Positions 1 through 64,000 of a stretch of 64,000 bases of DNA are shown one piece after another. The translations under genes were made by a program, and so were the position numbers. The first letter of the stretch is position 1, and each line of letters opens with the position of its first letter. The stretch is from an uncultured Chloroflexia bacterium (GTDB lineage Bacteria; Chloroflexota; Limnocylindria; Limnocylindrales; CSP1-4), in assembly GCA_963766685.1 (NCBI GenBank), contig CAVYBJ010000002.1:22257-86256 (forward strand). Direction: 5' to 3'. The notes under the pieces were generated by a model. That model made no database searches. It had not been told where the DNA came from and saw only the letters and a program-made list of their open reading frames with translations.

Positions 1-1407
1 CGGCTGCGATGGCTCGGCACGGGCACGTGGCTGGCGATCACACTGACGCTCCTCGTCGCGACCGTGATCTGGGCATCTCGGGGAACCCCGTGGCAGACGC
101 TCGAACTGCGCATGGGTCCCCTGAGCCTGGCCGCCATCGTCTTGACCGGGGCCGTGTATGGCTCGGTCGGTGCCTCGGTGGTGCGCCACGTGCCAAGGAA
201 CCCGATCGGCTGGCTGTTCCTGGCCGTCGCGCTGGGCATGGCCGTCCTGCTCCCTGTCAACCTCGTGCTGGAGTCCACGGTCCATGCCTTCCGGCCGGTC
301 CCCTCGGTGCAGCTCTGGATGGCCTGGGCGTTCTCCAGCGTGCAGCTGCCGTTCTCCGGGGCCGCCGTCATCGTGGCGGTCCTTCTGTTCCCGCATGGAC
401 GACCCGTGTGGCGCCACTCGCACACCACCACGAGGCTGGCCATCGGCGGCGCCATCCTGCTGGCCGTGAGCGCGACATTCCGGCCAGCCGGGCTGCTCTG
501 GTATCGGACGCTACCGAACCCAGCGGCTGCACCGGCCGATCTGAAGAGCCTGCTGACGATCGTCTCGCTCGTCGGCCTGGCAGCGCTGATCGTCGCGCTC
601 GTCGCGGCGGCCGCGTCCCTCGTGTGGCGCGTCCGCCTGGGGGACCCGCGGGAGCGACGACCCCTGGCCTGGGTGCTGGGCGGCAGCGCCGTCATGGCTG
701 GCGCCGTCGCGGTGCTCTTTGGCGCTCGGTACAGCGGCACCATCGGGGCAGAAGGGGGCGACCTCCTGCTCCTGGTCGGGGCCATCGGGGCCGCCGTGCT
801 GCCGCTGAGCATGGTCCGCTTCAGGACCATGACCGAGGCGCGGGGGCAGCAGATCGCGGACCACACGTTCCTGTTCACCGACCTGCAGGATTCGACCGCG
901 ATGTACGAGCGGATCGGTGATGTCACCGCGTTCGACCTGGTGCGCCTGCATTTCGACACCCTGGAGTCCGCGACGCGGCGCCACGGTGGCGCCATCGTCA
1001 AGACCATCGGCGATGCCATCATGGCGCGGTTCTCCGAGCCGGACGAGGCGGTGAGAACGGCGCTCGAGATGTTCGAACGCCTGGAACGCTTCAACCAGCG
1101 CTCCGATACGCGTCTGATCCTCAAGGTGGGCCTGCACCGAGGTCCCGCCATCGAAGTGACGTCGAAGGGCCGTGATGACTACTTCGGGCAGTCCGTCAAC
1201 ATCGCCGCCCGGGTGGGCGCGATCGCGATCGCGGGTGAGCTGGTCCTCACCGAGTCGGTCTACGAGAGCGCCGGTGTGGCGAGCCTGCTCGAGGGCCGCG
1301 CGACGCGACAGGAACTGGTGACGCTCAAGGGAGTCGCCAGCGCGGTGTCCGTCTACCGCGTGGCCGGCGTCGTTCCCGAGCCTGCCAGGCGCTGGAGTCC
1401 ATCGTAG
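1..1407 (+). CDS. membrane-anchored class III adenylate/guanylate cyclase, 5' end outside window
   Basis: ORF 64..1407. The same frame stays open and hydrophobic back to base 1 (WLGTGTWLAITLTLLVATVIW). Multi-TM N-terminal half, then cyclase core FLFTDLQDSTAMYERIGD / IVKTIGDAIMARF / GQSVNIAARV. Confidence 0.8.
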   Translation, partial: RLRWLGTGTWLAITLTLLVATVIWASRGTPWQTLELRMGPLSLAAIVLTGAVYGSVGASVVRHVPRNPIGWLFLAVALGMAVLLPVNLVLESTVHAFRPVPSVQLWMAWAFSSVQLPFSGAAVIVAVLLFPHGRPVWRHSHTTTRLAIGGAILLAVSATFRPAGLLWYRTLPNPAAAPADLKSLLTIVSLVGLAALIVALVAAAASLVWRVRLGDPRERRPLAWVLGGSAVMAGAVAVLFGARYSGTIGAEGGDLLLLVGAIGAAVLPLSMVRFRTMTEARGQQIADHTFLFTDLQDSTAMYERIGDVTAFDLVRLHFDTLESATRRHGGAIVKTIGDAIMARFSEPDEAVRTALEMFERLERFNQRSDTRLILKVGLHRGPAIEVTSKGRDDYFGQSVNIAARVGAIAIAGELVLTESVYESAGVASLLEGRATRQELVTLKGVASAVSVYRVAGVVPEPARRWSPS

Positions 1408-2765
1408 GCGGCGTACTTGTAGACGTCGGCCCGCGTGGGCAGGTTGAAGGTCGTGTGGATGAAGCGATCGATGGTTTCGCCGGCATGCATGACCGCCTGG
1501 GCCACATGGATCAGTTCGCCGGCTTCCTCGCCGAGGATATGCGCCCCCAGGAGCCGTCGGTCGTCTCGGCGGAAGACCACCTTGATGAGTCCGTTCGTGG
1601 TACCGGCGATGACGCTCCTCGGGTTGCCGGAGAAGGGGGCGCGACCAGTCTCGGCGTCGATCCCCTCGGCGGCGGCAGCCTGCTCCGTCATGCCCACCAT
1701 GGCCACCTCTGGTATCGAGTAGATGCCGTACGGCGGCAGCGGGTCGACGGTCTCCTTGAAGGGGATCTCGAAGGCGTGGCACATGGCCACGCGACCTTGC
1801 TCGGCGCTGACCGAGGCCAGGGCCGGTGGTCCGACGACGTCCCCAGCCGCGTAGATCCCTGGCGCGGTCGTCTCATAGCGGTCGTCGACGACGATGCGAC
1901 CGCGAGCATCGGTCTCGATGCCGGCCGCGACCAGGGCCAGGCTCTCCGTATTGCCGCTGCGACCGGCGGCGTAGAGCACCTTGTCGGGTGACAGGTCCGC
2001 GTCGTCGGACAGCTCGACGCGCAGCCGGCCATCCTCGCGCGAGACCTTCGCCTGCGAAGAGCCGAGCACGAGCCGGACACCCATGCTGGTCAGGCATGCC
2101 GCCAGTTCGTCGGAGATCTCGGCGTCGAGGAAGGGCATCATCCGCTTCCCCCGGTCCACCAGCGCCACCTCCACGCCCAGGGCCGCGAAGATCGACGCGT
2201 ATTCGCAGCCCACGGGGCCGCCCCCGATGACGACCAGGCTGCCAGGCAGGCGGTCGAGCGCGAGGATGGTGTCGGAATCGTGGACATCCGGGTCGTCGAA
2301 GGGGACATCCGCTGGCCGATACGGCCGCGAGCCCGTGGCGATGAGGATCCTGTCCGCGCGCAGGGAGTGCTCCTCGCCGGCCGCGTCCGTGACGATGACC
2401 GAGCGGTCCGGCCCCAGCCGAGCCTCGCCACGGTGGACCGTGATGTCGTGCCGCTCCAGGTTCTTGCGAACGAGCTCGCCGGCCAGCGCTGAAACGGTCT
2501 CGGCTCGCGCCTTCATGCGCTCCAGCGTGATCTCGGGCGCGAGTGCCAGGCCCACTCCGTAGACTTCGCGGCGGCGGTAGCTGGTGAGGTAGAGGGCCGT
2601 TTCACGAAGGGTCTTGGTGGGCAGGCCTCCGCTGTTGACCGGAGCCCCGCCGGGACGGGCAGCACGCTCCACCAGTGCCACGCGCCTGCCGAAGTAGGCC
2701 GCTTGGGCGGCACCCTTCTCCCCAGCCGGTCCCGATCCGATCACCACCAGGTCGTAGTGGTCCAT
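1353..2765 (-). CDS. sthA: soluble pyridine nucleotide transhydrogenase (flavoprotein disulfide reductase family)
   Basis: ORF 1353..2777. ATG at 2765 is preceded by GGAGG. MDHYDLVVIGSGPAGEKGA...GGLPTKTLRETALYL matches the SthA/Lpd FAD-binding N-terminus. About 470 aa and intact. Confidence 0.85.
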   Translation of the reverse strand: MDHYDLVVIGSGPAGEKGAAQAAYFGRRVALVERAARPGGAPVNSGGLPTKTLRETALYLTSYRRREVYGVGLALAPEITLERMKARAETVSALAGELVRKNLERHDITVHRGEARLGPDRSVIVTDAAGEEHSLRADRILIATGSRPYRPADVPFDDPDVHDSDTILALDRLPGSLVVIGGGPVGCEYASIFAALGVEVALVDRGKRMMPFLDAEISDELAACLTSMGVRLVLGSSQAKVSREDGRLRVELSDDADLSPDKVLYAAGRSGNTESLALVAAGIETDARGRIVVDDRYETTAPGIYAAGDVVGPPALASVSAEQGRVAMCHAFEIPFKETVDPLPPYGIYSIPEVAMVGMTEQAAAAEGIDAETGRAPFSGNPRSVIAGTTNGLIKVVFRRDDRRLLGAHILGEEAGELIHVAQAVMHAGETIDRFIHTTFNLPTRADVYKYAAYDGLQRLAGSGTTPATR

Positions 2766-2951
2766 GTCCGCCTCCACGTGCTCTCCCGATCGCCGACGAC
2801 GACGGCGTGGATAGGCAATTCGTACGTCAGCGGCACGATGACTGTCAATGCGTGCTCACGACCGTGCCGACGTGTGTGCCAGCGAGTCCTTGAGGGCTGT
2901 GTTCGTCCAAGGGCTTGCGGCCGGGCGGAGTGCTGGCGCATCCTTCTGCGC

Positions 2952-3344
2952 ATGGGCCAGTATCCCGTGGAGCTCATCCTCGTCCGTCACCTGGCGAGCC
3001 GGCTGGCGATCCCCGTCTTCGTCGTCGACGCGAGCGGCGAACTCATCTACTTCAATGAACCCGCGGAGCGAGTGCTTGGGCGTCGTTTCGACGAGATCCG
3101 ACTCATGCCCTTCGAGGAGTGGACGACCGCATTCGTGCCGGCGTCACAGGGCAGACCGCTGGATGCGGAGCAGCTCCCCCTCGTCGTGGCGCTGCGGCGG
3201 TCGACTCCGGCGCACAGCGACTTCGAGATCGTCAGCGCTGATGGCGTGAAGCGATCGATCGAGGTGACCGCCTTTCCCATCATCGCGCCCGTCGATCGGA
3301 CCATCGGCGCAGTCGCCATGTTCTGGGAGCAGGACGGACCGTGA
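2952..3344 (+). CDS. small PAS-domain protein
   Basis: C-terminal 130 aa of ORF 2703..3344, starting at ATG 2952 (MGQYPVELILVRHLASRLAIPVFVVDASGELIYFNEPAERVLG...). PAS-like sensor fold pattern. Its stop overlaps the next gene's GTG (GTGA at 3341). Confidence 0.6.
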   Translation: MGQYPVELILVRHLASRLAIPVFVVDASGELIYFNEPAERVLGRRFDEIRLMPFEEWTTAFVPASQGRPLDAEQLPLVVALRRSTPAHSDFEIVSADGVKRSIEVTAFPIIAPVDRTIGAVAMFWEQDGP

Positions 3345-4205
3345 GGGTCGCCTTCTGGGGGACGCGCGGCTCCCTGGCGACGCCGGGTCCGGAGACCATC
3401 ACCTACGGCGGCGACACGTCCTGCGTGGCGATCACCGGAGGAGACCCCGCGCACCTCATCGTGCTGGACGCGGGGACGGGCATCCGCCGGCTGGGGAGCA
3501 ACATCTCGAGCGAGGTCAAGACGATCGACGTCTTCCTCTCGCACCTTCACCTCGACCACATCCTCGGCCTCGGATTCTTCGCGCCGCTGTTCCGACCGGA
3601 CATGAGCGTCACGATCTGGGCGCCTCCATCGTCGACACCGCTGCTCCATCGACTGGGCCGCTACCTGTCGCCGCCGCTGTTCCCGGTCCGCATCAGGGAC
3701 CTCTCTTGCGAGCTCCACCTGCGTGACGTGGGCGAGCACCCCGTCACCCGTGGTGGCTTCAGGTATCACGGCAGCGTCGATCATCCATCCCGACACGGCG
3801 GTCGGCTATCGCATCGAGACCGAGGGCCAGGTCGTGGCCTATCTGCCCGACCACGAACCGGCGCTCTCACCGTCCTTCCCGTCATTGGCGCGCTGGACAT
3901 CCGGAGCCGCCATCGCACGTGACGCGGATCTCCTGATCCACGATGCGCAATACGCCGCGGACGAGTATCCCGCGTACCTGGGCTGGGGTCACTCGTCGGT
4001 GCTCGACGCGGTCGCGTTCGCAGAGATGACGGGTGCACGCAGGCTGGCGCTCTTCCACCACGACCCTGCCCATGACGACACGACGGTCGCGCGCCTGGAG
4101 CTCGAGGCACGACAGGCTGGCAGGACGACGCGGGCGCAGGCCGCTCGTCAGGGTGCGACCATCGTGCTCGGACCGTCGCTTCGGGCCGAGCACGCTGCCG
4201 GCTGA
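3341..4205 (+). pseudogene. MBL-fold metallo-hydrolase, frame disrupted near 3762 (+1)
   Basis: ORF 3341..3922 carries the HxHxDH motif (SHLHLDHILG). The conserved sequence continues in ORF 3723..4205 (ITAASIIHPDTAVGYRIE...GWGHSS...LFHHDP). Junction is ggcttcagg-t-atcacg. Confidence 0.8.
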
Positions 4206-4368
4206 GCCAGCCAGCAGGTCTCACTGGCTGGCCCTGGCTCGCCGGAACCCCGGCCGAAGCGGGATCGCCAGCCGGGTACCATGACGTCGCGGAGCCGTCC
4301 GCGTCCGCGTCCCTCGGCCAGGGACCCGTCGCGCACTCGAGAACCTGCGCGCAGCCTGGCAGCACGAT

Positions 4369-4671
4369 GTGACCGAGGCGGACCTCGACGGCCTGCAGGC
4401 GCTGCTGATCGGCCTCGAGCTTCTGTACGACACTCGCGGCTGGTACCGTGCCTTGACCGATCTTGCCCAGGACGTGCTGGACGTCCTCGATCGGTCTCCC
4501 AGTTCGCCGGAACGCGACCTGTTGGCCATCACCCTGCGCAGCGATCAGGCCCGCGCACTGACAGCCATGGAGGGCTACACCAAGGAAGTCGAGGCTGCCT
4601 ACGAGCGGCTCCTGGCCTCGGTCGAGGGCGCCCCGGTGCCACGGGTCTACATCCTGGCGAGCTTCTTGTAG
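4369..4671 (+). CDS. hypothetical 100-aa ORF, possibly a fragment of a TPR/AAA-type regulator
   Basis: ORF 4369..4671 (ELLYDTRGWYRALTDLAQDVLDVL...TAMEGYTKEVEAAYERLL) reads like a helical-repeat segment of large regulators. It is isolated, and its 3' end overlaps ettA convergently by 25 nt. Confidence 0.3.
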   Translation: MTEADLDGLQALLIGLELLYDTRGWYRALTDLAQDVLDVLDRSPSSPERDLLAITLRSDQARALTAMEGYTKEVEAAYERLLASVEGAPVPRVYILASFL

Positions 4672-6326
4672 CGGATCCGGTGCGGCTGGTCGGCCGCTGT
4701 CCCCAGCTCCTTGCGCCGGAACGCCTCGTAGTCGCTCACGTTGCCCTCGAAGTAGCGCACTTGGGAATCACCTTCGAAGGCAAGGATGTGGGTCGCGATC
4801 CGGTCCAGGAACCAGCGATCGTGTGAGATGACCACCACGCAGCCCGGGAACGACTCCAGGCCGGCCTCGAGCGCTCGCAGCGTGTCCACGTCAAGGTCGT
4901 TGGTCGGCTCGTCGAGCAGCAGCACGTTGCCACCCGTCTGTAGCAACTTGGCGAGGTGCACCCGGTTCCGCTCGCCGCCCGACAGCTGGCCGACGAGCTT
5001 CTGCTGGTCGGTGCCGCGGAAGTTGAACGATGAGACATAGGCCCGGGCTGGGACCTCGCGTGCGCCGGTCTTGATGAACTCGGCACCCTGGGTGATCTCC
5101 TCGAATACCGTCTTGTCGGCGGCCAGGTCGTCGCGCTCCTGGTCGACATAGGCCAGCGCGACGGTGTCACCGATCGCGATCGTCCCGGCATCGGGCGCCT
5201 CCTGCCCGATGAGCATCCGGAACAGCGTCGTCTTGCCGGCGCCGTTGGGCCCGATGATGCCGACGATGCCGGCCCGCGGCAAAGAGAACGTCAGCTCCTC
5301 GATGAGCAGCTTCTCGCCGTAGCCCTTGCGCAGGCCGGCGACATCGATGACCTTGTCGCCCAGCCTCGGGCCCGGGGGGATGGCGATCTCGAGTTCGCGG
5401 GCACTGGCCTTGACGTCGTTGGCCTCGGCCAGGAGTCGCTCGTAGGCTGACAGTCGAGCCTTGCCCTTGGCCTGACGCGCCTTCGCGCCCATGCGCACCC
5501 ACTCGAGTTCGCGTGCGAGCGTCCGCTGGCGCGCATCGACCTGCTTCTGCTCGCTCGCCAGGCGTGCCAGCTTCTGCTCGAGCCAGCTCGAGTAGTTGCC
5601 GCTGAAGGGGATGCCGCGGCCACGGTCGAGCTCGAGGATCCACTTGGCCACGTTATCGAGGAAGTACCGGTCGTGAGTGATGGCGATGACGGTCCCGGCG
5701 TACTCCGACAGGAAGCGCTCCAGCCACTCGACCGACTCGGCATCGAGGTGGTTGGTCGGTTCGTCGAGCAGCAGCAGGTCAGGGTGGCTCAGGAGCAGTC
5801 GTGCGAGCGCCACGCGGCGCTTCTCGCCGCCGGAGAGCGTGCTGACGTCCGCGTCATCCGGCGGGCACCGCAGTGCGTCCATCGCGATATCGACGTTGCG
5901 CTCGAGGTTCCAGGCGTCCGCGGCCTCGATGCGGGCCTCAAGGACGGCCTGCTCGATGCCGATGGCATCGTAGTCGGCATCGGGGTCGGCCCAGCGGGCC
6001 ATGACCGCGTCGTACTCGTCGATGAGTGCCTGGACCTCGTGGACGCCGTCGAGCACATTGCCCTTGACGTCCTTCGCCGGGTCGAGCTGGGGCTCCTGGT
6101 CGAGGTATCCGACGGTGAAGCCCGGCGTCAGCCGAGCTTCGCCGCTATAGCCGTCGTCGAGCCCGGCCATGATCTTGAGCAGGCTGGACTTGCCAGCGCC
6201 GTTGGGCCCGATGACCCCGATCTTGGCGCCGGGATAGAAGGACAGCGAGATGTCCTCGAGCACGGTCCGGTCGGGCGGATAGTGCCGGGCGAGCCTGTAG
6301 GCGGTGTAGATGAATTCGGCTGGCAT
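4647..6326 (-). CDS. ettA: energy-dependent translational throttle protein EttA (ABC-F ATPase)
   Basis: ORF 4647..6356; likely start is ATG 6326 (MPAEFIYTAYRLARHYPPDR). Two ABC cassettes (GPNGAGKSSLL, LSGGEKRRVALA, GPNGAGKTTLF, LSGGERNRVHLA). Intact. Confidence 0.95.
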   Translation of the reverse strand: MPAEFIYTAYRLARHYPPDRTVLEDISLSFYPGAKIGVIGPNGAGKSSLLKIMAGLDDGYSGEARLTPGFTVGYLDQEPQLDPAKDVKGNVLDGVHEVQALIDEYDAVMARWADPDADYDAIGIEQAVLEARIEAADAWNLERNVDIAMDALRCPPDDADVSTLSGGEKRRVALARLLLSHPDLLLLDEPTNHLDAESVEWLERFLSEYAGTVIAITHDRYFLDNVAKWILELDRGRGIPFSGNYSSWLEQKLARLASEQKQVDARQRTLARELEWVRMGAKARQAKGKARLSAYERLLAEANDVKASARELEIAIPPGPRLGDKVIDVAGLRKGYGEKLLIEELTFSLPRAGIVGIIGPNGAGKTTLFRMLIGQEAPDAGTIAIGDTVALAYVDQERDDLAADKTVFEEITQGAEFIKTGAREVPARAYVSSFNFRGTDQQKLVGQLSGGERNRVHLAKLLQTGGNVLLLDEPTNDLDVDTLRALEAGLESFPGCVVVISHDRWFLDRIATHILAFEGDSQVRYFEGNVSDYEAFRRKELGTAADQPHRIRYKKLARM

Positions 6327-6330
6327 GAGG

Positions 6331-6603
6331 CTAGGGTAGCGACCCGACTCGGGCATGCGCCTCGGCGTCGCGCGGAGAGACGCACGTTGCCGGGTGTCTG
6401 TGCCACCTCACATCGCTGGTCACGACCACGCACACCACCGTCGCGATCCGACTGCGGTTCAGGGGGTCGCCCTGCACGACGACCACCGGTCGCCGATAGC
6501 CTGGCGCTGACCCCGCTGGTTCGGGCAGATCCATCCACCAGACGTCGCCCTCCGCGCGCGCTCGCGTCGTTGTACCGTGCGCAGATGAACAACGATGCCC
6601 CAC
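6331..6603 (-). pseudogene. MazF/PemK-like toxin remnant, frameshifted and C-terminally truncated, no antitoxin
   Basis: ORF 6331..6603 contains GDVWWMDLPEPAGSAPGYRRPVVVVQGDPLNRSRIATVVCVVVTSDVR. The conserved PGNV continues in another frame (EVAQTPGNVRLS, ~6400). The reading frame runs into the ettA start after about 75 aa, versus about 110 aa expected. Confidence 0.5.
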
Positions 6604-6676
6604 GGCCTGGACGTCTGGCGCTGCGTGGATGCCGCCTGACCCGCGCCGGCTGAACCGCCGCAGTCGGAGACCTCAC

Positions 6677-7681
6677 GTGACCGAACACGATCGCCGCCTC
6701 GACCGCAAGCTGCGCGCCATCGTGGAGGGCCGCTACACCCCGGACGACTTCGTGATCGCGGATGCCAAGGACGCGGACATGGGCTTCGGGCTGACCGCGG
6801 CCGGGATCGTCGACGGCGCGCCGGCCGGCGTGCTCGGTCCCGGTCGCTACCAGACCCGCAGGCGCTACCTCGATGACATGCGCGCACAAGCGAACCATGG
6901 TGTGATCGACATCCTGCTGACCTCTGCCTCCAATGGGGAGCGTCTCGCAAGCGATGGCTCGCTGCCCGACGACCTGACCTTGGCCATCCGCGCCAACGAC
7001 ACCAGTGACGTTTGGGTCGGACGCGGAGCCGGCTACGCCACCATGCCGTCGCGGCCATTCCGGACGGTGGACCTGGCGGCGGTCCGCCCGTTCTGCGACC
7101 TCGTCCTCTATTCGATCACCTTCAACAACGATCTCGAGGCGGACCTCGTGTCACTGGAGGCCTACGCGGCCTTCCGCCGGGAGGCCGCGGAGATCGGGAT
7201 GCGGCACTTCCTGGAGGTCTTCAATCCCAACGCGCCGAGCCGGCTGGAACCGGAGGAGGTGGCGGCGTTCGTCAACGACTCCATCGTGCGCGCACTGGCG
7301 GGCGTTGCCCTGGCGCAGCGACCCGTGTTCCTGAAGCTGGGCTACAACGGGGCCGATGCCCTGCTCGAGCTGACCGAGCACGATCCCTCGCTGGTGGTCG
7401 GGATCTACGGCGGCACTGTCGGTACCACCCGCGACACGTTCGAGCTGCTGCATCGGGCACATCTGCACGGAGCTCGCGTGGCCCTCTTCGGCCGGAAGAT
7501 CCAGCACGCTGAGTCGCAACTCGACCTTGTCGACCTGCTGCGGCCGGTCCTCCGCGGCGAGCTAAGCCCGACCGATGCGGTTCGCACCTACCACGAGGCA
7601 CTGGCCCGGAAGGGCCTCGCACCGCGTCGAAGCCTCGATGAGGACCTGGAGCTGACGGACCGGGTACTCCGCTCCGAATGA
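6677..7681 (+). CDS. conserved hypothetical protein, alternating strand/helix pattern suggests an aldolase-like (beta/alpha)8 barrel
   Basis: ORF 6629..7681; first plausible start is GTG 6677 (VTEHDRRLDRKLRAIVEG). I recognise no named motif. Its stop overlaps the PfkB kinase start (ATGA at 7678). Confidence 0.55.
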   Translation: MTEHDRRLDRKLRAIVEGRYTPDDFVIADAKDADMGFGLTAAGIVDGAPAGVLGPGRYQTRRRYLDDMRAQANHGVIDILLTSASNGERLASDGSLPDDLTLAIRANDTSDVWVGRGAGYATMPSRPFRTVDLAAVRPFCDLVLYSITFNNDLEADLVSLEAYAAFRREAAEIGMRHFLEVFNPNAPSRLEPEEVAAFVNDSIVRALAGVALAQRPVFLKLGYNGADALLELTEHDPSLVVGIYGGTVGTTRDTFELLHRAHLHGARVALFGRKIQHAESQLDLVDLLRPVLRGELSPTDAVRTYHEALARKGLAPRRSLDEDLELTDRVLRSE

Positions 7682-8715
7682 ACCTCCCAGCCGGGGAGCG
7701 CAGCGGCGTGTTGTGCGTGGGCACGCTGCTCGTCGACTACGGCAAGGTCATCGACGCCTATCCGTCGCGCGACGGCCTGGCCACGATCGAGTACATCTCG
7801 CTGAGCACGGGCGGGGCAGGCCTCAACATGGCCGTTGATCTCCGTCGCCTTGGCGCGCGTTTCGACGTCAGTGTCATGGGCTGCGTGGCCGATGACGCTG
7901 ACGGGGACTTCATCCGCGCTGCATGTGCCGAGGCCGGGATCGATGCGCAGCGTGTCCGGATCGAACCGGGTGCTACCACCGCGTTCACGGACGTGATGGT
8001 GGAGCGAGATGGAGGTCGGCGCACCTTTTTCACGCACCTGGGGACGAACTCACTGTTCCGCGCCGAGCCGTCAGACCTCGCGGGCTCGGATGCCCGCATC
8101 CTCCACGTGGGCAATCTCGGGGCGCATCCATTGATGGATGACGCGGACGCGGACGGTGCGAGCGGCTGGTCAAGGCTCCTGGCCGCGGCGCAGGCGGCCG
8201 GGATCCACACGAACCTGGAGCTGGCGGCCTTCCCGCCGGACCGCCTGGCGGCGCTCGCTGGACCGTGCTTGCGGTACCTCGACTCGATCATCGTCAATGA
8301 ATTGGAGGCCAGCGCCCTGACCGGCACCCATATCTCGGCATCGACGGCGGACGAGGTGGTCGATTGGGCCGCCATGCTGGCGCTGGCGCAGGGACTCCTC
8401 GAGCGCGGAGTTGCCGGGCTGGCGGTCGTGCATTTCCCGGCGGGCAGCGTCGGGGCCACCGCCGATGGACAGACCTGGCGACAGGGCTCGGTCCGCTTGC
8501 CGCCGGACCGGGTGCGCAGCACCACCGGGGCCGGTGATGCGTTCGCTGCCGGCGTCATCTTCGGCCTCCACGAAGACTGGTCCGTGGAGGCGAGTCTCCG
8601 ACTCGGCGTGGCCGCTGCGGCAGCCTGTGTCCAGCACCATCACACGTCGAACGGGATCATGTCCGCGGAGACCTGCCTGGCCGCCGGCGACGCGATGGGG
8701 TATCGAGTGACCTAG
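7678..8715 (+). CDS. PfkB-family carbohydrate kinase (ribokinase-like)
   Basis: ORF 7678..8715. N-terminal GxxLVD sugar-binding region and C-terminal PfkB signature TTGAGDAFAAGVIFGL. Intact. Confidence 0.85.
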   Translation: MNLPAGERSGVLCVGTLLVDYGKVIDAYPSRDGLATIEYISLSTGGAGLNMAVDLRRLGARFDVSVMGCVADDADGDFIRAACAEAGIDAQRVRIEPGATTAFTDVMVERDGGRRTFFTHLGTNSLFRAEPSDLAGSDARILHVGNLGAHPLMDDADADGASGWSRLLAAAQAAGIHTNLELAAFPPDRLAALAGPCLRYLDSIIVNELEASALTGTHISASTADEVVDWAAMLALAQGLLERGVAGLAVVHFPAGSVGATADGQTWRQGSVRLPPDRVRSTTGAGDAFAAGVIFGLHEDWSVEASLRLGVAAAAACVQHHHTSNGIMSAETCLAAGDAMGYRVT

Positions 8716-8741
8716 AAGTCGGCGATCTCACGCCTGGGGAG

Positions 8742-8816
8742 TGGAGCCGACACTCGGATTTGAACCGAGGACCTGCTGTTTACGAAACAGCTGCTCTACC
8801 GCTGAGCTATGTCGGC
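8742..8816 (-). tRNA. tRNA-Thr (anticodon CGU), CCA encoded
   Basis: The reverse complement gccgacaTAgctcAGCGGTAgagcAgctgtTTCGTAAacagcAGGTCctcggTTCAAATccgagtgtcggcTCCA folds as a canonical cloverleaf (7/4/5/5 stems). The anticodon loop is TT-CGT-AA. Confidence 0.9.
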
Positions 8817-8826
8817 GTCGGGCGAT

Positions 8827-8832
8827 AGTCTA
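8827..8832 (-). promoter_or_regulatory. candidate -10 box TAGACT for tRNA-Thr
   Basis: The minus strand reads TAGACT and ends 10 nt upstream of the mature tRNA 5' end. It fits the high-GC Gram-positive TAnnnT consensus. The same hexamer occurs upstream of guaA and the GT2 gene. Confidence 0.35.
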
Positions 8833-8920
8833 GCGCGTCCGTCGCTGACGTCCGGCGCCGCCGTCCTTGGTCCGGCAGGCGGTGGTCTCACCTCCGGGAC
8901 ACGATCTCACCCGTGGTCGT

Positions 8921-9688
8921 TCAGGTCGAGCGGGCCCGCTTGCGGCGCTTGCGACCGAAGGCCGCGGCCACGTGGGGCCGCGTCAGGTACCAGAAGAGCA
9001 CCAACGACACGATGGCCCCAACGGCACCATAGGCGACGATCCCGGAGAGCCCTTCCCGGGCCAGACCGAGCAGCACCTGGACGACGCTGATCGCGCTGAC
9101 GACGAGGGCGGCCATCCACGCCCAACGCTGCCGGCGCCACATGCCGATCCCGGCCATGACCGTGACCAGGCCGATGCCGCCCAGCACGAGCGGCACCAGC
9201 AGGGGCGCGACACCCAACGGGATGTCCGCCGCTTCCTGCGCGCCGCCCAGGGCGGCCAGCACGACGATCGCGGCAAGGACGAGCTCCAGGCTGCCGGCGC
9301 CCAGCAACCAGGCGGAGCGACCGAAGGCCGCGGCCACGTGGGGCCGCGTCAGGTACCAGAAGAGCACCAGCGAGACGATGGCTGCCAACGGCACCGAAGG
9401 CCACGATCCCGGAGAGGCCTTCCCGCGCCAGCCCGAGCAGCACCTGCAGGACGTTGAAGGCGCTGAGGACGAGGGCGGCCATCCACGCCCAGCGCTGCCG
9501 GCGCCAGATGCCGATCGCCGGCCAGGACCGTGACCAGGCCGATGCCGCCGAGCACGAGCGGCACCAGCAGGCGGCGCGACACCCAGCGGGATGTCCGCCG
9601 CTTCCTGCGCGCCGCCCAGGGCGGCCAGCACGACGATCGCGGCCAGGACGAGCTCGAGGCTGCCGACGCCCAGCCAGCCAGGGGCCAC
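8921..9688 (-). pseudogene. membrane protein built from two tandem 122-aa 4-TM modules; upstream module carries three +1 insertions
   Basis: ORF 8921..9688. The downstream module is intact (GSLELVLAAIVVLAALGG...LLVPLVLGGIGLVTVMAGIGMWRRQRWAWMAALVVSAISVVQVLLGL...IVSLVLFWYLTRPHVAAAFGR). The upstream module has the same sequence spread over three frames (shifts ~9383, ~9517, ~9573). Confidence 0.55.
8952..9686. repeat. tandem direct duplication, 2 x ~366 bp, about 90% identical by eye
   Basis: The string cgaccgaaggccgcggccacgtggggccgcgtcaggtaccagaagagcacc starts at both 8952 and 9318. The alignment continues for about 366 nt with about 27 substitutions and three 1-nt indels. Confidence 0.85.
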
Positions 9689-9751
9689 CCAGCGCAGGCC
9701 CTTGGGCTCGCCCAGCGGCCGCCCGTGGCTCGGCGGAGGCGATGGGTGCTG

Positions 9752-11814
9752 TCACGTCCAGCTGCTGGGCCCAGTGCTGCAGCTGCTGGTGGACGGCCGG
9801 CGCCCCCACGAGCAGCTCGCCGTCCAGGGCCAGCTCGGCGGGGTGGAGCAGGAACGGCCGGGTCTGTGGGCCGCCCATGCCACCGTGGCTGCCGACCAGC
9901 TCCTCGAAGGCGGCGACCTCCTGCAGCGTCGGGTCGTAGATGCTGTTGATGAGCAGGTCGCCGACGTTCGAGAACCCGTCCAGGCGGCGCAGGTGGTCGG
10001 CTGCGCGTGGCCCGAAGGGCGCCAGGGGGTCCTCGCCCTCGACCCGGTCGTCAGCGAGGTGGTGCACGCCCCGGGCGCCGAGCACCACGGCCGCCTCTGC
10101 GGTGCGAACCATGACGAAGCCGATGCCCGGGTGGCCGACGAGGCCGGCCAGCAGGCCCGGATGGTGTTCCTCCACCTGGTCGGCGCGCATGCGCTCGCCC
10201 TCGACCGTGAAGTAGACATTGGCCAGGTTGCCGCTGGCGCAGACGACGACGTCGGGATGCTCGGCCACCTGGGCTGCGTGGATCCGCGGCGCCGAGCTCC
10301 ACGGCGCCGTCCACGGAGCGGCTCCGCAGGGCGGCATTGGTGGCCCGGCCGGCGACGCCCGGACGCAGGGCGAGTTCCGTGAGCAGCGCGTTGACGGGGC
10401 CGTACATCTCCGCTCGCCCCGTGGCCGCGACCACGTCCGGTTGGCCGCCCATGAGCGCCCGGATGAGCTCCTCGAGCGACTGCCCGTAGCGCTGAGCGAA
10501 GGTGGCGCCCTGGCTCTGGCCGTGATCGGAGAGCAGCACGAAGCGGTACGCGCGCGGGGCGTGCTCGGCCGCCCGCTCCAGCGAGGCGATGACACGGTCG
10601 ACGCCGGTCAGGGCACGCAGCGACTCGATGCGCTCCGGTCCCGCGTGGTGCGCGATCTCGTCGTAGTCGACCAGGTCCGTGTAGATGACGGGCGCCCCGA
10701 GCGACATGGAGCGGACCACGAAGGTCGTGTTGAGGTCGCGCAGGACGACGTTGGTGGCCGCCCGCAGGAAGGCGAAGGTGGTGCCCCGGTGGACGCGCGG
10801 CTGGATGTCCTGGACGCGCTGGCGGCGCGACTCCACGAGCTCCTTGAGGAACTCGCCGATGCCCAGCACGAGGGTGCGGATGAAGGCCGCCGGGTCCATG
10901 AAGTAGAGCGAGAAGGCGTCCACGTCCAGCTGGCTCATGGGGTCGCCCATGCGGCTCATGACGAAGGCGCTGCGCCGCGCGTCGCCGGTGAAGAGGTTGC
11001 CCACGCTGCTGCCGCCCTGCGCCAGCAGCCCCTGGCCGTTGGAGACGCGTCGCTCGATCTCCGTGGCGTCGGCCGGGTGGTTGGAGACGAGGAGTCGGCC
11101 GCTGGCCTTCTCGTACCAGCGAAAGGCCGGGATGCCGTCGTTGCTGCCATGCAGGATGCCAGCCTGGCTGGCCGAGGTCTGCGAGGGCGGCGGGCACTCC
11201 CACTCGGCCAGGTGGTAGGCGCCGGAGCGCACCCAGCTGGCCATGCGCGGCACGGTCCCGACGCGGATGGCGTTGCGCAGGATGGGTGCCGCCAGGCCGT
11301 CGATCTGGATGATCGCCAGGCCGGCCGGGCGGGGCCCCTCGGCCACCGTATCAGCCTCGATGCGACGCGCCAGCTCGTCGTAGAAGGACTCGTCCTCGTC
11401 GATGGCCAGGACCACGTTCACGACCGTCGTGGCCACGGTCAGGATGACCGCCAGCGACAGCGCCGGCACGAAGCCGCTGACCTCCAGGCCGGGCACCAGC
11501 GGCGCGGCCAGCACGATCATCGAGGTGTTGATGACGAGCGAGAGGAGGCCGAACGAGGCCACCGTCAGCGGCAGCGTGAGGACCACGATGATGGGCCGCA
11601 CGAGGGCGTTCAGGCCGGCGATGACGGCCGCCGCGAAGAGGGCCGAGAAGAGGTCCTCCACCAGCACGCCGGGCAGCAGGTGGCCAAGGACGAGCAGCAC
11701 GAGGGCCTGCAGGAACCAGGTGAAGAGGACGCGCCGCGGGGCATGCTGGATGCGCTCGCGGGCCAGCGCGATGCTGGCCGACAGGCTGCGACGAACGGTC
11801 CCTCCGAGGCTCAT
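9752..11814 (-). pseudogene. DUF360 (4-TM holin-like) domain fused to alkaline-phosphatase/nucleotide-pyrophosphatase superfamily domain; frame disrupted near 10290, 3' end uncertain
   Basis: ORF 10051..11901 from ATG 11814 (MSLGGTVRR...LLPGVLVEDLFSALFAAAVIAGLNALVRPIIVVLTLPLTVASFGLLSLVINT, then ...YRFVLLSDHGQSQG). It continues in ORF 8907..10595 (PRIHAAQVAEHPDVVVCASGNLANVYF...VGSHGGMGGPQTRPFLLHP). The stop at 9752-9754 is in the next +1 frame, so the end is tentative. Confidence 0.7.
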
Positions 11815-11942
11815 GGCTGCGAAGCGTAGCCTGCCGACGGACCCGCCGCCGGTCGCCGGCAGCCGGCAGGCCCCCCGGCGAGCGGCCGCCGCCGGAGGCA
11901 TACGCTGTCGACGGACACCAGTCGATGCTGGGGGGCGATGGG

Positions 11943-12976
11943 ATGGGACTGCATGTCGCGGTCATCGGTGGCGGGTTCGTGGGGCGCGTCCACCTGGAGG
12001 CCATGCTGGGCCATCCGGCCGTCAGCGCCGTGTCCCTGGCGGAGTCGGACGAGGCCGCCCTGGCCGAGCTCGCCGGCCGCTACCCGCTGGCCCGCGCCAC
12101 GACCGACTACCGGGCCCTGATCGACGACCCCGCGGTCGACATCGTGGACATCTGCCTGCCCCACGACCTGCACCACCCGGTGGCCCTGGAGGCCTTCGCG
12201 GCAGGCCGGCACGTCATCGCCGACAAGCCCATCGCCAACACCCTGGCCGAGGCCGACGAGATGATGGCCGCCGCCGAAGCCGCCGGGCGCCGCTTCTTCG
12301 TGGCCCTCAACGAGCGCTTCCTGCCCGTCCACCAGCGGGTCGGCGAGCTCCTCGCCCAGGGCTTCCTGGGCCGACCCAGCCTGGCCCTCCTCGTGGTGGC
12401 CGGCAGCGAGCTGCCGCGCCTGCGACTGCCCGGCCACTGGAAGGGCACCTGGGACCGAGCCGGCGGCGGTGCCCTCGCGGACAGCGGCACGCACCTCGTC
12501 GACCTCGCCCACGCCTGGTTCGGGCCGCCGGTCGCGGTGCGCTGCCACCTGGCACGCCACGTCGTGGAGGCGCCGGACCGGGCCGACGACACGGCCGCCC
12601 TGCTCATGGAGTACCCCGGCCTGACGGTGAACGTGGTGGTCAGCTATGCGGCGGCGCGGCCAGCCCTGGAGCGAGACCCGCGCCCTCTGGAGCGAGTCGG
12701 GCTCGCTGCACGTCCGACTCGAGGACGCCGAGCCCCTGGTCGCCTGGAAGGACGGCCAGCGCCTTCCCCAGGCCGTCGAGCACGAGGCCGACTGGTGGGC
12801 CTGGTCGGTCGAAGCGGGGCCTGGCCCACGCGCTCGATGCCTTCGACCGCGACCTGCCCTTCGCCGTCACGCCGGCCGATGCGCGCGCCACGCTGCGCAC
12901 CATCCGCGCTGCCTACCTGGCCGCGGGCGACGGCCGGCGCGTCCAGCTCGATGAGCTCGAGGGTCCCCGGTCATGA
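11943..12976 (+). pseudogene. Gfo/Idh/MocA-family oxidoreductase, two +1 disruptions (~12650, ~12818)
   Basis: MGLHVAVIGGGFVGRVHLEA...DIVDICLPHDLHHPVALEAFAAGRHVIADKPIA in ORF 11925. It continues as GQPWSETRALWSESGSLHVRLED...WWAWSVEAG (ORF 12646), then LAHALDAFDRDLPFAVTPADARATLRTIRAAYLA (tail of ORF 11402..12976). Confidence 0.75.
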
Positions 12977-13867
12977 CGCGTCGCTACGGCTTCCTGGCCG
13001 GCCTGGACTTCGCCGCCCGATGCCCGCGGCCGCGTCGCGGACGAGCTGGCCGCCCTCGGCTACGTGGCGGTCTCGTGGCCGCTGGCGCGCTTCGACCCGT
13101 CGACCACGTCAGCGGCGGAGCGTCGACCGCCTCGTCAGCGAGACACGGGCCGCCGGACTGGCGGTCAGCGAGTGGGTCGTGCAGCTCGACTTCGTGCATC
13201 CTGGACGCCGCGGTCCGCGAGGAGCGCCTCGCGCGGGCCGCCGACGCCGTGCGGGCGGTGGCCGACCTGGACCTGGGTGGTCAGCCCATCCCGGCGCCGG
13301 TCAACCTCTTCAGCGGGTCCGGCGCCCTGGGACCCGGCCGCGCCGCGTCTGGGCCGCGACCTCACGGAAGGCCAGGCCTGGGACATGGTGCGCGGCTGCC
13401 TTCGACGTGCTGGTGCCCGCTGGCCGAGGAGGCTGGCATCGACCTGGCCGTGGAGGGCGTCTTCGGCCATCTCGTCCACGACTACTACACCACGCTGGAG
13501 CTGCTGCGCCACTACGACTCGCCGCGCCTGGGCATCAACCTCGACCCCTCGCACGGCATCCTGGTGGGCAACGACATCCCCTGGGTCGTGCGCCAGTGGG
13601 GTCCGCGCATCCGCCACATCCACCTCAAGGACGCCGTGGGGCGGCCGGGCATGTTCGGCGAGACCTTCGTCTTCCCGCTGCTCGGGGAGGGGCAGGTGCC
13701 CTGGGCCGAGTTCTTCGCGGCCCTGGATGCCATCGGCTACGAGGGGCTACCTCAGCGTGGAGTTCGAATCCTGGGACTACTACCGCCAGGTGCTGGGCAG
13801 CGACCCGGTCGCGGCGGCTCGCCTCTCCATGGAGCTGCTCGGTCGGCTCGATCCCGCCTTGCCCTGA
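12973..13867 (+). pseudogene. sugar phosphate isomerase/epimerase (xylose-isomerase-like TIM barrel), seven consecutive +1 disruptions
   Basis: Sensible sequence hops F1>F2>F0>F1>F2>F0>F1>F2 at ~13018, 13120, 13199, 13325, 13397, 13419 and 13746. Examples: ...AFDVLVP|LAEEAGIDLAVEGVFGHLVHDYYTTLELLRHYDSPRLGINLDPSH...IRHIHLKD...IGYEG|YLSVEFESWDYYRQVLG. Confidence 0.7.
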
Positions 13868-13926
13868 GTGCGCCGGGTGCTGGAGCCGGCGTCAAGCTGG
13901 GTCGGCCACCCGCCGGTCGCCGCCCC

Positions 13927-13969
13927 CATCGCCGCCCCTCGGTGCCCCATCGCCGCCCCATCGGTGCCC
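13927..13969. repeat. 21/22-nt tandem repeat x2 in a non-coding gap
   Basis: catcgccgcccctcggtgccc is followed directly by catcgccgccccatcggtgccc. Confidence 0.6.
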
Positions 13970-14337
13970 TGATCATGCTGAGGTGACTGGACCAGCAGGG
14001 CATCCGCCCGCGGGCTGACATTCCAGTCACTGGTGACATGAGATGACCGTCCGCTCGACGCCTGAGTCACCGCGTGCATGAAACGGCGGCCGGCGCAGTG
14101 GCTGCGACCGCCAGCCCTGCTCGTCCAGTCACCAGCGCATGAACCGCGCTGGACCGAGCCTGATGGAGCACCGGCCTGCCTCTCGGGCAGGCTCCACCCG
14201 TTCTGGCGCCGGTCAGCGACCCAACAGGACGTCGATCCCCGCCGGGACGAGCTCGAGCCTCGGCCCAGGTAGGCGGCCGACCGCATTCGAGCTCCGAACG
14301 GTCACGCGCGCTGCCCGTCGGACCGGCGCCCCAGGTG

Positions 14338-15070
14338 CTACCAGGGGCTGCGCAGGTCGGTGCGACGGGTGGCCACGACGGTGGCCACGGGCACCACGAT
14401 CTCCTCGTAGCCGTGCGGCCGACGGGCCAGCCGGGTGCGCGAGCGGTTCACGCGGAAGCCGTCCAGGTGGCGCTCCACCTCCTCCGTGGCGACGAGGTGC
14501 TTCTCCGCCATGCGACCCTCGCGGGCCAGCGCCACGTCGAACTCCGAGACGAGGATGGATCCGCCCGGCGCCACGGCCGCCGCGGCCGTTTCCAGCATGC
14601 GGCTGCGTCCCATGCCCCGCGGCGGCAGCGACGAAGGTGGAGACGACGAGGTCGTACCGCGAGACCGGGCGCCAGGCCGTGATGTCGGCCAGCTCCCAGA
14701 CGATGCTGACGCCGGCGGCCGTGGCAGCTGCGCGCGCCTCTGCCAGCGCCGTCGCCGAGATGTCCACGGCCGTCACGACCCAGCCGCGCTCCGCCAGCCA
14801 GATGGCGTTCTGTCCGCGGCCACAACCCAGGTCCAGGGCCTTGCCCGGCGGCAGGTCGGCCGCGACGTCGATGAGGTTCTCGTCGACCGGCGTGTGCGGC
14901 GGCTCCGGCGTCTGCGGCGACTCAGGCGTGCGGTGGGGCGCCCAGTCGGACGACGCAGCGGCCCCGACCGCCCACTCCGGCGCGGTCACCCAGCCGAGGG
15001 CGCGCGCGGGCGCGACCGGAACGGCCGGCCCTCGATCCGATGGGCGGGCGGACACGTGCTCGCTGGTCAT
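14338..15070 (-). pseudogene. class I SAM-dependent methyltransferase, frame disrupted near 14615 (+1)
   Basis: ATG 15070 (MTSEHV...). Motif I ALDLGCGRGQNAIWLAERGWVVTAVDIS is in ORF 14213..15127. The C-terminal half (MGRSRMLETAAAAVAPGGSILV...) is in ORF 14338..14613. The junction lies in a cccc/gggg run. Confidence 0.7.
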
Positions 15071-15219
15071 CCCGCGATATCGACTCCCATCCCGACGTGG
15101 CCCGCGGGCGCGCACGGCACGCGCCATCGGCCAGGTCCCGAGGATACGCCAGACGGCCCCCCAGACAGGTGCATGGAGGCACCACCCACCGCCCGCGGCT
15201 GCCCGCTATCTTCAGCGGC

Positions 15220-16227
15220 ATGGAAGTACTTCGACTGCATGGCGCCAAGGACGTTCGCGTCCACCAGGAACCTGATCCGGTCCCGGGCCCCGGGGAGGAT
15301 CTCGTGCGGGTCACCGCCGTGGGCCTCTGTGGCTCGGACCTGCACTGGTACGAAGACGGGGGCATCGGCTTCGACAAGGTCGTCTCGCCGCTGGTGCTCG
15401 GCCACGAGATGGGCGGCGTCATCGCAGCTGGCCCGCGTGAGGGCGTGCGCGTCGTCATCGAGCCTGCCAACCCCTGCGGTCACTGCGCGGTCTGTCGCGC
15501 CGGTGACGCCAACCTCTGCCCGAACGTCAAGTTCTGCGGCCACGCGCCCATCGACGGCTCGCTGCGCACCTACATGGCCTGGCCGCAGCGCCTTCTGCTC
15601 TCGGTCCCGGACAGCATCGCGGACGATGACGTGCCGCTCCTGGAGCCGCTCGGCATCGCGCTCCACGCCCTCGATCTCGGCCACATCCGGGCCGGCATGA
15701 GCGCAGGCGTCTTCGGCTGCGGCCCCATCGGCCTCATGATCATCCGCGCGCTCCGAGCCGCCGGCGCAGGCCGCATCGTGGCCACGGACGCGCTGCCGCA
15801 CCGCGTGGAGGCCGCTCTCGCCTCTGGCGCGGACGAGGCCTACCTGACGACGGTGGACGGGCTGCCGGAGGGCATCCGCAGCTGGGAGCCGCTGGACGTG
15901 GCCTTCGAGGCGGCCGGTGAGGACGCCGCGATCGAGGCCTCCAACATCGCCGTCCGCCTCGGCGGACGGGTCGTCATCGTGGGCATCCCGCCCACCAACC
16001 GGCACTCGTTCACGGCGCGCTATGCGCGCGGCAAGGGCCTGGCCCTGATCTTCGCGCGGCGCATGAAGTTCATCCACATGCTGCAGGCCATCGAGCTGGT
16101 GGACCACGGGCTGGTCTCGCTCGACGGGCTCATCACGAGCACCTTCCCGCTCGCCGAGGGGGCGGCCGCGTTCGACGCGCTCGTCGCCCGCTCGGGACTG
16201 AAGATCATCGTCAAGCCGTCCGTCTGA
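15220..16227 (+). CDS. Zn-dependent alcohol/polyol dehydrogenase (MDR family, sorbitol/threonine dehydrogenase-like)
   Basis: ORF 15040..16227; ATG 15220 (MEVLRLHGAKDVRV...). GLCGSDLHWY, GHEMGG, and the structural Zn site CGHCAVCRAGDANLC. Intact. Confidence 0.9.
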   Translation: MEVLRLHGAKDVRVHQEPDPVPGPGEDLVRVTAVGLCGSDLHWYEDGGIGFDKVVSPLVLGHEMGGVIAAGPREGVRVVIEPANPCGHCAVCRAGDANLCPNVKFCGHAPIDGSLRTYMAWPQRLLLSVPDSIADDDVPLLEPLGIALHALDLGHIRAGMSAGVFGCGPIGLMIIRALRAAGAGRIVATDALPHRVEAALASGADEAYLTTVDGLPEGIRSWEPLDVAFEAAGEDAAIEASNIAVRLGGRVVIVGIPPTNRHSFTARYARGKGLALIFARRMKFIHMLQAIELVDHGLVSLDGLITSTFPLAEGAAAFDALVARSGLKIIVKPSV

Positions 16228-16280
16228 CGGCCGGCTGACGGTCGGCACGGCCGCTGACCGCCCGAGTCCGGACAGCAGAG

Positions 16281-16314
16281 GAGCCGCCCGACCCTCCCCC
16301 GTGCCGGGCGGCTC
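16281..16314. terminator. candidate bidirectional hairpin between convergent genes
   Basis: gagccgcccg (16281-16290) pairs with cgggcggctc (16305-16314), with a 14-nt loop. It lies 54 nt after the ADH stop. There is no clear U-tract. Confidence 0.35.
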
Positions 16315-16372
16315 TCCGTTGTCTGGTGCGTCGTAGCCGTCCGGCGCGCCAGGCGGTGGTGTGTCGCTGGCG

Positions 16373-17076
16373 TCAGTCCGGGGTGCCGTCCAGGTGCACG
16401 CCCCGGGCGAGCAGGCCGCTGTCGTGGCTGACGGGCAGTGAGACCGCCGGAGCCGCCGGTTCGTTGCCGCCTGCGTACCGTCGCACCCACGGTGACGTGG
16501 CGCGGCTGCCGGTGGCTGGGCTGACGCGGCGGACTGGGCTGCAGGTGCCCCCGGAGCAGTGGGCGCGGCTTGAGCGGGCATGGCCGGCGTCGTGGCAGAG
16601 CGAGGTGCGACGCTGACGGGAACCGGCCGAGGGACGGCCACCCCCGGCGCGACCGGTACCGCCACGGCCGGTCGGAACGGCTGGACGGGGACCGGCACGC
16701 GGGGCCGCGGCGTCACGACCATGCGGGCGCACATGCCGCACATGGGGTGGTCGGCGGCGCTCGGCAGGCCCAGGCGCGGCCGGCGACGTCCGCGCGATCC
16801 GGTCAGCGGTGGGCGAAAGCCGCACAGGGCGGCCTCGTCGCTGCCTTCGACGTAGGCGTGCTGGGTGATGCCGCGGTGATACCACGGGTCGTCGAGCTCA
16901 TCGAAGCCAGGGCGGATGACGATGCCCCACACGATCAGGTCGGCCGGGTACGTCTTGGCGGGGCGCGCTGGCGCCGGCGGCGCCGGGCTGGCACCTGGCG
17001 GGGCCGCCTGCGGTGGAGGCGCGGACGGCTGGCTGGGCTCCGGGGTGTCGCGATGGGCGAAGAAGTTGAGTCGCAT
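16373..17076 (-). CDS. hypothetical Pro/Ala-rich protein with conserved-looking Cys-containing core; 3' end unresolved
   Basis: ATG 17076 lies just downstream of the only AT-rich patch here (ttagagatagtag). MRLNFFAHRD...YPADLIVWGIVIRPGFDELDDPWYHRGITQHAYVEGSDEAALCGF...HPMCGMCARMV. That frame has no stop until 15067 (inside the ADH gene), so a frame change is implied. A stop at 16370-16372 closes one alternative frame. Confidence 0.35.
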
Positions 17077-17399
17077 ACGGTTAGAGATAGTAGCGACCGT
17101 GGCCGCCATGGCGGCCAGCGGGCTGCTGTGTGCCGGGTGCGCCGGATGGGCGACCGGGATGGCGATGGCTTGGGCGGACCGACCGGGGAGGGGACGCATG
17201 GCTGTCATGGCCCCCTGACTATCGGATGACCGGCCGACCGAGGGTACTGCGGCAATCCACACCGGACCGCACATCACCCCCGATGTGTGGGCATCCCGTC
17301 ACCGGTACCCTCGGCGGTCCAGCGGTCCCGCGTGCCGGGCAACGCCGACGGCACCGGACCGCTCGGTCGCCACGATCGCGCGACGGCCGGGCGTGGCCC

Positions 17400-18600
17400 C
17401 TAGTCGGAGGTGACGGCGGCCAGCGCCTCGCAGACCGGGCCGAGGTTGGCGGCCGTGAGGCCGGCCACGTTGACGCGGCCCTTGCCGACCACGTAGATGG
17501 CGTAGTCGTCGCGCAGCCGGGCCACGCGCTCCTCTCCCAGCGGCAGCAGGGAGAACATGCCGCGCTGCCGCATGAGGCCCTCGTGGTTGCCGGGCGCGCC
17601 CGCCGCCTTCAGGCCCGCCACGAAGGCGGCGCGGTTGCCGTTGATGCGGCCGCGCATGGTGGCCACCTCATCCACCCAGCGGGCCCGAAGCGCGTCATCG
17701 CCGAGGATGGCGGCCACGATCTCACCGCCATGGGCGGGCGGGTTGGAGTAGTTGGCGCGCACCACGCCCTTGGCGTGCGAGAGCAGGGACTGCGTCTCCG
17801 CCGCATCAGCGCCGACGATGCCGAGGGCGCCGACGCGCTCATCGTAGAGCGCGAAGTTCTTGGAGAAGCTGGAGGCCACGAGCATCGTCTCGACACGCTC
17901 GAGGAGGGCCATCAGCCCACGGGCATCCTCCGAAAGGCCATCGGCGAAGCCCTGGTAGGCGAAGTCGAGCAGCGGCAGGACACGGCCGCTCGGCGAGGAC
18001 ATCGGCGATGACCGCCCACTGCCCAGGGGTCGGGTCGATGCCGGTGGGGTTGTGGCAGCAGCCGTGCAGCAGCACCACGTCACCCGCCGGGACCGAGCGC
18101 AGGACGCCGAGCAGGGCATCCATGTCGAGCTCGCCGTCAGCACCCAGGTAGGGGTAGCTGCGCACCGGGATCCCGGCCGCCTCGAAGACCTGGGGGTGGT
18201 TGGGCCAGGTCGGGGTGGAGAGCCACACCGCGGCCCCGGGCGCGATGGCATGCACGAGGTCACCGGCCACGCGCAGCGCGCCCGTGCCGCCGGGCGTGTG
18301 CAGCAGCTGCACGCGGCCCGCGCCGACGGCCGGGTGGCCGGCGCCGAAGACGAGGTCGCGGACCGGGCGCAGGTAGGCCGGGTCGCCGTCGATGGGCTTG
18401 TAGACCTTCGTCGTCTGCTTCTCGAGGATGCGCTCCTCTGCCTCCCGCACCGTCGCGAGGACCGGGGTGATGCCGCTCTCGTCGACGTAGACGCCCGACG
18501 CCAGCGAGACCTTGTGGGGACGCTCGTCCGCGCGGAAGCGCTCCATGAGCCCCAGGATGGCGTCCGGCGCCCGGGGTGGAAGATCAGCGAACATGGCCAT
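17400..18600 (-). pseudogene. class I aspartate/aromatic amino-acid aminotransferase (AspC/TyrB type), frame disrupted near 17988 (+1)
   Basis: ORF 17839..18600 (MAMFADLPPRAPDAILGLMERFRADERPHKVSLASGVY...LLHGCCHNPTGIDP). It continues in ORF 17400..18263 (RVLPLLDFAYQGFADG...SSFSKNFALYDERVG...RANYSNPPAHG). Confidence 0.85.
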
Positions 18601-18676
18601 GGCCAGATGGTAGCGCGGCTATCCTCCGGGACGTGCGACTTCGCCGACGAGCCCCCATGCCCCCGAGCACCCCAGC

Positions 18677-19504
18677 GTGAGCGCGGCCTTCGTGGCCCTC
18701 CTGGTGTCCATCGGCGCGGGCGGCTTCGGGTCGCTGGTGGGCATCGGCGGTGGGCTCATCATCGTGCCCGTCCTGACCGTGGGCCTTGGCTACGACGTCA
18801 AGTCGGCCATCGCCGCCAGCCTCATCGGCGTCATCGCCACGTCGCTGGCGGCCACTCCCCGCTACGTCCGGAGCGGGCTCGTCGACCGGCGCCTGGGCCT
18901 GCTCCTGCTCGTGGGTGCCACGCTGGGGGGCCTGGCCGGCGGCGTCACCGCGGGGCTGCTGGACGGGCGCGTGCTGGCCCTGCTCTTCGGGTTGCTGCTG
19001 ACCGGCGTGGCCATCCAGATGCTGCGCCAGATCCACCGCCCGGTCACGGTGCCGCCGGTCGACGACGACGACATGGCCTCCGGCTTCGCCTCCTCGTTCG
19101 TGGAACCCACCAGCGGCGAGGTCGTCATCTACCGGGCCCGCCGCCTGGCACCCGGGGCGGCCGTCTCCTTCCTGGCCGGCAACATCAGCGGCCTGCTGGG
19201 CGTGGGCGGCGGCGTCATCAACGTGCCCACCATGAACGTGCTCATGCACGTGCCCATCCGCGTGGCGACGACCACGAGCACCTACATGCTGGCGGCCACG
19301 GCTGCGGCCAGCGCGTCGGTCTACGTGGCCTCCGGTCAGCTCGACCCGCTGCTGGCGGCACCCGTGGCCCTGGGGGTCATGATCGGTGCTCGCGCCGGGG
19401 CCCACCTCTCGATGCGCGTCTCGCAGGACGCCCTGCGCCTGGCCTTCGTGGTCGTGGCGGCGGTCTTCGCGGTCGGCATGTTCAGCCGCTTCCTCGAACT
19501 GTGA
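18677..19504 (+). CDS. TauE/SafE family sulfite-exporter-like membrane protein
   Basis: ORF 18677..19504 with a GTG start. Polytopic, with the typical GAGGFGSLVGIGGGLIIVP and GLLGVGGGVINVP internal repeat. Intact. Confidence 0.85.
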   Translation: MSAAFVALLVSIGAGGFGSLVGIGGGLIIVPVLTVGLGYDVKSAIAASLIGVIATSLAATPRYVRSGLVDRRLGLLLLVGATLGGLAGGVTAGLLDGRVLALLFGLLLTGVAIQMLRQIHRPVTVPPVDDDDMASGFASSFVEPTSGEVVIYRARRLAPGAAVSFLAGNISGLLGVGGGVINVPTMNVLMHVPIRVATTTSTYMLAATAAASASVYVASGQLDPLLAAPVALGVMIGARAGAHLSMRVSQDALRLAFVVVAAVFAVGMFSRFLEL

Positions 19505-19527
19505 GCGCGCCGCGCGGCAGGCCGGGC

Positions 19528-19896
19528 ATGCGCCGAGCAGCGGACGGCACCCCGCTCCGGGTAACGGCGCCGCGACGCCTCACCAGCGCGCTCCTGAGCC
19601 TGGGTGTCGCCGTCAGCGCTGCCTGCTTCGTGCTGGCGGGCGTGGCGGAGCTGCTCGGCTTCGATCGTCGCCAGGCAGACATGACGGACCTGGCGGCCCT
19701 CGTCGCGGGCCTGCTGGCACTCGACCCCTGGGCCCTCGCGACCGCCGGGACCTACGTGGTCATCGTCACGCCGGCCCTCGGCCTGCTGGCGACAGCATGG
19801 GAGTACGCGGGCATCGCGGACCGACGCTCCGTGCTCCTGGCCGTGGCGGTGCTGGGCGTGCTGGCCGTGAGCGTGGTGGTCGCCATCGAGCGCTGA
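19528..19896 (+). CDS. DUF1634-like small membrane protein (usual partner of TauE)
   Basis: Tail of ORF 18052..19896 from ATG 19528 (MRRAADGTPLRVTAPRRLTSALLSLGVAVSAACFVLAGV...). About 3 TM segments, immediately downstream of TauE. Confidence 0.6.
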   Translation: MRRAADGTPLRVTAPRRLTSALLSLGVAVSAACFVLAGVAELLGFDRRQADMTDLAALVAGLLALDPWALATAGTYVVIVTPALGLLATAWEYAGIADRRSVLLAVAVLGVLAVSVVVAIER

Positions 19897-19968
19897 GCTG
19901 TGGCCGCGCGCCTGTGCAGCCGCGCGGCGGCCGGGACGGCGGCGCCCTGCATGGCCGCGCGGCGAGGC

Positions 19969-20879
19969 CTAGGGTGCGCGCCGGTCCACGAAGCGGCAGC
20001 GGGGCGCGATGGGGCAGGCGTCACACTCCGGCCGTTGCGCGTGGCAGATCCGGCGGCCGTGGGTGATGAGCCCGACGTGCAGCGGATAGCACTGACCGGG
20101 CTCCAGCAGGGCCAGGTAGCGGTCGTGGGCATCCTCTGCGCTGACCCTGGGCGGCATGAGGCCGATGCGCTTGGAGACCCGGTCGATGTGCCGGTCGACC
20201 GGCATGAGCGGCATCCCGAAGGACATCATGAGCACGACCGAGGCGGTCTTGACGCCGACCCCGTCGATGCCCGTCAGCCAGTCGCGGGCCGCCAGCGGCT
20301 CCAGGTCGCCCAGGAACTCCAGCGAGTGGTCGCCGTTGGTCTCGCGCAGCCGCTGCAGCGAGGCCTGGATGCGGGGCGCCTTCTGGGGCGCCAGCCCGCC
20401 CGGTCGGATGACGTCGATGAGCTCGTCGATGGGCGCCAGCTCGACCGCCATCCAGTCGGGCGCGGCAGCCTGGACCAGTCCGCTGCCTCCCCAGCCGGGT
20501 CGATTGGCCCGCTCGGCCGCGACGGGGACGGCCGCGCGGCCGGACGGCCGCGACGCGGGTCCGCGTCGGAAGCGCCGGACGCTCCCCGATCGGACGGCCC
20601 GCGCGGATAGGCCGCCCGCAGGGCCTCGAAGGCCTTCTCCGCGTTCGTGTCGGCCGAGTTCTGGGAGAGGATCGTGAGCACGAGCTCGGAGGTCGGGTCG
20701 TAGACGCGCTGCCAGGCCGGTTCCCCGTAGCGGGCGTTCACCTGCTCGAGCACGAACTCGACGAGGCCCGGGCGACCCAGGCGCAGGCGGCGTGCCCAGG
20801 GCTTGATGGGGTCGGCCTTGCGGCGGCGCTTCGGCGCGGGTCGGGTCGTCGCGCGCGGGCTCGGCGCGGGTCGGGTCAT
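19969..20879 (-). pseudogene. nth: endonuclease III (HhH-GPD, 4Fe-4S), frame disrupted around 20480-20560
   Basis: ORF 20274..20879 (…ELVLTILSQNSADTNAEKAFEALRAAYP) plus ORF 19969..20451 (ELAPIDELIDVIRPGGLAPQKAPRIQ...GVGVKTASVVLMMSFGMPLMPVDRHI...CHAQRPECDACPIAPRC). Confidence 0.85.
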
Positions 20880-20900
20880 CGGCGCGGGACTCGGCGCGGG
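20831..20900. repeat. 30-bp-period GC-rich tandem repeat across the glycerate kinase stop / nth start
   Basis: tcggcgcgggtcgggtc occurs at 20831 and 20861, and tcggcgcggg occurs again at 20891. It encodes the TRPAP...TRPAP N-terminus of Nth. Confidence 0.6.
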
Positions 20901-22094
20901 GCTCGGCCCAGCTCCATGCCCAGGTCGATGAGCCGCGCGACCCGCTCGGCAGCCCGGGAGATCGGCCCCGTGCCGGCCGCGACGGCGTCCGCGAGGCTCA
21001 TGGGCTGCTCCGTCACGGCCACGGTCACGACTCCCCGCTCGTGCATGAAGGTCGCCCCCTCCGGGGTGACGCCGCCTCCGAAGCAGATGGTCGGCACGCC
21101 GGCCTCGCGGGCCCGCTCGGCCACGCCCAGGGCGGTCTTGCCGTAGGCCGTCTGGACATCGACGCGTCCCTCGCCCGTGAGCACGAGGTCGGCCTCGCCG
21201 ACGCGGTCCTCGAAGCCCGTCAGCTCCATGGCCACGTCCACGCCCGGCACGACCTCCAGGGAGCGGAAGCGGTCGGCGATGGCGAGCAGGCCGAAGACGG
21301 CCCCGCCGGCCGCACCCGCCCCCGGCTGGTAGCGCAGCACCCGGCCCAGCGACGCCTCGAGGACGTCGGCGTAGCGGCGCAGGTTGCGGTCCAGCTCGGC
21401 CACCTGCTCCGGGTCGGCGCCCTTCTGCGGCCCGTACGTCGCGGCCGCGCCGCGCTCGCCGAGCAGCGGGTTGGTGACGTCCGAGGCGACCGTCAGGTCC
21501 ACCTCGCGGAGGACGTCGGAGATGCCCGAGAGGTCCACGCTGGCGAGGTCGCCCAGGGCGCCGCCGCCGGGCGGAAGGTCCGCACCCCCGGCGTCCAGGA
21601 AGCGCGCCCCGAGTGCCTCCAGGAGCCCGGCGCCGCCATCCGTCGTGGCGCTGCCGCCCATCCCGAGCACGATGCGCCGGCAGCCCAGGCCGACCGCGGC
21701 CGCCAGGATCTGCCCCGTCCCGAAGGTGCTGGCGGACATGGCGTCGCGCTCATCGGCGGACGAGCCTCGAGAGCCCCGAGGCGGTCGCCATCTCCACCAC
21801 GGCTCGATCGCCGTCGCGAAGGAAGCCGGCCGTCAGCGTTCGCATCAGGGGGTCCTTGGCGGCCACCGGCAGGCGCTGCCAGCCGCCGCTGGCGGCCACG
21901 GCCTCCAGCAGCCCCTCGCCGCCATCGGCCATCGGCGTCAGCACGACGTCGTCGCCGGGACGCGTCGCCTGCCAGCCCTCCGCCAAGGCCCGCGCCACCA
22001 CGACCGACGAGAAGGTGCCCTTGAACGAATCGGGTGCCACGAGCACGCGCAGGGGACGTGGGGTGGTGGTCGCGGCCATCGGTCGCTCAGGCAT
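20876..22094 (-). pseudogene. glxK: glycerate kinase, frame disrupted near 21755 (+1)
   Basis: ORF 21750..22094 (LRVLVAPDSFKGTFSS...MADGGEG) plus ORF 20876..21739 (ASTFGTGQILAAA...GMGGSATTDGGAGLLEALG...GEGRVDVQTAYGKT). The two ORFs are in different frames, so this is not an in-frame stop. Confidence 0.85.
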
Positions 22095-22121
22095 GGTTCG
22101 CCGCCAAGGGTACCCCGGGCC

Positions 22122-22898
22122 TCAGCGCCCGAGGCGCTCCACGAGGCGCCACTCGAACGTCTCGCCGCCGGGCACGTAGCGGCTGTTGGCGGCCTTGAGG
22201 ATGCCGCCGCGAAGGCCCAGCGACTTCCACGTGGCGACCCAGGAGTCGATGGGCGGACGGACGTGCGGCGAGGTGCGCACCAGCGGACCGGCCACGACCA
22301 CGCTCTCCAGCAGCCGCTTGCGCTCCAGCAGCGGCACGTCCAGCAGCGAGATGCCATCGATCCGGAGCAGGTCCACGGCGACGAAGCCGTCGATGGCGTC
22401 GTCCTGCTCCGGGAGCGGCACCACGGGGCACCACGTCCAGGTCGGTCCGGTCGCGCAGGACCAGCGCGGGCCGGTGGCGGACCTCCGTGATGGGCGCCGC
22501 GCCGATCCCGGAGAGGCTCACCTGCCGGCTGATGATGCCGTCGATGATGGCGTCGTCCGCCATGACGGCGGCGGCGATGGCGGCTGCCAGCTCCGGCAGC
22601 TCCGGGGCGACGTCCGCGCCGAGGTCCTCCACCAGGCGGACCTCCGGGTGCCGTCCCTGGCTGGCCGTGGTCGCCTCGGCCGCGGTCGCCTCGGCCGCGG
22701 ACGTCGCGCGACGGACGCTCCCGGCACGGCGCTGACGTGCGCGATGACACGGGCCCCGCTCCAGAGGGGCTCGACCACGGGATCCACGATGTCAGACGGC
22801 CGGCGGCCGCGGTAGGGCCGCATGGGCCGCCACTGGCGCGCCTCGGCCCGATCTCCCGGCACTGCCTGTCCGACCATCGCCGCCCGCTGGACCATCAC
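22122..22898 (-). pseudogene. ATP-dependent DNA-ligase-like adenylation-domain protein with non-canonical motifs, at least 2 frame disruptions (~22440, ~22650)
   Basis: Three ORF pieces (22518..22898, 22087..22632, 22122..22424). VEPLWSGARVIAHV sits where motif I EPKWDGxR is expected. DGFVAVDLLRIDGISLLDVPLLERKRLLE resembles motif III/IIIa. RGGILKAANSRYVPGGETFEWRLVERL resembles motif IV/V. Confidence 0.55.
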
Positions 22899-22916
22899 CC
22901 GCCCGTCAGCGCCCGC

Positions 22917-23888
22917 TCAGCCGGCGTGGCCGTTTGCCGCCAGGTGCCAGGCCGAGCCGATCATCTCGTCCAGCGTGCCGCGCTCCGGCACCCAGCCCAG
23001 CAGCTCGCGTGCCCGTTCGAAGGAGGCCACCAGCACGGGCGGGTCGCCGGCCCGGCGCGGGCCGTAGCTGTGGGGGATGGGCCGCCCCACGATCTGCGCC
23101 GCGGCGTCAAGGACCTGCTTCACCGAGAAGCCGGCCCCGGAGCCCAGGTTGCAGATCTCCTGGCCGGGCGGCATCTGGGCCGTCAGCTCGAGCGCCTCGA
23201 TGTGGGCATCCGCCAGGTCGAGCACGTGGATGTAGTCGCGGATGGCCGTGCCGTCGGCGGTCGGGTAGTCGTCGCCGAAGATGGTCAGGTCCGCGCGACC
23301 GAGTGCCGCGCGCAGGATGCTGGGGATGAGGTGCGTCTCCGGGTCGTGGCGCTCCCCGTGGTGCTCGCTGGCGCCGGCCACGTTGAAGTAGCGCAGCGAG
23401 ACCGAGCGGAGCCCGTAGGCGGCGTACCAGGCCATGGCGCCCTCGAAGGCCAGCTTGGAGGCGCCGTAGGGGCTGACCGGCCGGGTCGGCGCGTTCTCGC
23501 GGATGGGCACCTTCTCCGGCTCGCCGTAGACGGCCGCCGTGGAGCTGAAGACGATGCGGTCCACGCCCGCCTCGCGCAGGGCATCCAGGAGCGCCACGCC
23601 GCCCACCACGTTCTCCGCGTAGTAGAGGCCCGGGTCCTTCATCGACTGGCCGACGAGGGAGCGGGCCGCGCAGTGCAGCACGGCCTCGATGTGGTGCTGC
23701 CGGAGCAGGGCCACGAGGGCGTCCTTGTCGCGGACCGAGTGGACGCTCAGCGTGGCGCCGGGAGCGACGGCCTCGCGGTGGCCGGTGGCCAGCGAATCGA
23801 GGACCACGACCTCGTGCCCGGTGAGCACGAGCTGCTCCGTGGTGACGCTGCCGATGTAGCCGGCACCGCCGGTGACGAGGATCCTCAT
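22917..23888 (-). CDS. galE: UDP-glucose 4-epimerase
   Basis: ORF 22917..23888. MRILVTGGAGYIGS, the catalytic YGASKLAFE, and about 323 aa. Intact. Confidence 0.92.
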   Translation of the reverse strand: MRILVTGGAGYIGSVTTEQLVLTGHEVVVLDSLATGHREAVAPGATLSVHSVRDKDALVALLRQHHIEAVLHCAARSLVGQSMKDPGLYYAENVVGGVALLDALREAGVDRIVFSSTAAVYGEPEKVPIRENAPTRPVSPYGASKLAFEGAMAWYAAYGLRSVSLRYFNVAGASEHHGERHDPETHLIPSILRAALGRADLTIFGDDYPTADGTAIRDYIHVLDLADAHIEALELTAQMPPGQEICNLGSGAGFSVKQVLDAAAQIVGRPIPHSYGPRRAGDPPVLVASFERARELLGWVPERGTLDEMIGSAWHLAANGHAG

Positions 23889-23939
23889 CCCCGGCCTCGC
23901 AGTCGATCAAGGAGCGAGCGACGCGCCGGCGGCGAGACG

Positions 23940-24293
23940 TCAGCCGTGGAGAGCGCCCCGGCCGGGCCCTCGGTCACGATCGGCCGCAGCGGAGGCCGTG
24001 GCTGCGGCGCCCGGGTCAGGCCGGTCGACGGGCTCACCGCGGGTCGCCAGGATCTCTGCCAGGCGTGCCTCCATGCGCCGGGCCATGTCGTTCTCCGGGT
24101 CGATGCGCAGGGCGCGGCTGGCGAGGTCGTGCGCCGCCCGGTCGTCCCCGTCCGCCAGGGCGCAGCGGGCCAGGCCGACCACCGCGATGGCGTTGCCCGG
24201 ATCGAGCTCCACGACACGCGCGTAGACGCCCCGCGCCTGCTCGACCTGGTCGACGGTCAGGAGCCTGTCCGCCTGCAGCAACTGTTCGATCAC
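23940..24293 (-). CDS. small TPR-repeat protein
   Basis: ORF 23940..24293. Two TPR-like units (ARGVYARVVELDPGNAIAVVGLARCAL..., AAHDLASRALRIDPENDMARR). It sits between cca and galE with short gaps. Confidence 0.55.
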   Translation of the reverse strand: MIEQLLQADRLLTVDQVEQARGVYARVVELDPGNAIAVVGLARCALADGDDRAAHDLASRALRIDPENDMARRMEARLAEILATRGEPVDRPDPGAAATASAAADRDRGPGRGALHG

Positions 24294-24302
24294 CTGTCGA
24301 GA

Positions 24303-25632
24303 CTACTCCATCCCTGTCCCGTCAGGCCCGCCGGCGTCGCCCTGCACGATCTCGTCGAGGATCAGGCCGGCCCGCGTGAGCAGCGTCAGGCGGCCGTTGA
24401 GGGAGGGGTCCTCGATGACGTCCGCGAGCAGCCGATCGAGGATGAGGCCGATGGCCGGTCCCTCGGTGATGCCCAGCGTGGACTGCAGGTCGCGGCCGTC
24501 GATGGCCAGCCCGGCCAGTGCGATGGCCGATCCGGCGTCGCGCTGCGCCAGCACTCGGCGTGCCAGGTCCGACTCGAGCTCGGTCGCCGTGCCGCCCCAC
24601 GCCTCGGCCCGGGCCAGGCGAAGAGCCAGCAGGTCGTCGACCAGGTCGGGCGGCACCCGGCCCATGTAGCGGCGCACGTCGGCGTCATCCCACGCCGCCT
24701 GGTAGGGCACCCGCGGCCTGCTCCACGATCAGGCACACGGCCTCCCGCTCCCGCCCCGCGACGCGCATCCGCTCCAGGGCGCTCCGGGCGCCCGCAGGGT
24801 CGACCTCGCCAAGGAGGGCCGCCCAGGCCAGGCGCTCGTTGCCACGCCGCCGGGCCGTTACCAGGTCAAGCACGTCGAGCGATCGCACGAAGCCACCCTG
24901 GCCGGCGACGCCGCCACCGCCGACGAGCGCCTGCAGCTCCGGCAGCATGGTGGCCAGGATGCCGGACTCGCGCAGCAGCTGGAAGGCGCGCGACGGCCGT
25001 TCCAGGGCGAGCATGCCCCGCACCTCGCTGCCCAGCCGTTCCTCCGAGACCCACTCGACATCGGCGGCGTGGGCCACCATGGCCGCCCAGGTCACCGGCT
25101 CGATGCTGAAGTCCAGCTTGGCCGCGATGCGCACCGCGCGCAGCAGGCGCAGGGCATCCTCGTCGAAGCGTCGGCTGGGGTCGCCGACCGCCCGCACCAG
25201 GCGTGCCCGCAGGTCCCCCTGGCCGTCCGCGGGGTCCAGCAGCCGCGCTGCCGCCGACCCCCGGCGTCCCCAGGCGATGGCGTTGATGGTCAGGTCGCGG
25301 CGCGCCAGGTCCTCGTAGACGTCGTCGCTGAAGGTGACGCTGTCCGGCCGGCGGTGGTCGGCGTAGCGGTGGTCGCGCCGGAAGGTGGTGATCTCCAGTC
25401 CGCGCGCCAGCACGGTGCCGAAGCGGTTCTCGTACGTCCCGCCCGGGAAGACCGCCAGGATGCGCTCGGGCCGGGCGTCGGTGGCCACGTCCCAGTCAGA
25501 GCCGGGCAGCCCCAGCAGTGCGTCGCGCACCCCGCCGCCCACCAGGTAGGCGGCATGGTCGTTGCGCCAGAGGGTCTCCAGGACGGCCATGACCTCGGGC
25601 TCGACCGCGAAAGGCGGTCGCTCGGTCGACAT
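24303..25632 (-). pseudogene. cca: CCA-adding enzyme / poly(A) polymerase-family tRNA nucleotidyltransferase, frame disrupted near 24709 (+1)
   Basis: ORF 24685..25632 (AYLVGGGVRDALLGLPGSDWDVATDARPE...RRDLTINAIAW) plus ORF 24303..24710 (PYQAAWDDADVRRYMGRV...IDGRDLQSTLGITEGPAIGLILDRLL). Confidence 0.8.
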
Positions 25633-25640
25633 GGAGGCCG

Positions 25641-26153
25641 TCAGCGGTTCAGCGTGAGGTAGTCGCGCCAGGCCTCATTGCGAGGGTCCGCCAGGTAGGG
25701 CGAGTACATCGAGTAGGCGTCGCAGCTGGGCTCGCGAGGCGACTTGCGCAGGCGCATGCCGGCCTCCTCCGGCATCCGGCCGCCCTTGCGATGGTTGCAG
25801 GCGCTGCAGGCGGCCACGAGGTTGTCCCAGCTGTGGGCGCCGCCGCGGTGGCGCGGCACGACGTGGTCGAGGGTCAGCTTGGGTGCACGCTCGCCGCAGT
25901 ACTGGCAGAGGTGCTCGTCCCGGGCGAAGACCTCCCGGCGCGAGAGCCGCACGCGGGGCCGAGGCCGCCGGATGCGGTACTGCAGCTTGATGACCGAAGG
26001 CGCGCGCAGGGCGACGCTCGGCGTCCTCACCATGGTGTGGTCGTACTCGATGACCTCGGCCTTCTCACCGAAGACGAGGCGGAACGCCCTGCGCAGGTCG
26101 CAGACGTTGAGGGGCTCGTAGTCGGCGTTCAGAAGAAGGACGACGCTATCCAA
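25641..26153 (-). CDS. HNH endonuclease
   Basis: ORF 25641..26153. CQYCGERAPKLTLDHVVPRHRGGAHSWDNLVAACSACNHRKG gives the HNH motif plus Zn-ribbon cysteines. Intact, 9 nt upstream of cca. Confidence 0.85.
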   Translation of the reverse strand: MDSVVLLLNADYEPLNVCDLRRAFRLVFGEKAEVIEYDHTMVRTPSVALRAPSVIKLQYRIRRPRPRVRLSRREVFARDEHLCQYCGERAPKLTLDHVVPRHRGGAHSWDNLVAACSACNHRKGGRMPEEAGMRLRKSPREPSCDAYSMYSPYLADPRNEAWRDYLTLNR

Positions 26154-26416
26154 CGCTCACCTCGGGTCGGCATGGACGGGCCACGCTCCGGGGGCATCGT
26201 AACGCACCGCGCGCGCGACCCGACGGGCGGGTCACCGTGGGCCGGACGAAAGGCCCAAGCGGGGTCGGACGGGGCGTCCGCAGCGTAGTGCACCCAACGT
26301 CCCCGCAGCGCCCGAGGGCTGGGACGACCGGGTGATGGCGGCGTGACCCCAGGGTCCCCTACGGTACGACTCGTCATCAACCCGAGCGCAGAGATCGTCA
26401 CCGAGATGGGGAACGG

Positions 26417-26725
26417 ATGATGAACGCTTACTGTCCAGAGTGCGAGACCGAACTCGACCCCGGCACCGGGATCTGCCCGGCCTGCCGCTGGGACCCGGTC
26501 ATGTCGCCCGGCGTGCGAACGCTCAAGAACACCAAGCCCGCCGAGATGTCGCTCTCGGAGCGCTACCGGGGCACGCCGTACGGCCTGGCCCTCGAGCCGG
26601 ACATCTTCGGCGCGCCGGCCCAGGCATCGGCCGGGGTCTCGCGTGGCCGCATCATCGTCATCGCCGGCCTCGTGCTCAGCGTCGGCGTCTACGGTGTGGC
26701 GCTCGCCGTCATGGGCCCCTTCTGA
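26417..26725 (+). CDS. small zinc-ribbon protein with C-terminal TM anchor
   Basis: ORF 26417..26725. MMNAYCPECETELDPGTGICPACRW is a CxxC...CxxC ribbon, and the C-terminus IIVIAGLVLSVGVYGVALAVMG is a TM segment. Confidence 0.6.
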   Translation: MMNAYCPECETELDPGTGICPACRWDPVMSPGVRTLKNTKPAEMSLSERYRGTPYGLALEPDIFGAPAQASAGVSRGRIIVIAGLVLSVGVYGVALAVMGPF

Positions 26726-26749
26726 TCCGATCCGTCCCGACGATCCAGC

Positions 26750-26777
26750 AAGGCCCTCGCCAGCCGGCGAGGGCCTT
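26750..26777 (+). terminator. strong hairpin after the zinc-ribbon gene
   Basis: aaggccctcgcc-agcc-ggcgagggcctt forms a perfect 12-bp stem with a 4-nt loop, 25 nt after the stop. The U-tract is weak (cgtcgtcc). Confidence 0.55.
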
Positions 26778-26842
26778 CGTCGTCCGTGGTGGAGCCGCTG
26801 CCGGCGAACCGGTGCGAGCGTGCCGTGGCGTAGGTGGGCAGC

Positions 26843-26882
26843 CGGCGGCGAACGGTCAGCGGCGGCGAACGGTCAGCGGCGG
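26843..26882. repeat. 17-nt tandem repeat x2.3 in a convergent intergenic region
   Basis: cggcggcgaacggtcag occurs twice, followed by cggcgg. Next comes a second imperfect pair, gcggccgaggccgg(g)cct(gct)agc, at 26899-26940. Confidence 0.6.
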
Positions 26883-26934
26883 AGGCCGGCCCAGCTCGCG
26901 GCCGAGGCCGGGCCTGCTAGCGGCCGAGGCCGGC

Positions 26935-27744
26935 CTAGCGGCCCGGGCCGGGCGCCGTGACGCGCCCGCGGGCCAGCAGCGTGCCGATGCCCTCGGATCC
27001 GAGCGGCTTGGAGTAGAGATAGCCCTGCGCCATGTCGCAGCCGATGACGGCCAGGCGGCGGGCCTGCTCGCGCGTCTCGACGCCCTTGCCGATGGTGCGC
27101 AGGTCACGGGCCCGGCAGAGGCTCAGGAGCCCCTCGGCGTAGGCGACCTCGTCCGCGTTGCCGACGGCCATCTCGGTGAAGCTGGGGTGCAGCTTGACGA
27201 CCGACAGCGGCAGCTCGCGCACCACGTCCGGCGACGAGCCGTGGCCGAGGTCCTCCAGCGCCAGCCCGACGCCAAGGTCGGCCAGGGCCGCCATGTGCGC
27301 GGTGTCCGCCGTGGACTCGGGACCGAGCTCCAGCGTCAGCGAGGAGGGATCCAGGTCGGAGCGCTGCAGGACCGTCCCGACGTGCTCCAGCAGACCCGGG
27401 TCGCGCAGCTGGCGGGCCGAGATGTTGACGTTCATCTTGAGCGACTGCATGCGCGCGAAGCCGAGGTGCCAGGTGCGCAGCTGGCGCGTGGCGGCATCCA
27501 GGACGCGCTCGCCGATGGGCACGATGAGCCCGCTCTCCTCGGCCAGGGGCAGGTAGTCGGCCGGGGCGATGGTGCCCATGAGCGGGTGTCGCCAGCGCAG
27601 GAGTGCCTCCACGGCGGCGATGGAGCCGGAGCCGAGGTCGATGATGGGCTGGTACTCGAGGCCGAACTCGTTGCGCTCGACGGCTCCCTCGAGCTCTACG
27701 GCGAGGTCGAGCGCTGGACGCTGCGTCCGCTGGCGTGCTGGCAT
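26935..27744 (-). CDS. stand-alone EAL-domain protein with several non-canonical active-site positions
   Basis: ORF 26935..27744. EYQPIIDL...VEALLRWRHP, NISARQL and QGYLYSKP are present. However it reads ELGPES (expected E-x-TE), EDLGHG (expected DDFGTG), KLHPSF (expected KxDxSF) and KGVET (expected EGVE). Confidence 0.85.
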   Translation of the reverse strand: MPARQRTQRPALDLAVELEGAVERNEFGLEYQPIIDLGSGSIAAVEALLRWRHPLMGTIAPADYLPLAEESGLIVPIGERVLDAATRQLRTWHLGFARMQSLKMNVNISARQLRDPGLLEHVGTVLQRSDLDPSSLTLELGPESTADTAHMAALADLGVGLALEDLGHGSSPDVVRELPLSVVKLHPSFTEMAVGNADEVAYAEGLLSLCRARDLRTIGKGVETREQARRLAVIGCDMAQGYLYSKPLGSEGIGTLLARGRVTAPGPGR

Positions 27745-27976
27745 GGGGGCACCCTAGCACCCGGACGACCGGGTGGCCCTCCTGACGGTGGTGCCCCCCG
27801 GCAACAGGACCATCGGTACCATCCCCGGCCGCTCGCCGGGGCGGCGGTCGGGTCGCCCGAGGGTCGCGTGCCATAATCGACGCACTGTCGTGGCCGCCAT
27901 CCGGCTCCGTGCGGGCGACGACCCCGCGGTCGAGCCGGCGGCCGAGGCCACCTGCCATCTTCGATCGAGGTCAAGT

Positions 27977-28865
27977 GTGAGCGTCGAGACGTCCACCTGG
28001 GCGACCAAGAAGGGTCTGGCCCAGATGCTCAAGGGCGGCGTCATCATGGATGTCGTCACCCCCGACCAGGCGCGCATCGCGGAAGACGCGGGCGCCGTCG
28101 CGGTCATGGCGCTGGAGCGCGTCCCCGCGGACATCCGCGCCACCGGCGGCGTGGCCCGCATGAGCGACCCCGCGCTCATCAGCGCCATCATGGATGCCGT
28201 GACCATCCCGGTCATGGCCAAGGCGCGCATCGGCCACTTCGTGGAGGCACAGGTCCTGGAGGCGCTGGGCGTCGACTACATCGACGAGTCGGAGGTGCTC
28301 ACGCCTGCCGATGAGGCCAACCACATCGACAAGCACGCCTTCAAGGTGCCGTTCGTGTGCGGTGCGCGTGACCTGGGCGAGGCCCTGCGCCGCATCAGCG
28401 AGGGTGCCGCCATGATGCGCACCAAGGGTGAGGCTGGCACGGGTGACATCGTGGAGGCCGTGCGCCACATCCGGTCCGTCAACGCCGGCATCCGGGCACT
28501 GGCCGCCATGCGCAAGGACGAGCTCTTCACGGCCGCCAAGGAACTCGGCGCGCCGTACGCGCTGGTGGCTGAGGTCGCGGCCAGCGGTCGCCTGCCCGTC
28601 GTCAACTTCGTGGCCGGCGGCATCGCCACGCCCTCTGACGCGGCGCTTGGCCATGCAGCTGGGCGCGGAGGGCGTCTTCGTGGGCTCCGGCATCTTCAAG
28701 TCGGAGGACCCGGCCACCACGGCCACCGCCATCGTGCAGGCCACCACCCACTTCGAGGACGCCCACATCATCGCGGAGGTGTCGCGCGGCCTGGGGGCGC
28801 CCATGCGGGGCATGAGTGCGGCCTCCGTGCCGGAGGGTGAACGTCTCGCCGTCCGCGGCTGGTAG
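27977..28865 (+). pseudogene. pdxS: pyridoxal 5'-phosphate synthase lyase subunit PdxS, frame disrupted near 28648 (+1)
   Basis: GTG 27977 ([54 protein letters not shown]...) in ORF 27773..28840. The C-terminus is in ORF 28428..28865 ([21 protein letters not shown]). The junction is gcgctt-g-gccatgcag. Confidence 0.9.
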
Positions 28866-28914
28866 GGTCCACGGACCAGGCACGGACGACGGTCCCGATG
28901 ACCGGAGCACGAAC

Positions 28915-29559
28915 GTGAGGATCGGGGTCCTGAGCCTCCAGGGTGCCGTTGCCGAGCACGCCAGCCTGCTGGCGTCCATCGGCGTGGAGGCGGTCGAGGT
29001 GCGCCTGCCGGAGCACCTCGCGGGCCTCGCCGGCCTCATCCTGCCGGGCGGCGAATCGACCACCATGCGCAAGCTCATCGATCGCTGGGGCCTTCGCCGC
29101 CCGATCCTGGAGCTGGCCCACCAGGGCGTGCCCATGCTGGGCACCTGTGCGGGCATGATCCTGCTGGCCTCGCACATCAGCGACGGTGACGAGCCCGTCT
29201 TCCCGCTGCTGGACATCACGGTCAAGCGCAACGCCTTCGGGCGGCAGCTGGACTCGTTCGAGGCGGACGTCGCGGTCCCCGTCCTGGGGGACACGCCCGT
29301 GCATGGCGTGTTCATCCGGGCGCCGGTGGTGGAGCGCGTCGGGGAGAGCGTGGACGTCCTGGCGCGGCTCGATGACGGCCGCGTCGTGGCCGTCCGGCAG
29401 CGCAACGCCATCGCCACCGCCTTCCACCCGGAGCTGTCCGGCGACCCGCGCTTCCACCGCCTGCTGGCGACGATGGCCGGCGCCTACCAGGAGCCCGCGG
29501 AGGGCACGGGCCGCCGCCACCATCCGACCCGGCGCGGACGCCAGGAGGCGCTGGCGTGA
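28915..29559 (+). CDS. pdxT: pyridoxal 5'-phosphate synthase glutaminase subunit PdxT
   Basis: ORF 28816..29559; GTG 28915 (VRIGVLSLQGAVAEH...LPGGESTTM...GTCAGMILL...FHPEL). Intact, with a C-terminal tail of about 30 aa. Confidence 0.9.
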   Translation: MRIGVLSLQGAVAEHASLLASIGVEAVEVRLPEHLAGLAGLILPGGESTTMRKLIDRWGLRRPILELAHQGVPMLGTCAGMILLASHISDGDEPVFPLLDITVKRNAFGRQLDSFEADVAVPVLGDTPVHGVFIRAPVVERVGESVDVLARLDDGRVVAVRQRNAIATAFHPELSGDPRFHRLLATMAGAYQEPAEGTGRRHHPTRRGRQEALA

Positions 29560-30668
29560 CGGCCGCGCGGTCGGGACGCGTCCGCGCCGCCCGCATCACG
29601 GACCTGGCCGCCGTGGGCGAGCTCTCCCGCCTGGCACACCCGCCCCAGGCTGACGGACACCTGCGCGGCGCCACCGGCACGCGGGACGTCCCGCGCGACG
29701 TGCCTCGCGAGCCAGGCGACCCGCCCACCCGTTCGCTGGGGCTGCCCGTGACAGCCAGCCACGTCTCGGTCTTCAGCCTCTTCCGCATGCCCCTGGGTGC
29801 CTTCCAGCCGCACGACCAGGTCTACGTCTACGAGGAAGACGGGCGCCTGGCCGGCCTGGCGCGCGTGGAGCGGGACACCAACCGGGACGAGTGGACCATC
29901 GTGGAACTGGACGCCATCGACCACGGCGACGCGGGTGACATCCGCTTCCGCCTCGTCCAGCACCTCCTGCGAGACGGCTCACGGCGTGGTGCGGCCCGCT
30001 TCCACGTCGCCTGTGCCGATCGCGGCGGCAACGTGGAGCTCTTCATGCAGGCCGGCTTCGCGCGCTATGGCGAGGAGACCATCCTCTTCCGCCGCCCTGG
30101 GCAGCGCTTCCCGGGCCTGCGCGGCATCGACACGGAGGCGCTGCGCATCCGGCCAGCCACGGCCCAGGATTCCCTGGAGCTGTCACGGCTCTACCGGGGT
30201 GTCACGCCGGCGCCGGTGGCGCGACTGGAGGGGTACCGGCTCACTGACTGGGAGCACCTGCGCGACCGCTCCAGCGTGCCCCGCACCTCGCTGACGCCGA
30301 TCCTTCGCTTCGCGGACGTGGAGGCCTACGTCCAGGAGGAAGACGCCCCGGGTGTCCTGGCGGCGATGCTCCAGCTGGGCGTGGCCAAGGAGCAGCAGCC
30401 CCACTACATGCGCGTGCTGGCCCTGCCCGGGCACGACCCCAGCGCGCTCATCCGCTACGGCCTGGCCCTCATCGGCCGCCACAGCGGGGCCGGCCGGACG
30501 GCGGAGGGCGGCCACCACCACGGCGTCATGTCCTGCGTCCGCACCTACGAATCGCCCGTCGAGCGGCGCTTCGAGGAGCAGGGCCTGGAGACCATCGCCG
30601 CGGTCTCCCTGCTCATCAAGGAAGCGCTCGTGCGGGTGGCCGAGCCGTCGCTCGTGCCGGCCGTCTGA
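29556..30668 (+). CDS. GNAT-family N-acetyltransferase-like protein (two acyl-CoA N-acyltransferase-like halves)
   Basis: ORF 29556..30668, with a GTGA overlap onto the pdxT stop. [20 protein letters not shown]...[15 protein letters not shown]...[11 protein letters not shown]...[12 protein letters not shown] follows a GNAT-like pattern. Intact. Confidence 0.55.
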
Positions 30669-30694
30669 TGAACACGCCAGCCAGGGGAGGCACC

Positions 30695-32915
30695 ATGTCC
30701 GCTGCCGTCCGCCCCTCCGCCAGCGACGACCTGGAGGCGCTGCTCGTGGCGCTCCCGCCGGCCATCGGCGAGCGCATGAGAGCCCTGCCGCAGATGGCGG
30801 ATGTCATCGAGGTGGTCATGGACCTGGGCCGCCGCCCGGAGGCGCGCTTCGGCGGCGGCGGCGAGGAGGTCCTGCTGGACCGCGAGATCACGCCCGAGGA
30901 CATCGGCTACGTGGTCGACCACATCGGCTCCTTCGGCGAGGACAACCGCGCCGGGATCGAGCGGACACTCCACCGCATCAGCGCCATCCGCAACCGCAAC
31001 CGCAAGATCGTGGGCCTCACCTGTCGCGTCGGGCGTGCCGTCTTCGGCACCATCGAGATCATCGGCGACCTCGTCGAATCGGGCCAGTCGATCCTCATCA
31101 TGGGCCGGCCCGGCATCGGCAAGACGACCATGCTGCGTGAGGCCGCCCGCGTCCTGGCCGACGACCTGGACAAGCGCGTCGTCATCGTGGACACCTCCAA
31201 CGAGATCGCCGGCGACGGGGACATCCCGCACCCGGGCATCGGCCGGGCACGGCGCATGCAGGTGCGCACGCCGGACCTGCAGCACGCCGTGATGATCGAG
31301 GCCGTGGAGAACCACATGCCCGAGGTCATCGTCATCGACGAGATCGGCACCGAGCTGGAGGCGCACGCCGCGCGGACCATCGCGGAGCGGGGCGTGCAGC
31401 TCATCGGCACAGCACACGGCAACAACCTCGACAACCTCATGCTCAACCCCACGCTCTCCGACCTCATCGGCGGCATCCAGACGGTGACGCTGGGCGATGA
31501 CGAGGCGCGTCGACGCCGCACCCAGAAGTCCGTCCTGGAGCGCAAGGCCCCGCCGACCTTCGACGTCGTCGTCGAGATCGTGGACCGTGATCGCGTGGCC
31601 GTCCACGCCGACGTGGCCGAGACCATCGACGCCCTGCTGCGGGGCGATGCGCTGGCGCCGGAGATGCGTTGGCGCGACGAGGGCGGCGTGCACCGTTCCC
31701 AGGCACGCCCTCGGCCCGGCCCCCGGACACGGATGCCCGGCGAGCGGTTCGGTGGGCTCGTGGGGCCCGGCCAGATGGGCTGGTCGACGGAGCCCGGCTG
31801 GCGGCCGGACGCGCGGCGCGGGCTGCTGAGCGGGCCGGACCCTGAGGTCGGGCGCGCCGGGGGTGTGGCGCGCGGCGGACGGTCGCGCAGGAGCGGTGCC
31901 CTGCCGTCCTGGCCCGGCGAGGATCCCGTGCGCACGGCTGCCGGACCGACCGTCTACCGCGTCGGCGGCTACGCCGACCGGGGGCCGTTGGAGCGGGGCA
32001 CGCCCGCCCCGGAGCCGCGTGCTCGTGACGCTCGGGAGTTCGAGCGTCAGGCCGAGTGGCGCGCCGCGGCCAGCCGGGCCATGAGCGACGTGCTGGCGGA
32101 GGGCGATGAGGACCGGGAGCCGGGATCGCTGCCTCTCGCGACGGGGATCGCCGAGGCCGACACGTCTGTCGGACCCGACCGGGGCACCGGGGCCGGACCG
32201 GGCATCACGGCGGAACAGGCTGAGGACGACACGGCGCTGTCCCCGGACGGCGCCGAAGGAAGTCGGCTGAGCGGCGGGAGCGAGGGTCGCGGGAGCCTCA
32301 CCGGCTCGAACCCCGAGGCTCGCGGAAGCCAGCTGACGACCGCCGACGCACCGCCCCAGCGGAGGGCCTGGGCCGGTGGGGACGATGAAGACGATGAGGC
32401 CTCGCTCGATCCGCCTCTCCGATCGGGAGACGGCCGCGGTTCCCCTGGAGCGCCTCTACGTGCTCGGGTACGGTGTCAGCCGCAAGCGTCTCGAGCAGGC
32501 CATCCGCGACCTGCAGCTGCCCGTGATCGTGGTGCGCGAGCCGGACGAGGCGGACCTGCTCATCACGCTGCGCAACATGTACCGCCAGAAGTCGCCGCTC
32601 ATCCGCGAGGCGGAGGCGCGGGGCATCCCCATCTACGTGCTGAAGTCGAACACCGTGGCACAGATCCAGGCCGTCCTGACGAGCGTCTACGCCCTCGAGC
32701 TGGACCCGCAGAAGCTCGCCATGCGCGAGCTGGAGGAGGCCATCGGCCTGGTGCGCGCGGAAGCGAAGCCCGTGGAGCTCTCGCCACAGAGCGCCGCCGT
32801 GCGCAGGCTCCAGCATCGAGCCGCCGAGGCCGCCAACCTGGTGTCGCGATCGCGTGGGCGTGAGCCCTTCCGCCGGGTGCGCGTCTACCCCGACAAGGCC
32901 CGGGCCTGGCGTTGA
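30695..32915 (+). pseudogene. SpoIIIAA/Ycf45-like AAA ATPase with C-terminal R3H domain, frame disrupted around 32380-32440 (+1)
   Basis: ATG 30695 follows [25 protein letters not shown] is Walker [10 protein letters not shown] is Walker B, and GTAHG is present. A low-complexity linker of about 240 aa follows. The R3H part is in ORF 32376..32915 ([28 protein letters not shown]...[29 protein letters not shown]). Confidence 0.8.
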
Positions 32916-33589
32916 GCACCGTTCTGCCCGTCACGGGCGTCCCGCGTCGCCGCGGCCGGTTCATCGTGCTGGAAGGCCCCGACGGCGCCGGGAAGTCGGA
33001 GCAGGCCGTCCGGCTGGCGGAGAGGCTGCGCCAACGCGGGTACCCGGTCACCTTCACCCGGGAGCCGGGCGGCACGCCCCTCGGCGAGCAGGTGCGGGCA
33101 GTCGTGCTCGACCCGGCCGATACCCGGCGGGGGCCCATCGCCGACGCCCTGCTCTTCAACGCGGCCCGCTCGCAGCACGTCCTTGACGTCATCCGTCCGG
33201 CCCTCGAGCGCGGCGACATCGTCGTCTGCGACCGTTACTCCACGTCCACCATGGCCTACCAGGGCTACGGCAGCGGCATCGACCGCGCGATGCTGGCGGC
33301 CATCGGGGACTTCGCCACGGGCGGCCTGGCGCCGGACCTCGTCGTCGTCCTGGACGTGCCCGTCGAGGTGGGGCTGGCGCGTCGGGACGCCGGGCGAGCG
33401 GAGGAGCTGACCCGCTTCGAGGACGGTGAGCGTCACGACCTGGACTTCCACCGGCGCGTGCGGGCCGGCTACCTGGAGATGGCCAGTGCGGACCCGCAGC
33501 ACTGGGCGGTGGTGGACGGCGATCGGAGCCCGGAGGAGGTCGCCGTCGAGGTGGGTCGGGTCGTGGAGGCGGCGCTGCCCGCGAACTAG
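32912..33589 (+). CDS. tmk: thymidylate kinase
   Basis: ORF 32912..33589. The TTG start overlaps the previous stop (TTGA). FIVLEGPDGAGKSEQ, TREPGGTPLGE, DRYSTSTMAYQG. Intact. Confidence 0.9.
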   Translation: MSTVLPVTGVPRRRGRFIVLEGPDGAGKSEQAVRLAERLRQRGYPVTFTREPGGTPLGEQVRAVVLDPADTRRGPIADALLFNAARSQHVLDVIRPALERGDIVVCDRYSTSTMAYQGYGSGIDRAMLAAIGDFATGGLAPDLVVVLDVPVEVGLARRDAGRAEELTRFEDGERHDLDFHRRVRAGYLEMASADPQHWAVVDGDRSPEEVAVEVGRVVEAALPAN

Positions 33590-34584
33590 CTCGGCGTGCT
33601 CCGCATGCCCGCGATGGAGCCCGGGCCCCCGGCCTTGGCCTCGTGCAGGACGCGCTCGGCGGCTGCCACGAGGTCCGCGCTGCTGGCGCCATCCGCCGGA
33701 TGGTGCACGACCGCGGCGCTCACGCTGATGTCCACGTCACCGATGCGCGGCAGCTCCGCGATGGCATCCCGCAGCCGAAGTGCCACGATGCCGCCCGCGT
33801 CGCCCGGCGCGATGACCACGAACTCGTCCCTGCCGAAGCGGGCCACCGTGTCCAGGAGGCGCACGCGATCGGCGATGGCGGCCGCCACGTGGCGGAGCAC
33901 CTCGTCCGCGACGCGAGCGCCCTCGCTGTCTGCGATGCCGCTCAGGCCGTCCACGTCCAGCAGCACGACGGCCAGCGGTGTGCCCTGGCGCGTGGCCCGG
34001 GCGATCTCCAGCTCCAGCATGCGCTCGAAGGTGACGCGGTTGGCGAGGCCGGTGAGGCGGTCCGTGTGGAGGAGCCGGTCAGCGTGATCGGAGCGTTCCC
34101 AGGCCGAGTTGCGCAGGCGCGCCTGGCGGACGGCCACGGCGGCCAGGTCGGAGATGGCCAGGATGGCGTCCGGGACGACCGCGACAGGTGGCTCCTCCGC
34201 CTCCCAGCCGAGGGCCAGGATGCCCTCCAGGAAGGCGCCCTCCTCGTCCTCGACGACGAGCGGCGAGAAGAGGCACGACCGGGTGGCCGGCATCACGGGA
34301 CCCAGGAGCACCGGCACCACCTCGCAGACCACCGGCGTGCGGTCCGCGACGGCACGGTTCAGCTCTGTCTCCACGTCTCCCGTGGGCACCGCCACCAGGC
34401 CATCCACGGACAGCAGCAGGCCAGCGTCCGGGTCGTGCAGGAGGACGGCCACGTCCGTGGCACCTGCGACCGCCCGGGCCTGGGCGGAGAGGGATTCGAG
34501 CTTCTCGTCAAGGCTGCCACCGCGCGCCACGACGCGGGCGGCATCGAGGAGGCTGAAGGTCACCACTGGGTCAGGCATCGCCAC
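33586..34584 (-). CDS. GAF-GGDEF protein with degenerate active site (GRDEF)
   Basis: ORF 33586..34584. The N-terminal region is GAF-like. DRLTGLANRVTFERMLE...LLDVDGLSGIADSEGARVADEVL...RLLDTVARFGRDEFVVI. Intact. Confidence 0.85.
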   Translation of the reverse strand: MAMPDPVVTFSLLDAARVVARGGSLDEKLESLSAQARAVAGATDVAVLLHDPDAGLLLSVDGLVAVPTGDVETELNRAVADRTPVVCEVVPVLLGPVMPATRSCLFSPLVVEDEEGAFLEGILALGWEAEEPPVAVVPDAILAISDLAAVAVRQARLRNSAWERSDHADRLLHTDRLTGLANRVTFERMLELEIARATRQGTPLAVVLLDVDGLSGIADSEGARVADEVLRHVAAAIADRVRLLDTVARFGRDEFVVIAPGDAGGIVALRLRDAIAELPRIGDVDISVSAAVVHHPADGASSADLVAAAERVLHEAKAGGPGSIAGMRSTPS

Positions 34585-34644
34585 GATGATAGTGCCGCGC
34601 GCCCAAGATGCCTACCGGTAGGCCTGCGTACCGGGTGCACCCGT

Positions 34645-35685
34645 TCAGGAGCGGTCGGTGGCCTCTGCGAGCAACTGCCGATACAGGTCCGGGTCCACGT
34701 TCCCGCCGCTGACGACGAGAACGACGTGGCCGATGGCCCCCATCGTCGTGCCGTGTCGCAGCCAGGCGGCGATGGGCGTCGCCCCGGACGGCTCGGCCAC
34801 GATGCGGGCCCGGGTCGCTGCCGCCAGCATGGCCACCCGGATGTCGTCCTCGCTGACGGTCAGGACCCCGTCCAGGAGGCGCGAGAGATGGGCGAAGGGG
34901 ATGCGGCCGAGGGCGCTCGTGCGCATGCCGTCGGCGATCGTCCGCCCGGTCAGCTCCGGTCCCCAGCGCACGATGCGCCCCTCGCGCATGGAGTCGGCCG
35001 CGTCCGCCGCCAGCTCCGGCTCCACACCGATGACCGTGGCGTCCGGCCGGAGGCCCTTGACGGCGACGCAGACGCCAGCGGACAGGCCGCCTCCGCCGAT
35101 GGGCACGATCACCGTCAGCGGCTCCTCCGGACGCGCCCCCACCTCGGTCAGCTGCTCCACGATCTCGAGGCCGAGGGTGCCCTGGCCGGCCACGATGCGG
35201 GCGTCGTCGAAGGAGGGCACGAGAGCCATGCCATGGCGGGCGGCCAGCTCGTCGGCGCGAGCGATGCGCTCCTCGTTGTCCGTGCCGACGAACTCGATGT
35301 GGGCGCCATCGGCGCGCACGCCGGCGACCTTGATGGCTGGCGCGTCGCTGGGCATGACGATGACGGCGCGCATGCCCAGGAGCCGCGCGGCCCGGGCGAC
35401 GCCCTGGGCGTGATTGCCGCTGGAGTGCGAGACGACGCCCGCGGCACGCTCCTCCGGGGAGAGCTGCGCGAGGGCGTTGTAGGCGCCGCGGATCTTGAAG
35501 GCACCGATGGGCTGCAGGTTCTCCGCCTTGAGCCAGACCGATGGCGCGCCAGGTTCAGGCAGGGGCCCGAACGCCAGCAGCGGCGTGCGCAGGGCCACGC
35601 CGCGCAGTCGCTCCGCGGCGGCCTTCACGTCCGCGAGCGTCACCTGCGGGACGTCAGGGCGGCTGGGCTCGGGTCCGTCGGTCAC
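34645..35685 (-). CDS. PLP-dependent threonine/serine dehydratase (short form without regulatory domain)
   Basis: ORF 34645..35685. LKAENLQPIGAFKIRGAYNAL contains the PLP lysine. SSGNHAQGVA, GGGGLSAG. Intact. Confidence 0.85.
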   Translation of the reverse strand: MTDGPEPSRPDVPQVTLADVKAAAERLRGVALRTPLLAFGPLPEPGAPSVWLKAENLQPIGAFKIRGAYNALAQLSPEERAAGVVSHSSGNHAQGVARAARLLGMRAVIVMPSDAPAIKVAGVRADGAHIEFVGTDNEERIARADELAARHGMALVPSFDDARIVAGQGTLGLEIVEQLTEVGARPEEPLTVIVPIGGGGLSAGVCVAVKGLRPDATVIGVEPELAADAADSMREGRIVRWGPELTGRTIADGMRTSALGRIPFAHLSRLLDGVLTVSEDDIRVAMLAAATRARIVAEPSGATPIAAWLRHGTTMGAIGHVVLVVSGGNVDPDLYRQLLAEATDRS

Positions 35686-35819
35686 GTCGGTATACTGCCG
35701 CTACCGCGGTCCCCATGCAGCCAGGTCCCGGCGGGACCGGGCGGCTGCCGCGCATCCAGCTCGTCGCAGGGCCGTCCGCACCTGCCCCGCGGCACGGCGC
35801 CAAGGAGGGTCCATCGGTC

Positions 35820-37047
35820 GTGAGCACCCGAGAGGCCGACACGCCGGGGCTCGCGACCCCGACGGCCACCACGGCCCCGTCCAGCTCGCGCCGACCCGCC
35901 AAGACGGACAGCCTGCGTCGCGCCTACGGCTTTGACGACGTCTCGCTGGCTCCGGGCACGCGTACCGTGGAGCCGGCTGACGTGGACACCCGCATCGCGC
36001 ATGGCCGGGCTCTCGCTCGGCATCCCGGTCCTGGCCGCCTCGATGGATGCCGTCGTGGACGTGCGGTTCGCGGGCGAGCTGCACCGCCTGGGCGGGATCG
36101 CGGTCATGAACCTGGAAGGTGTGCAGGCCCGCTACGAGGACCCGGCCACGATCCTCGAGCGGATCGCCGGCGCCCCGGCGGAGGAGGTCCAGGAGGTCCT
36201 CACGGCGGCCTATGAGGCGCCCATCCGCGAGGACCTCGTGGCGCGCCGCATCGCCGAGCTTCACGCCGCTGGTTCGCCGGCCGTGCTCTCGGCCACGCCG
36301 CCCGCCGCGCGCCGCTGGGGCCCCTTCTGCGCGGAGCACGGCGCCGACGCGTTCCTGGTGCAGTCGCAGGTCTCGTCCGCGCAGCACCTTGCGTCCGGCT
36401 ACGAGCCGCTGGAGCTGGCCGACTTCACGCGGCTCATGGGCATCCCCGTGGCCGTCGGCAACACGACCTCCTACGAGGCGGCGGCACAGCTCATGGAGCA
36501 GGGCATCGCTGCCATCTTCGTGGGCGTCGGGCCGGGTGCCGCCTGCACCACGCGGGAGGTGCTGGGCATCGGCGTGCCGCAGGTGACGGCCATCGCCGAC
36601 GTGGCCGCAGCCCGGGACGACCACTTCGAGCGCACCGGCCGCTACGTGCCCGTGGTGGCCGATGGCGGCATGCGCCGCGGCGGGGAGCTGGCCAAGGCCA
36701 TCGCCGCTGGCGCCGACGCGGTCATGCTGGGCTCGCCGCTGGCGCGCGCGGAGGAGGCACCCGGCCACGGCACCAACTGGGGCATGGCCTCCCCCTCGCC
36801 CACGCTGCCGCGCGGCACCCGCATCAGGGTCGGGACAGCCGGCTCGCTGGAGCGCATCCTCTTCGGCCCCTCGCGGGTGGCCGATGGCAGCGAGAACCTC
36901 GTGGGCGCGCTGCGGCAGTCGATGGCGGCCCTGGGCGCCGTGGACATCCGGGCCATGCAGCAGGTGGAGATGGTCTTCGCGCCGGCCATCGCGGTCGAAG
37001 GCAAGTCGTGGCAGCAGGCTGCCGGACAGGGGAGGCAACCGTCATGA
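35820..37047 (+). pseudogene. IMP-dehydrogenase-related protein (GuaB3 type, no CBS pair), frame disrupted near 35999 (+1)
   Basis: GTG 35820 follows AAGGAGGG. ...LRRAYGFDDVSLAPGTRTVEPADVDTRIA (ORF 35541 frame) is followed by AGLSLGIPVLAASMDAVVD...[21 protein letters not shown]...[28 protein letters not shown] (ORF 35932..37047). Confidence 0.8.
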
Positions 37048-38064
37048 GCATCGACGACTACCCGCGCATCCCGCTCCTCTTCGGTCCCTCACCGGTCCAC
37101 CCGCTGCCGCGTCTCTCAGCGGCGCTGGGCGGGGGCGTGGAGATCTGGGCCAAGCGCGAGGACTGCAACTCCGGCATCGCCTTCGGTGGCAACAAGGTGC
37201 GCAAGCTCGAGTACCTCGTGGCTGATGCGCTGGCGCAGGGCTGTGACACGCTCGTCTCCATCGGCGGCGTGCAGTCGAACCACACTCGCCAGGTGACCGG
37301 CGTGGCCGCCAAGCTGGGCCTCAAGGCGGTGACCGTGCAGGAACACTGGGTCGACTGGCCGGATCCCGTCTACGAGCGTGTCGGCAACATCCAGCTGACC
37401 TGGATCCTGGGTGGCGACATCCGCATGGACCCGGCCGGCTTCGACATCGGCATCCGTGACTCGTGGCGCCAGGCCCTGGAGTCGGTCGAGGCCGCGGGCG
37501 GCAGGCCCTACCCCATCCCGGCCGGCGCCTCGGACCACCCGCTGGGCGGTCTGGGCTTCGCCGATTGGGCCCGCGAGGTGGCGCAGCAGGAAGTCCGAGC
37601 TGGGCGTCTTCTTCGACACCATCATCGTCTGCAGCGTGACCGGCTCGACGCAGGCCGGCATGGTGGCCGGCTTCGCCCTGGAGGGCCGGGACGACCGCCG
37701 CGTCATCGGCATCGATGGCTCTGCGACGCTGGCCCGGACCCGTGAGCAGGTGACGCGCATCGCGCGCGACACCGCCGGGCGCATCGGGCTGGCGCGCGAG
37801 CTGCGAGACGACGAGGTCATCCTCCTCGGCGGCTACGAGGGCCCCGCCTACGGCATCCCCGACGAGGGCACGGTGGAGGCCATCCACTTGGCCGCGCGCC
37901 AGGAGGGGATGCTCACCGATCCGGTCTACGAGGGCAAGTCGATGGCCGGGCTCATCGGCCTGGTGCGCTCGGGCCAGATCCCGGCTGGTTCGCGCGTGCT
38001 CTACGCGCACCTCGGCGGCCAGCCGGCCCTGCCCGCCTATGCCGGCGTGCCGGGCCTCGGGTGA
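37044..38064 (+). pseudogene. acdS: 1-aminocyclopropane-1-carboxylate deaminase, frame disrupted near 37592 (+1)
   Basis: ATG 37044 (ATGA overlap with the previous stop; GGGGAGG upstream). [13 protein letters not shown]...[49 protein letters not shown], then [22 protein letters not shown]...[13 protein letters not shown]...[10 protein letters not shown]. The YEGKSM and HLGG signatures favour AcdS over D-cysteine desulfhydrase. Confidence 0.88.
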
Positions 38065-39406
38065 AGCGTCGCTCCACCGGCCCCGAACGTCCCGCGTCGA
38101 GCCATGGTACGGCCGTACCCTACCCGGTGCCTCAGCGCACCGGCCACACTCGGGTGGTGAGGAACCCTGCCAGCGGGGGCGGCCGCCGTGCGCCCGTCAT
38201 GCCGACCGTCGCCCTGCTGCTCGCGCTGCTGGCCGTCCTGCTGCCTGCCACCACCTTCGCTGGCGGCTGGACGACGATGAAGCGCGTCACCGACGAGCGG
38301 AGCTCGCGGCTCGATTCCCTGCACCAGCTCTCCGCCGACGGCGGGCAAGCTGCACCTGGCGCACCCGCGTACCGGAGACGGTCAGCTGGATGACCGCGTC
38401 TTCTACCAGCGTTCCGGGGACGGCGGCGCCACCTGGAGCGACGTCGAGCCGATCTTCGCGGCCACCCGGGACCTGCGCCACGTCGTGCCCAACCTGGCGC
38501 TGGCGGCCAGGGGCGGCGTGGTGGCGGTCGCCTGGCGTGCCCACGGGCCCCGCAGGCACACGCTCTTCGTGCGCGTCAGCCGCGACGGTGGCGACACCTT
38601 CGCCGAGCCGGAGGTGGTCTTCTCGACACGCAACGAGGACGGCATCGGCGTACCCGCGGTGGCGGTCGGTGCGGCCGGCAAGCTGGTGACGGTGGCCTGG
38701 ACGGACCGCGCCAAGGGCCGGGTCCGCGTACGCAGCAGTCGAGACGCGGGCCGTACGTTCGGCGAGGCCCGGACCATCGGCCGGACGGGCCTGTCCATCG
38801 ACTGCCGGGAGCGGCTCACGGACGGGCTCGTCGGCCTCGTGGCGTCACGGCGCCTCGTGCACGCGGCCTGGTCTCTCGCGCCAAAGGGTCGCTGCCAGGC
38901 GAGCAGCGTGGTGATCCGCAGCTCGGACGACCGTGGCCGGACCTTCGGGCCGTCACGCACCATCACCGCTCGGCGCAGCTACGGCTGGCCGGAACTGGAC
39001 GCCAGGGGCCGCACGGTGATGGCCTCGCTGCAGTCGACGGACGGGGGCGTCATCCTGTCCCGCTCTGCCGACGACGGCGCGAGCTGGGACGACCGACTCC
39101 TGAAGGCACCGAAGGGCTACAGCTTCAGTGCGGCGGACCTCGTCCTCATGGACGGCCGCAAGGCCATGATCACCTACGTGAAGGAACGGGTCCGTCGTTC
39201 GCGGCTGATGGCCACGGAGGTCGTCTCGCGCTGGAGCCCGGACGACGGCGATCAGCCTGCGGCGCGCGCGCTCGGTCGCCCCTGAGGCGGAGCGACTGCG
39301 CATGGCGCCCAACGTCGCCAGCATCGGCAAGAAGGTCGCCATCGTGCTGCAATCGGGTCCCATGTCCGGCGCGACGCGGAACCTGTACGTGACCCGCCTG
39401 CGCTAG
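38061..39406 (+). pseudogene. secreted BNR/Asp-box repeat (sialidase-fold-like) protein, two +1 disruptions (~38342, ~39255); start uncertain (GTG 38061 or ATG 38199)
   Basis: Signal peptide MPTVALLLALLAVLLPATTFAGG. Asp-box repeats SGDGGATW, SRDGGDTF, SRDAGRTF, SDDRGRTF, SADDGASW and SPDDG. The C-terminal 45 aa (…APEAERLRMAPNVASIGKKVAIVLQSGPMSGATRNLYVTRLR) are in the next frame and end at TAG 39404-39406. Confidence 0.7.
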
Positions 39407-39408
39407 CC

Positions 39409-40564
39409 ATGTCGTCGGTCGCGCCGGTCACCCGCGCCCGGGACCTGGGCATCCGCATCGGCCTGCTGGAGCCGGGTCCCCGCAACGCCATCAGCGACGT
39501 GGCCGGGGTGCGCGTCGGCCACGTCACGCTCATCGAGGGTCGAGGGTCCGCTGCTCGTGGGCCAGGGACCCGTGCGGACCGGGGTCACGATCGTGGTGCC
39601 GCACGAGGGGGATCCCTTCCGTGAGGCCGTCTTCGCGGGCGCCCACCGGCTGAACGGCAACGGCGAGCTCACGGGCCTCGAGTGGATCCGCGAATCGGGG
39701 CGGCTGACCTCGCCCATCGGCATCACCAACACGCACTCGGTGGGGGTCGTGCGGGACGCGCTCGTGGCCGCGGCCCACCAGCCGGGACGCGAGGCCTGGA
39801 CGCTGCCGGTGGTGGGCGAGACGTACGACGGCTGGCTGAACGACATCGACGGCATGCACGTGCGACCGGAGCACGTCTTCACGGCCCTGGCGGCGGCTTC
39901 TGCCGACGTGGCCGAGGGCAACGTCGGTGGCGGCACGGGCATGATGTGCCACCACTTCAAGGGCGGCATCGGGACGGCCTCCCGGGTCCTGTCGGAGGCC
40001 GACGGCGGCTGGACGGTCGGCGCGCTCGTGCAGGCCAACTACGGGCGGCGAGAGCGGCTGGCCGTCGATGGCGTGCCCGTGGGACGCGAGATCGGCGTGG
40101 ACGTCGTGCCCTCGTCATGGGCTGAGGCCACTGGCGACCCCGGCCTGCGAGCCGTCGCTCGCCAGGACGCCGGCTCGATCATCGTCGTCCTGGCCACCGA
40201 TGCGCCGCTCCTGCCGCACCAGTGCCGACGGCTCGCGCAGCGGGGCGCCCTCGGCATCGCCCGTGCCGGCGGCGCCGGAGAGAACAGCAGCGGCGACCTC
40301 ATCCTCGCCTTCGCCACCGGCAACCCGCCCTTCGCCATCTCCGACGAGGCCGCGGCCGTGCCCCGCGAGCGCGCCCTGCGCGCCGTCGACGAGGCCTGGC
40401 TGAGCCCGCTCTTCTGGGCTGCCATCGAGTCGGTCGAGGAGTCCATCGTCAACGCCCTCGTGGCCGCGGAGACGATGACCGGCCGCGACGGCCACGTCGC
40501 GCATCGGCTGCCTCACGATCTGCTGGCAGAGGTGTGGGGCAGGCACAGGGGGTCGGGGTCCTGA
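39409..40564 (+). pseudogene. P1/S58 (DmpA-type) aminopeptidase family protein, frame disrupted at ~39541 (+1)
   Basis: ORF 39409..39624 (ITDVAGVRVGHVTLIEG) plus ORF 39557..40564 (EGPLLVGQGPVRTGVTIVVP...NGNGELTG...GGGTGMMCHHFKGGIGTAS...IVVLATDAPL). Confidence 0.85.
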
Positions 40565-40763
40565 CCAGTCGCCCTGTCACGGGTGTCCTGCTACATTGCG
40601 CTGCGCGGATGGGACGGCCGATACCCCCTGATCGATCGGCACTGGCCGCGCCGTGGCCCCGCGTCCGCGTGAAGGAGTGCCAGGATGTCGGCCGACCCTG
40701 CCGCCTCGATGAGCGGGACCAGCCGCATGTGAAGACCGGCCCATCCCATCCACAGACGCCTTC

Positions 40764-41977
40764 ATGACGCCGCCCGACTTCGACCCCTTCGAGCTGCTCG
40801 GTGTCGACGCCAGCGCGGATGCGGCGACGATCGACCGGGCCTACAAGTCGCGGATCCGCCACGTCCACCCGGACATCGCGGGCATCGCCGGGCTCGACGA
40901 GACCAAGCGCCTCAACATCGCCCGCGAGTGGCTGCTCGACCCCGCGCTGCGGGCCCAGCTGCCCAAGCCGCCGCCGCGCTGGAGCCATGGGAGCGTCCGC
41001 CGGGCCAGTCGGCCCGGACCGCCGCCCCGGCCGCCGAGCCGCCCGCGGCCGCCGAGCCGAGGCCGTCCCCACCATCGGCGCCGCCGAAGGACACGTCGTG
41101 GTTCTGGGACGGCGCCGCGGCTCCGCCGCCCCGGCCAGCCTGGGACTACGACCCGGCGTTCGACGACCCGCTCACGTTCGACTACGGAGCCTGGACCGAC
41201 CCGCTGCGGACCTTCTTCGCGTCGGTCCGCTCGCTGACCGGCGCTGAACGCGCGCGCGTCACCTACAGCCTGGGCGACGAGCCACCGCTCTTCTTCGACG
41301 CCTTCGAGGGCATGCTCAGCGTGCGGATGTGGGCGCGATCGCAGGCGCTCCAGGACGCCGTCGAGCGTGTCTGGCGGGAGCGACTCGACGAGGCGCCGCC
41401 GCTCCTCTTCCCGCGGGGCCGGGTGTTCGGGAACGGCATCGTGGTGGCCAACGCCTACGCGCAGTGGCGGCTCCTGGGTGATGCCATCAGCCAGAAGATG
41501 CGAGACCCGGCTGCCATCCGGGCGCTGGAGGCACGCTGCACGGCACCCTGGCTCGCCTCGGTCGGCCACGCCCGCTACGGCCTCCATCAGCGCGAGGTGG
41601 TCGCCTTTCTCGACGACGCCCGGACCCTTCCGCTCAGGTCGGCCATCCGACTGGCGAAGGCGTGGCAGCGGGACATGGGTGGCTACCTCTTCGGCCGGCC
41701 CGGCGAGGACTGGTTCCCCGGTTCGCTGGCAGACCCGAGCCCCGAGCTGGTCAGCGCGCGGCTGGCGGCGGTCGATGCCTCCCGCGTGGAACCGCCCCAC
41801 GAGATGGCCCACGAGCTGCGCAACGGCTTCCGCTGCGGCCTGCGGCTGACGGCCTACGTGCTGGCGCTCGGAGGCGTGAGCGAGCCGGGGCGGGACTACC
41901 TGCGGCCGTGGCGCGACGCGCTGGACGGCAGCCCCTCGTTCGTGGATCGCGCCCGCTGGGGCCTGCCGCTCGACTGA
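40764..41977 (+). pseudogene. J-domain (DnaJ-like) protein with uncharacterised ~300-aa C-terminal domain; frame disrupted within the Pro-rich linker (~40980)
   Basis: ORF 40764..41237 has the N-terminus DPFELLGVDASADAATIDRAYKSRIRHVHPDIAG (HPD motif). After a PPRP linker the sequence continues in ORF 40928..41977 (WDYDPAFDDPLTFDYGAW...ANAYAQWRLLGDAI...LRPWRDALDGSPSFVDRARWGLPLD). Confidence 0.7.
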
Positions 41978-42044
41978 TCCGCGCCATGGGCACCGGGAGC
42001 GCGCCCTTCGCCCGGCGCCTCCCTGGCGGCAGCACGGCGTCCGA

Positions 42045-42050
42045 TAGACT
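42045..42050 (+). promoter_or_regulatory. candidate -10 box TAGACT upstream of guaA
   Basis: ccgaTAGACT at 42041-42050 is the same 10-mer as upstream of the GT2 gene at 53501. It is followed by AAGGGGA (42068-42074) and TTG 42080. Confidence 0.35.
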
Positions 42051-42079
42051 CGGGTGCACGGGCAGCCAAGGGGAGCGGA

Positions 42080-43855
42080 TTGACGGACAGGGTCGAGGAA
42101 GACGGGCGAGCGGTCGAGGGCGAGCACGAGAAGCAGCGCGGCAAGACCGTCCACGGCGAGATCGCCAACGCCGGGCACCGCGTGCTGGCGCCGGACGACG
42201 CGGAGGTCGAGGCGTACCTGGAGGTCGCGCTCGACGCACCGGCCCCCGAGCGCCCGACCGATGACCGCCCGACCATCAGCCGCCCGCCGGAGCCGCCGGA
42301 CAGCGTCGTCGTCCTCGACTTCGGCAGCCAGTTCGCGCAGCTCATCGCCCGGCGCGTCCGCGAGCTGGACGTCTACTCGGAGCTGCTGCCGTACGACACG
42401 CCCTTCGAGGTCCTCGAGCGACGGGGCGTGAAGGGCATCATCCTCTCCGGCGGCCCCAACTCCGTCTACGACGCGGCCGCCCCCCGGCCTGACCCCGCCA
42501 CCTGGAGCGGCCGCATCCCCGTGCTGGGCATCTGCTACGGCGCGCAGCTCATGGCCATCGAGCTCGGCGGCGACGTCATGCAGACGCCCCGGCGCGAGTA
42601 CGGCCCGGCCGTCGTCTCCATCGCCCCGGACGACCGACTGCTGGCCGGCCTGGGCACGGAGCAGCCCGTCTGGATGAGCCACGGCGATTCCATCACCCGG
42701 CTGCCGGCCGGCTTCACGGCCACCGCCCAGACCGATTCCACGCCCTTCGCCGGCCTGTCCGATCCCGCCCGCAGCCTCTACGGCATCCAGTTCCACCCGG
42801 AGGTCGTGCACACCCCGCGGGGCAGGGACGTGCTCGCCAACTTCGTCCTGGGCATCGCCGGCGCGGCTCCGGAGTGGACGTCGGCCAACTTCATCGACTC
42901 CACCGTGGAGCGCATCCGCGAGCGCGTCGACGAGCACGCCCGCGCCACCGGCTCGGAGGGCAAGGTCATCTGCGCGCTCTCCGGCGGCGTCGACTCAGCC
43001 GTCGCGGCGGCGCTCGTCCACCGCGCCGTGGGCGACCGCCTGACCTGCATCTACGTCGACCACGGGCTCATGCGCAAGCGCGAATCGGAGCTGCTGCGCG
43101 ACACGTTCGAGGCCAACCTGGGCATGAACCTCGTGATGGTCGATGCCCGCGAGCGCTTCCTGGCCCGCCTGGCCGGGGTGGAGGACCCGGAGCAGAAGCG
43201 CCGCATCATCGGCGACGAGTTCATCCGCGTCTTCGAGGAGGAGGCGGCCCGGCTCGGGCGCATCGACTTCCTGACGCAGGGCACGCTCTACCCGGACGTC
43301 ATCGAGTCGACCGCCCCGGAGACCAAGGCCGCCCAGAAGATCAAGACGCACCACAACGTCGGCGGGCTGCCCTCCGACCTGCGCTTCCAGCTCATCGAGC
43401 CGCTGCGCTACCTCTTCAAGGACGAGGTGCGCAAGGTCGGCCTGCAGCTGGGACTGCCCGAGCAGATGGTGCAGCGCCAGCCCTTCCCGGGCCCCGGCCT
43501 GGCCATCCGCATCATCGGCGAGGTCACGCGCGAGCGGCTGGACACGCTCCGTGAGGCCGACTGGATCGTCATCGACGAGATCAAGGCGGCCGGCCTGTAC
43601 CGCAACGTCTGGCAGTCCTTCGCCATCCTGACCCCGGTGCGCAGCGTGGGCGTCATGGGCGATGGGCGCACCTACGCGAACGTGGTGGCCATCCGGGCCG
43701 TGACCAGCGAGGACGGCATGACGGCCGACTGGGCGAAGCTGCCCTACGACGTGCTGGGCAAGATCAGCGCCCGCATCGTCAACGAGGTGCCCGGCGTGAA
43801 CCGCGTCGTCTACGACATCAGCAGCAAGCCGCCCGCCACCATCGAATGGGAGTGA
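42080..43855 (+). CDS. guaA: GMP synthase (glutamine-hydrolysing), with ~70-aa acidic N-terminal extension if the TTG 42080 start is used
   Basis: ORF 42080..43855. The GATase domain reads [20 protein letters not shown]...GICYGAQLM...HPE. The ATP-PPase P-loop reads [13 protein letters not shown]. The C-terminus reads ...[10 protein letters not shown]. Intact. Confidence 0.93.
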
Positions 43856-44410
43856 GCGACGGCCCGTCGGACACGCACGACCCGCCCGATCGGCACGACC
43901 CGGTCGCTCACGAGGCGGAGCCCATCCCCGCCCGAGCACCGTCGCCCGGCCCCTCCTTCGCTCGTGCGGAGCCGATGCGCCTGCGCGGCCCCGCCGGCGA
44001 GCCCGGTCCACGCGTGCGCCTGGGGATGCTGCGACCCTCCGTCCTGGACGACGGCTGGTGGCTGACGACGCTCTGGGTGGAGGACGACGAGGGCGTGGTC
44101 GAGGCCCGGGCCGTCGCGCCGGTGGCGGGTCCGCCGCCCGTGGCGCCCCTGCAGGTCATCGGGCCCACGCTCTCCAACGCCCTCATGGGCCTGCTCGACC
44201 AGGAGGACGGACGGCAGCTCATCCGCCTGCGCATGCCCGCCGGCCGAGGACGACGCGCAGCCCTGGCGGCGCCCCCTGCTCATGCTCACCGCGGTCCGCT
44301 GGGACCCCGTCCGCGCCAGCACCATGACCACCAACCAGCTGGCGGCGGAGCTCATGCGCGCCTTCCGCAACGCCGTCGACGCGGCCGGGGCGCCCGGCCG
44401 CACGGGGTAG
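43846..44410 (+). pseudogene. hypothetical protein downstream of guaA, frame disrupted near 44238 (+1)
   Basis: ORF 43846 frame (…DDGWWLTTLWVEDDEGVVEARAV...LIRLRMP). It then continues one frame over as PAEDDAQPWRRPLLMLTAVRWDPVRASTMTTNQLAAELMRAFRNAVDAAG, ending at TAG 44408-44410. Confidence 0.45.
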
Positions 44411-44508
44411 GGCACGGGCCGACTCGACGGTCCGCTGCTACACTCGGCGCGCCGTTGGCGGCCCGCGCATGCCGCCAGATTCCCGACGCACCACGAGGCC
44501 GCCAGTCC

Positions 44509-45286
44509 ATGTTCGATGATCTGTTCGGAGAGCTTGACGCCACCATCTCCGGATTCGTCGAGAGCGATGCCTTCCAGATCGGCATCCGCGTCCTGGTGGC
44601 GTACATCGTGCTCATCTGGCTGGCCAGCGCCTACTGGGCCTACCGGGACATGCGCCTGCGCTCCGCGAGCGCCTTCACGCCCTACGTGGCCGCGGCGGCC
44701 ATCATCATCTTCACGCCCATCTTCTTCCTCTTCGGCCTGCTCATCTACCGCATCGTGCGGCCCAAGGAGACCATCGCCGAGGTCAACGAGCGGATGCTGG
44801 CGGAGGAGGCGATGCTGGCCGAGGTGGCCTCGCATGCCCACTGCGCCAACTGCTCGCGGCCGGTCCACGAGGAGTGGATCATCTGCCCGACCTGCCGCAA
44901 CCGGCTGCGCCGCGTCTGCCCCAACTGCGAGCGCCTCATCGAGCTCGACTGGACGCTCTGCGCCTGGTGCGGCAAGGACTTCGAGCGCGCCGAGGCACCC
45001 GGCCTGGCGGTCTACATGCCGTCCGCCCGGCCCGCGCCGCGTCCACAGCAGCCGGCCCCGGTGCGCATCCCGCCCCCGCCGCCTGCTCCGGCTCGGAGTG
45101 CGCCCATGGCACCGTCGCCTGCCCCCAGCAAGCCGAGCGGTCCGCCGCCGTCGCTCCCCGGCTCGGCACCCTCGCCCGCGCCCCGGAGCTCCGGCGCCAC
45201 CAGCAGTCACCTCGCTCGCCAGCGGCGCGGCGGCCAGCAGCTCCAACCCGCCCGCGACCGGCGCCCAACCGCTGACCGGGATCTAG
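44509..45286 (+). CDS. membrane protein with double zinc-ribbon domain and Pro-rich tail; 3' end/frame of the tail uncertain
   Basis: ATG 44509 (MFDDLFGELDATISGF...). Two TM segments (IGIRVLVAYIVLIWLASAYWAY, AAAAIIIFTPIFFLFGLLIY). HCANCSRPVHEEWIICPTCRNRLRRVCPNCERLIELDWTLCAWCG. The original frame stays open to 45396 (overlapping the next gene), while a TAG at 45284-45286 closes the +1 frame. Confidence 0.6.
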
Positions 45287-45304
45287 GCTGCGCCCAGCCG
45301 CACC

Positions 45305-46498
45305 GTGACCGGTCCGCGCCAGGAAGGCCCGTCGTCAGGACCGGCCCGCGTGGCGGACGCCCCTGCGGACCTGGGCGTGGCGGCCACGCCCGCTGACCCA
45401 GCCGCGCCCGCTGGACCAGCCGCGCCCACCGAGCCCGCTGACCCAGCCACGCCCACTGGACCGGCGATGCCCTCCGAGTCCGCTGCGCCCGCTGGCGCAG
45501 CCGTGCCCGGGATCGACGCGGGCGCGCCCTCCGGCCCGCCTGGCGGCGGCGTCTTCACGCTGGAGGGGCGTCGGGCTCCGGGCCTCTACCTGGTGGCCTG
45601 GATCCTCTCGGTGGCCGGGCTGGTGCTCACGTTCGTCATCGGCCCCATGGCCAGCGCGGAGGGATCGCGGCTGCTCCTGGTGACCGTCGGGGCCGTCCTC
45701 CTCACGCTCGGCCTGGCCACGGCCTGCGGCTACCAGGTGCTGGAGCGCCGCGACCGACCCGCGGACCGCTACCACGGCCCGTCGCCGCTCCTCGTCTTCC
45801 TCACCTACCTGATGGCCTTCGTGATCGTCGGGACGGTGGTCTTCCTGGGCGATCTGCTCGATCCCGAGCAGCCCTTCGGATTCCTGGCCGTCGGCACGCT
45901 GCAGGCCATCGGCTACGCGGTCCTCGTGTGGCTCTTCGTGGTCCGCACGGGCGCGCTCACGTGGCCCCAGATGGGCTGGCCGACCTGGCAGGGCGCCGGC
46001 CTGCACCCGACGCTGCGAGCCATCGGCGAGGCCGTCGCGGTCATGCTTCCCGCGACGCTCGGCCTGGCGCTGCTGGGCGGCATCCTGGCGCGCCTCCTCG
46101 ATGTCGAGGCGCCCAGCGTCCTCCCCGTCGCCGAGACCTCTGCGGAGGCGCTGGCCATCGCGCTTGCGGCGGCCCTCATCATCCCCATCGGCGAGGAACT
46201 CTTCTTCCGTGGTTTCGCGCTGACGGCGTGGCTGCGCGACCTCGGGCCACGCAGCGCCCTGGTGCGCAGCGCCCTCTTCTTCGCGCTCATCCACATCGCC
46301 AACATCAGCACCACGTCGTTCGTCGAGGGCGCAGCGCAGGCGCTCCTCCAGACCGTCGTGCTGCTGCCGGTGGGCTTCGTGCTGGGCTGGCTGTTCCTGC
46401 GGCGCGGTATGGCGGCTGCCATCGCCGGTCACGTCACCTACAACTCGCTGCTGCTCTTCCTGTCGCTGCTGGCCTCGACGCTGCCCCGGTCGACCTGA
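45305..46498 (+). CDS. CPBP-family intramembrane glutamic endopeptidase (CAAX protease/Abi-like)
   Basis: ORF 45305..46498 with a GTG start. Pro/Ala-rich N-terminus, multiple TM segments, and motifs GEELFFRG and FFALIH. Intact. Confidence 0.8.
   Translation: MTGPRQEGPSSGPARVADAPADLGVAATPADPAAPAGPAAPTEPADPATPTGPAMPSESAAPAGAAVPGIDAGAPSGPPGGGVFTLEGRRAPGLYLVAWILSVAGLVLTFVIGPMASAEGSRLLLVTVGAVLLTLGLATACGYQVLERRDRPADRYHGPSPLLVFLTYLMAFVIVGTVVFLGDLLDPEQPFGFLAVGTLQAIGYAVLVWLFVVRTGALTWPQMGWPTWQGAGLHPTLRAIGEAVAVMLPATLGLALLGGILARLLDVEAPSVLPVAETSAEALAIALAAALIIPIGEELFFRGFALTAWLRDLGPRSALVRSALFFALIHIANISTTSFVEGAAQALLQTVVLLPVGFVLGWLFLRRGMAAAIAGHVTYNSLLLFLSLLASTLPRST
45389..45478 (+). repeat. 45-bp in-frame tandem repeat x2 in the CPBP N-terminal region
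   Basis: Units 45389-45433 and 45434-45478 (cccgctgacccagcc[g/a]cgccc[g/a]ctggacc...) encode PADPAAPAGPAAPTE and PADPATPTGPAMPSE. Confidence 0.75.
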
Positions 46499-46674
46499 GC
46501 GTCGGTTCTCCACGGCCGCCGGCTGTACGGCAAGTGGCCGGGAACCGGCGACGAAGCGCCCGTGAAGCCATGCTCCTTAGGCTTCGCGATGCCTTCGGGA
46601 TCGGACGGCGGGGGAATCGGCGGGCTCCGTCGTCCGGACCCGGAGGCACCAGGCCTTGAACGCACGGGAGCACG

Positions 46675-47392
46675 ATGACGAGCACCAGCACGGGGACGCA
46701 GCGCAGGGCGGTCCGGGACCTTCCGGCCACGGAGCGGCCGCGGGAGCGCCTCGCGGCCCGCGGGCCTGGCGGCCTGTCGTCGGCGGAGCTCATCAGCCTG
46801 CTCTGGTCACCGAGCGCACGGCAGGTCTCGGCCGCGGCGCTCGCTGAGGAGGCGCTCGTCCACTGCGACGGGCTCTCCGGGCTGGCGACCTCCTCTCCCC
46901 AGGAGCTGCAGCGTGTGCCCGGGGTGGGGCCGGCCCGGGCGGCGCAGCTGACGGCGGCTTTCGAGCTGGGTCGTCGCGCAGTCACGGATTGGCCCGCCGG
47001 GCGTTGGGTCATCCGGGGTCCATCGGACCTGGCCGTCGCGGCTCATCGCGGACCTCGGGCACCTGCCCAGCGAGGAGCTTCGCGTGGTGCTCATGGACAC
47101 CCGCAACGGCGTGCAGGCCATGCGCACCGTGTACCGCGGCAACGTCTCGGCTGCGCTGGTGCGCATCGGCGAACTCTTCCGGGACGCCGTCCGGCTGCAT
47201 GCGGCGCGGCTCATCCTGGTGCACAACCACCCCTCTGGCGACCCGACCCCCAGCCCGGATGACCTGCACATGACGGCGGAGGCCGTGGCCGCCGGGCGAC
47301 TCCTGGACATCGCCGTGCTGGACCACCTGGTCATCGGCCATGGCTCGTTCGTGAGCCTGCGTGACCGCGGGGTGGCCTTCGAACGTGCCTGA
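46675..47392 (+). pseudogene. radC: RadC-family JAB/MPN domain protein, frame disrupted near 47038 (+1)
   Basis: ORF 46675..47262 (…RPRERLAARGPGGLSSAELISLLW...LQRVPGVGPARAAQLTAAFELGRR) plus ORF 47084..47392 (RLIADLGHLPSEELRVVLMDTRNGV...LILVHNHPSGDPTPSPDDLHMT). Confidence 0.85.
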
Positions 47393-47639
47393 CGCCCGCC
47401 TGTGAGGTGGGTGCCTGACGGCGCCGTGACCGACGGCGCCGCGCCTCCGGAGCCGGCCGGCAGCAGCCAGGCACGGGCAGGCCATCCGACCCGCTCGAAT
47501 CGGGTCCGCGGGCCGATGCCGGCCTTGGTGGCCAGGCGGGACACTGGCGCTACGATGCACGTAGCAGGTTCGCTGCGTGCTGCGATGCGCGCCCTGATGC
47601 CGCGCCCCCGGCCCGCCCAGAACCGTGACGACCCGCTCC

Positions 47640-47646
47640 AAGGAGG
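47640..47646 (+). promoter_or_regulatory. Shine-Dalgarno AAGGAGG for mmsA
   Basis: AAGGAGG lies 7 nt upstream of GTG 47654. Confidence 0.6.
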
Positions 47647-47653
47647 CTCCACC

Positions 47654-49180
47654 GTGGCCATCGACTCCCCCGCCCAGGCAGTCACCCTGCCCGTCCTCTC
47701 CCACTGGATCGACGGTCGCCCCGTGGGGGTCCTGCCGGAACAGGCGGGTCCCATCTACGACCCGGCCACGGGGCAGGTCATCGCCCGCGTGCCGCGCGGT
47801 GGGGCGAGCGACGTGGATGTCGCCGTGGCCGCCGCCAAGGCCGCCTACCCGGCCTGGCGGGACATGCCGCTCATCGCCCGAAGCAACATCTTCTTCAACT
47901 ACCGCGCGCTGGTCTATGAGCACCGCGAGGAGCTTGCTGCGCTCATCACCCGCGACCACGGCAAGACCTTCCCCGACGCGCTGGCGGAGGTCATGCGCGG
48001 CCTGGAGACGGTGGAGTTCGCCTGCGGCCTGCCCGTCCACCTGGCCGGCATCAACACGCCCAACGTCTCCTCCAAGGTGGATGCCTTCACGCTGCGCCAG
48101 CCGCTCGGCGTCACGTCGGCCATCACGCCCTTCAACTTCCCGGTCATGGTGCCCATGTGGATCTATCCGATCGCCATGGCCTGCGGTAACACGATGGTCT
48201 GGAAGCCCTCCTCCCATACGCCCGGCGCCTCGCAGCTGCAGGCGGAGCTGTGGAAGGAGGCCGGGCTGCCGGACGGCGTCTTCAACGTCGTCTACGGCGG
48301 TCGCGAGGCGGTGACGGCCATCGTCGAGCACCCGGACGTCAAGGCCATCCAGTTCGTGGGCTCCACGCCGGTCGGCCGCTACGTCTACGAGGAAGGCACC
48401 AGGCGCGGCAAGCGCGTGGGCTCCTACGTGAGCGCCAAGAACGCCATGGTCGTCCTGCCGGATGCGGACATGGAGCTGGTGGCGGACTCCGCGGTGGCGG
48501 CCGGCTATGGCTCCGCCGGCGAGCGCTGCATGGCCCAGACCCTGGTCATCACCGTCGGTGATGCCGCGGAGGCGCTGCGCCCGCTGCTGCTCGAGCGCAT
48601 CGGCAAGCTCAAGGTCGGTCCTGGCATGGACAAGGACAGCGACATGGGCCCCATCTACTCGGCGGAGCACCGCGAGTCGATCATCCAGTGGATCGCCACG
48701 GGTGAGGCGGAGGGCGCGGAGCTCGTCGTCGACGGGCGCGACTTCCAGCACCCCGACCACCCGGATGGCTTCTACCTGGGCGTGAGCCTCTTCGACGGGG
48801 TGACCCCGGAGATGCAGGTCTTCCAGGAAGAGATCTTCGGCCCGGTGCTGGGCATCGTCCATGCCCGCACGTTCGACGAGGCGCTGGGCATGGTCAACGG
48901 CCACAAGTACGCCAACGGCACGGCCATCTTCACCACCAGCGGCGGCGCCGCGCGCCGCTTCAAGCTGGAGGTGGAGGTGCCCATGATCGGCGTCAACGTG
49001 CCCATCCCGGTGCCCGCCGGCTACCTCTCCTTCGCCGGCGCCAAGGAGTCGGCCATCGGCGACCTGGCCATGCGCGGTGAGGACGGCATCCGCTTCTTCA
49101 CGCAGCAGAAGATGGTCACGGAGCGCTGGCCGGAGCCCGGCAAGCAGGGACCGCTGAGCCTGGTCTTCCCCGGCAACTGA
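47654..49180 (+). CDS. mmsA: CoA-acylating methylmalonate-semialdehyde dehydrogenase
   Basis: ORF 47402..49180; GTG 47654 (VAIDSPAQAVTLPVLSHWIDG...). FNFPVMVPMW, FVGSTPVG, catalytic GERCMA, and EEIFGPVL. Intact. Confidence 0.9.
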   Translation: MAIDSPAQAVTLPVLSHWIDGRPVGVLPEQAGPIYDPATGQVIARVPRGGASDVDVAVAAAKAAYPAWRDMPLIARSNIFFNYRALVYEHREELAALITRDHGKTFPDALAEVMRGLETVEFACGLPVHLAGINTPNVSSKVDAFTLRQPLGVTSAITPFNFPVMVPMWIYPIAMACGNTMVWKPSSHTPGASQLQAELWKEAGLPDGVFNVVYGGREAVTAIVEHPDVKAIQFVGSTPVGRYVYEEGTRRGKRVGSYVSAKNAMVVLPDADMELVADSAVAAGYGSAGERCMAQTLVITVGDAAEALRPLLLERIGKLKVGPGMDKDSDMGPIYSAEHRESIIQWIATGEAEGAELVVDGRDFQHPDHPDGFYLGVSLFDGVTPEMQVFQEEIFGPVLGIVHARTFDEALGMVNGHKYANGTAIFTTSGGAARRFKLEVEVPMIGVNVPIPVPAGYLSFAGAKESAIGDLAMRGEDGIRFFTQQKMVTERWPEPGKQGPLSLVFPGN

Positions 49181-49200
49181 CCGTCCCCACGTCGAACACC

Positions 49201-49225
49201 GGGTCCGTCCCTGCTGGGCGGACCC
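49201..49225 (+). terminator. weak candidate hairpin after mmsA
   Basis: gggtccg (49201-49207) pairs with cggaccc (49219-49225), with an 11-nt loop. There is no U-tract. Confidence 0.25.
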
Positions 49226-49473
49226 CCTCCCCGGAGCTCGGGCGGCCGTACGCCGCTCGGGCTTCGCTGTCCCGGAGCCGTTCGGCTGGGCGCCCCCGAG
49301 GCCGCGGGTATACTTCGCCCCCTGGAGTCGGCCGTCAGGGAACGGCCGAGGAGGGTCGCCGTGGCCCGTCCCGGCGCACCAGGCTGCCCTTGTCGTGAGG
49401 GCGTCCCCGTGCCGCCGCTGCCGCATCGTCCGTGGTCGCTGCCCGGCCACCCAAAGAGGACGCCTCTCGGACC

Positions 49474-50532
49474 ATGATCGACGCATTCTTCGGTGCGTTC
49501 TCCCGGGACATCGGGATGGACCTGGGCACGGCCAACACGCTCGTCTGGGTGCGCGGACGTGGCATCGTCATCAGCGAGCCGAGCATCGTCGCGGTCGACA
49601 CCAAGTCGCGCAAGGTCATCGAGATCGGCGCGGCAGCCAAGCGCATGGTGGGCCGCACCCCGGCCAGCATCACCCCGGTGCGTCCGCTGCGCGACGGCGT
49701 CATCAGCGACTTCGACGTCACCGAGCAGATGATCAAGTACTTCGTGCAGCGAGTGCACGACCGCGTCGGGCTCGTACCGCGGCCGCGCATGCTGCTGGGC
49801 ATCCCCTCCGGCGTCACGGAGGTGGAGCGCCGCGCCGTTCGGGACGCAGCCCTCAACGCCGGTGCGCGCTGGGCCAGGCTCATCGAGGAGCCCATGGCGG
49901 CCGCCATCGGCGCCGGGCTGCCCATCAGCGAGCCGAGCGGCAACCTCATCGTGGACATCGGCGGCGGGACCACGGAGGTGGCTGTCATCAGCCTGGGCGG
50001 CATCGTCGTCAGTCGGAGCGTCCGGGTCGGTGGCGATGAGCTGGACCAGGACGTCATCGCCTACGCCCGGCGTGAGTACAACCTGCTCATCGGCGAGCGC
50101 ACCGCCGAGGACATCAAGATCGCCATCGGCTCGGCCTACCCCGGGTCCTACGACACGCAGCACGTGGCCATGCGCGGGCGCGACCTGCTGACCGGCCTGC
50201 CCCGCTTCGTGGAGATCACGGCCGAGCAGGTGCGCGAGTCCATCGACGCCTCACTGGCGCAGATCATCAGCACCATCAAGGACACCATCGAGGAGACGCC
50301 ACCGGAGCTGGTGGCGGACATCGTCGACCAGGGCATCGTGCTGGCAGGAGGCGGCTCGCTGCTGCAGGGCATCGACCGGCGCATCGCGGAAGCCACGCAG
50401 ATGCCCGTGCACGTCGCGGACGACCCGTTGACCTGCGTCGTGCGCGGCACCGGCATCGTGCTCGAATCGATCGACGACCCGTACATGGAGCGCGCCCTGG
50501 TGGCCGAGACGTACTCGAGGCCACCACGCTGA
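49474..50532 (+). CDS. mreB: rod shape-determining protein MreB
   Basis: ORF 49432..50532. ATG 49474 follows AAAGAGGA (MIDAFFGAFSRDIGMDLGTANTLVW...DIGGGTTEVAVISLGG...LAGGGSLLQGID). Intact. Confidence 0.95.
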   Translation: MIDAFFGAFSRDIGMDLGTANTLVWVRGRGIVISEPSIVAVDTKSRKVIEIGAAAKRMVGRTPASITPVRPLRDGVISDFDVTEQMIKYFVQRVHDRVGLVPRPRMLLGIPSGVTEVERRAVRDAALNAGARWARLIEEPMAAAIGAGLPISEPSGNLIVDIGGGTTEVAVISLGGIVVSRSVRVGGDELDQDVIAYARREYNLLIGERTAEDIKIAIGSAYPGSYDTQHVAMRGRDLLTGLPRFVEITAEQVRESIDASLAQIISTIKDTIEETPPELVADIVDQGIVLAGGGSLLQGIDRRIAEATQMPVHVADDPLTCVVRGTGIVLESIDDPYMERALVAETYSRPPR

Positions 50533-50539
50533 GGCCGCC

Positions 50540-51451
50540 GTGCTGAACGACCGCACCACCCGGCGCCGAGTCATCGTCTTCGTCGTCCTCGTGGGCCTCT
50601 GCCTGGCCCTGCTCGTGGTGAGCGGCTCGGCGCCCGTGCAGGAGCTGCGCCGCGGTGTGCTCTACGCGGTCACGCCCGTGCAGGAGACGCTCTCCGATGG
50701 CACGCGCGCCGTCACGGACGTGCTGGGTGCCTTCGGCGAGATCGAGAGCCTGCGGCGCGAGAACCTGGCCCTGCAGTCCAGCGTCCAGCAGCTCCAGGAG
50801 CAGCTGGGAACGCTGGACGCCGTCATGGAGGAGAACCAGCGCCTCACCCGCCTCCTGGACGTCCGCGACCGCCTGGAGTTCGAGACGGTGGCCGCCGGCG
50901 TCACCAACCGGCAGGCGACGCAGTTCGAGCGGGTCATCACCATCGACCGCGGCACCGACGCCGGCATCACCCGGGGGGCGCCCGTGCTCTCGGAGGGGGG
51001 CGCCCTGGCGGGCAAGGTGACCGAGGTGGGCAACGGCTGGGCGGCCGTCATGCTCATCAGCGACACGCGCTCGCTGGTGACCGGGCTGGACACGCGCACC
51101 CGCGCCACCGGCGAGGTCACCGGGCGCCTCTCCGCCCCCCTGGCCATGGCCAACATCCCCGTCACGGACAAGATCTCCGTCAACGACCGCGTCGTCACGG
51201 CCGGCATCGACCTGGGCAAGCGGTACCGCTCCTTCGTGCCCAGGAACATCCCCATCGGACGGGTCGTGGACGTCCAGCAGGAACCTGGCTCCATCGTGCA
51301 GACCGCCCTGGTCCAGCCGTCGGCCGACCTCGACAAGATCGAGGACGTCCTGGTCATCACCGACTTCCGCTCCCAGGCCCGGTCGGACTTCCTCGAGCCG
51401 GGGACCGACCCGGAGGCCAGCCCGGATCCCGGGGACGCCGAGGCGCCATGA
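50540..51451 (+). CDS. mreC: rod shape-determining protein MreC
   Basis: ORF 50540..51451 with a GTG start. N-terminal TM segment, coiled-coil (LRRENLALQSSVQQLQEQL...EENQRLTRLL), and a beta-barrel region (ITRGAPVLSEGGALAGKVTEV). Intact. Confidence 0.85.
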   Translation: MLNDRTTRRRVIVFVVLVGLCLALLVVSGSAPVQELRRGVLYAVTPVQETLSDGTRAVTDVLGAFGEIESLRRENLALQSSVQQLQEQLGTLDAVMEENQRLTRLLDVRDRLEFETVAAGVTNRQATQFERVITIDRGTDAGITRGAPVLSEGGALAGKVTEVGNGWAAVMLISDTRSLVTGLDTRTRATGEVTGRLSAPLAMANIPVTDKISVNDRVVTAGIDLGKRYRSFVPRNIPIGRVVDVQQEPGSIVQTALVQPSADLDKIEDVLVITDFRSQARSDFLEPGTDPEASPDPGDAEAP

Positions 51452-51600
51452 GCGCCACCCTGGCCGACCGACGCGGGCCGCCGCTGTCGACGCCACGCAC
51501 CACCCCGGCGGCATGGCCGCGGTCGGGACCATCCGGAGCCCGGGGTCAGGACCATCTTGCGATGGCCCGTCCCGGCGGTCGCGGCCACTCTTGGTCAGCC

Positions 51601-53466
51601 ATGCGCGAACACGAGCTACCGCGAGGGCTGCCTGCGGGCGGGCGACCACCCCTGGCGCGGCACGCGCTCATCCGCCTCGCCGTGCTGCTGCTGACGCTGT
51701 GCGTCATCCTGCTGTCCAGTTCGGCCCTCAACCTGGTGGCCAGCGCGCGGGCACAGTCGCCGAAGCGGGCCGTCATCGTCGCCGGACCCGTGCACTCGCT
51801 GACGGACCACTACCTGGGCTACGCGCGGGAGCTCGCCAACGCCGCGGAGGCGCAGGGCATGGAGGTGACGCGCATCTTCCACCCCGATGCCACGGTCGAG
51901 CGCGTCAAGAACCACGCCAGCGGCGCCGACCTCTTCATCTACGTCGGCCACGGCAACGGCTGGCCGAGCGCCTTCGGCTCGCTGGACGAGTCCACGAAGA
52001 ACGGCCTCGGGCTGGACGTCGCCGACCCTGAGGCGCGCAGCCCGTCTGCCGTCGTCTACAAGGGCGCCGACTGGCTGCGCGAGAACGTCGAGTTCGCGCC
52101 CAACGCGGTGGTCATCCTCTCGCACCTCTCGTACGCCTCCGGGAACGCCTCGTCCGGCATGGCCATCCCCACCCGAGAGGTCGCGGTCGAGCGCGTCGAC
52201 AACTTCGCCAACGGCTTTCTGGCCAGTGGCGCGCGCGTCGTCTGGCACCTCGGCTGGCAGCCCGGCGCGGACGTCATCAACGCGCTCTTCGCCGAGGACG
52301 CCACGATGGACGCGGTCTTCATGACCCGCTATCGCGATCCGGTCAGCCCCATGAACGGCTGGATCGGCGCCGAACCCGGCTACTACGACTCCGTGCGCAC
52401 GCCCGGATCGCGGATCCACATCGACCCCCACCCGACCGACGGATACCTGCGGGCGCTCTCGGGCGACCTCGACTTCACGACCACCGAGTGGCGCAACGCC
52501 GGCGCCCCGCCCCCGGACACGGAGCCGCCGGTGATCAGCGAGGTCAGCGTCGTCCAGGCCGCCGTGACCCTCTCCGCCGACGACACCCCGCTGCCCATCT
52601 TCACGCCCAACGGCGACGGCCTCAGCGACACCCTGAAGGTCACGCACGTGCTCTCGGAGAACGCCTTCCTGGACGTCCGCGTCGTGAAGGACGACGTGGT
52701 CGTGCGCGAGATGTCGCATCTGGTCGATGCGCGGTCGCGGCAGCACCACCTGGGACGGCCGCCGGGGTGACGGCGAGTACATCGGCGAGGGACGCTTCCG
52801 CATCGTGATCACGCCGACGGACCGGGCCGGCAACGTCGGTCAGCCAGCGACGGCCAAGGCGCTGGCGCTGACGGCCCTCAAGTCACCCTCCTTCAAGCCG
52901 GGCTTCTTCTACCCCTCGGACGGGGACGCCCTGGCCGCCACCAGCACGCTGGGTGCGCGCCTCCTGCGGCCCGCCAACGTGAGCTGGGTCATCAAGGACG
53001 CCTCCGGCGCCATCGTGCGGCACGGCGGCGACGCCGCGGCCGCTCCAGCCAGGGCGCGTTGCGCTTCGAGTGGGACGGCCGGGACGATGCCGGGCAGTTC
53101 GTGCCGGAGGGCACCTACCAGGGACGCATCAGGGTGACCCGGCCGGCCGGCAGCTACGGGCACGAGGTGCCGGTGCGCATCATGGCCTTCGACCTGACTC
53201 CCACGACGTGGCGGCCGAGGCGCGGCGACGAGGTGCGCCTGTGGTTCACGTCGGCCGAACCCATGAAGGGCAAGCCCGTCGTCAGCGCCAAGCTGCCCGG
53301 CCTGCCTGCCGCGGACCTGCGCGTCATCAAGGTGAGCCACACGACCTTCAAGGCCCTCCTCGCGACCAAGGGCGTCGACCGCCCCGGCCGCATCGTCGTC
53401 CGGGTCGTCGGCACGGACTCCGCCGATGGCACCCAGACGCAGGCCTGGCGCCTCCGGCTGAACTGA
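51601..53466 (+). pseudogene. secreted protein: N-terminal ~330-aa domain of unknown function plus C-terminal FlgD-Ig-like modules; two frame disruptions (~52725, ~53050)
   Basis: ATG 51601 with signal peptide (ALIRLAVLLLTLCVILLSSSALNLVASARAQ). Three pieces (51448, 52727 and 53059 ORFs). TWDGRRGDGEYIGEGRFRIVITPTDRAGNVG and FEWDGRDDAGQFVPEGTYQGRIRVT are typical FlgD-Ig/FlgD_ig-like motifs. Confidence 0.6.
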
Positions 53467-53504
53467 GTGCGAGTGGCCCCGAGGGCCTTTCGCGCTGGCG
53501 CCGA

Positions 53505-53510
53505 TAGACT
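53505..53510 (+). promoter_or_regulatory. candidate -10 box TAGACT 7 nt upstream of the GT2 ATG (implies a leaderless transcript)
   Basis: ccgaTAGACTtgcatcgATG. No Shine-Dalgarno sequence is possible in the 7-nt spacer. The 10-mer is identical to the one at 42041. Confidence 0.35.
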
Positions 53511-53517
53511 TGCATCG

Positions 53518-54279
53518 ATGAGCGTTCCCGCCGACCAGGCACCCTATGCCGATGCCTGGGTCGTGCTGCCCACCTACAACGAGTCCCAGAACCTGCCCGG
53601 CATCAGCGAGGCCATCCTGCACGCCCTGCCCGGCGCCCACCTTCTGGTCGTGGACGACGCCTCGCCCGATGGGACCGGCCAGCTGGCCGACGGGCTGGCC
53701 GCCGCCGAGCCGCGCATCGCCGTGCTGCACCGGGCCGGCAAGGAGGGACTCGGCAAGGCCTACATCGACGGCTTCGCCGACGTGCTCGCCCGCGGTGCTG
53801 GCCGCGTCGTCCAGATGGACGCCGACTGGTCGCACTCACCCGACTACCTGCCCGCCATGATGGCCGCCCTCGATGGCGGGGCGGACCTCGTCATCGGCTC
53901 GCGCTACACCCGCGGCGGGGGCGTTCGTGACTGGGGCCTGCTGCGGCGCATCGTGTCGCGGGGCGGCTCGACCTTCGCCCGGATCGTGCTGCGCCTGGCG
54001 CCGCACGATCTGACCGGTGGCTTCAAGGCCTGGCGGCGGGCCACGCTGGCATCGATCGACTGGGGCCGCGTGCACGCCGGCGGCTACGTCTTCCAGATCG
54101 AGACGACCTACCTGGCCTCCCGTGGTGGCGCCCGCATCGTGGAGGTGCCCATCGTCTTCAAGGACCGCGAGGTGGGCAGCAGCAAGATGTCCAAGTCCAT
54201 CATCCTGGAGGCCCTGGCGGTGGTGCTGCGGCTGCGCTGGGACGAGCTGCGCGGGCGTGGCCCGGGGACCCCGGCATGA
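53518..54279 (+). CDS. GT2 polyprenol-phosphate mannosyl/glycosyl-transferase (Ppm1/DPM1-like)
   Basis: ORF 53467..54279; ATG 53518 (MSVPADQAPYADAWVVLPTYNESQNL...VVDDASPDGT...VQMDADWSHSP...GGFKAW). Intact. Confidence 0.85.
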   Translation: MSVPADQAPYADAWVVLPTYNESQNLPGISEAILHALPGAHLLVVDDASPDGTGQLADGLAAAEPRIAVLHRAGKEGLGKAYIDGFADVLARGAGRVVQMDADWSHSPDYLPAMMAALDGGADLVIGSRYTRGGGVRDWGLLRRIVSRGGSTFARIVLRLAPHDLTGGFKAWRRATLASIDWGRVHAGGYVFQIETTYLASRGGARIVEVPIVFKDREVGSSKMSKSIILEALAVVLRLRWDELRGRGPGTPA

Positions 54280-55754
54280 CAGCCGCCCTCGATGCCAGCG
54301 CGCCGGCACCCGGCCCGCTCGCTCACGCCACGCCTGCTGGCCCCGGGGAGGGCCGCCTGAACGTCACCATCGTGGCCGCCAACCCGTTCGAGTTCGACTC
54401 GCGCTTCCTGCGCTCGGCGACGTCGCTGGCAGAGGACGGCCATCGCCTGCGCATCCTGGGCTGGTCGGCGCCCGGGTTGCCCGCCGAGGAGGAGCTGGCG
54501 CCCGGCGTTCGGCTCACCCGCCTGGACATCGACCGGCGCATCAGCAGCGCCCTGAAGCCGCTGCCCCAGGGCGCGCGCCGCCTCGTCAGCCGTCTCGTCG
54601 GCCTGGACCCGGAGGCACGGGTCCTGCCGGCCGATGCTCCGCGCGGCCTCGATCGGCTGCGCCACCCCCTGCGTCGGACGCTGGAGATCGTCGCCAACGC
54701 GCGCCGTGCCGGGCCGTGGGCGGAGGCCGTCGTGGCCGCGGCCCCGGAGACGGATGTCTTCCACGCCCAGTCACTCATCGTGCTGCCCGTGGTGCGCAGC
54801 GCCGCCCGGCGCCTGGGCGGTCGCTTCGTCTACGACGTGGCCGACTACCACACGGAGGCCGCCCGGCTGGCGCGCATGCCCTGGCTGGTCCGCGAGGTCG
54901 TGCGGCGCCGGGAGCGCGACTGGGCGCGTGACGCCGCCGGCTTCCTGGCCGTGAGCGACCCGGTGGCCGACCTCGTGGTGCGCCGCTGGGGCGTGCCGCG
55001 GCCCACGGTCCTCTGGAACTGCCCGCCGGCCTGGCGACCGGACCACCCGGAGCCCGTGCCCTCCGACCGCATCCGCGCTGCCACCGGCATCGAGCCCGAG
55101 CGGCCCATCGTCCTCTACCAGGGCGGCTTCTCCATCGACCGGGGCGTGGAGGAGCTCATCGCGGCGGCCACCTCGCCGCGCCTCATGGAGCTGGGCGCGG
55201 CCGTGGTCTTCATGGGTTACGGACGGTTGGAGACGCACATCGCCGACGCCGTGGCGGCCCACCCCGGCCGTGTCTACCTGCTGCCCGCGGTCCGGCCTGA
55301 CGACCTCATGCCCTGGACCGCCTCGGCCGATGTCTGCTTCGTGGGCCAGCCGCCGCGCACCCTGAACCAGAAGATGAACCTGCCCAACAAGCTCTTCGAG
55401 TCGATCATGGCCGGCGTGCCCGTGGTCGTGAGCGAAGGCAACGAACAGTGCCGCCTGACGGCAGCCGAGGAGATCGGGAGCTGCGTGGACATCGACGACC
55501 CGGCGGCCATCGCGGCCGCCTGCGCCGACCTGCTGTCGGCACCACTGGCCGAGCGGCGAGCGCTTCGCGCTCACTGCCGCTCCGTGGCGCTGGCGCGCTA
55601 CACGTGGGATCACACCGCGGTGGGCCTCGTGGAGCTCTATCGCAAGCTGGCGCGCGAGGGTCGAGCGGCCACGCCCGTCATCGCGGCACCGCATCCGGCG
55701 ACAGAGCCGGCAGGGACGTCAGCCGCGGCCCCGGCCCCGGGCAGGGCCGACTGA
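54276..55754 (+). CDS. GT4-family glycosyltransferase
   Basis: ORF 54276..55754, with an ATGA overlap onto the previous stop. Retaining GT-B C-terminal pattern (VLYQGGFSIDRGVEELI...PNKLFESIMAGVPVVVS). Intact. Confidence 0.8.
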   Translation: MTAALDASAPAPGPLAHATPAGPGEGRLNVTIVAANPFEFDSRFLRSATSLAEDGHRLRILGWSAPGLPAEEELAPGVRLTRLDIDRRISSALKPLPQGARRLVSRLVGLDPEARVLPADAPRGLDRLRHPLRRTLEIVANARRAGPWAEAVVAAAPETDVFHAQSLIVLPVVRSAARRLGGRFVYDVADYHTEAARLARMPWLVREVVRRRERDWARDAAGFLAVSDPVADLVVRRWGVPRPTVLWNCPPAWRPDHPEPVPSDRIRAATGIEPERPIVLYQGGFSIDRGVEELIAAATSPRLMELGAAVVFMGYGRLETHIADAVAAHPGRVYLLPAVRPDDLMPWTASADVCFVGQPPRTLNQKMNLPNKLFESIMAGVPVVVSEGNEQCRLTAAEEIGSCVDIDDPAAIAAACADLLSAPLAERRALRAHCRSVALARYTWDHTAVGLVELYRKLAREGRAATPVIAAPHPATEPAGTSAAAPAPGRAD

Positions 55755-56615
55755 TGCCCGCCCTGACACGAGTGCTCGCGGCCTCGCGCTCGGGGCCGCC
55801 CTGGCGGCCACCGGCTTGGTGGGCCAGGCGTCCGCGGTGCTGGCCGGCGACAGTGGCGATCGCATGCTGGTGGCGTCCAGCCAACTGCAGGACCGGCCCT
55901 TCCGCAGCCTCGTGCTGGTGACGGTCGGCGAGCGCGTGGTGTGCACGGGCTTCGTCATCGCCCCCACCAAGGTCGTGACCGCGGGCCACTGCCTCGCCCG
56001 CGACGCGGCCGGGGGCGACTTCCGCTTCCGTCGCGGGCTGCCGGGTGACATTCGACTCCACCGCGCCTACAGCCAGATCGCTGGTGGCTCGCCCTTCGCC
56101 AGCTGCGAGGTCTCGCAGGCCTGGGCGCACCCGCGCTTCATCCGGCGCAACGCGTCGGACACCTCGTACGGCAGTCGGGCGCACGACTACGCCGTGCTCA
56201 CCACGTCGCCCGACTGCGTCTATCCCGAGAGCGCGGTCATGCGCATCTGGCCGACCGAATCGTCGGACGGGCAGCTGCCCGCGGGCAGCACCATCAAGCT
56301 CGGCGGCTACCCGGCCGACTCGCGCTTCGCGGACATGAACGGGCTGAACCTCTGGCGCAGCCAGGGCCAGGTGCGTCCCCCGGAAGGGCGATCCGGCGCT
56401 GCTCGACACGACCGGCTTCGTGGCGCAGGGCATGAGCGGCGGACCCGTGTGGCGGACCTTCGAGGCCGGAATCGCCGTGCGGTCGCGCCCAGTGCGCCGT
56501 GGCCATCCTGACCGAGTGCGCCGTGAACGACGAGGGGCGCTGCAAGCTCGGAGACAACCTGCGCCTGGCCGTGCGCATCACGCCGACCGTGATGGAGTCG
56601 CTGGCGCGCCGCTGA
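55754..56615 (+). pseudogene. secreted trypsin-like (S1, Glu-endopeptidase-like) serine protease, three frame disruptions (~55780, ~56390, ~56490)
   Basis: ATG 55754 overlaps the GT4 stop (TGATG). Signal peptide LALGAALAATGLVGQASAVLA. The triad is His in VVTAGHC, Asp in HDYAVL, and Ser in AQGMSGGPVW (ORF 56420 frame). The C-terminus ILTECAVNDEGRCKLGDNLRLAVRITPTVMESLARR ends at TGA 56613. Confidence 0.7.
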
Positions 56616-56643
56616 TCCGGACCGCTGGCGCGCCACAGAGGGC

Positions 56644-57655
56644 TCAGACCCGCAGGATCTCCTCGGTCACGGCGTCGGCGAGGGCCTCGAAGTCCGGGGC
56701 CACGGGCTCGCGCTTCTCGATGACGAGGTCCTCCGCCCGCTCCAGGACCCGCATGCGGCCCTGCTCGATGAGCCAGCGGTCGACCGCCCCGAGCGCTCCG
56801 GCGAACGTGGTCCAGGTGGGCACGCCCAGCACCGCCGCCTCCCGGTTCATGGTGCCGCCCGCGCTGATGACGGCGTCGGCGGCCCACACGAGCGAGGGTC
56901 CGTCGACCGGACGCTCGGGGATGGTGACGCCCGCCGCCCCGCTGAACGAGGCGGCCTGCTCCGGGGTCCGCGGCAGCAGCACGACCTGGGTGTCGCTCGC
57001 GAGGAGGCGCGCCAGCACGTCGTCGAAGACGGTGTTCTCCAGGCCGCGGTGATAGAGGCTCATGGTGGCCGGCGGGCGAAGGACCACGATGGGGCGACCG
57101 CGGTCCAGGCCGAGCTCCTCGAGCACGCCTCATCGGGGGAGAAGTCGGCCAGGGCGACCTGCTCCTTGAGGCCTGGGTAGGGACGGTAGCGGCGGCGGTC
57201 GAGGCCCAGCGGGGCCAGCGACTCGAAGGGGATGACCTCGGGCAGCATGACCTTGTCCGCCAGCCGGAAGTTGATCTTGTGCATGCCCGCGGCGCCCTCG
57301 TAGTCGTGCAGCACGGTGCTGTGGAGGCGCAGCAGCCGCGCTGCCACGGCCAGGTCGTTGGAGCCGTGGCTGACCGCCTGGCTCAAGCCGCGCCCGCGGC
57401 CGAAGCGCAGCAGTGCGGTCGAACGGCGCACGCAGCCCCAGGCCCTTGCCGCGCAGTGAGGCGCCGCCGTGACGGCCGACGACGGTGTGCGCGATGCCGA
57501 AGCGCTCCAGCAGACCCAGGGTCTGGGCGAAGTCGCGGGCCGTCACGACCGCTTCCACGCCGGCCTCGTCGAGGCGCCGCAGGATGGGCCGGAAGAAGAC
57601 GACGTGCGGGCGAGTTGGTGAGGTCGATCCAGACGCGGCGCGGTCGGGCGGTCAT
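56644..57655 (-). pseudogene. DUF354-family protein (GT-B/epimerase-like fold), three frame disruptions (~57607, ~57436, ~57127)
   Basis: The pieces are MTARPRRVWIDLTNSP | HVVFFRPILRRLDEAGVEAVVTARDFAQTLGLLERFGIAHTVVGRHGGASLRGKGLG | ...SHGSNDLAVAARLLRLHSTVLHDYE...LKEQVALADFSPDE | VLEELGLDRGRPIVVLRPP...ISAGGTMNREAAVLGVPT. Confidence 0.7.
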
Positions 57656-57673
57656 GGCGGGCGGACGGTCCGC

Positions 57674-58995
57674 CTAGAGGACGTCGACGTTGGGGGGCAC
57701 GCTCCCGGAGGCACGCCCGGCGAGCCGCCGGCGCACGGCGTTGCGGAGGTCCACCACGAGATCCGCGTGCTCCACCACGAGCGCCAGGTCCAGGGCGGCA
57801 TGGGCGGTGGCGATGACGACGCAGTCGGCCGCCGCCGAGGGTCGCCGCGTCCAGGGGCACGGAGGCGAGGTCGTCGCCGGGCAGCGTCGCGACGTGCGGG
57901 TCGTGGTAGCTGACGTGGGCGCCCTCGGCCCGCAGCAGCTCCAGCAGCTTGAGCGAGGGGCTCTCGCGCAGGTCGCCCACGTCCGCCTTGTAGGCCATGC
58001 CCAGGAGCAGGATGCCCGCGCCGCGCACGGCCTTGCCACGCGCGTTCAGCGCCCGCGAGATGCGGGAGACCGCGTAGTAGGGCATGTTGACGTTGACTCG
58101 CCCGGCCAGCTCGACGAACTCGCTGTCGAGGTCGAAGGCGCGCGCCCGCCAGGCCAGGTAGAAGGGATCGACCGGGATGCAGTGGCCGCCCAGGCCGGGC
58201 CCGGGCCAGAAGGGCATGAAGCCGAAGGGCTTGGTGGCCGAGGCCTCGATGGCCTCCCAGACGTCGATGCCCATGCGGTCGGCGAGGATGGCCATCTCGT
58301 TGACGAGGGCGATGTTCACGGCCCGGAAGGTGTTCTCGATGATCTTGGCCATCTCGGCCGACTCGGGTGACGAGACCGGGTGGACCCGGTCGCAGATGCG
58401 CGCGTAGAGCGCCTCCGCGCGGGCCGCGCAGGCCGGCGTGAGGCCGCCCACGACCTTGGGCGTCTCGCGCATGCCCCAGCGCGTGTTGCCGGGGTCGACG
58501 CGCTCCGGGCTGAAGGCCAGGAAGGCGTCCTGGCCGATGGTACGGCCGGCGGCCTCCAGCATCGGCGCCAGGACCTCTCGCGTGGTGCCCGGCCAGGTCG
58601 TCGACTCGAGGACCAGGAGGGCGCCGGGGGCGAGGTTGGCGATGGCCGTCTCGGCCGCGGCGGTGACGTACGAGAGGTCCGGCTCGCGGTGCTGGCCCAG
58701 GGGCGTGGGCACGCAGACGAGGATGGCGCTGCAGTCGCGCAGCCGCGTGGCGTCCGTGGTGGCGACGAGGCGGCCGGAGGCCAGCAGCGGTGCCAGGGCC
58801 TCCGAGGGGACGTCCTCGATGTAGGAGCGGCCCGCGTTGATGGCGGCCACCTTGTCGGCCGAGGTGTCCACGCCCACGACGTCGAGGCCGGCCTCCGCGA
58901 AGGCGACCGCCAGGGGCAGCCCGACATAGCCGAGCCCGATGATGCCGACCGTGCCGTTGCCGGCGCGTGCTGTCGCTGTCGCGTGCTGCTGTCAC
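57674..58995 (-). pseudogene. nucleotide-sugar 6-dehydrogenase (UDP-GlcNAc/ManNAc dehydrogenase family), two +1 disruptions (~58955, ~57845)
   Basis: The Rossmann N-terminus GNGTVGIIGLGYVGLPLAVAFAEAGLDVVGVDTS has no in-frame start, and GTG 58995 is one frame off. The main ORF 57543..58877 has the catalytic GGHCIPVDP. The C-terminus ADCVVIATAHAALDL is in ORF 57674..58039. Confidence 0.8.
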
Positions 58996-59150
58996 GGCTC
59001 GCCGACTCTAGCACTCGACAGGCGAGCGCGTCGACGGTCGTGCCGACGCCCGCGGCAGCCTGACCGGGCGAGCATGGCACCGGCACCGGGCGACGCGCGT
59101 CGGCGTGCCGAGCGCCGCGCCCGGCGAGCGGCCGTGGCATCCTTGCCGCC

Positions 59151-60231
59151 ATGCCCGGACTCATCCACGTCGTCGGCGCGCGGCCCAACTTCATCAAGGC
59201 GGCCCCGGTCATCGCCGCCCTGCGCGCGGCGGGCGTCCCGCAGCGGCTCGTGCACACCGGCCAGCACTACGACCGCGCCATGTCCGACGTCTTCTTCGAG
59301 GAGCTGGGCCTGCCCGAGCCGGACCTCAACCTGGGCGTCGGGCTCCGGCAGCCACGGTACCCAGACGGCGGCCCTCCTGGTGGCCCTGGAGGAGGCCTTC
59401 CTGGCCGAGGCGCCCGACCGCGTCGTCGTCTACGGCGACGTCAACTCCACGCTGGCCGCCGCGCTCGTCTGCGCCAAGCTGCTCATCCCGGTGGCGCACG
59501 TGGAGGCCGGCCTGCGCTCCTTCGACCCGACCATGCCGGAGGAGGTCAACCGCCGCGTCACCGACCTGCTCAGCGACCCGCTCTTCGTGACGGCGCCGGA
59601 AGGCGAGGTCAACCTGGCCGCGGAGGGCATCAGCGGCGAGCGGGTCGTCTTCGTGGGCAACCCCATGATCGACACGCTGCTGGCGCACCTGGACCGCCTC
59701 GCATCCGGAGCCGGTCATGGCGCGGCTGGGCGTGACGGCCCCGTACGCGCGTGGCCACGCTGCACCGGCCGGCCAACGTGGACACGCCCGGCCGCCGCGG
59801 CCGCCCTCGTGGGCGCGCTGCGCGAGGCCACGCGGCGCCTGCCCGTCGTCCTGCCGCTCCACCCGCGCGGCCGCGCCACGCTGGCCGCGGCCGGGCTGGA
59901 GTACGTGCCCGGCCTGCGCGTCATCGACCCGCTCGGCTACGTCGACTTCCTGTCGCTCGTCCGCGGCGCGGCCGCCGTCATCACGGATTCGGGCGGCATC
60001 CAGGAGGAGACCACGGTCCTCGACGTGCCCTGCCTGACGCTGCGCCCCAACACGGAGCGGCCCATCACGCTCACGGCCGGCACCAACCGGCTGGTCACGC
60101 CGGAGGACCTGGGGCCCGCCCTGGACGCGGCCCTGGCCGGTGCCCAGCGGCGGCCCGGCGACGGGCCGCCGGGCTGGGACGGGCACGCCGGCGAGCGCAT
60201 CGCGGCCGTGCTCGTCGAGCGGGGCGCGTGA
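59151..60231 (+). pseudogene. wecB: UDP-N-acetylglucosamine 2-epimerase (non-hydrolysing), four +1 disruptions (~59340, ~59705, ~59750, ~59790)
   Basis: MPGLIHVVGARPNFIKAAPVIAAL...VHTGQHYDRAMSDVFFEELGLPEPDLNLGVG | SGSHGTQTAALL...VVYGDVNSTLAAAL...VAHVEAGLRSFD... | EPVMARLGVTAPYA | VATLHRPANVDTP | AAAAALVGAL...VLPLHPRG...ITDSGGIQEETT. Confidence 0.85.
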
Positions 60232-61353
60232 TGTCGGTGGCCGATCCTGCGCCCGCGGTCCGCCCGAGCCCCGGGGCCGTCCGCCCGCTGCGGGCCATCC
60301 TGCTGCCCTCCTACACGTGGAACCCCTACCAGCGTCTGCTGGCGGCCGCACTGCGGGAGCAGGGCGTGGAGGCCACGGTGGTCAGCGAGTGGCCGGAGCG
60401 ATCCCCGCTCGTGGGCGCCTGGCAGGCGCACGGCCGGCCGGACGTGGTGCACCTCCACTGGATCCACGACTTCCTGGGCGGCAGCAAGGGCCAGCCGTCG
60501 CGGCGCAACGTCCTCTGGTTCGACTGGCAGCTGCGCCTGCTCAAGGCGCGCGGCGTGCGCATCGTCTGGACCGTCCACAACCTCAAGGGCCACGAGGCCG
60601 GCGACGATCCCCGCGAGGCGGACGCCCACCGCGCCATCATCGAGCGCGCCGATGCGGTCATCCTCCACTGCCACCACGCCCGGGAGGCGCTCATCGAGCT
60701 GTATCGACCGAGCGCCGCGGCCCAGGCGCGGATGCACGTGGTGCCCCACGGCAGCTACGTGCGCCAGTACGACGTGGACGCCGACTCGGCCGCGGCCCGC
60801 GCGGGCGCTGGGCCTCCGGAGCGCGGCACCGTGCTTCGGCTTCGTGGGGTCCATCCGCGGCTACAAGGGCGTCGGCGAGCTCGTGGAGGCCTTCACCGCC
60901 TCCGGCGACCTGGGACCGGACGCCCGACTGCTCATCTGCGGCAAGCCGCTGCCGGCCAGGCTCGGGCCGCGAGCTGGAGGAGCGTGCCGCGGCCGACCCG
61001 CGCATCGTCCTGCGGCTGGAGCGCATCCCGGAGGAGGACCTCTCGCGCGTCCTGCGCGCGGCGGACGTGGTGGTGCTGCCCTTCCGCGACATCCTCACCT
61101 CCGGCAGCGCCATCCTGGCGCTCAGCCACGGGCGGCCCGTGGTCGTGCCTGCCCTGGGCTGCCTGCCGGAGACGCTGCCAGCGGAGGCCACCTTCCTCTA
61201 CGACCCGGATGACCCCGATGCCCTGGCGGCGCCCTGCATCGCGCGGCCGGCGCCGACCTGGCGGCCATGGGGGTCCGTGCGCGAGCCTGGGCGGATGGCC
61301 TCGACTGGGGGCCCATCGCGGCGGAGACGGCCCGACTGTACCGGGGCGGCTGA
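60231..61353 (+). pseudogene. GT4-family glycosyltransferase, three frame disruptions (~60810, ~60955, ~61230)
   Basis: ATG 60231 overlaps the wecB stop (TGATG). The N-terminal half is in the ORF 59751 frame (RAILLPSYTWNPYQRLL...VVHLHWIHDF...IVWTVHNLKGHE). It continues as FGFVGSIRGYKGVGELVEAF (60652 frame), then RIPEEDLSRVLRAADVVVLPFRDILTSGSAILALSHGRPVVVP (60140 frame), then LHRAAGADLAAMGVRAREWADGLDWGPIAAETARLYRGG, ending at TGA 61351. Confidence 0.7.
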
Positions 61354-61356
61354 CCC

Positions 61357-62384
61357 ATGCGCCGCCGGACCGCCGCCCGGGGACGAGCCGCTCTCCGTCG
61401 AGTCCTGCCCGGACGCCGTCGTCATGCCGGCCGTGCCCTACGCGCACCCCCGCCGGCAGACGGCCTTCCGGATGGGCGTCTTCGACGCCGAGGCCGCATC
61501 GTGCGCGGCAGCCTGCTGCAGCGCAGCTATGGACCAGGTCGGCTTCGCGCCCGACCCCCGGCGTCCGGTGGGCTCGATCCGCGCTCGGTCATCTTCGCCG
61601 GCCACCTCTCCTATCACTTCGGCCACTTCATCCTGGAGAGCCTGTCCGGCTCTGGTTCGCCGCGCAGCACCCGGAGCGGCCCATCGTCTGGGCCTGCCGG
61701 CCGGAGCCAGTCCCACCCCCCTGGCACGGCTGGCAACGCCAGGTCCTGGACGTGCTGGGCCTGCGCAACGAGGTCCTGCTGCTGACGGAGCCGACTCGCT
61801 TCCGCTCCGTCGATGTCCCGGAGCCGGGCTACCGCGTCAAGGACTTCTTCTCGCGCCAGCATGCCGACTTCCTGGCGGCCTACCCGGCGCGCCAGCGCGA
61901 CCCGGAGCTGCGCGTCTGGCTATCGCGCTCGGGCTCGGACTCCGAGTACCGCAGCCTCCACGCTCCTCGCCTCGAGCAAGAGTTGGCCGACCACGGCTGG
62001 AGCGTCATGCAGCCGGAGACGCTGCCGGTCAGCGCGCAGCTGGAGCTGCTGGCGACGGCGGGGCGGGTGGCCGGCGAGCAGGGCTCGGCCTTCCACCTCC
62101 TGGTGCTGCTGGCCGACGTCCATGGCCTGGAGGTGGACATCATCTGCCGTGATCCCGGCCGGCCGGCCGAGGAGCAGAACCAGAACTACCCGCTCATCGC
62201 GCAGGTGCGCGGCCTGCGGCAGCGCCTGCACGTCATCCCCGAGGAGCGTGTCCTGGCCAGCCAGGGGGCAAGGTCAGGAAGGACGCCACGACGCTGGCCG
62301 GCCACCTGGAGGCACTGGGGATCCCACGCACGGGGTCGGCCGCGCGCTCGGGGTCCGCCGCGACGGGCCGCCGCACGATCCTGA
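61357..62384 (+). pseudogene. GT61/DUF563-family glycosyltransferase, several frame disruptions; both ends uncertain
   Basis: VIFAGHLSYHFGHFILESLS | RLWFAAQHPERPIVW (1-nt deletion at ~61647, tccgg for tcccgg). ...LLLTEPTRFRSVDVPEPGYRVKDFF...RVWLSRSGSDSEYRSLHAPRLEQELADHGWSVMQPETLPVSAQLELLATAGRVAGEQGSAFHLLVLL. The C-terminus beyond ~62270 cannot be resolved. Confidence 0.55.
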
Positions 62385-62643
62385 CCCGGCAAGGACTGAC
62401 GGTCGGCCGCGCTCGTGGAACCGTGGCGGCCCAGCGCGGGTCGTCCACCCACGATGCCAGACGATCGCCGAGGTCGTCCACGGGGGCGGCCAGCGTCCCA
62501 GGAGCCCCTGCCGATCGCTGATCGGCTCTCGCGGTGGGACGAAGCGGCCTCGGAGGCCCCACGAAGCCCGTGCCGAGCGTCCCGCCGGTCGCTTGGCCTT
62601 CTGGGTGGGACACCCCGGGAGGGGCCGCCCGGGCCACCCGGCG

Positions 62644-63905
62644 TCACGCGCGGGTGGGCATCCGGTCTGAGGTCGTGGCTTCGGTCGCCGTGGGCTCGCC
62701 GCCGCCGCTGCCGCCCGCGTGCCCCGCATCCCGCCTCGTCTCCAGTCGCCGCCCGACCTGCCGCTGGCTCGCCGCTCGCCTTGACTGCGGCTCGGGTCGC
62801 GGCGCGCGCGGCAGCGCGGGCCTGGATGCGGGTCTTCACTTCTTCGAGCTCGGCGCGATCCTCGTCGTCCAGCTCGTCGTCGGCCAGGTCGTCCTGGCCT
62901 TCCGCGACGGTGACCAGGGTGCCTGCCTTGCGCGCCTTGCGGATGTCCACGAGGTCGACCTTGCCGTGCTTGACGAGCTGCTTCGCCTTGCGCTTCTGCT
63001 TCATGCGCCGCTCGGCGTCGTCCTCGTGCATGTCGGCGATCTCGTCCGGGCTGCCCTCGGCCACGATGTGGCCCTTGTCGAGCAGGATGGCGCGCGTGCA
63101 GAAGGCCATGATCCAGCTCATGTCGTGGGTGACCATCACGACCGCCTTGGCGGTCTGCAGCACCTCGGAGATGCGGACGCGGCTCTTCTCCTTGAACTTG
63201 TTGTCGCCGGTCTGGAGGACCTCGTCCAGGAGCAGGATGTCGGGGTCCACGGCCGTGGCGATGGAGAAACCCACGCGCGCTCGCATGCCGGAGGAGTACG
63301 TCTTCATGGGCGCGTCGATGAAGGCGCCGATGGCGGCGAAGGAGATGATGCCGGGCGTGATCTCCTCCATGAGCTTGTGGTCGATGCCCATCAGCGCGCC
63401 GGCGAGGGCGATGTTCTCGCGGCCGGAGAGCTCCGAGTCGAAGCCGGCCTGCAGGCTGAGCAGCGTGGAGACGTGGCCGTGCGCCTCGACCACGCCCTCC
63501 GAGGGTTGGATGATGCCGGCCAGCGCCAGCAGGAGGGTGGACTTGCCGCAGCCGTTGGGCCCAACGACGCCCACCGCCTCGCCGCGGCTGACGGTCAGGT
63601 TGACGCCGCGCAGCGCCCAGAAGTGACCCTTCCGCCTACGCCGCGGGTCAGCAGGGTGGCGAACGACGTCTGGAGCTTCGCCTTCTTGGTGAGGCTGAGG
63701 TTGTAGCGGATGCCCAGGTTCGTGGCCCGCAGCGCCATGGGGCCGGTGCCCACCGGCACGCGCAGCCCGAAGGTGCCTGGCTCCGGCGCCTCGTCGTCCG
63801 CGTCGTCCGCGTCGTCGACCAGCTGCGCCAGGGCCGCCTCGTCGAGGCGGCTGTCGTGTCGGCCGTCCTGCGTTCCGGCGCAAGGCCGGGCTCAGGGTCA
63901 CTCAT
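62644..63905 (-). pseudogene. polysaccharide/teichoic-acid-type ABC exporter ATPase (Wzt/TagH-like) with charged C-terminal extension; at least 2 frame disruptions (~63845, ~63640); alternative start ATG 63738; 3' end tentative
   Basis: MALRATNLGIRYNLSLTKKAKLQTSFATLLTRGVGGR | KGHFWALRGVNLTVSRGEAVGVVGPNGCGKSTLL...YSSGMRARVGFSIA...ILLLDEVL...MVTHD. This is followed by KQKRKAKQLVKHGKVDLVDIRKARK...DDLADDELDDEDRAELEEVKTRIQ. ATG 63905 overlaps the permease stop (ATGA). The stop at 62644-62646 is in the +1 frame. Confidence 0.75.
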
Positions 63906-64000
63906 AGGAGCTTCGCAAAGGCCGGCTCGAGCCGCTTGAAGATGATGGTGCCGATGACGACGAAGACCACGCCGGTCACGAAGATGAGGGCCAGCATCGG
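63902..64000 (-). CDS. ABC-2-type exporter permease (Wzm/TagG-like), 3' end only
   Basis: The reverse strand reads ...PMLALIFVTGVVFVVIGTIIFKRLEPAFAKLL* ending at TGA 63902-63904. This is a typical ABC-2 permease C-terminus, translationally coupled to the ATPase. Confidence 0.6.
   Translation of the reverse strand, partial: PMLALIFVTGVVFVVIGTIIFKRLEPAFAKLL

What the first reader, a model, noticed from the sequence alone, without database searches (positions are those of the whole stretch)
1..64000. About 50 single-base frame disruptions in roughly half of the genes: mostly +1 insertions, no nonsense codons seen, strongly clustered
Following conserved protein sequence across the six-frame track shows about 30 of about 60 genes hopping between frames. 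Examples: MBL ~3762, AlkP ~10290, Gfo ~12650/12818, aspC-type ~17988, glxK ~21755, cca ~24709, pdxS ~28648, guaB3-type ~35999, acdS ~37592, DmpA ~39541, radC ~47038, and wecB four times.

Where I traced the DNA, about four fifths of the events add one base in the direction of transcription. Plus-strand genes step to frame n+1, and minus-strand genes show the mirror pattern. At least 6-8 look like 1-nt deletions instead: ~6400, ~53050, ~55780, ~57127, ~61230, ~61647, ~63640.

I found no in-frame stop codon or large deletion in any reconstructed gene. Conserved motifs resume immediately after each shift. This fits insertion-biased consensus error from a long-read-only or low-coverage assembly better than old pseudogenes.

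Two points keep very recent decay as an alternative. The events are far from uniform: 9 in 12.6-13.8 kb and more than 20 in 55.7-63.9 kb, while the 1.4-1.8 kb genes ettA, sthA, guaA, mmsA and GT4 are clean. Genes normally considered important (pdxS, cca) are also hit.

Every functional call below depends on resolving this.
Basis: partly seen in the sequence, partly recalled or inferred. Interest (0 to 1): 0.7.

Follow-up and report, generated by a model that had tools for sequence, protein, structure and literature searches.

The report
Frameshifts from metagenome assembly consensus errors
About 70 single-base frame breaks in this 64-kb Chloroflexota contig are real in the deposited sequence, but they are almost certainly consensus errors of a metagenome assembly and not decaying genes, so they matter only as a data-quality warning.

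Summary
I catalogued 69 precisely placed 1-2 nt frame disruptions, plus one imprecisely placed, in 29 of about 60 genes. There are 54 insertions and 15 deletions. There are no internal stop codons. Clustering is strong (index of dispersion 4.1, p = 2e-13).

- Two more distant relatives on long contigs (84-99% nt identity) carry intact genes at nearly all these sites.
- Two other assemblies of the same species-level population (S and T, 90-98% nt) each carry their own, mostly different, insertion-biased set at about 1 per kb.
- Once the indels are removed, window-versus-S codon differences are mostly synonymous. The 9-hit TIM-barrel gene shows 31 synonymous to 6 nonsynonymous. The original frames therefore stayed under selection.
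- The insertions show no homopolymer or motif association.
- Several insertions recur at the same site in independent assemblies. There the window string reads as two alternative alleles written in tandem.

This points to a consensus built over collapsed co-occurring strains, plus patches of thin coverage. This is not a biological feature, and interest is low.

The parts
3343..4185 (+). MBL-fold hydrolase gene; +1 insertion at 3764 (T)
   Evidence: A Pfam Lactamase_B_2 alignment crosses the junction. There is a gap against R2 and the frame changes +1 to +2.
8922..11845 (-).
   Evidence: Five net +1 frame steps appear in the Viterbi segmentation. Three-way gaps against S, R1 and R2 support them. 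9388 and 9672 are also present in T.
11957..12985 (+). Gfo/Idh/MocA oxidoreductase; +1 at 12657 (private) and 12810 (also in S; T has an in-frame CGC allele at this site)
   Evidence: Orthologues are a uniform 343 aa.
12982..13867 (+). Xylose-isomerase-like TIM-barrel gene; +1 at 13016, 13017, 13127, 13200, 13315, 13396, 13416 and 13743; -1 at 13030. 13017, 13315 and 13416 are also in S.
   Evidence: A Pfam AP_endonuc_2 alignment is continuous across the stitched frames. Four- and five-way alignments place the events. The gene is an intact 294-295 aa in R1, R2 and T. Window-versus-S codon differences are 31 synonymous to 6 nonsynonymous.
14338..15073 (-). SAM-dependent methyltransferase; +1 at 14631 (A)
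   Evidence: The same gap appears against S, R1 and R2.
16219..17213 (-). Hypothetical 329-aa gene; -1 at 16501
   Evidence: A gap appears against S and R1.
17413..18618 (-). aspC-type aminotransferase; +1 at 17988
   Evidence: A Pfam Aminotran_1_2 alignment crosses the junction. A gap appears against S and R1. The gene is an intact 399 aa in S, R1 and T.
20924..22113 (-). Glycerate kinase; +1 at 21757, and +1 at 22113 just 5' of the start (22113 is also in T)
   Evidence: A Pfam Gly_kinase alignment crosses the junction. Further support.
22129..22874 (-). Hypothetical 246-aa gene; +1 at 22411 and +2 at 22704-22705
   Evidence: Gaps appear against S and R1, with matching frame steps.
23870..24280 (-). 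TPR protein; +1 at 23992
   Evidence: Gaps appear against S and R1.
24290..25629 (-). CCA-adding enzyme; +1 at 24712
   Evidence: A Pfam tRNA_NucTran2_2 alignment crosses the junction. A gap appears against S and R1. The gene is an intact 443 aa in R1.
27929..28822 (+). pdxS; +1 at 28647 (T)
   Evidence: A gap appears against S and R1. The gene is an intact 295 aa in S and R1.
30663..32914 (+). SpoIIIAA-like ATPase/R3H protein; +1 at 32407
   Evidence: A gap appears against S and R1. The gene is 745 aa in R1.
35827..37043 (+). IMPDH-like (guaB3-type) gene; +1 at 36000
   Evidence: A Pfam IMPDH alignment crosses the junction. Further support.
37004..38061 (+). ACC-deaminase-like PLP enzyme; +1 at 37594 (T)
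   Evidence: A Pfam PALP alignment crosses the junction. Further support.
38095..39403 (+). BNR-repeat protein; +1 at 38343 and 39250, and +1 at 38095 upstream of the gene
   Evidence: Gaps appear against S and R1.
39404..40532 (+). DmpA/S58 peptidase; +1 at 39543 (A)
   Evidence: A Pfam Peptidase_S58 alignment crosses the junction. Further support.
40763..41955 (+). DnaJ-domain protein; net -1 (or +2) somewhere in the Pro-rich linker at 40980-41090
   Evidence: The J-domain and the C-terminal part lie in different frames. The window's own gene call is 349 aa, against 392-aa orthologues.
43945..44375 (+). Hypothetical 144-aa gene; +1 at 44239
   Evidence: Gaps appear against S and R2.
44473..45286 (+). 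Double-zinc-ribbon protein; +1 at 45209 (A)
   Evidence: A gap appears against S. The R2 alignment is noisy here.
46672..47389 (+). radC; +1 at 47035
   Evidence: tblastn HSPs switch frame at 47034/47036. Gaps appear against S and R2.
51571..53468 (+). FlgD_ig-domain protein; +1 at 52716, 53048 and 53054
   Evidence: The pair at 53048/53054 mimics a deletion.
55767..56626 (+). Trypsin-like protease; -1 at 55781; +1 at 56384 and 56470
   Evidence: Gaps appear against S, R2 and five Illumina metagenome contigs.
56631..57667 (-). DUF354 gene; -1 at 57130; +1 at 57433 and 57608; +1 at 57667 in the spacer
   Evidence: Flanks at 57433 and 57608 are identical in all relatives.
57667..58994 (-). UDP-glucose/GDP-mannose dehydrogenase; +1 at 57835
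   Evidence: S carries at least 6 private insertions of its own in this gene.
59041..60229 (+). wecB (UDP-GlcNAc 2-epimerase); +1 at 59339, 59701, 59748 and 59785
   Evidence: Gaps appear against S, R2 and Illumina contigs. The corrected protein is full length.
60230..61354 (+). GT4-family glycosyltransferase; +1 at 60806, 60834 and 60967; -1 at 60815 and 61226
   Evidence: Gaps appear against S, whose ORF is an intact 351 aa, with matching frame steps.
61358..62384 (+). GT61-family glycosyltransferase; -1 at 61491, 61555, 61576, 61645, 62266 and 62361; +1 at 61536 and 61566
   Evidence: Gaps appear against S, whose ORF is an intact 342 aa, with matching frame steps.
62650..64000 (-). ABC transporter (runs off the window); -1 at 63650 and 63869
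   Evidence: Gaps appear against S, whose ORF is an intact 750 aa, with a frame step at 63631/2.

Best explanation
The frame breaks are consensus errors in a metagenome assembly. The contig is a 97.6-kb piece of an uncultured Limnocylindrales-like Chloroflexota genome. The organism's genes are intact.

Two error sources are inferred.
1. Collapsed strains. At many sites, reads from co-occurring, closely related strains were collapsed. Where the strains differ by a SNP or a short multi-base variant, the consensus step wrote both alleles in tandem and added one base. This explains the insertion bias, the lack of homopolymer context, the concentration in variable regions, and the same insertion recurring in independent assemblies.
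2. Thin read support. Other events lie in fully conserved context. They look like raw-read-level errors surviving in patches of thin read support. This explains why the hot spots are specific to each assembly, and why the error type flips from insertions to deletions at about 61.2 kb.

Shown here:
- the events, their polarity and their context;
- their absence from intact relatives;
- continued selection on the original frames.

Inferred:
- the sequencing platform, probably Nanopore with metaFlye and Medaka, as for the relatives' records;
- the two error mechanisms.
For: 1. Intact orthologues. Relatives R1 (contig_16540) and R2 (contig_8430), at 84-99% nt identity depending on segment, have full-length, Pfam-complete genes at nearly all sites. 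The one exception seen is R1's DmpA.

2. Each assembly has its own set. Three-way polarisation gives 52 window-private frame-changing groups and 57 private to sister contig S, which is 94-96.5% nt identical over 44-64 kb and comes from another sample. S is also insertion-biased, 35 to 14. In the five-way region:
- window: 13 insertions, 5 deletions
- S: 11 insertions, 8 deletions
- T: 14 insertions, 2 deletions
- R1: 4 insertions, 2 deletions
- R2: 2 insertions, 2 deletions
Per-bin counts of the window and S are uncorrelated (rho = -0.21).

3. Selection persisted. After removing indels, window-versus-S codon differences (synonymous/nonsynonymous) are:
- TIM barrel 31/6
- Gfo 40/13
- Trypsin 22/7
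- DUF354 35/16
- aspC 18/4
Between the shared break sites of the TIM barrel they are 19/4. Third-position bias persists in the hot regions.

4. No stops. There are zero internal stops in 49 genes. About 2.2% of random substitutions would create one.

5. No context signal. 57% of insertions are isolated bases. Run length of 2 or more is 43%, against 52% under a random-insertion model. Base composition from -4 to +4 matches background.

6. Hybrid alleles.
- At 12810, GAA versus CGC becomes CGAA.
- At 13315, AGCGGC versus ACGGGT becomes AGCGGGT.
- At 13416, CCGCTG versus CCCGTG becomes CCCGCTG.
- 13200 and 13743 carry both SNP alleles.
The inserted base equals a relative's alternative allele at the adjacent column in 11 of 52 events (null 5.8%), and in 7 of 18 once T is added (null 8.3%, p = 4e-4).

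7. Strain mixture and same-clade intact copy. Sample ERZ25039462 holds both R1 and T, so related strains do co-occur. T has an intact TIM-barrel gene at 96% aa identity.

8. Precedent and provenance.
- Collapsed alleles with nearby variants introduce indel errors (PMC8445201).
- Nanopore bins below about 40x need polishing (PMC9262707).
- The closest GTDB relatives are Nanopore-only Microflora Danica MAGs, made with metaFlye plus one Medaka round (PMC12313526).
Against: - No reads were available, so depth, allele mixtures and the platform for this particular contig are unverified.
- Many insertions lie in context that is invariant in every relative I have (for example 57433, 57608, 47035, 32407). 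The both-alleles mechanism cannot be shown for them.
- The published descriptions I read of Nanopore consensus error stress homopolymer indels (PMC9262707). This profile does not match that.
- Polarity beyond 60.8 kb rests on one relative (S), plus frame steps and the intactness of S's ORFs.
- The alternative-allele tests may be inflated by alignment ambiguity near mismatches.
Confidence: 0.93

Rival explanations
1. The errors are purely stochastic read-level errors surviving in patches of very low depth, with no contribution from strain mixtures.
For: - Many events lie in context conserved in all relatives.
- No motif or homopolymer signal is present.
- Hot spots differ between assemblies.
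- Local density, up to 11 events per 2 kb or about 0.5%, is in my own estimate of the order of raw long-read indel rates; I did not check this figure.
- The insertion-to-deletion switch at 61.2 kb would fit a change in the supporting reads.
Against: - Same-site recurrence in independent assemblies: 12810, 13017, 13315 and 13416 with S; 9388, 9672 and 22113 with T. By my own rough estimate only about 0.1-0.3 coincidences are expected by chance.
- Hybrid-allele strings appear at these sites.
- The inserted base matches a neighbouring alternative allele more often than the null.
Confidence: 0.3
2. The breaks are genuine, very recent pseudogenisation: this strain, or this species, is undergoing reductive decay.
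For: - Many genes are hit, including multi-hit genes.
- A few lesions are shared with S and T, which could suggest inheritance.
Against: - The shared lesions are incompatible with the 19/4 synonymous/nonsynonymous pattern between them.
- S and T carry mostly different lesions.
- T has the TIM-barrel gene intact.
- There are no nonsense codons, large deletions or IS elements.
- The 52-to-6 insertion bias at non-repeat sites runs against the deletion bias and repeat-dependence of spontaneous bacterial indels (my own knowledge).
- Nine indels in an 888-bp gene would, by my reasoning, need neutral divergence far above what is observed; the two sequences differ at only about 5% of sites here, mostly synonymous.
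Confidence: 0.03
3. The errors are systematic base-calling errors at strain-specific DNA modification sites, producing indels at fixed positions.
For: The same site recurs in assemblies of the same species, but not in R1 or R2, which have identical flanks (for example 12810 and 22113).
Against: - No shared motif surrounds the insertions.
- Most events are private to one assembly.
- Modification-linked Nanopore errors are, to my knowledge, mainly substitutions.
Confidence: 0.05
4. The frameshifts are programmed recoding (ribosomal frameshifting or transcriptional slippage), and the genes are expressed despite them.
For: Frames on both sides stay under selection, and a few sites recur.
Against: - There is no slippery or homopolymer motif.
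- The sites are absent from R1, R2 and mostly from S and T.
- About 70 sites across 29 unrelated genes is without precedent in bacteria, to my knowledge.
Confidence: 0.005

Closest known systems
Indel-induced ORF fragmentation in long-read assemblies and MAGs (IDEEL-type truncation). Sources: Sereika et al. 2022, PMC9262707; MFD-LR catalogue, PMC12313526; Kastor, PMC12007338.
   Same: - Single-base indels split otherwise conserved genes.
- The problem is worse at low coverage.
- Polishing removes the breaks.
- The closest public relatives of this window come from Nanopore-only metaFlye and Medaka assemblies.
   Different: The literature I read stresses homopolymer indels. Here 57% of insertions are isolated bases, there is no homopolymer enrichment, and insertions outnumber deletions 54 to 15.
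Collapsed-haplotype consensus artefacts (Cosentino et al. 2021, PMC8445201)
   Same: Nearby allelic variants shift read alignments and introduce indel errors and apparent frameshifts into a mosaic consensus. In the window, hybrid strings of two alleles appear at 12810, 13315, 13416, 13200 and 13743.
   Different: That case is a diploid eukaryote. Here the 'alleles' would be co-occurring bacterial strains in a metagenome. This is inferred, not shown with reads.
Pseudogene-rich genomes under reductive evolution (for example Mycobacterium leprae, Shigella, recent symbionts; my own knowledge)
   Same: A large fraction of genes carries frameshifts.
   Different: - No nonsense codons, large deletions or IS elements were seen.
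- Codon differences from S stay mostly synonymous.
- The lesions are private to each assembly.
- The bias is towards insertions.

Membership tests
Assembly/consensus indel artefact | The frame breaks are absent from orthologues in closely related genomes | tested here: met
   R1 and R2 genes are full length with complete Pfam domains. The gaps are window-specific in three-way comparison.
Assembly/consensus indel artefact | Independent assemblies of the same population carry different breaks | tested here: met
   S has about 57 private events and T about 16 in 14.5 kb, mostly at other sites. Per-bin counts are uncorrelated.
Assembly/consensus indel artefact | The original reading frame stays under purifying selection across the breaks | tested here: met
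   Synonymous/nonsynonymous counts are 31/6 in the TIM barrel, and 19/4 between its shared break sites. Other hit genes behave similarly.
Assembly/consensus indel artefact | Raw reads disagree with, or only thinly support, the consensus at the break sites | not testable with these tools
   No reads or depth information are available. The window's own record could not be retrieved.
Homopolymer-type Nanopore consensus error | Indels concentrated in homopolymer runs | tested here: not met
   30 of 53 insertions are isolated bases. Runs of 4 or more account for 4%, against 6% under a random model.
Collapsed-strain (mixed-allele) consensus artefact | The inserted base corresponds to an alternative allele at the adjacent polymorphic site | tested here: inconclusive
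   11 of 52 events against a 5.8% null. 7 of 18 against an 8.3% null, p = 4e-4. Clear hybrid strings appear at five sites. Many other events lie in invariant context, and reads are needed.
Genuine pseudogenes / reductive genome decay | Relaxed selection (dN/dS near 1) in the disrupted genes | tested here: not met
   Third-position bias and a synonymous excess persist.
Genuine pseudogenes / reductive genome decay | A mixed lesion spectrum including nonsense codons and larger deletions | tested here: not met
   There are zero internal stops. All curated events are 1-2 nt.
Genuine pseudogenes / reductive genome decay | Lesions inherited and shared among strains of the lineage | tested here: not met
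   Most are private. The few shared ones conflict with the selection pattern, and T has the gene intact.
Programmed frameshifting / transcriptional slippage | A conserved slippery or homopolymeric motif at the shift site | tested here: not met
   No positional base bias from -4 to +4 and no homopolymer link.

The most novel reading that the evidence does not exclude
The insertions that recur at the same site in independent assemblies (12810, 13017, 13315, 13416, 9388, 9672, 22113) might not be consensus artefacts. They could instead mark something real in this population. One option is high-frequency frameshift alleles kept alongside intact alleles. Another is a strain-specific DNA modification that derails base calling at fixed positions.
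Probability: 0.03. Interest if true: 0.45.

Novelty: not a real feature. Interest (0 to 1): 0.1.

Why it matters
It matters for data hygiene, not for biology.
- About half of the genes on this deposited contig are mis-called. Chimeric products have entered protein databases as cluster representatives. One example is the 697-aa P0013, which joins a Gfo N-terminus to 440 out-of-frame residues.
- Any pseudogene, metabolic-completeness or selection analysis of this MAG, or of sister assemblies S and T, would be misled.
- The error profile is non-homopolymer, insertion-biased, and sits at sites that are polymorphic among co-occurring strains. If reads confirm it, this suggests a failure mode of metagenome polishing in microdiverse populations. 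Homopolymer-focused quality checks would miss it.

Tried and rejected
- Exact look-ups of the window's ettA with two start codons, and of its own chimeric ORF P0013, did not return the source contig. Provenance therefore stays indirect.
- The GTDB genome scan gave only 74-82% aa relatives. That is too distant for base-level work, though it did identify the clade.
- The first MAFFT run timed out. A multi-way run with Illumina contigs was noisy at block ends.
- The block-wise 3-4-way alignment lost coverage in places. I replaced it with pairwise BLAST gap lists cross-matched between partners.
- I looked for a sequence motif around the insertions and found none.
- I tested whether window and S hot spots coincide. 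They do not. The correlation with GC content is weak (rho = 0.41, p = 0.02).
- I tried to tie the ERZ accessions to the Microflora Danica paper through its supplements, but none are held.
- Possible frame changes in the low-complexity insert of the HhH-GPD gene (20.5-20.9 kb) were left out. BLAST nets there are multiples of three, and the MAFFT and Viterbi calls disagree.

Full report
**What the window is.** The window has 72% G+C. Its proteins place it in uncultured Chloroflexota of the Limnocylindrales type. MreB is 74-82% identical to Chloroflexota and Limnocylindria MAGs in GTDB, several of them Microflora Danica (MFD) bins. A named member of its 90% MreB cluster is "Candidatus Limnocylindrales bacterium". 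The window's own gene calls are in the public protein collection, attributed to NCBI and ENA on a 97,575-bp contig. They include P0013, a 697-aa ORF identical to window 11925-14018.

**Checking the observation.** ORFs are long in all six frames at this G+C content. I therefore segmented the window with a self-trained codon-usage Viterbi model. It returned about 110 frame segments with many same-strand frame hops.

Stitching the segments and scanning Pfam showed single HMM alignments running through the junctions of these genes:
- the MBL hydrolase
- the aspC-type aminotransferase
- glycerate kinase
- the CCA-adding enzyme
- the IMPDH-like gene
- the ACC-deaminase-like gene
- DmpA
- several junctions of a xylose-isomerase-like TIM-barrel gene

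Other junctions are ordinary gene boundaries: 3335/6, 7675/6, 19499/500, 25642/3 and 37029/30.

**Relatives used for base-level work.** These are all ENA assemblies with "contig_N" names.

| Label | Record | Length | nt identity to window | Window span covered |
|---|---|---|---|---|
| S | ERZ25039596 contig_2468 | 111,750 bp | 92-98% (94-96.5% over 44-64 kb) | 6.4-40.6 and 44.2-64 kb |
| T | ERZ25039462 contig_53840 | 67,403 bp | 90-98% | 6.4-23.9 kb |
| R1 | ERZ25039462 contig_16540 | 201 kb | 85-93% | 9.3-40.5 kb |
| R2 | ERZ25039459 contig_8430 | 456 kb | 82-99% | 0.5-17.9 and 40.8-60.8 kb |

Short JGI Illumina contigs at 76-85% identity cover 53-61 kb. Genes in R1 and R2 are full length with complete Pfam domains. 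The gene calls of S and T are themselves heavily fragmented.

**The catalogue.** I cross-matched pairwise BLAST gaps between partners and checked them against gene-wise alignments. This gives 69 placed events of 1-2 nt, plus one imprecise net -1 in the Pro-rich linker of a DnaJ-domain protein. They fall in 29 of about 60 genes, with 54 insertions and 15 deletions.

- Eleven events lie in 12.6-13.8 kb and 27 in 55.7-63.9 kb.
- The per-2-kb index of dispersion is 4.07 (chi-square p = 1.9e-13).
- ettA, sthA, guaA, mmsA, GT4, mreB and mreC have no internal frame break.
- After projection onto the reference frames, none of 49 genes has an internal stop. The two apparent ones are an unalignable N-terminus and a natural stop.

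- ~6400 is an intergenic synteny breakpoint with no event.
- The "deletion" at ~53050 is two insertions, at 53048 and 53054.
- Deletions are concentrated beyond 61.2 kb: 2 insertions to 9 deletions there, against 52 to 6 before it (Fisher p = 4e-6).

**Why these are not real lesions.**

1. Polarity. 52 frame-changing groups are private to the window and 57 are private to S (35 insertions and 14 deletions in S). In the region with five sequences the private 1-2 nt events are:

| Sequence | Insertions | Deletions |
|---|---|---|
| window | 13 | 5 |
| S | 11 | 8 |
| T | 14 | 2 |
| R1 | 4 | 2 |
| R2 | 2 | 2 |

So three assemblies of one species-level population each carry their own insertion-biased load of about 1 per kb. 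Their hot spots do not coincide (rho = -0.21).

2. Selection. With the indels removed, window-versus-S codon differences stay mostly synonymous in hit genes (synonymous/nonsynonymous):
- TIM barrel 31/6
- Gfo 40/13
- Trypsin-like 22/7
- DUF354 35/16
- aspC 18/4

Third-position bias persists in both hot regions.

3. Lesion spectrum. About 2.2% of random substitutions in these codons would create a stop. If the 69 indels were real neutral mutations, accompanied by even three to ten times as many substitutions (my own knowledge of bacterial mutation spectra), several to about 15 nonsense codons would be expected. None is seen.

4. Context. 57% of insertions are isolated bases. Their run-length distribution matches a random-insertion model. 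Base composition from -4 to +4 equals background. To my knowledge, spontaneous bacterial indels are repeat-associated and biased towards deletion.

**The shared events.** Four insertions are shared with S (12810, 13017, 13315, 13416). Three are shared with T (9388, 9672, 22113). By my own rough estimate, chance predicts only about 0.1-0.3 coincidences.

They cannot be inherited lesions, for two reasons.
- Between the shared sites of the TIM-barrel gene, window-versus-S differences are 19 synonymous to 4 nonsynonymous in the reference frame.
- T, from the same clade, has that gene intact at 96% aa identity.

The five-way alignment shows what these sites are.
- At 12810, relatives carry GAA or CGC, and the window carries CGAA.
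- At 13315, relatives carry AGCGGC or ACGGGT, and the window carries AGCGGGT.
- At 13416, relatives carry CCGCTG or CCCGTG, and the window carries CCCGCTG.
- At 13200 and 13743, the window carries both SNP alleles side by side.

The inserted base equals a relative's alternative allele at the adjacent column in 11 of 52 events across the window (null 5.8%). With T added, it does so in 7 of 18 (null 8.3%, p = 4e-4).

Related strains do co-occur, since R1 and T come from one sample. The same mechanism has been described for collapsed diploid assemblies, where nearby allelic variants shift read alignments and introduce indel errors (PMC8445201).

**Other events.** Many events lie in context that is invariant in all relatives (57433, 57608, 47035, 32407). 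I attribute them to thin read support. This fits the assembly-specific hot spots, the local densities of up to about 0.5%, and the abrupt switch of error type at 61.2 kb. This part is inference.

**Provenance.** The closest GTDB relatives are MFD-LR MAGs. These are Nanopore-only, assembled with metaFlye in nano-hq mode and polished with one Medaka round. Their authors note reduced coding density in lower-coverage MAGs (PMC12313526). The same group showed that Nanopore bins below about 40x need short-read polishing (PMC9262707). I could not link the window or the ERZ accessions to that project directly.

**Verdict.** The recent-decay alternative is very unlikely (about 3%). This is not a biological feature. 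The one point of modest technical interest is the error signature: insertions at polymorphic, non-homopolymer sites that recur across assemblies. This points to strain-collapse during polishing and not to the classical homopolymer problem. Read mapping would settle it.

Noticed in passing
window 8922-9700 (-): The C-terminal module of about 120 aa and several TM helices in the phosphodiesterase/holin-domain membrane protein occurs twice in tandem. The R2 orthologue is 1210 aa, while R1 has it as 586 + 273 aa.
   Followed up: partly
window 6369-8719: The hyp334 + PfkB-kinase pair is about 98% identical to S, T and R2 alike (98.3%, 97.9% and 98.7%), well above most flanking segments (82-97%). 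Left of 6369, synteny with S and T is lost but kept with R2. This looks like a recombination or HGT boundary.
   Followed up: partly
window 11925-14018 (+): The deposited annotation contains a chimeric 697-aa ORF (P0013): a Gfo N-terminus plus about 440 out-of-frame residues read through the TIM-barrel gene. It is a cluster representative in the public protein collection.
   Followed up: yes
L147, L149, L151 (S); L154 (T); L003; L150 20421-21068: Other public assemblies of this clade are also frameshifted. S and T are affected throughout. The GTDB MFD MAG L003 has radC split over two frames. In R1, DmpA is called as only 215 aa.
   Followed up: partly
window 61200-64000: The error type flips from insertions (52 to 6 upstream) to deletions (2 to 9) at about 61.2 kb. 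The stretch 62385-62765 loses its coding signal, although in S the 3' end of an intact 750-aa ABC transporter gene maps to about 62650 onwards.
   Followed up: partly
L146 11922-12514; L148 13073-13736; L152 3821-6051: Toxin-antitoxin pairs (PemK/RHH, PIN/VapB, PIN/DUF6364) sit in intergenic spots of R1 and R2. The window has no such genes at the corresponding spots.
   Followed up: no
window 8742-8816 (-): tRNA-Thr (CGT) is the only tRNA in the window. It is 98% identical to a stretch of the R1 locus L146.
   Followed up: no
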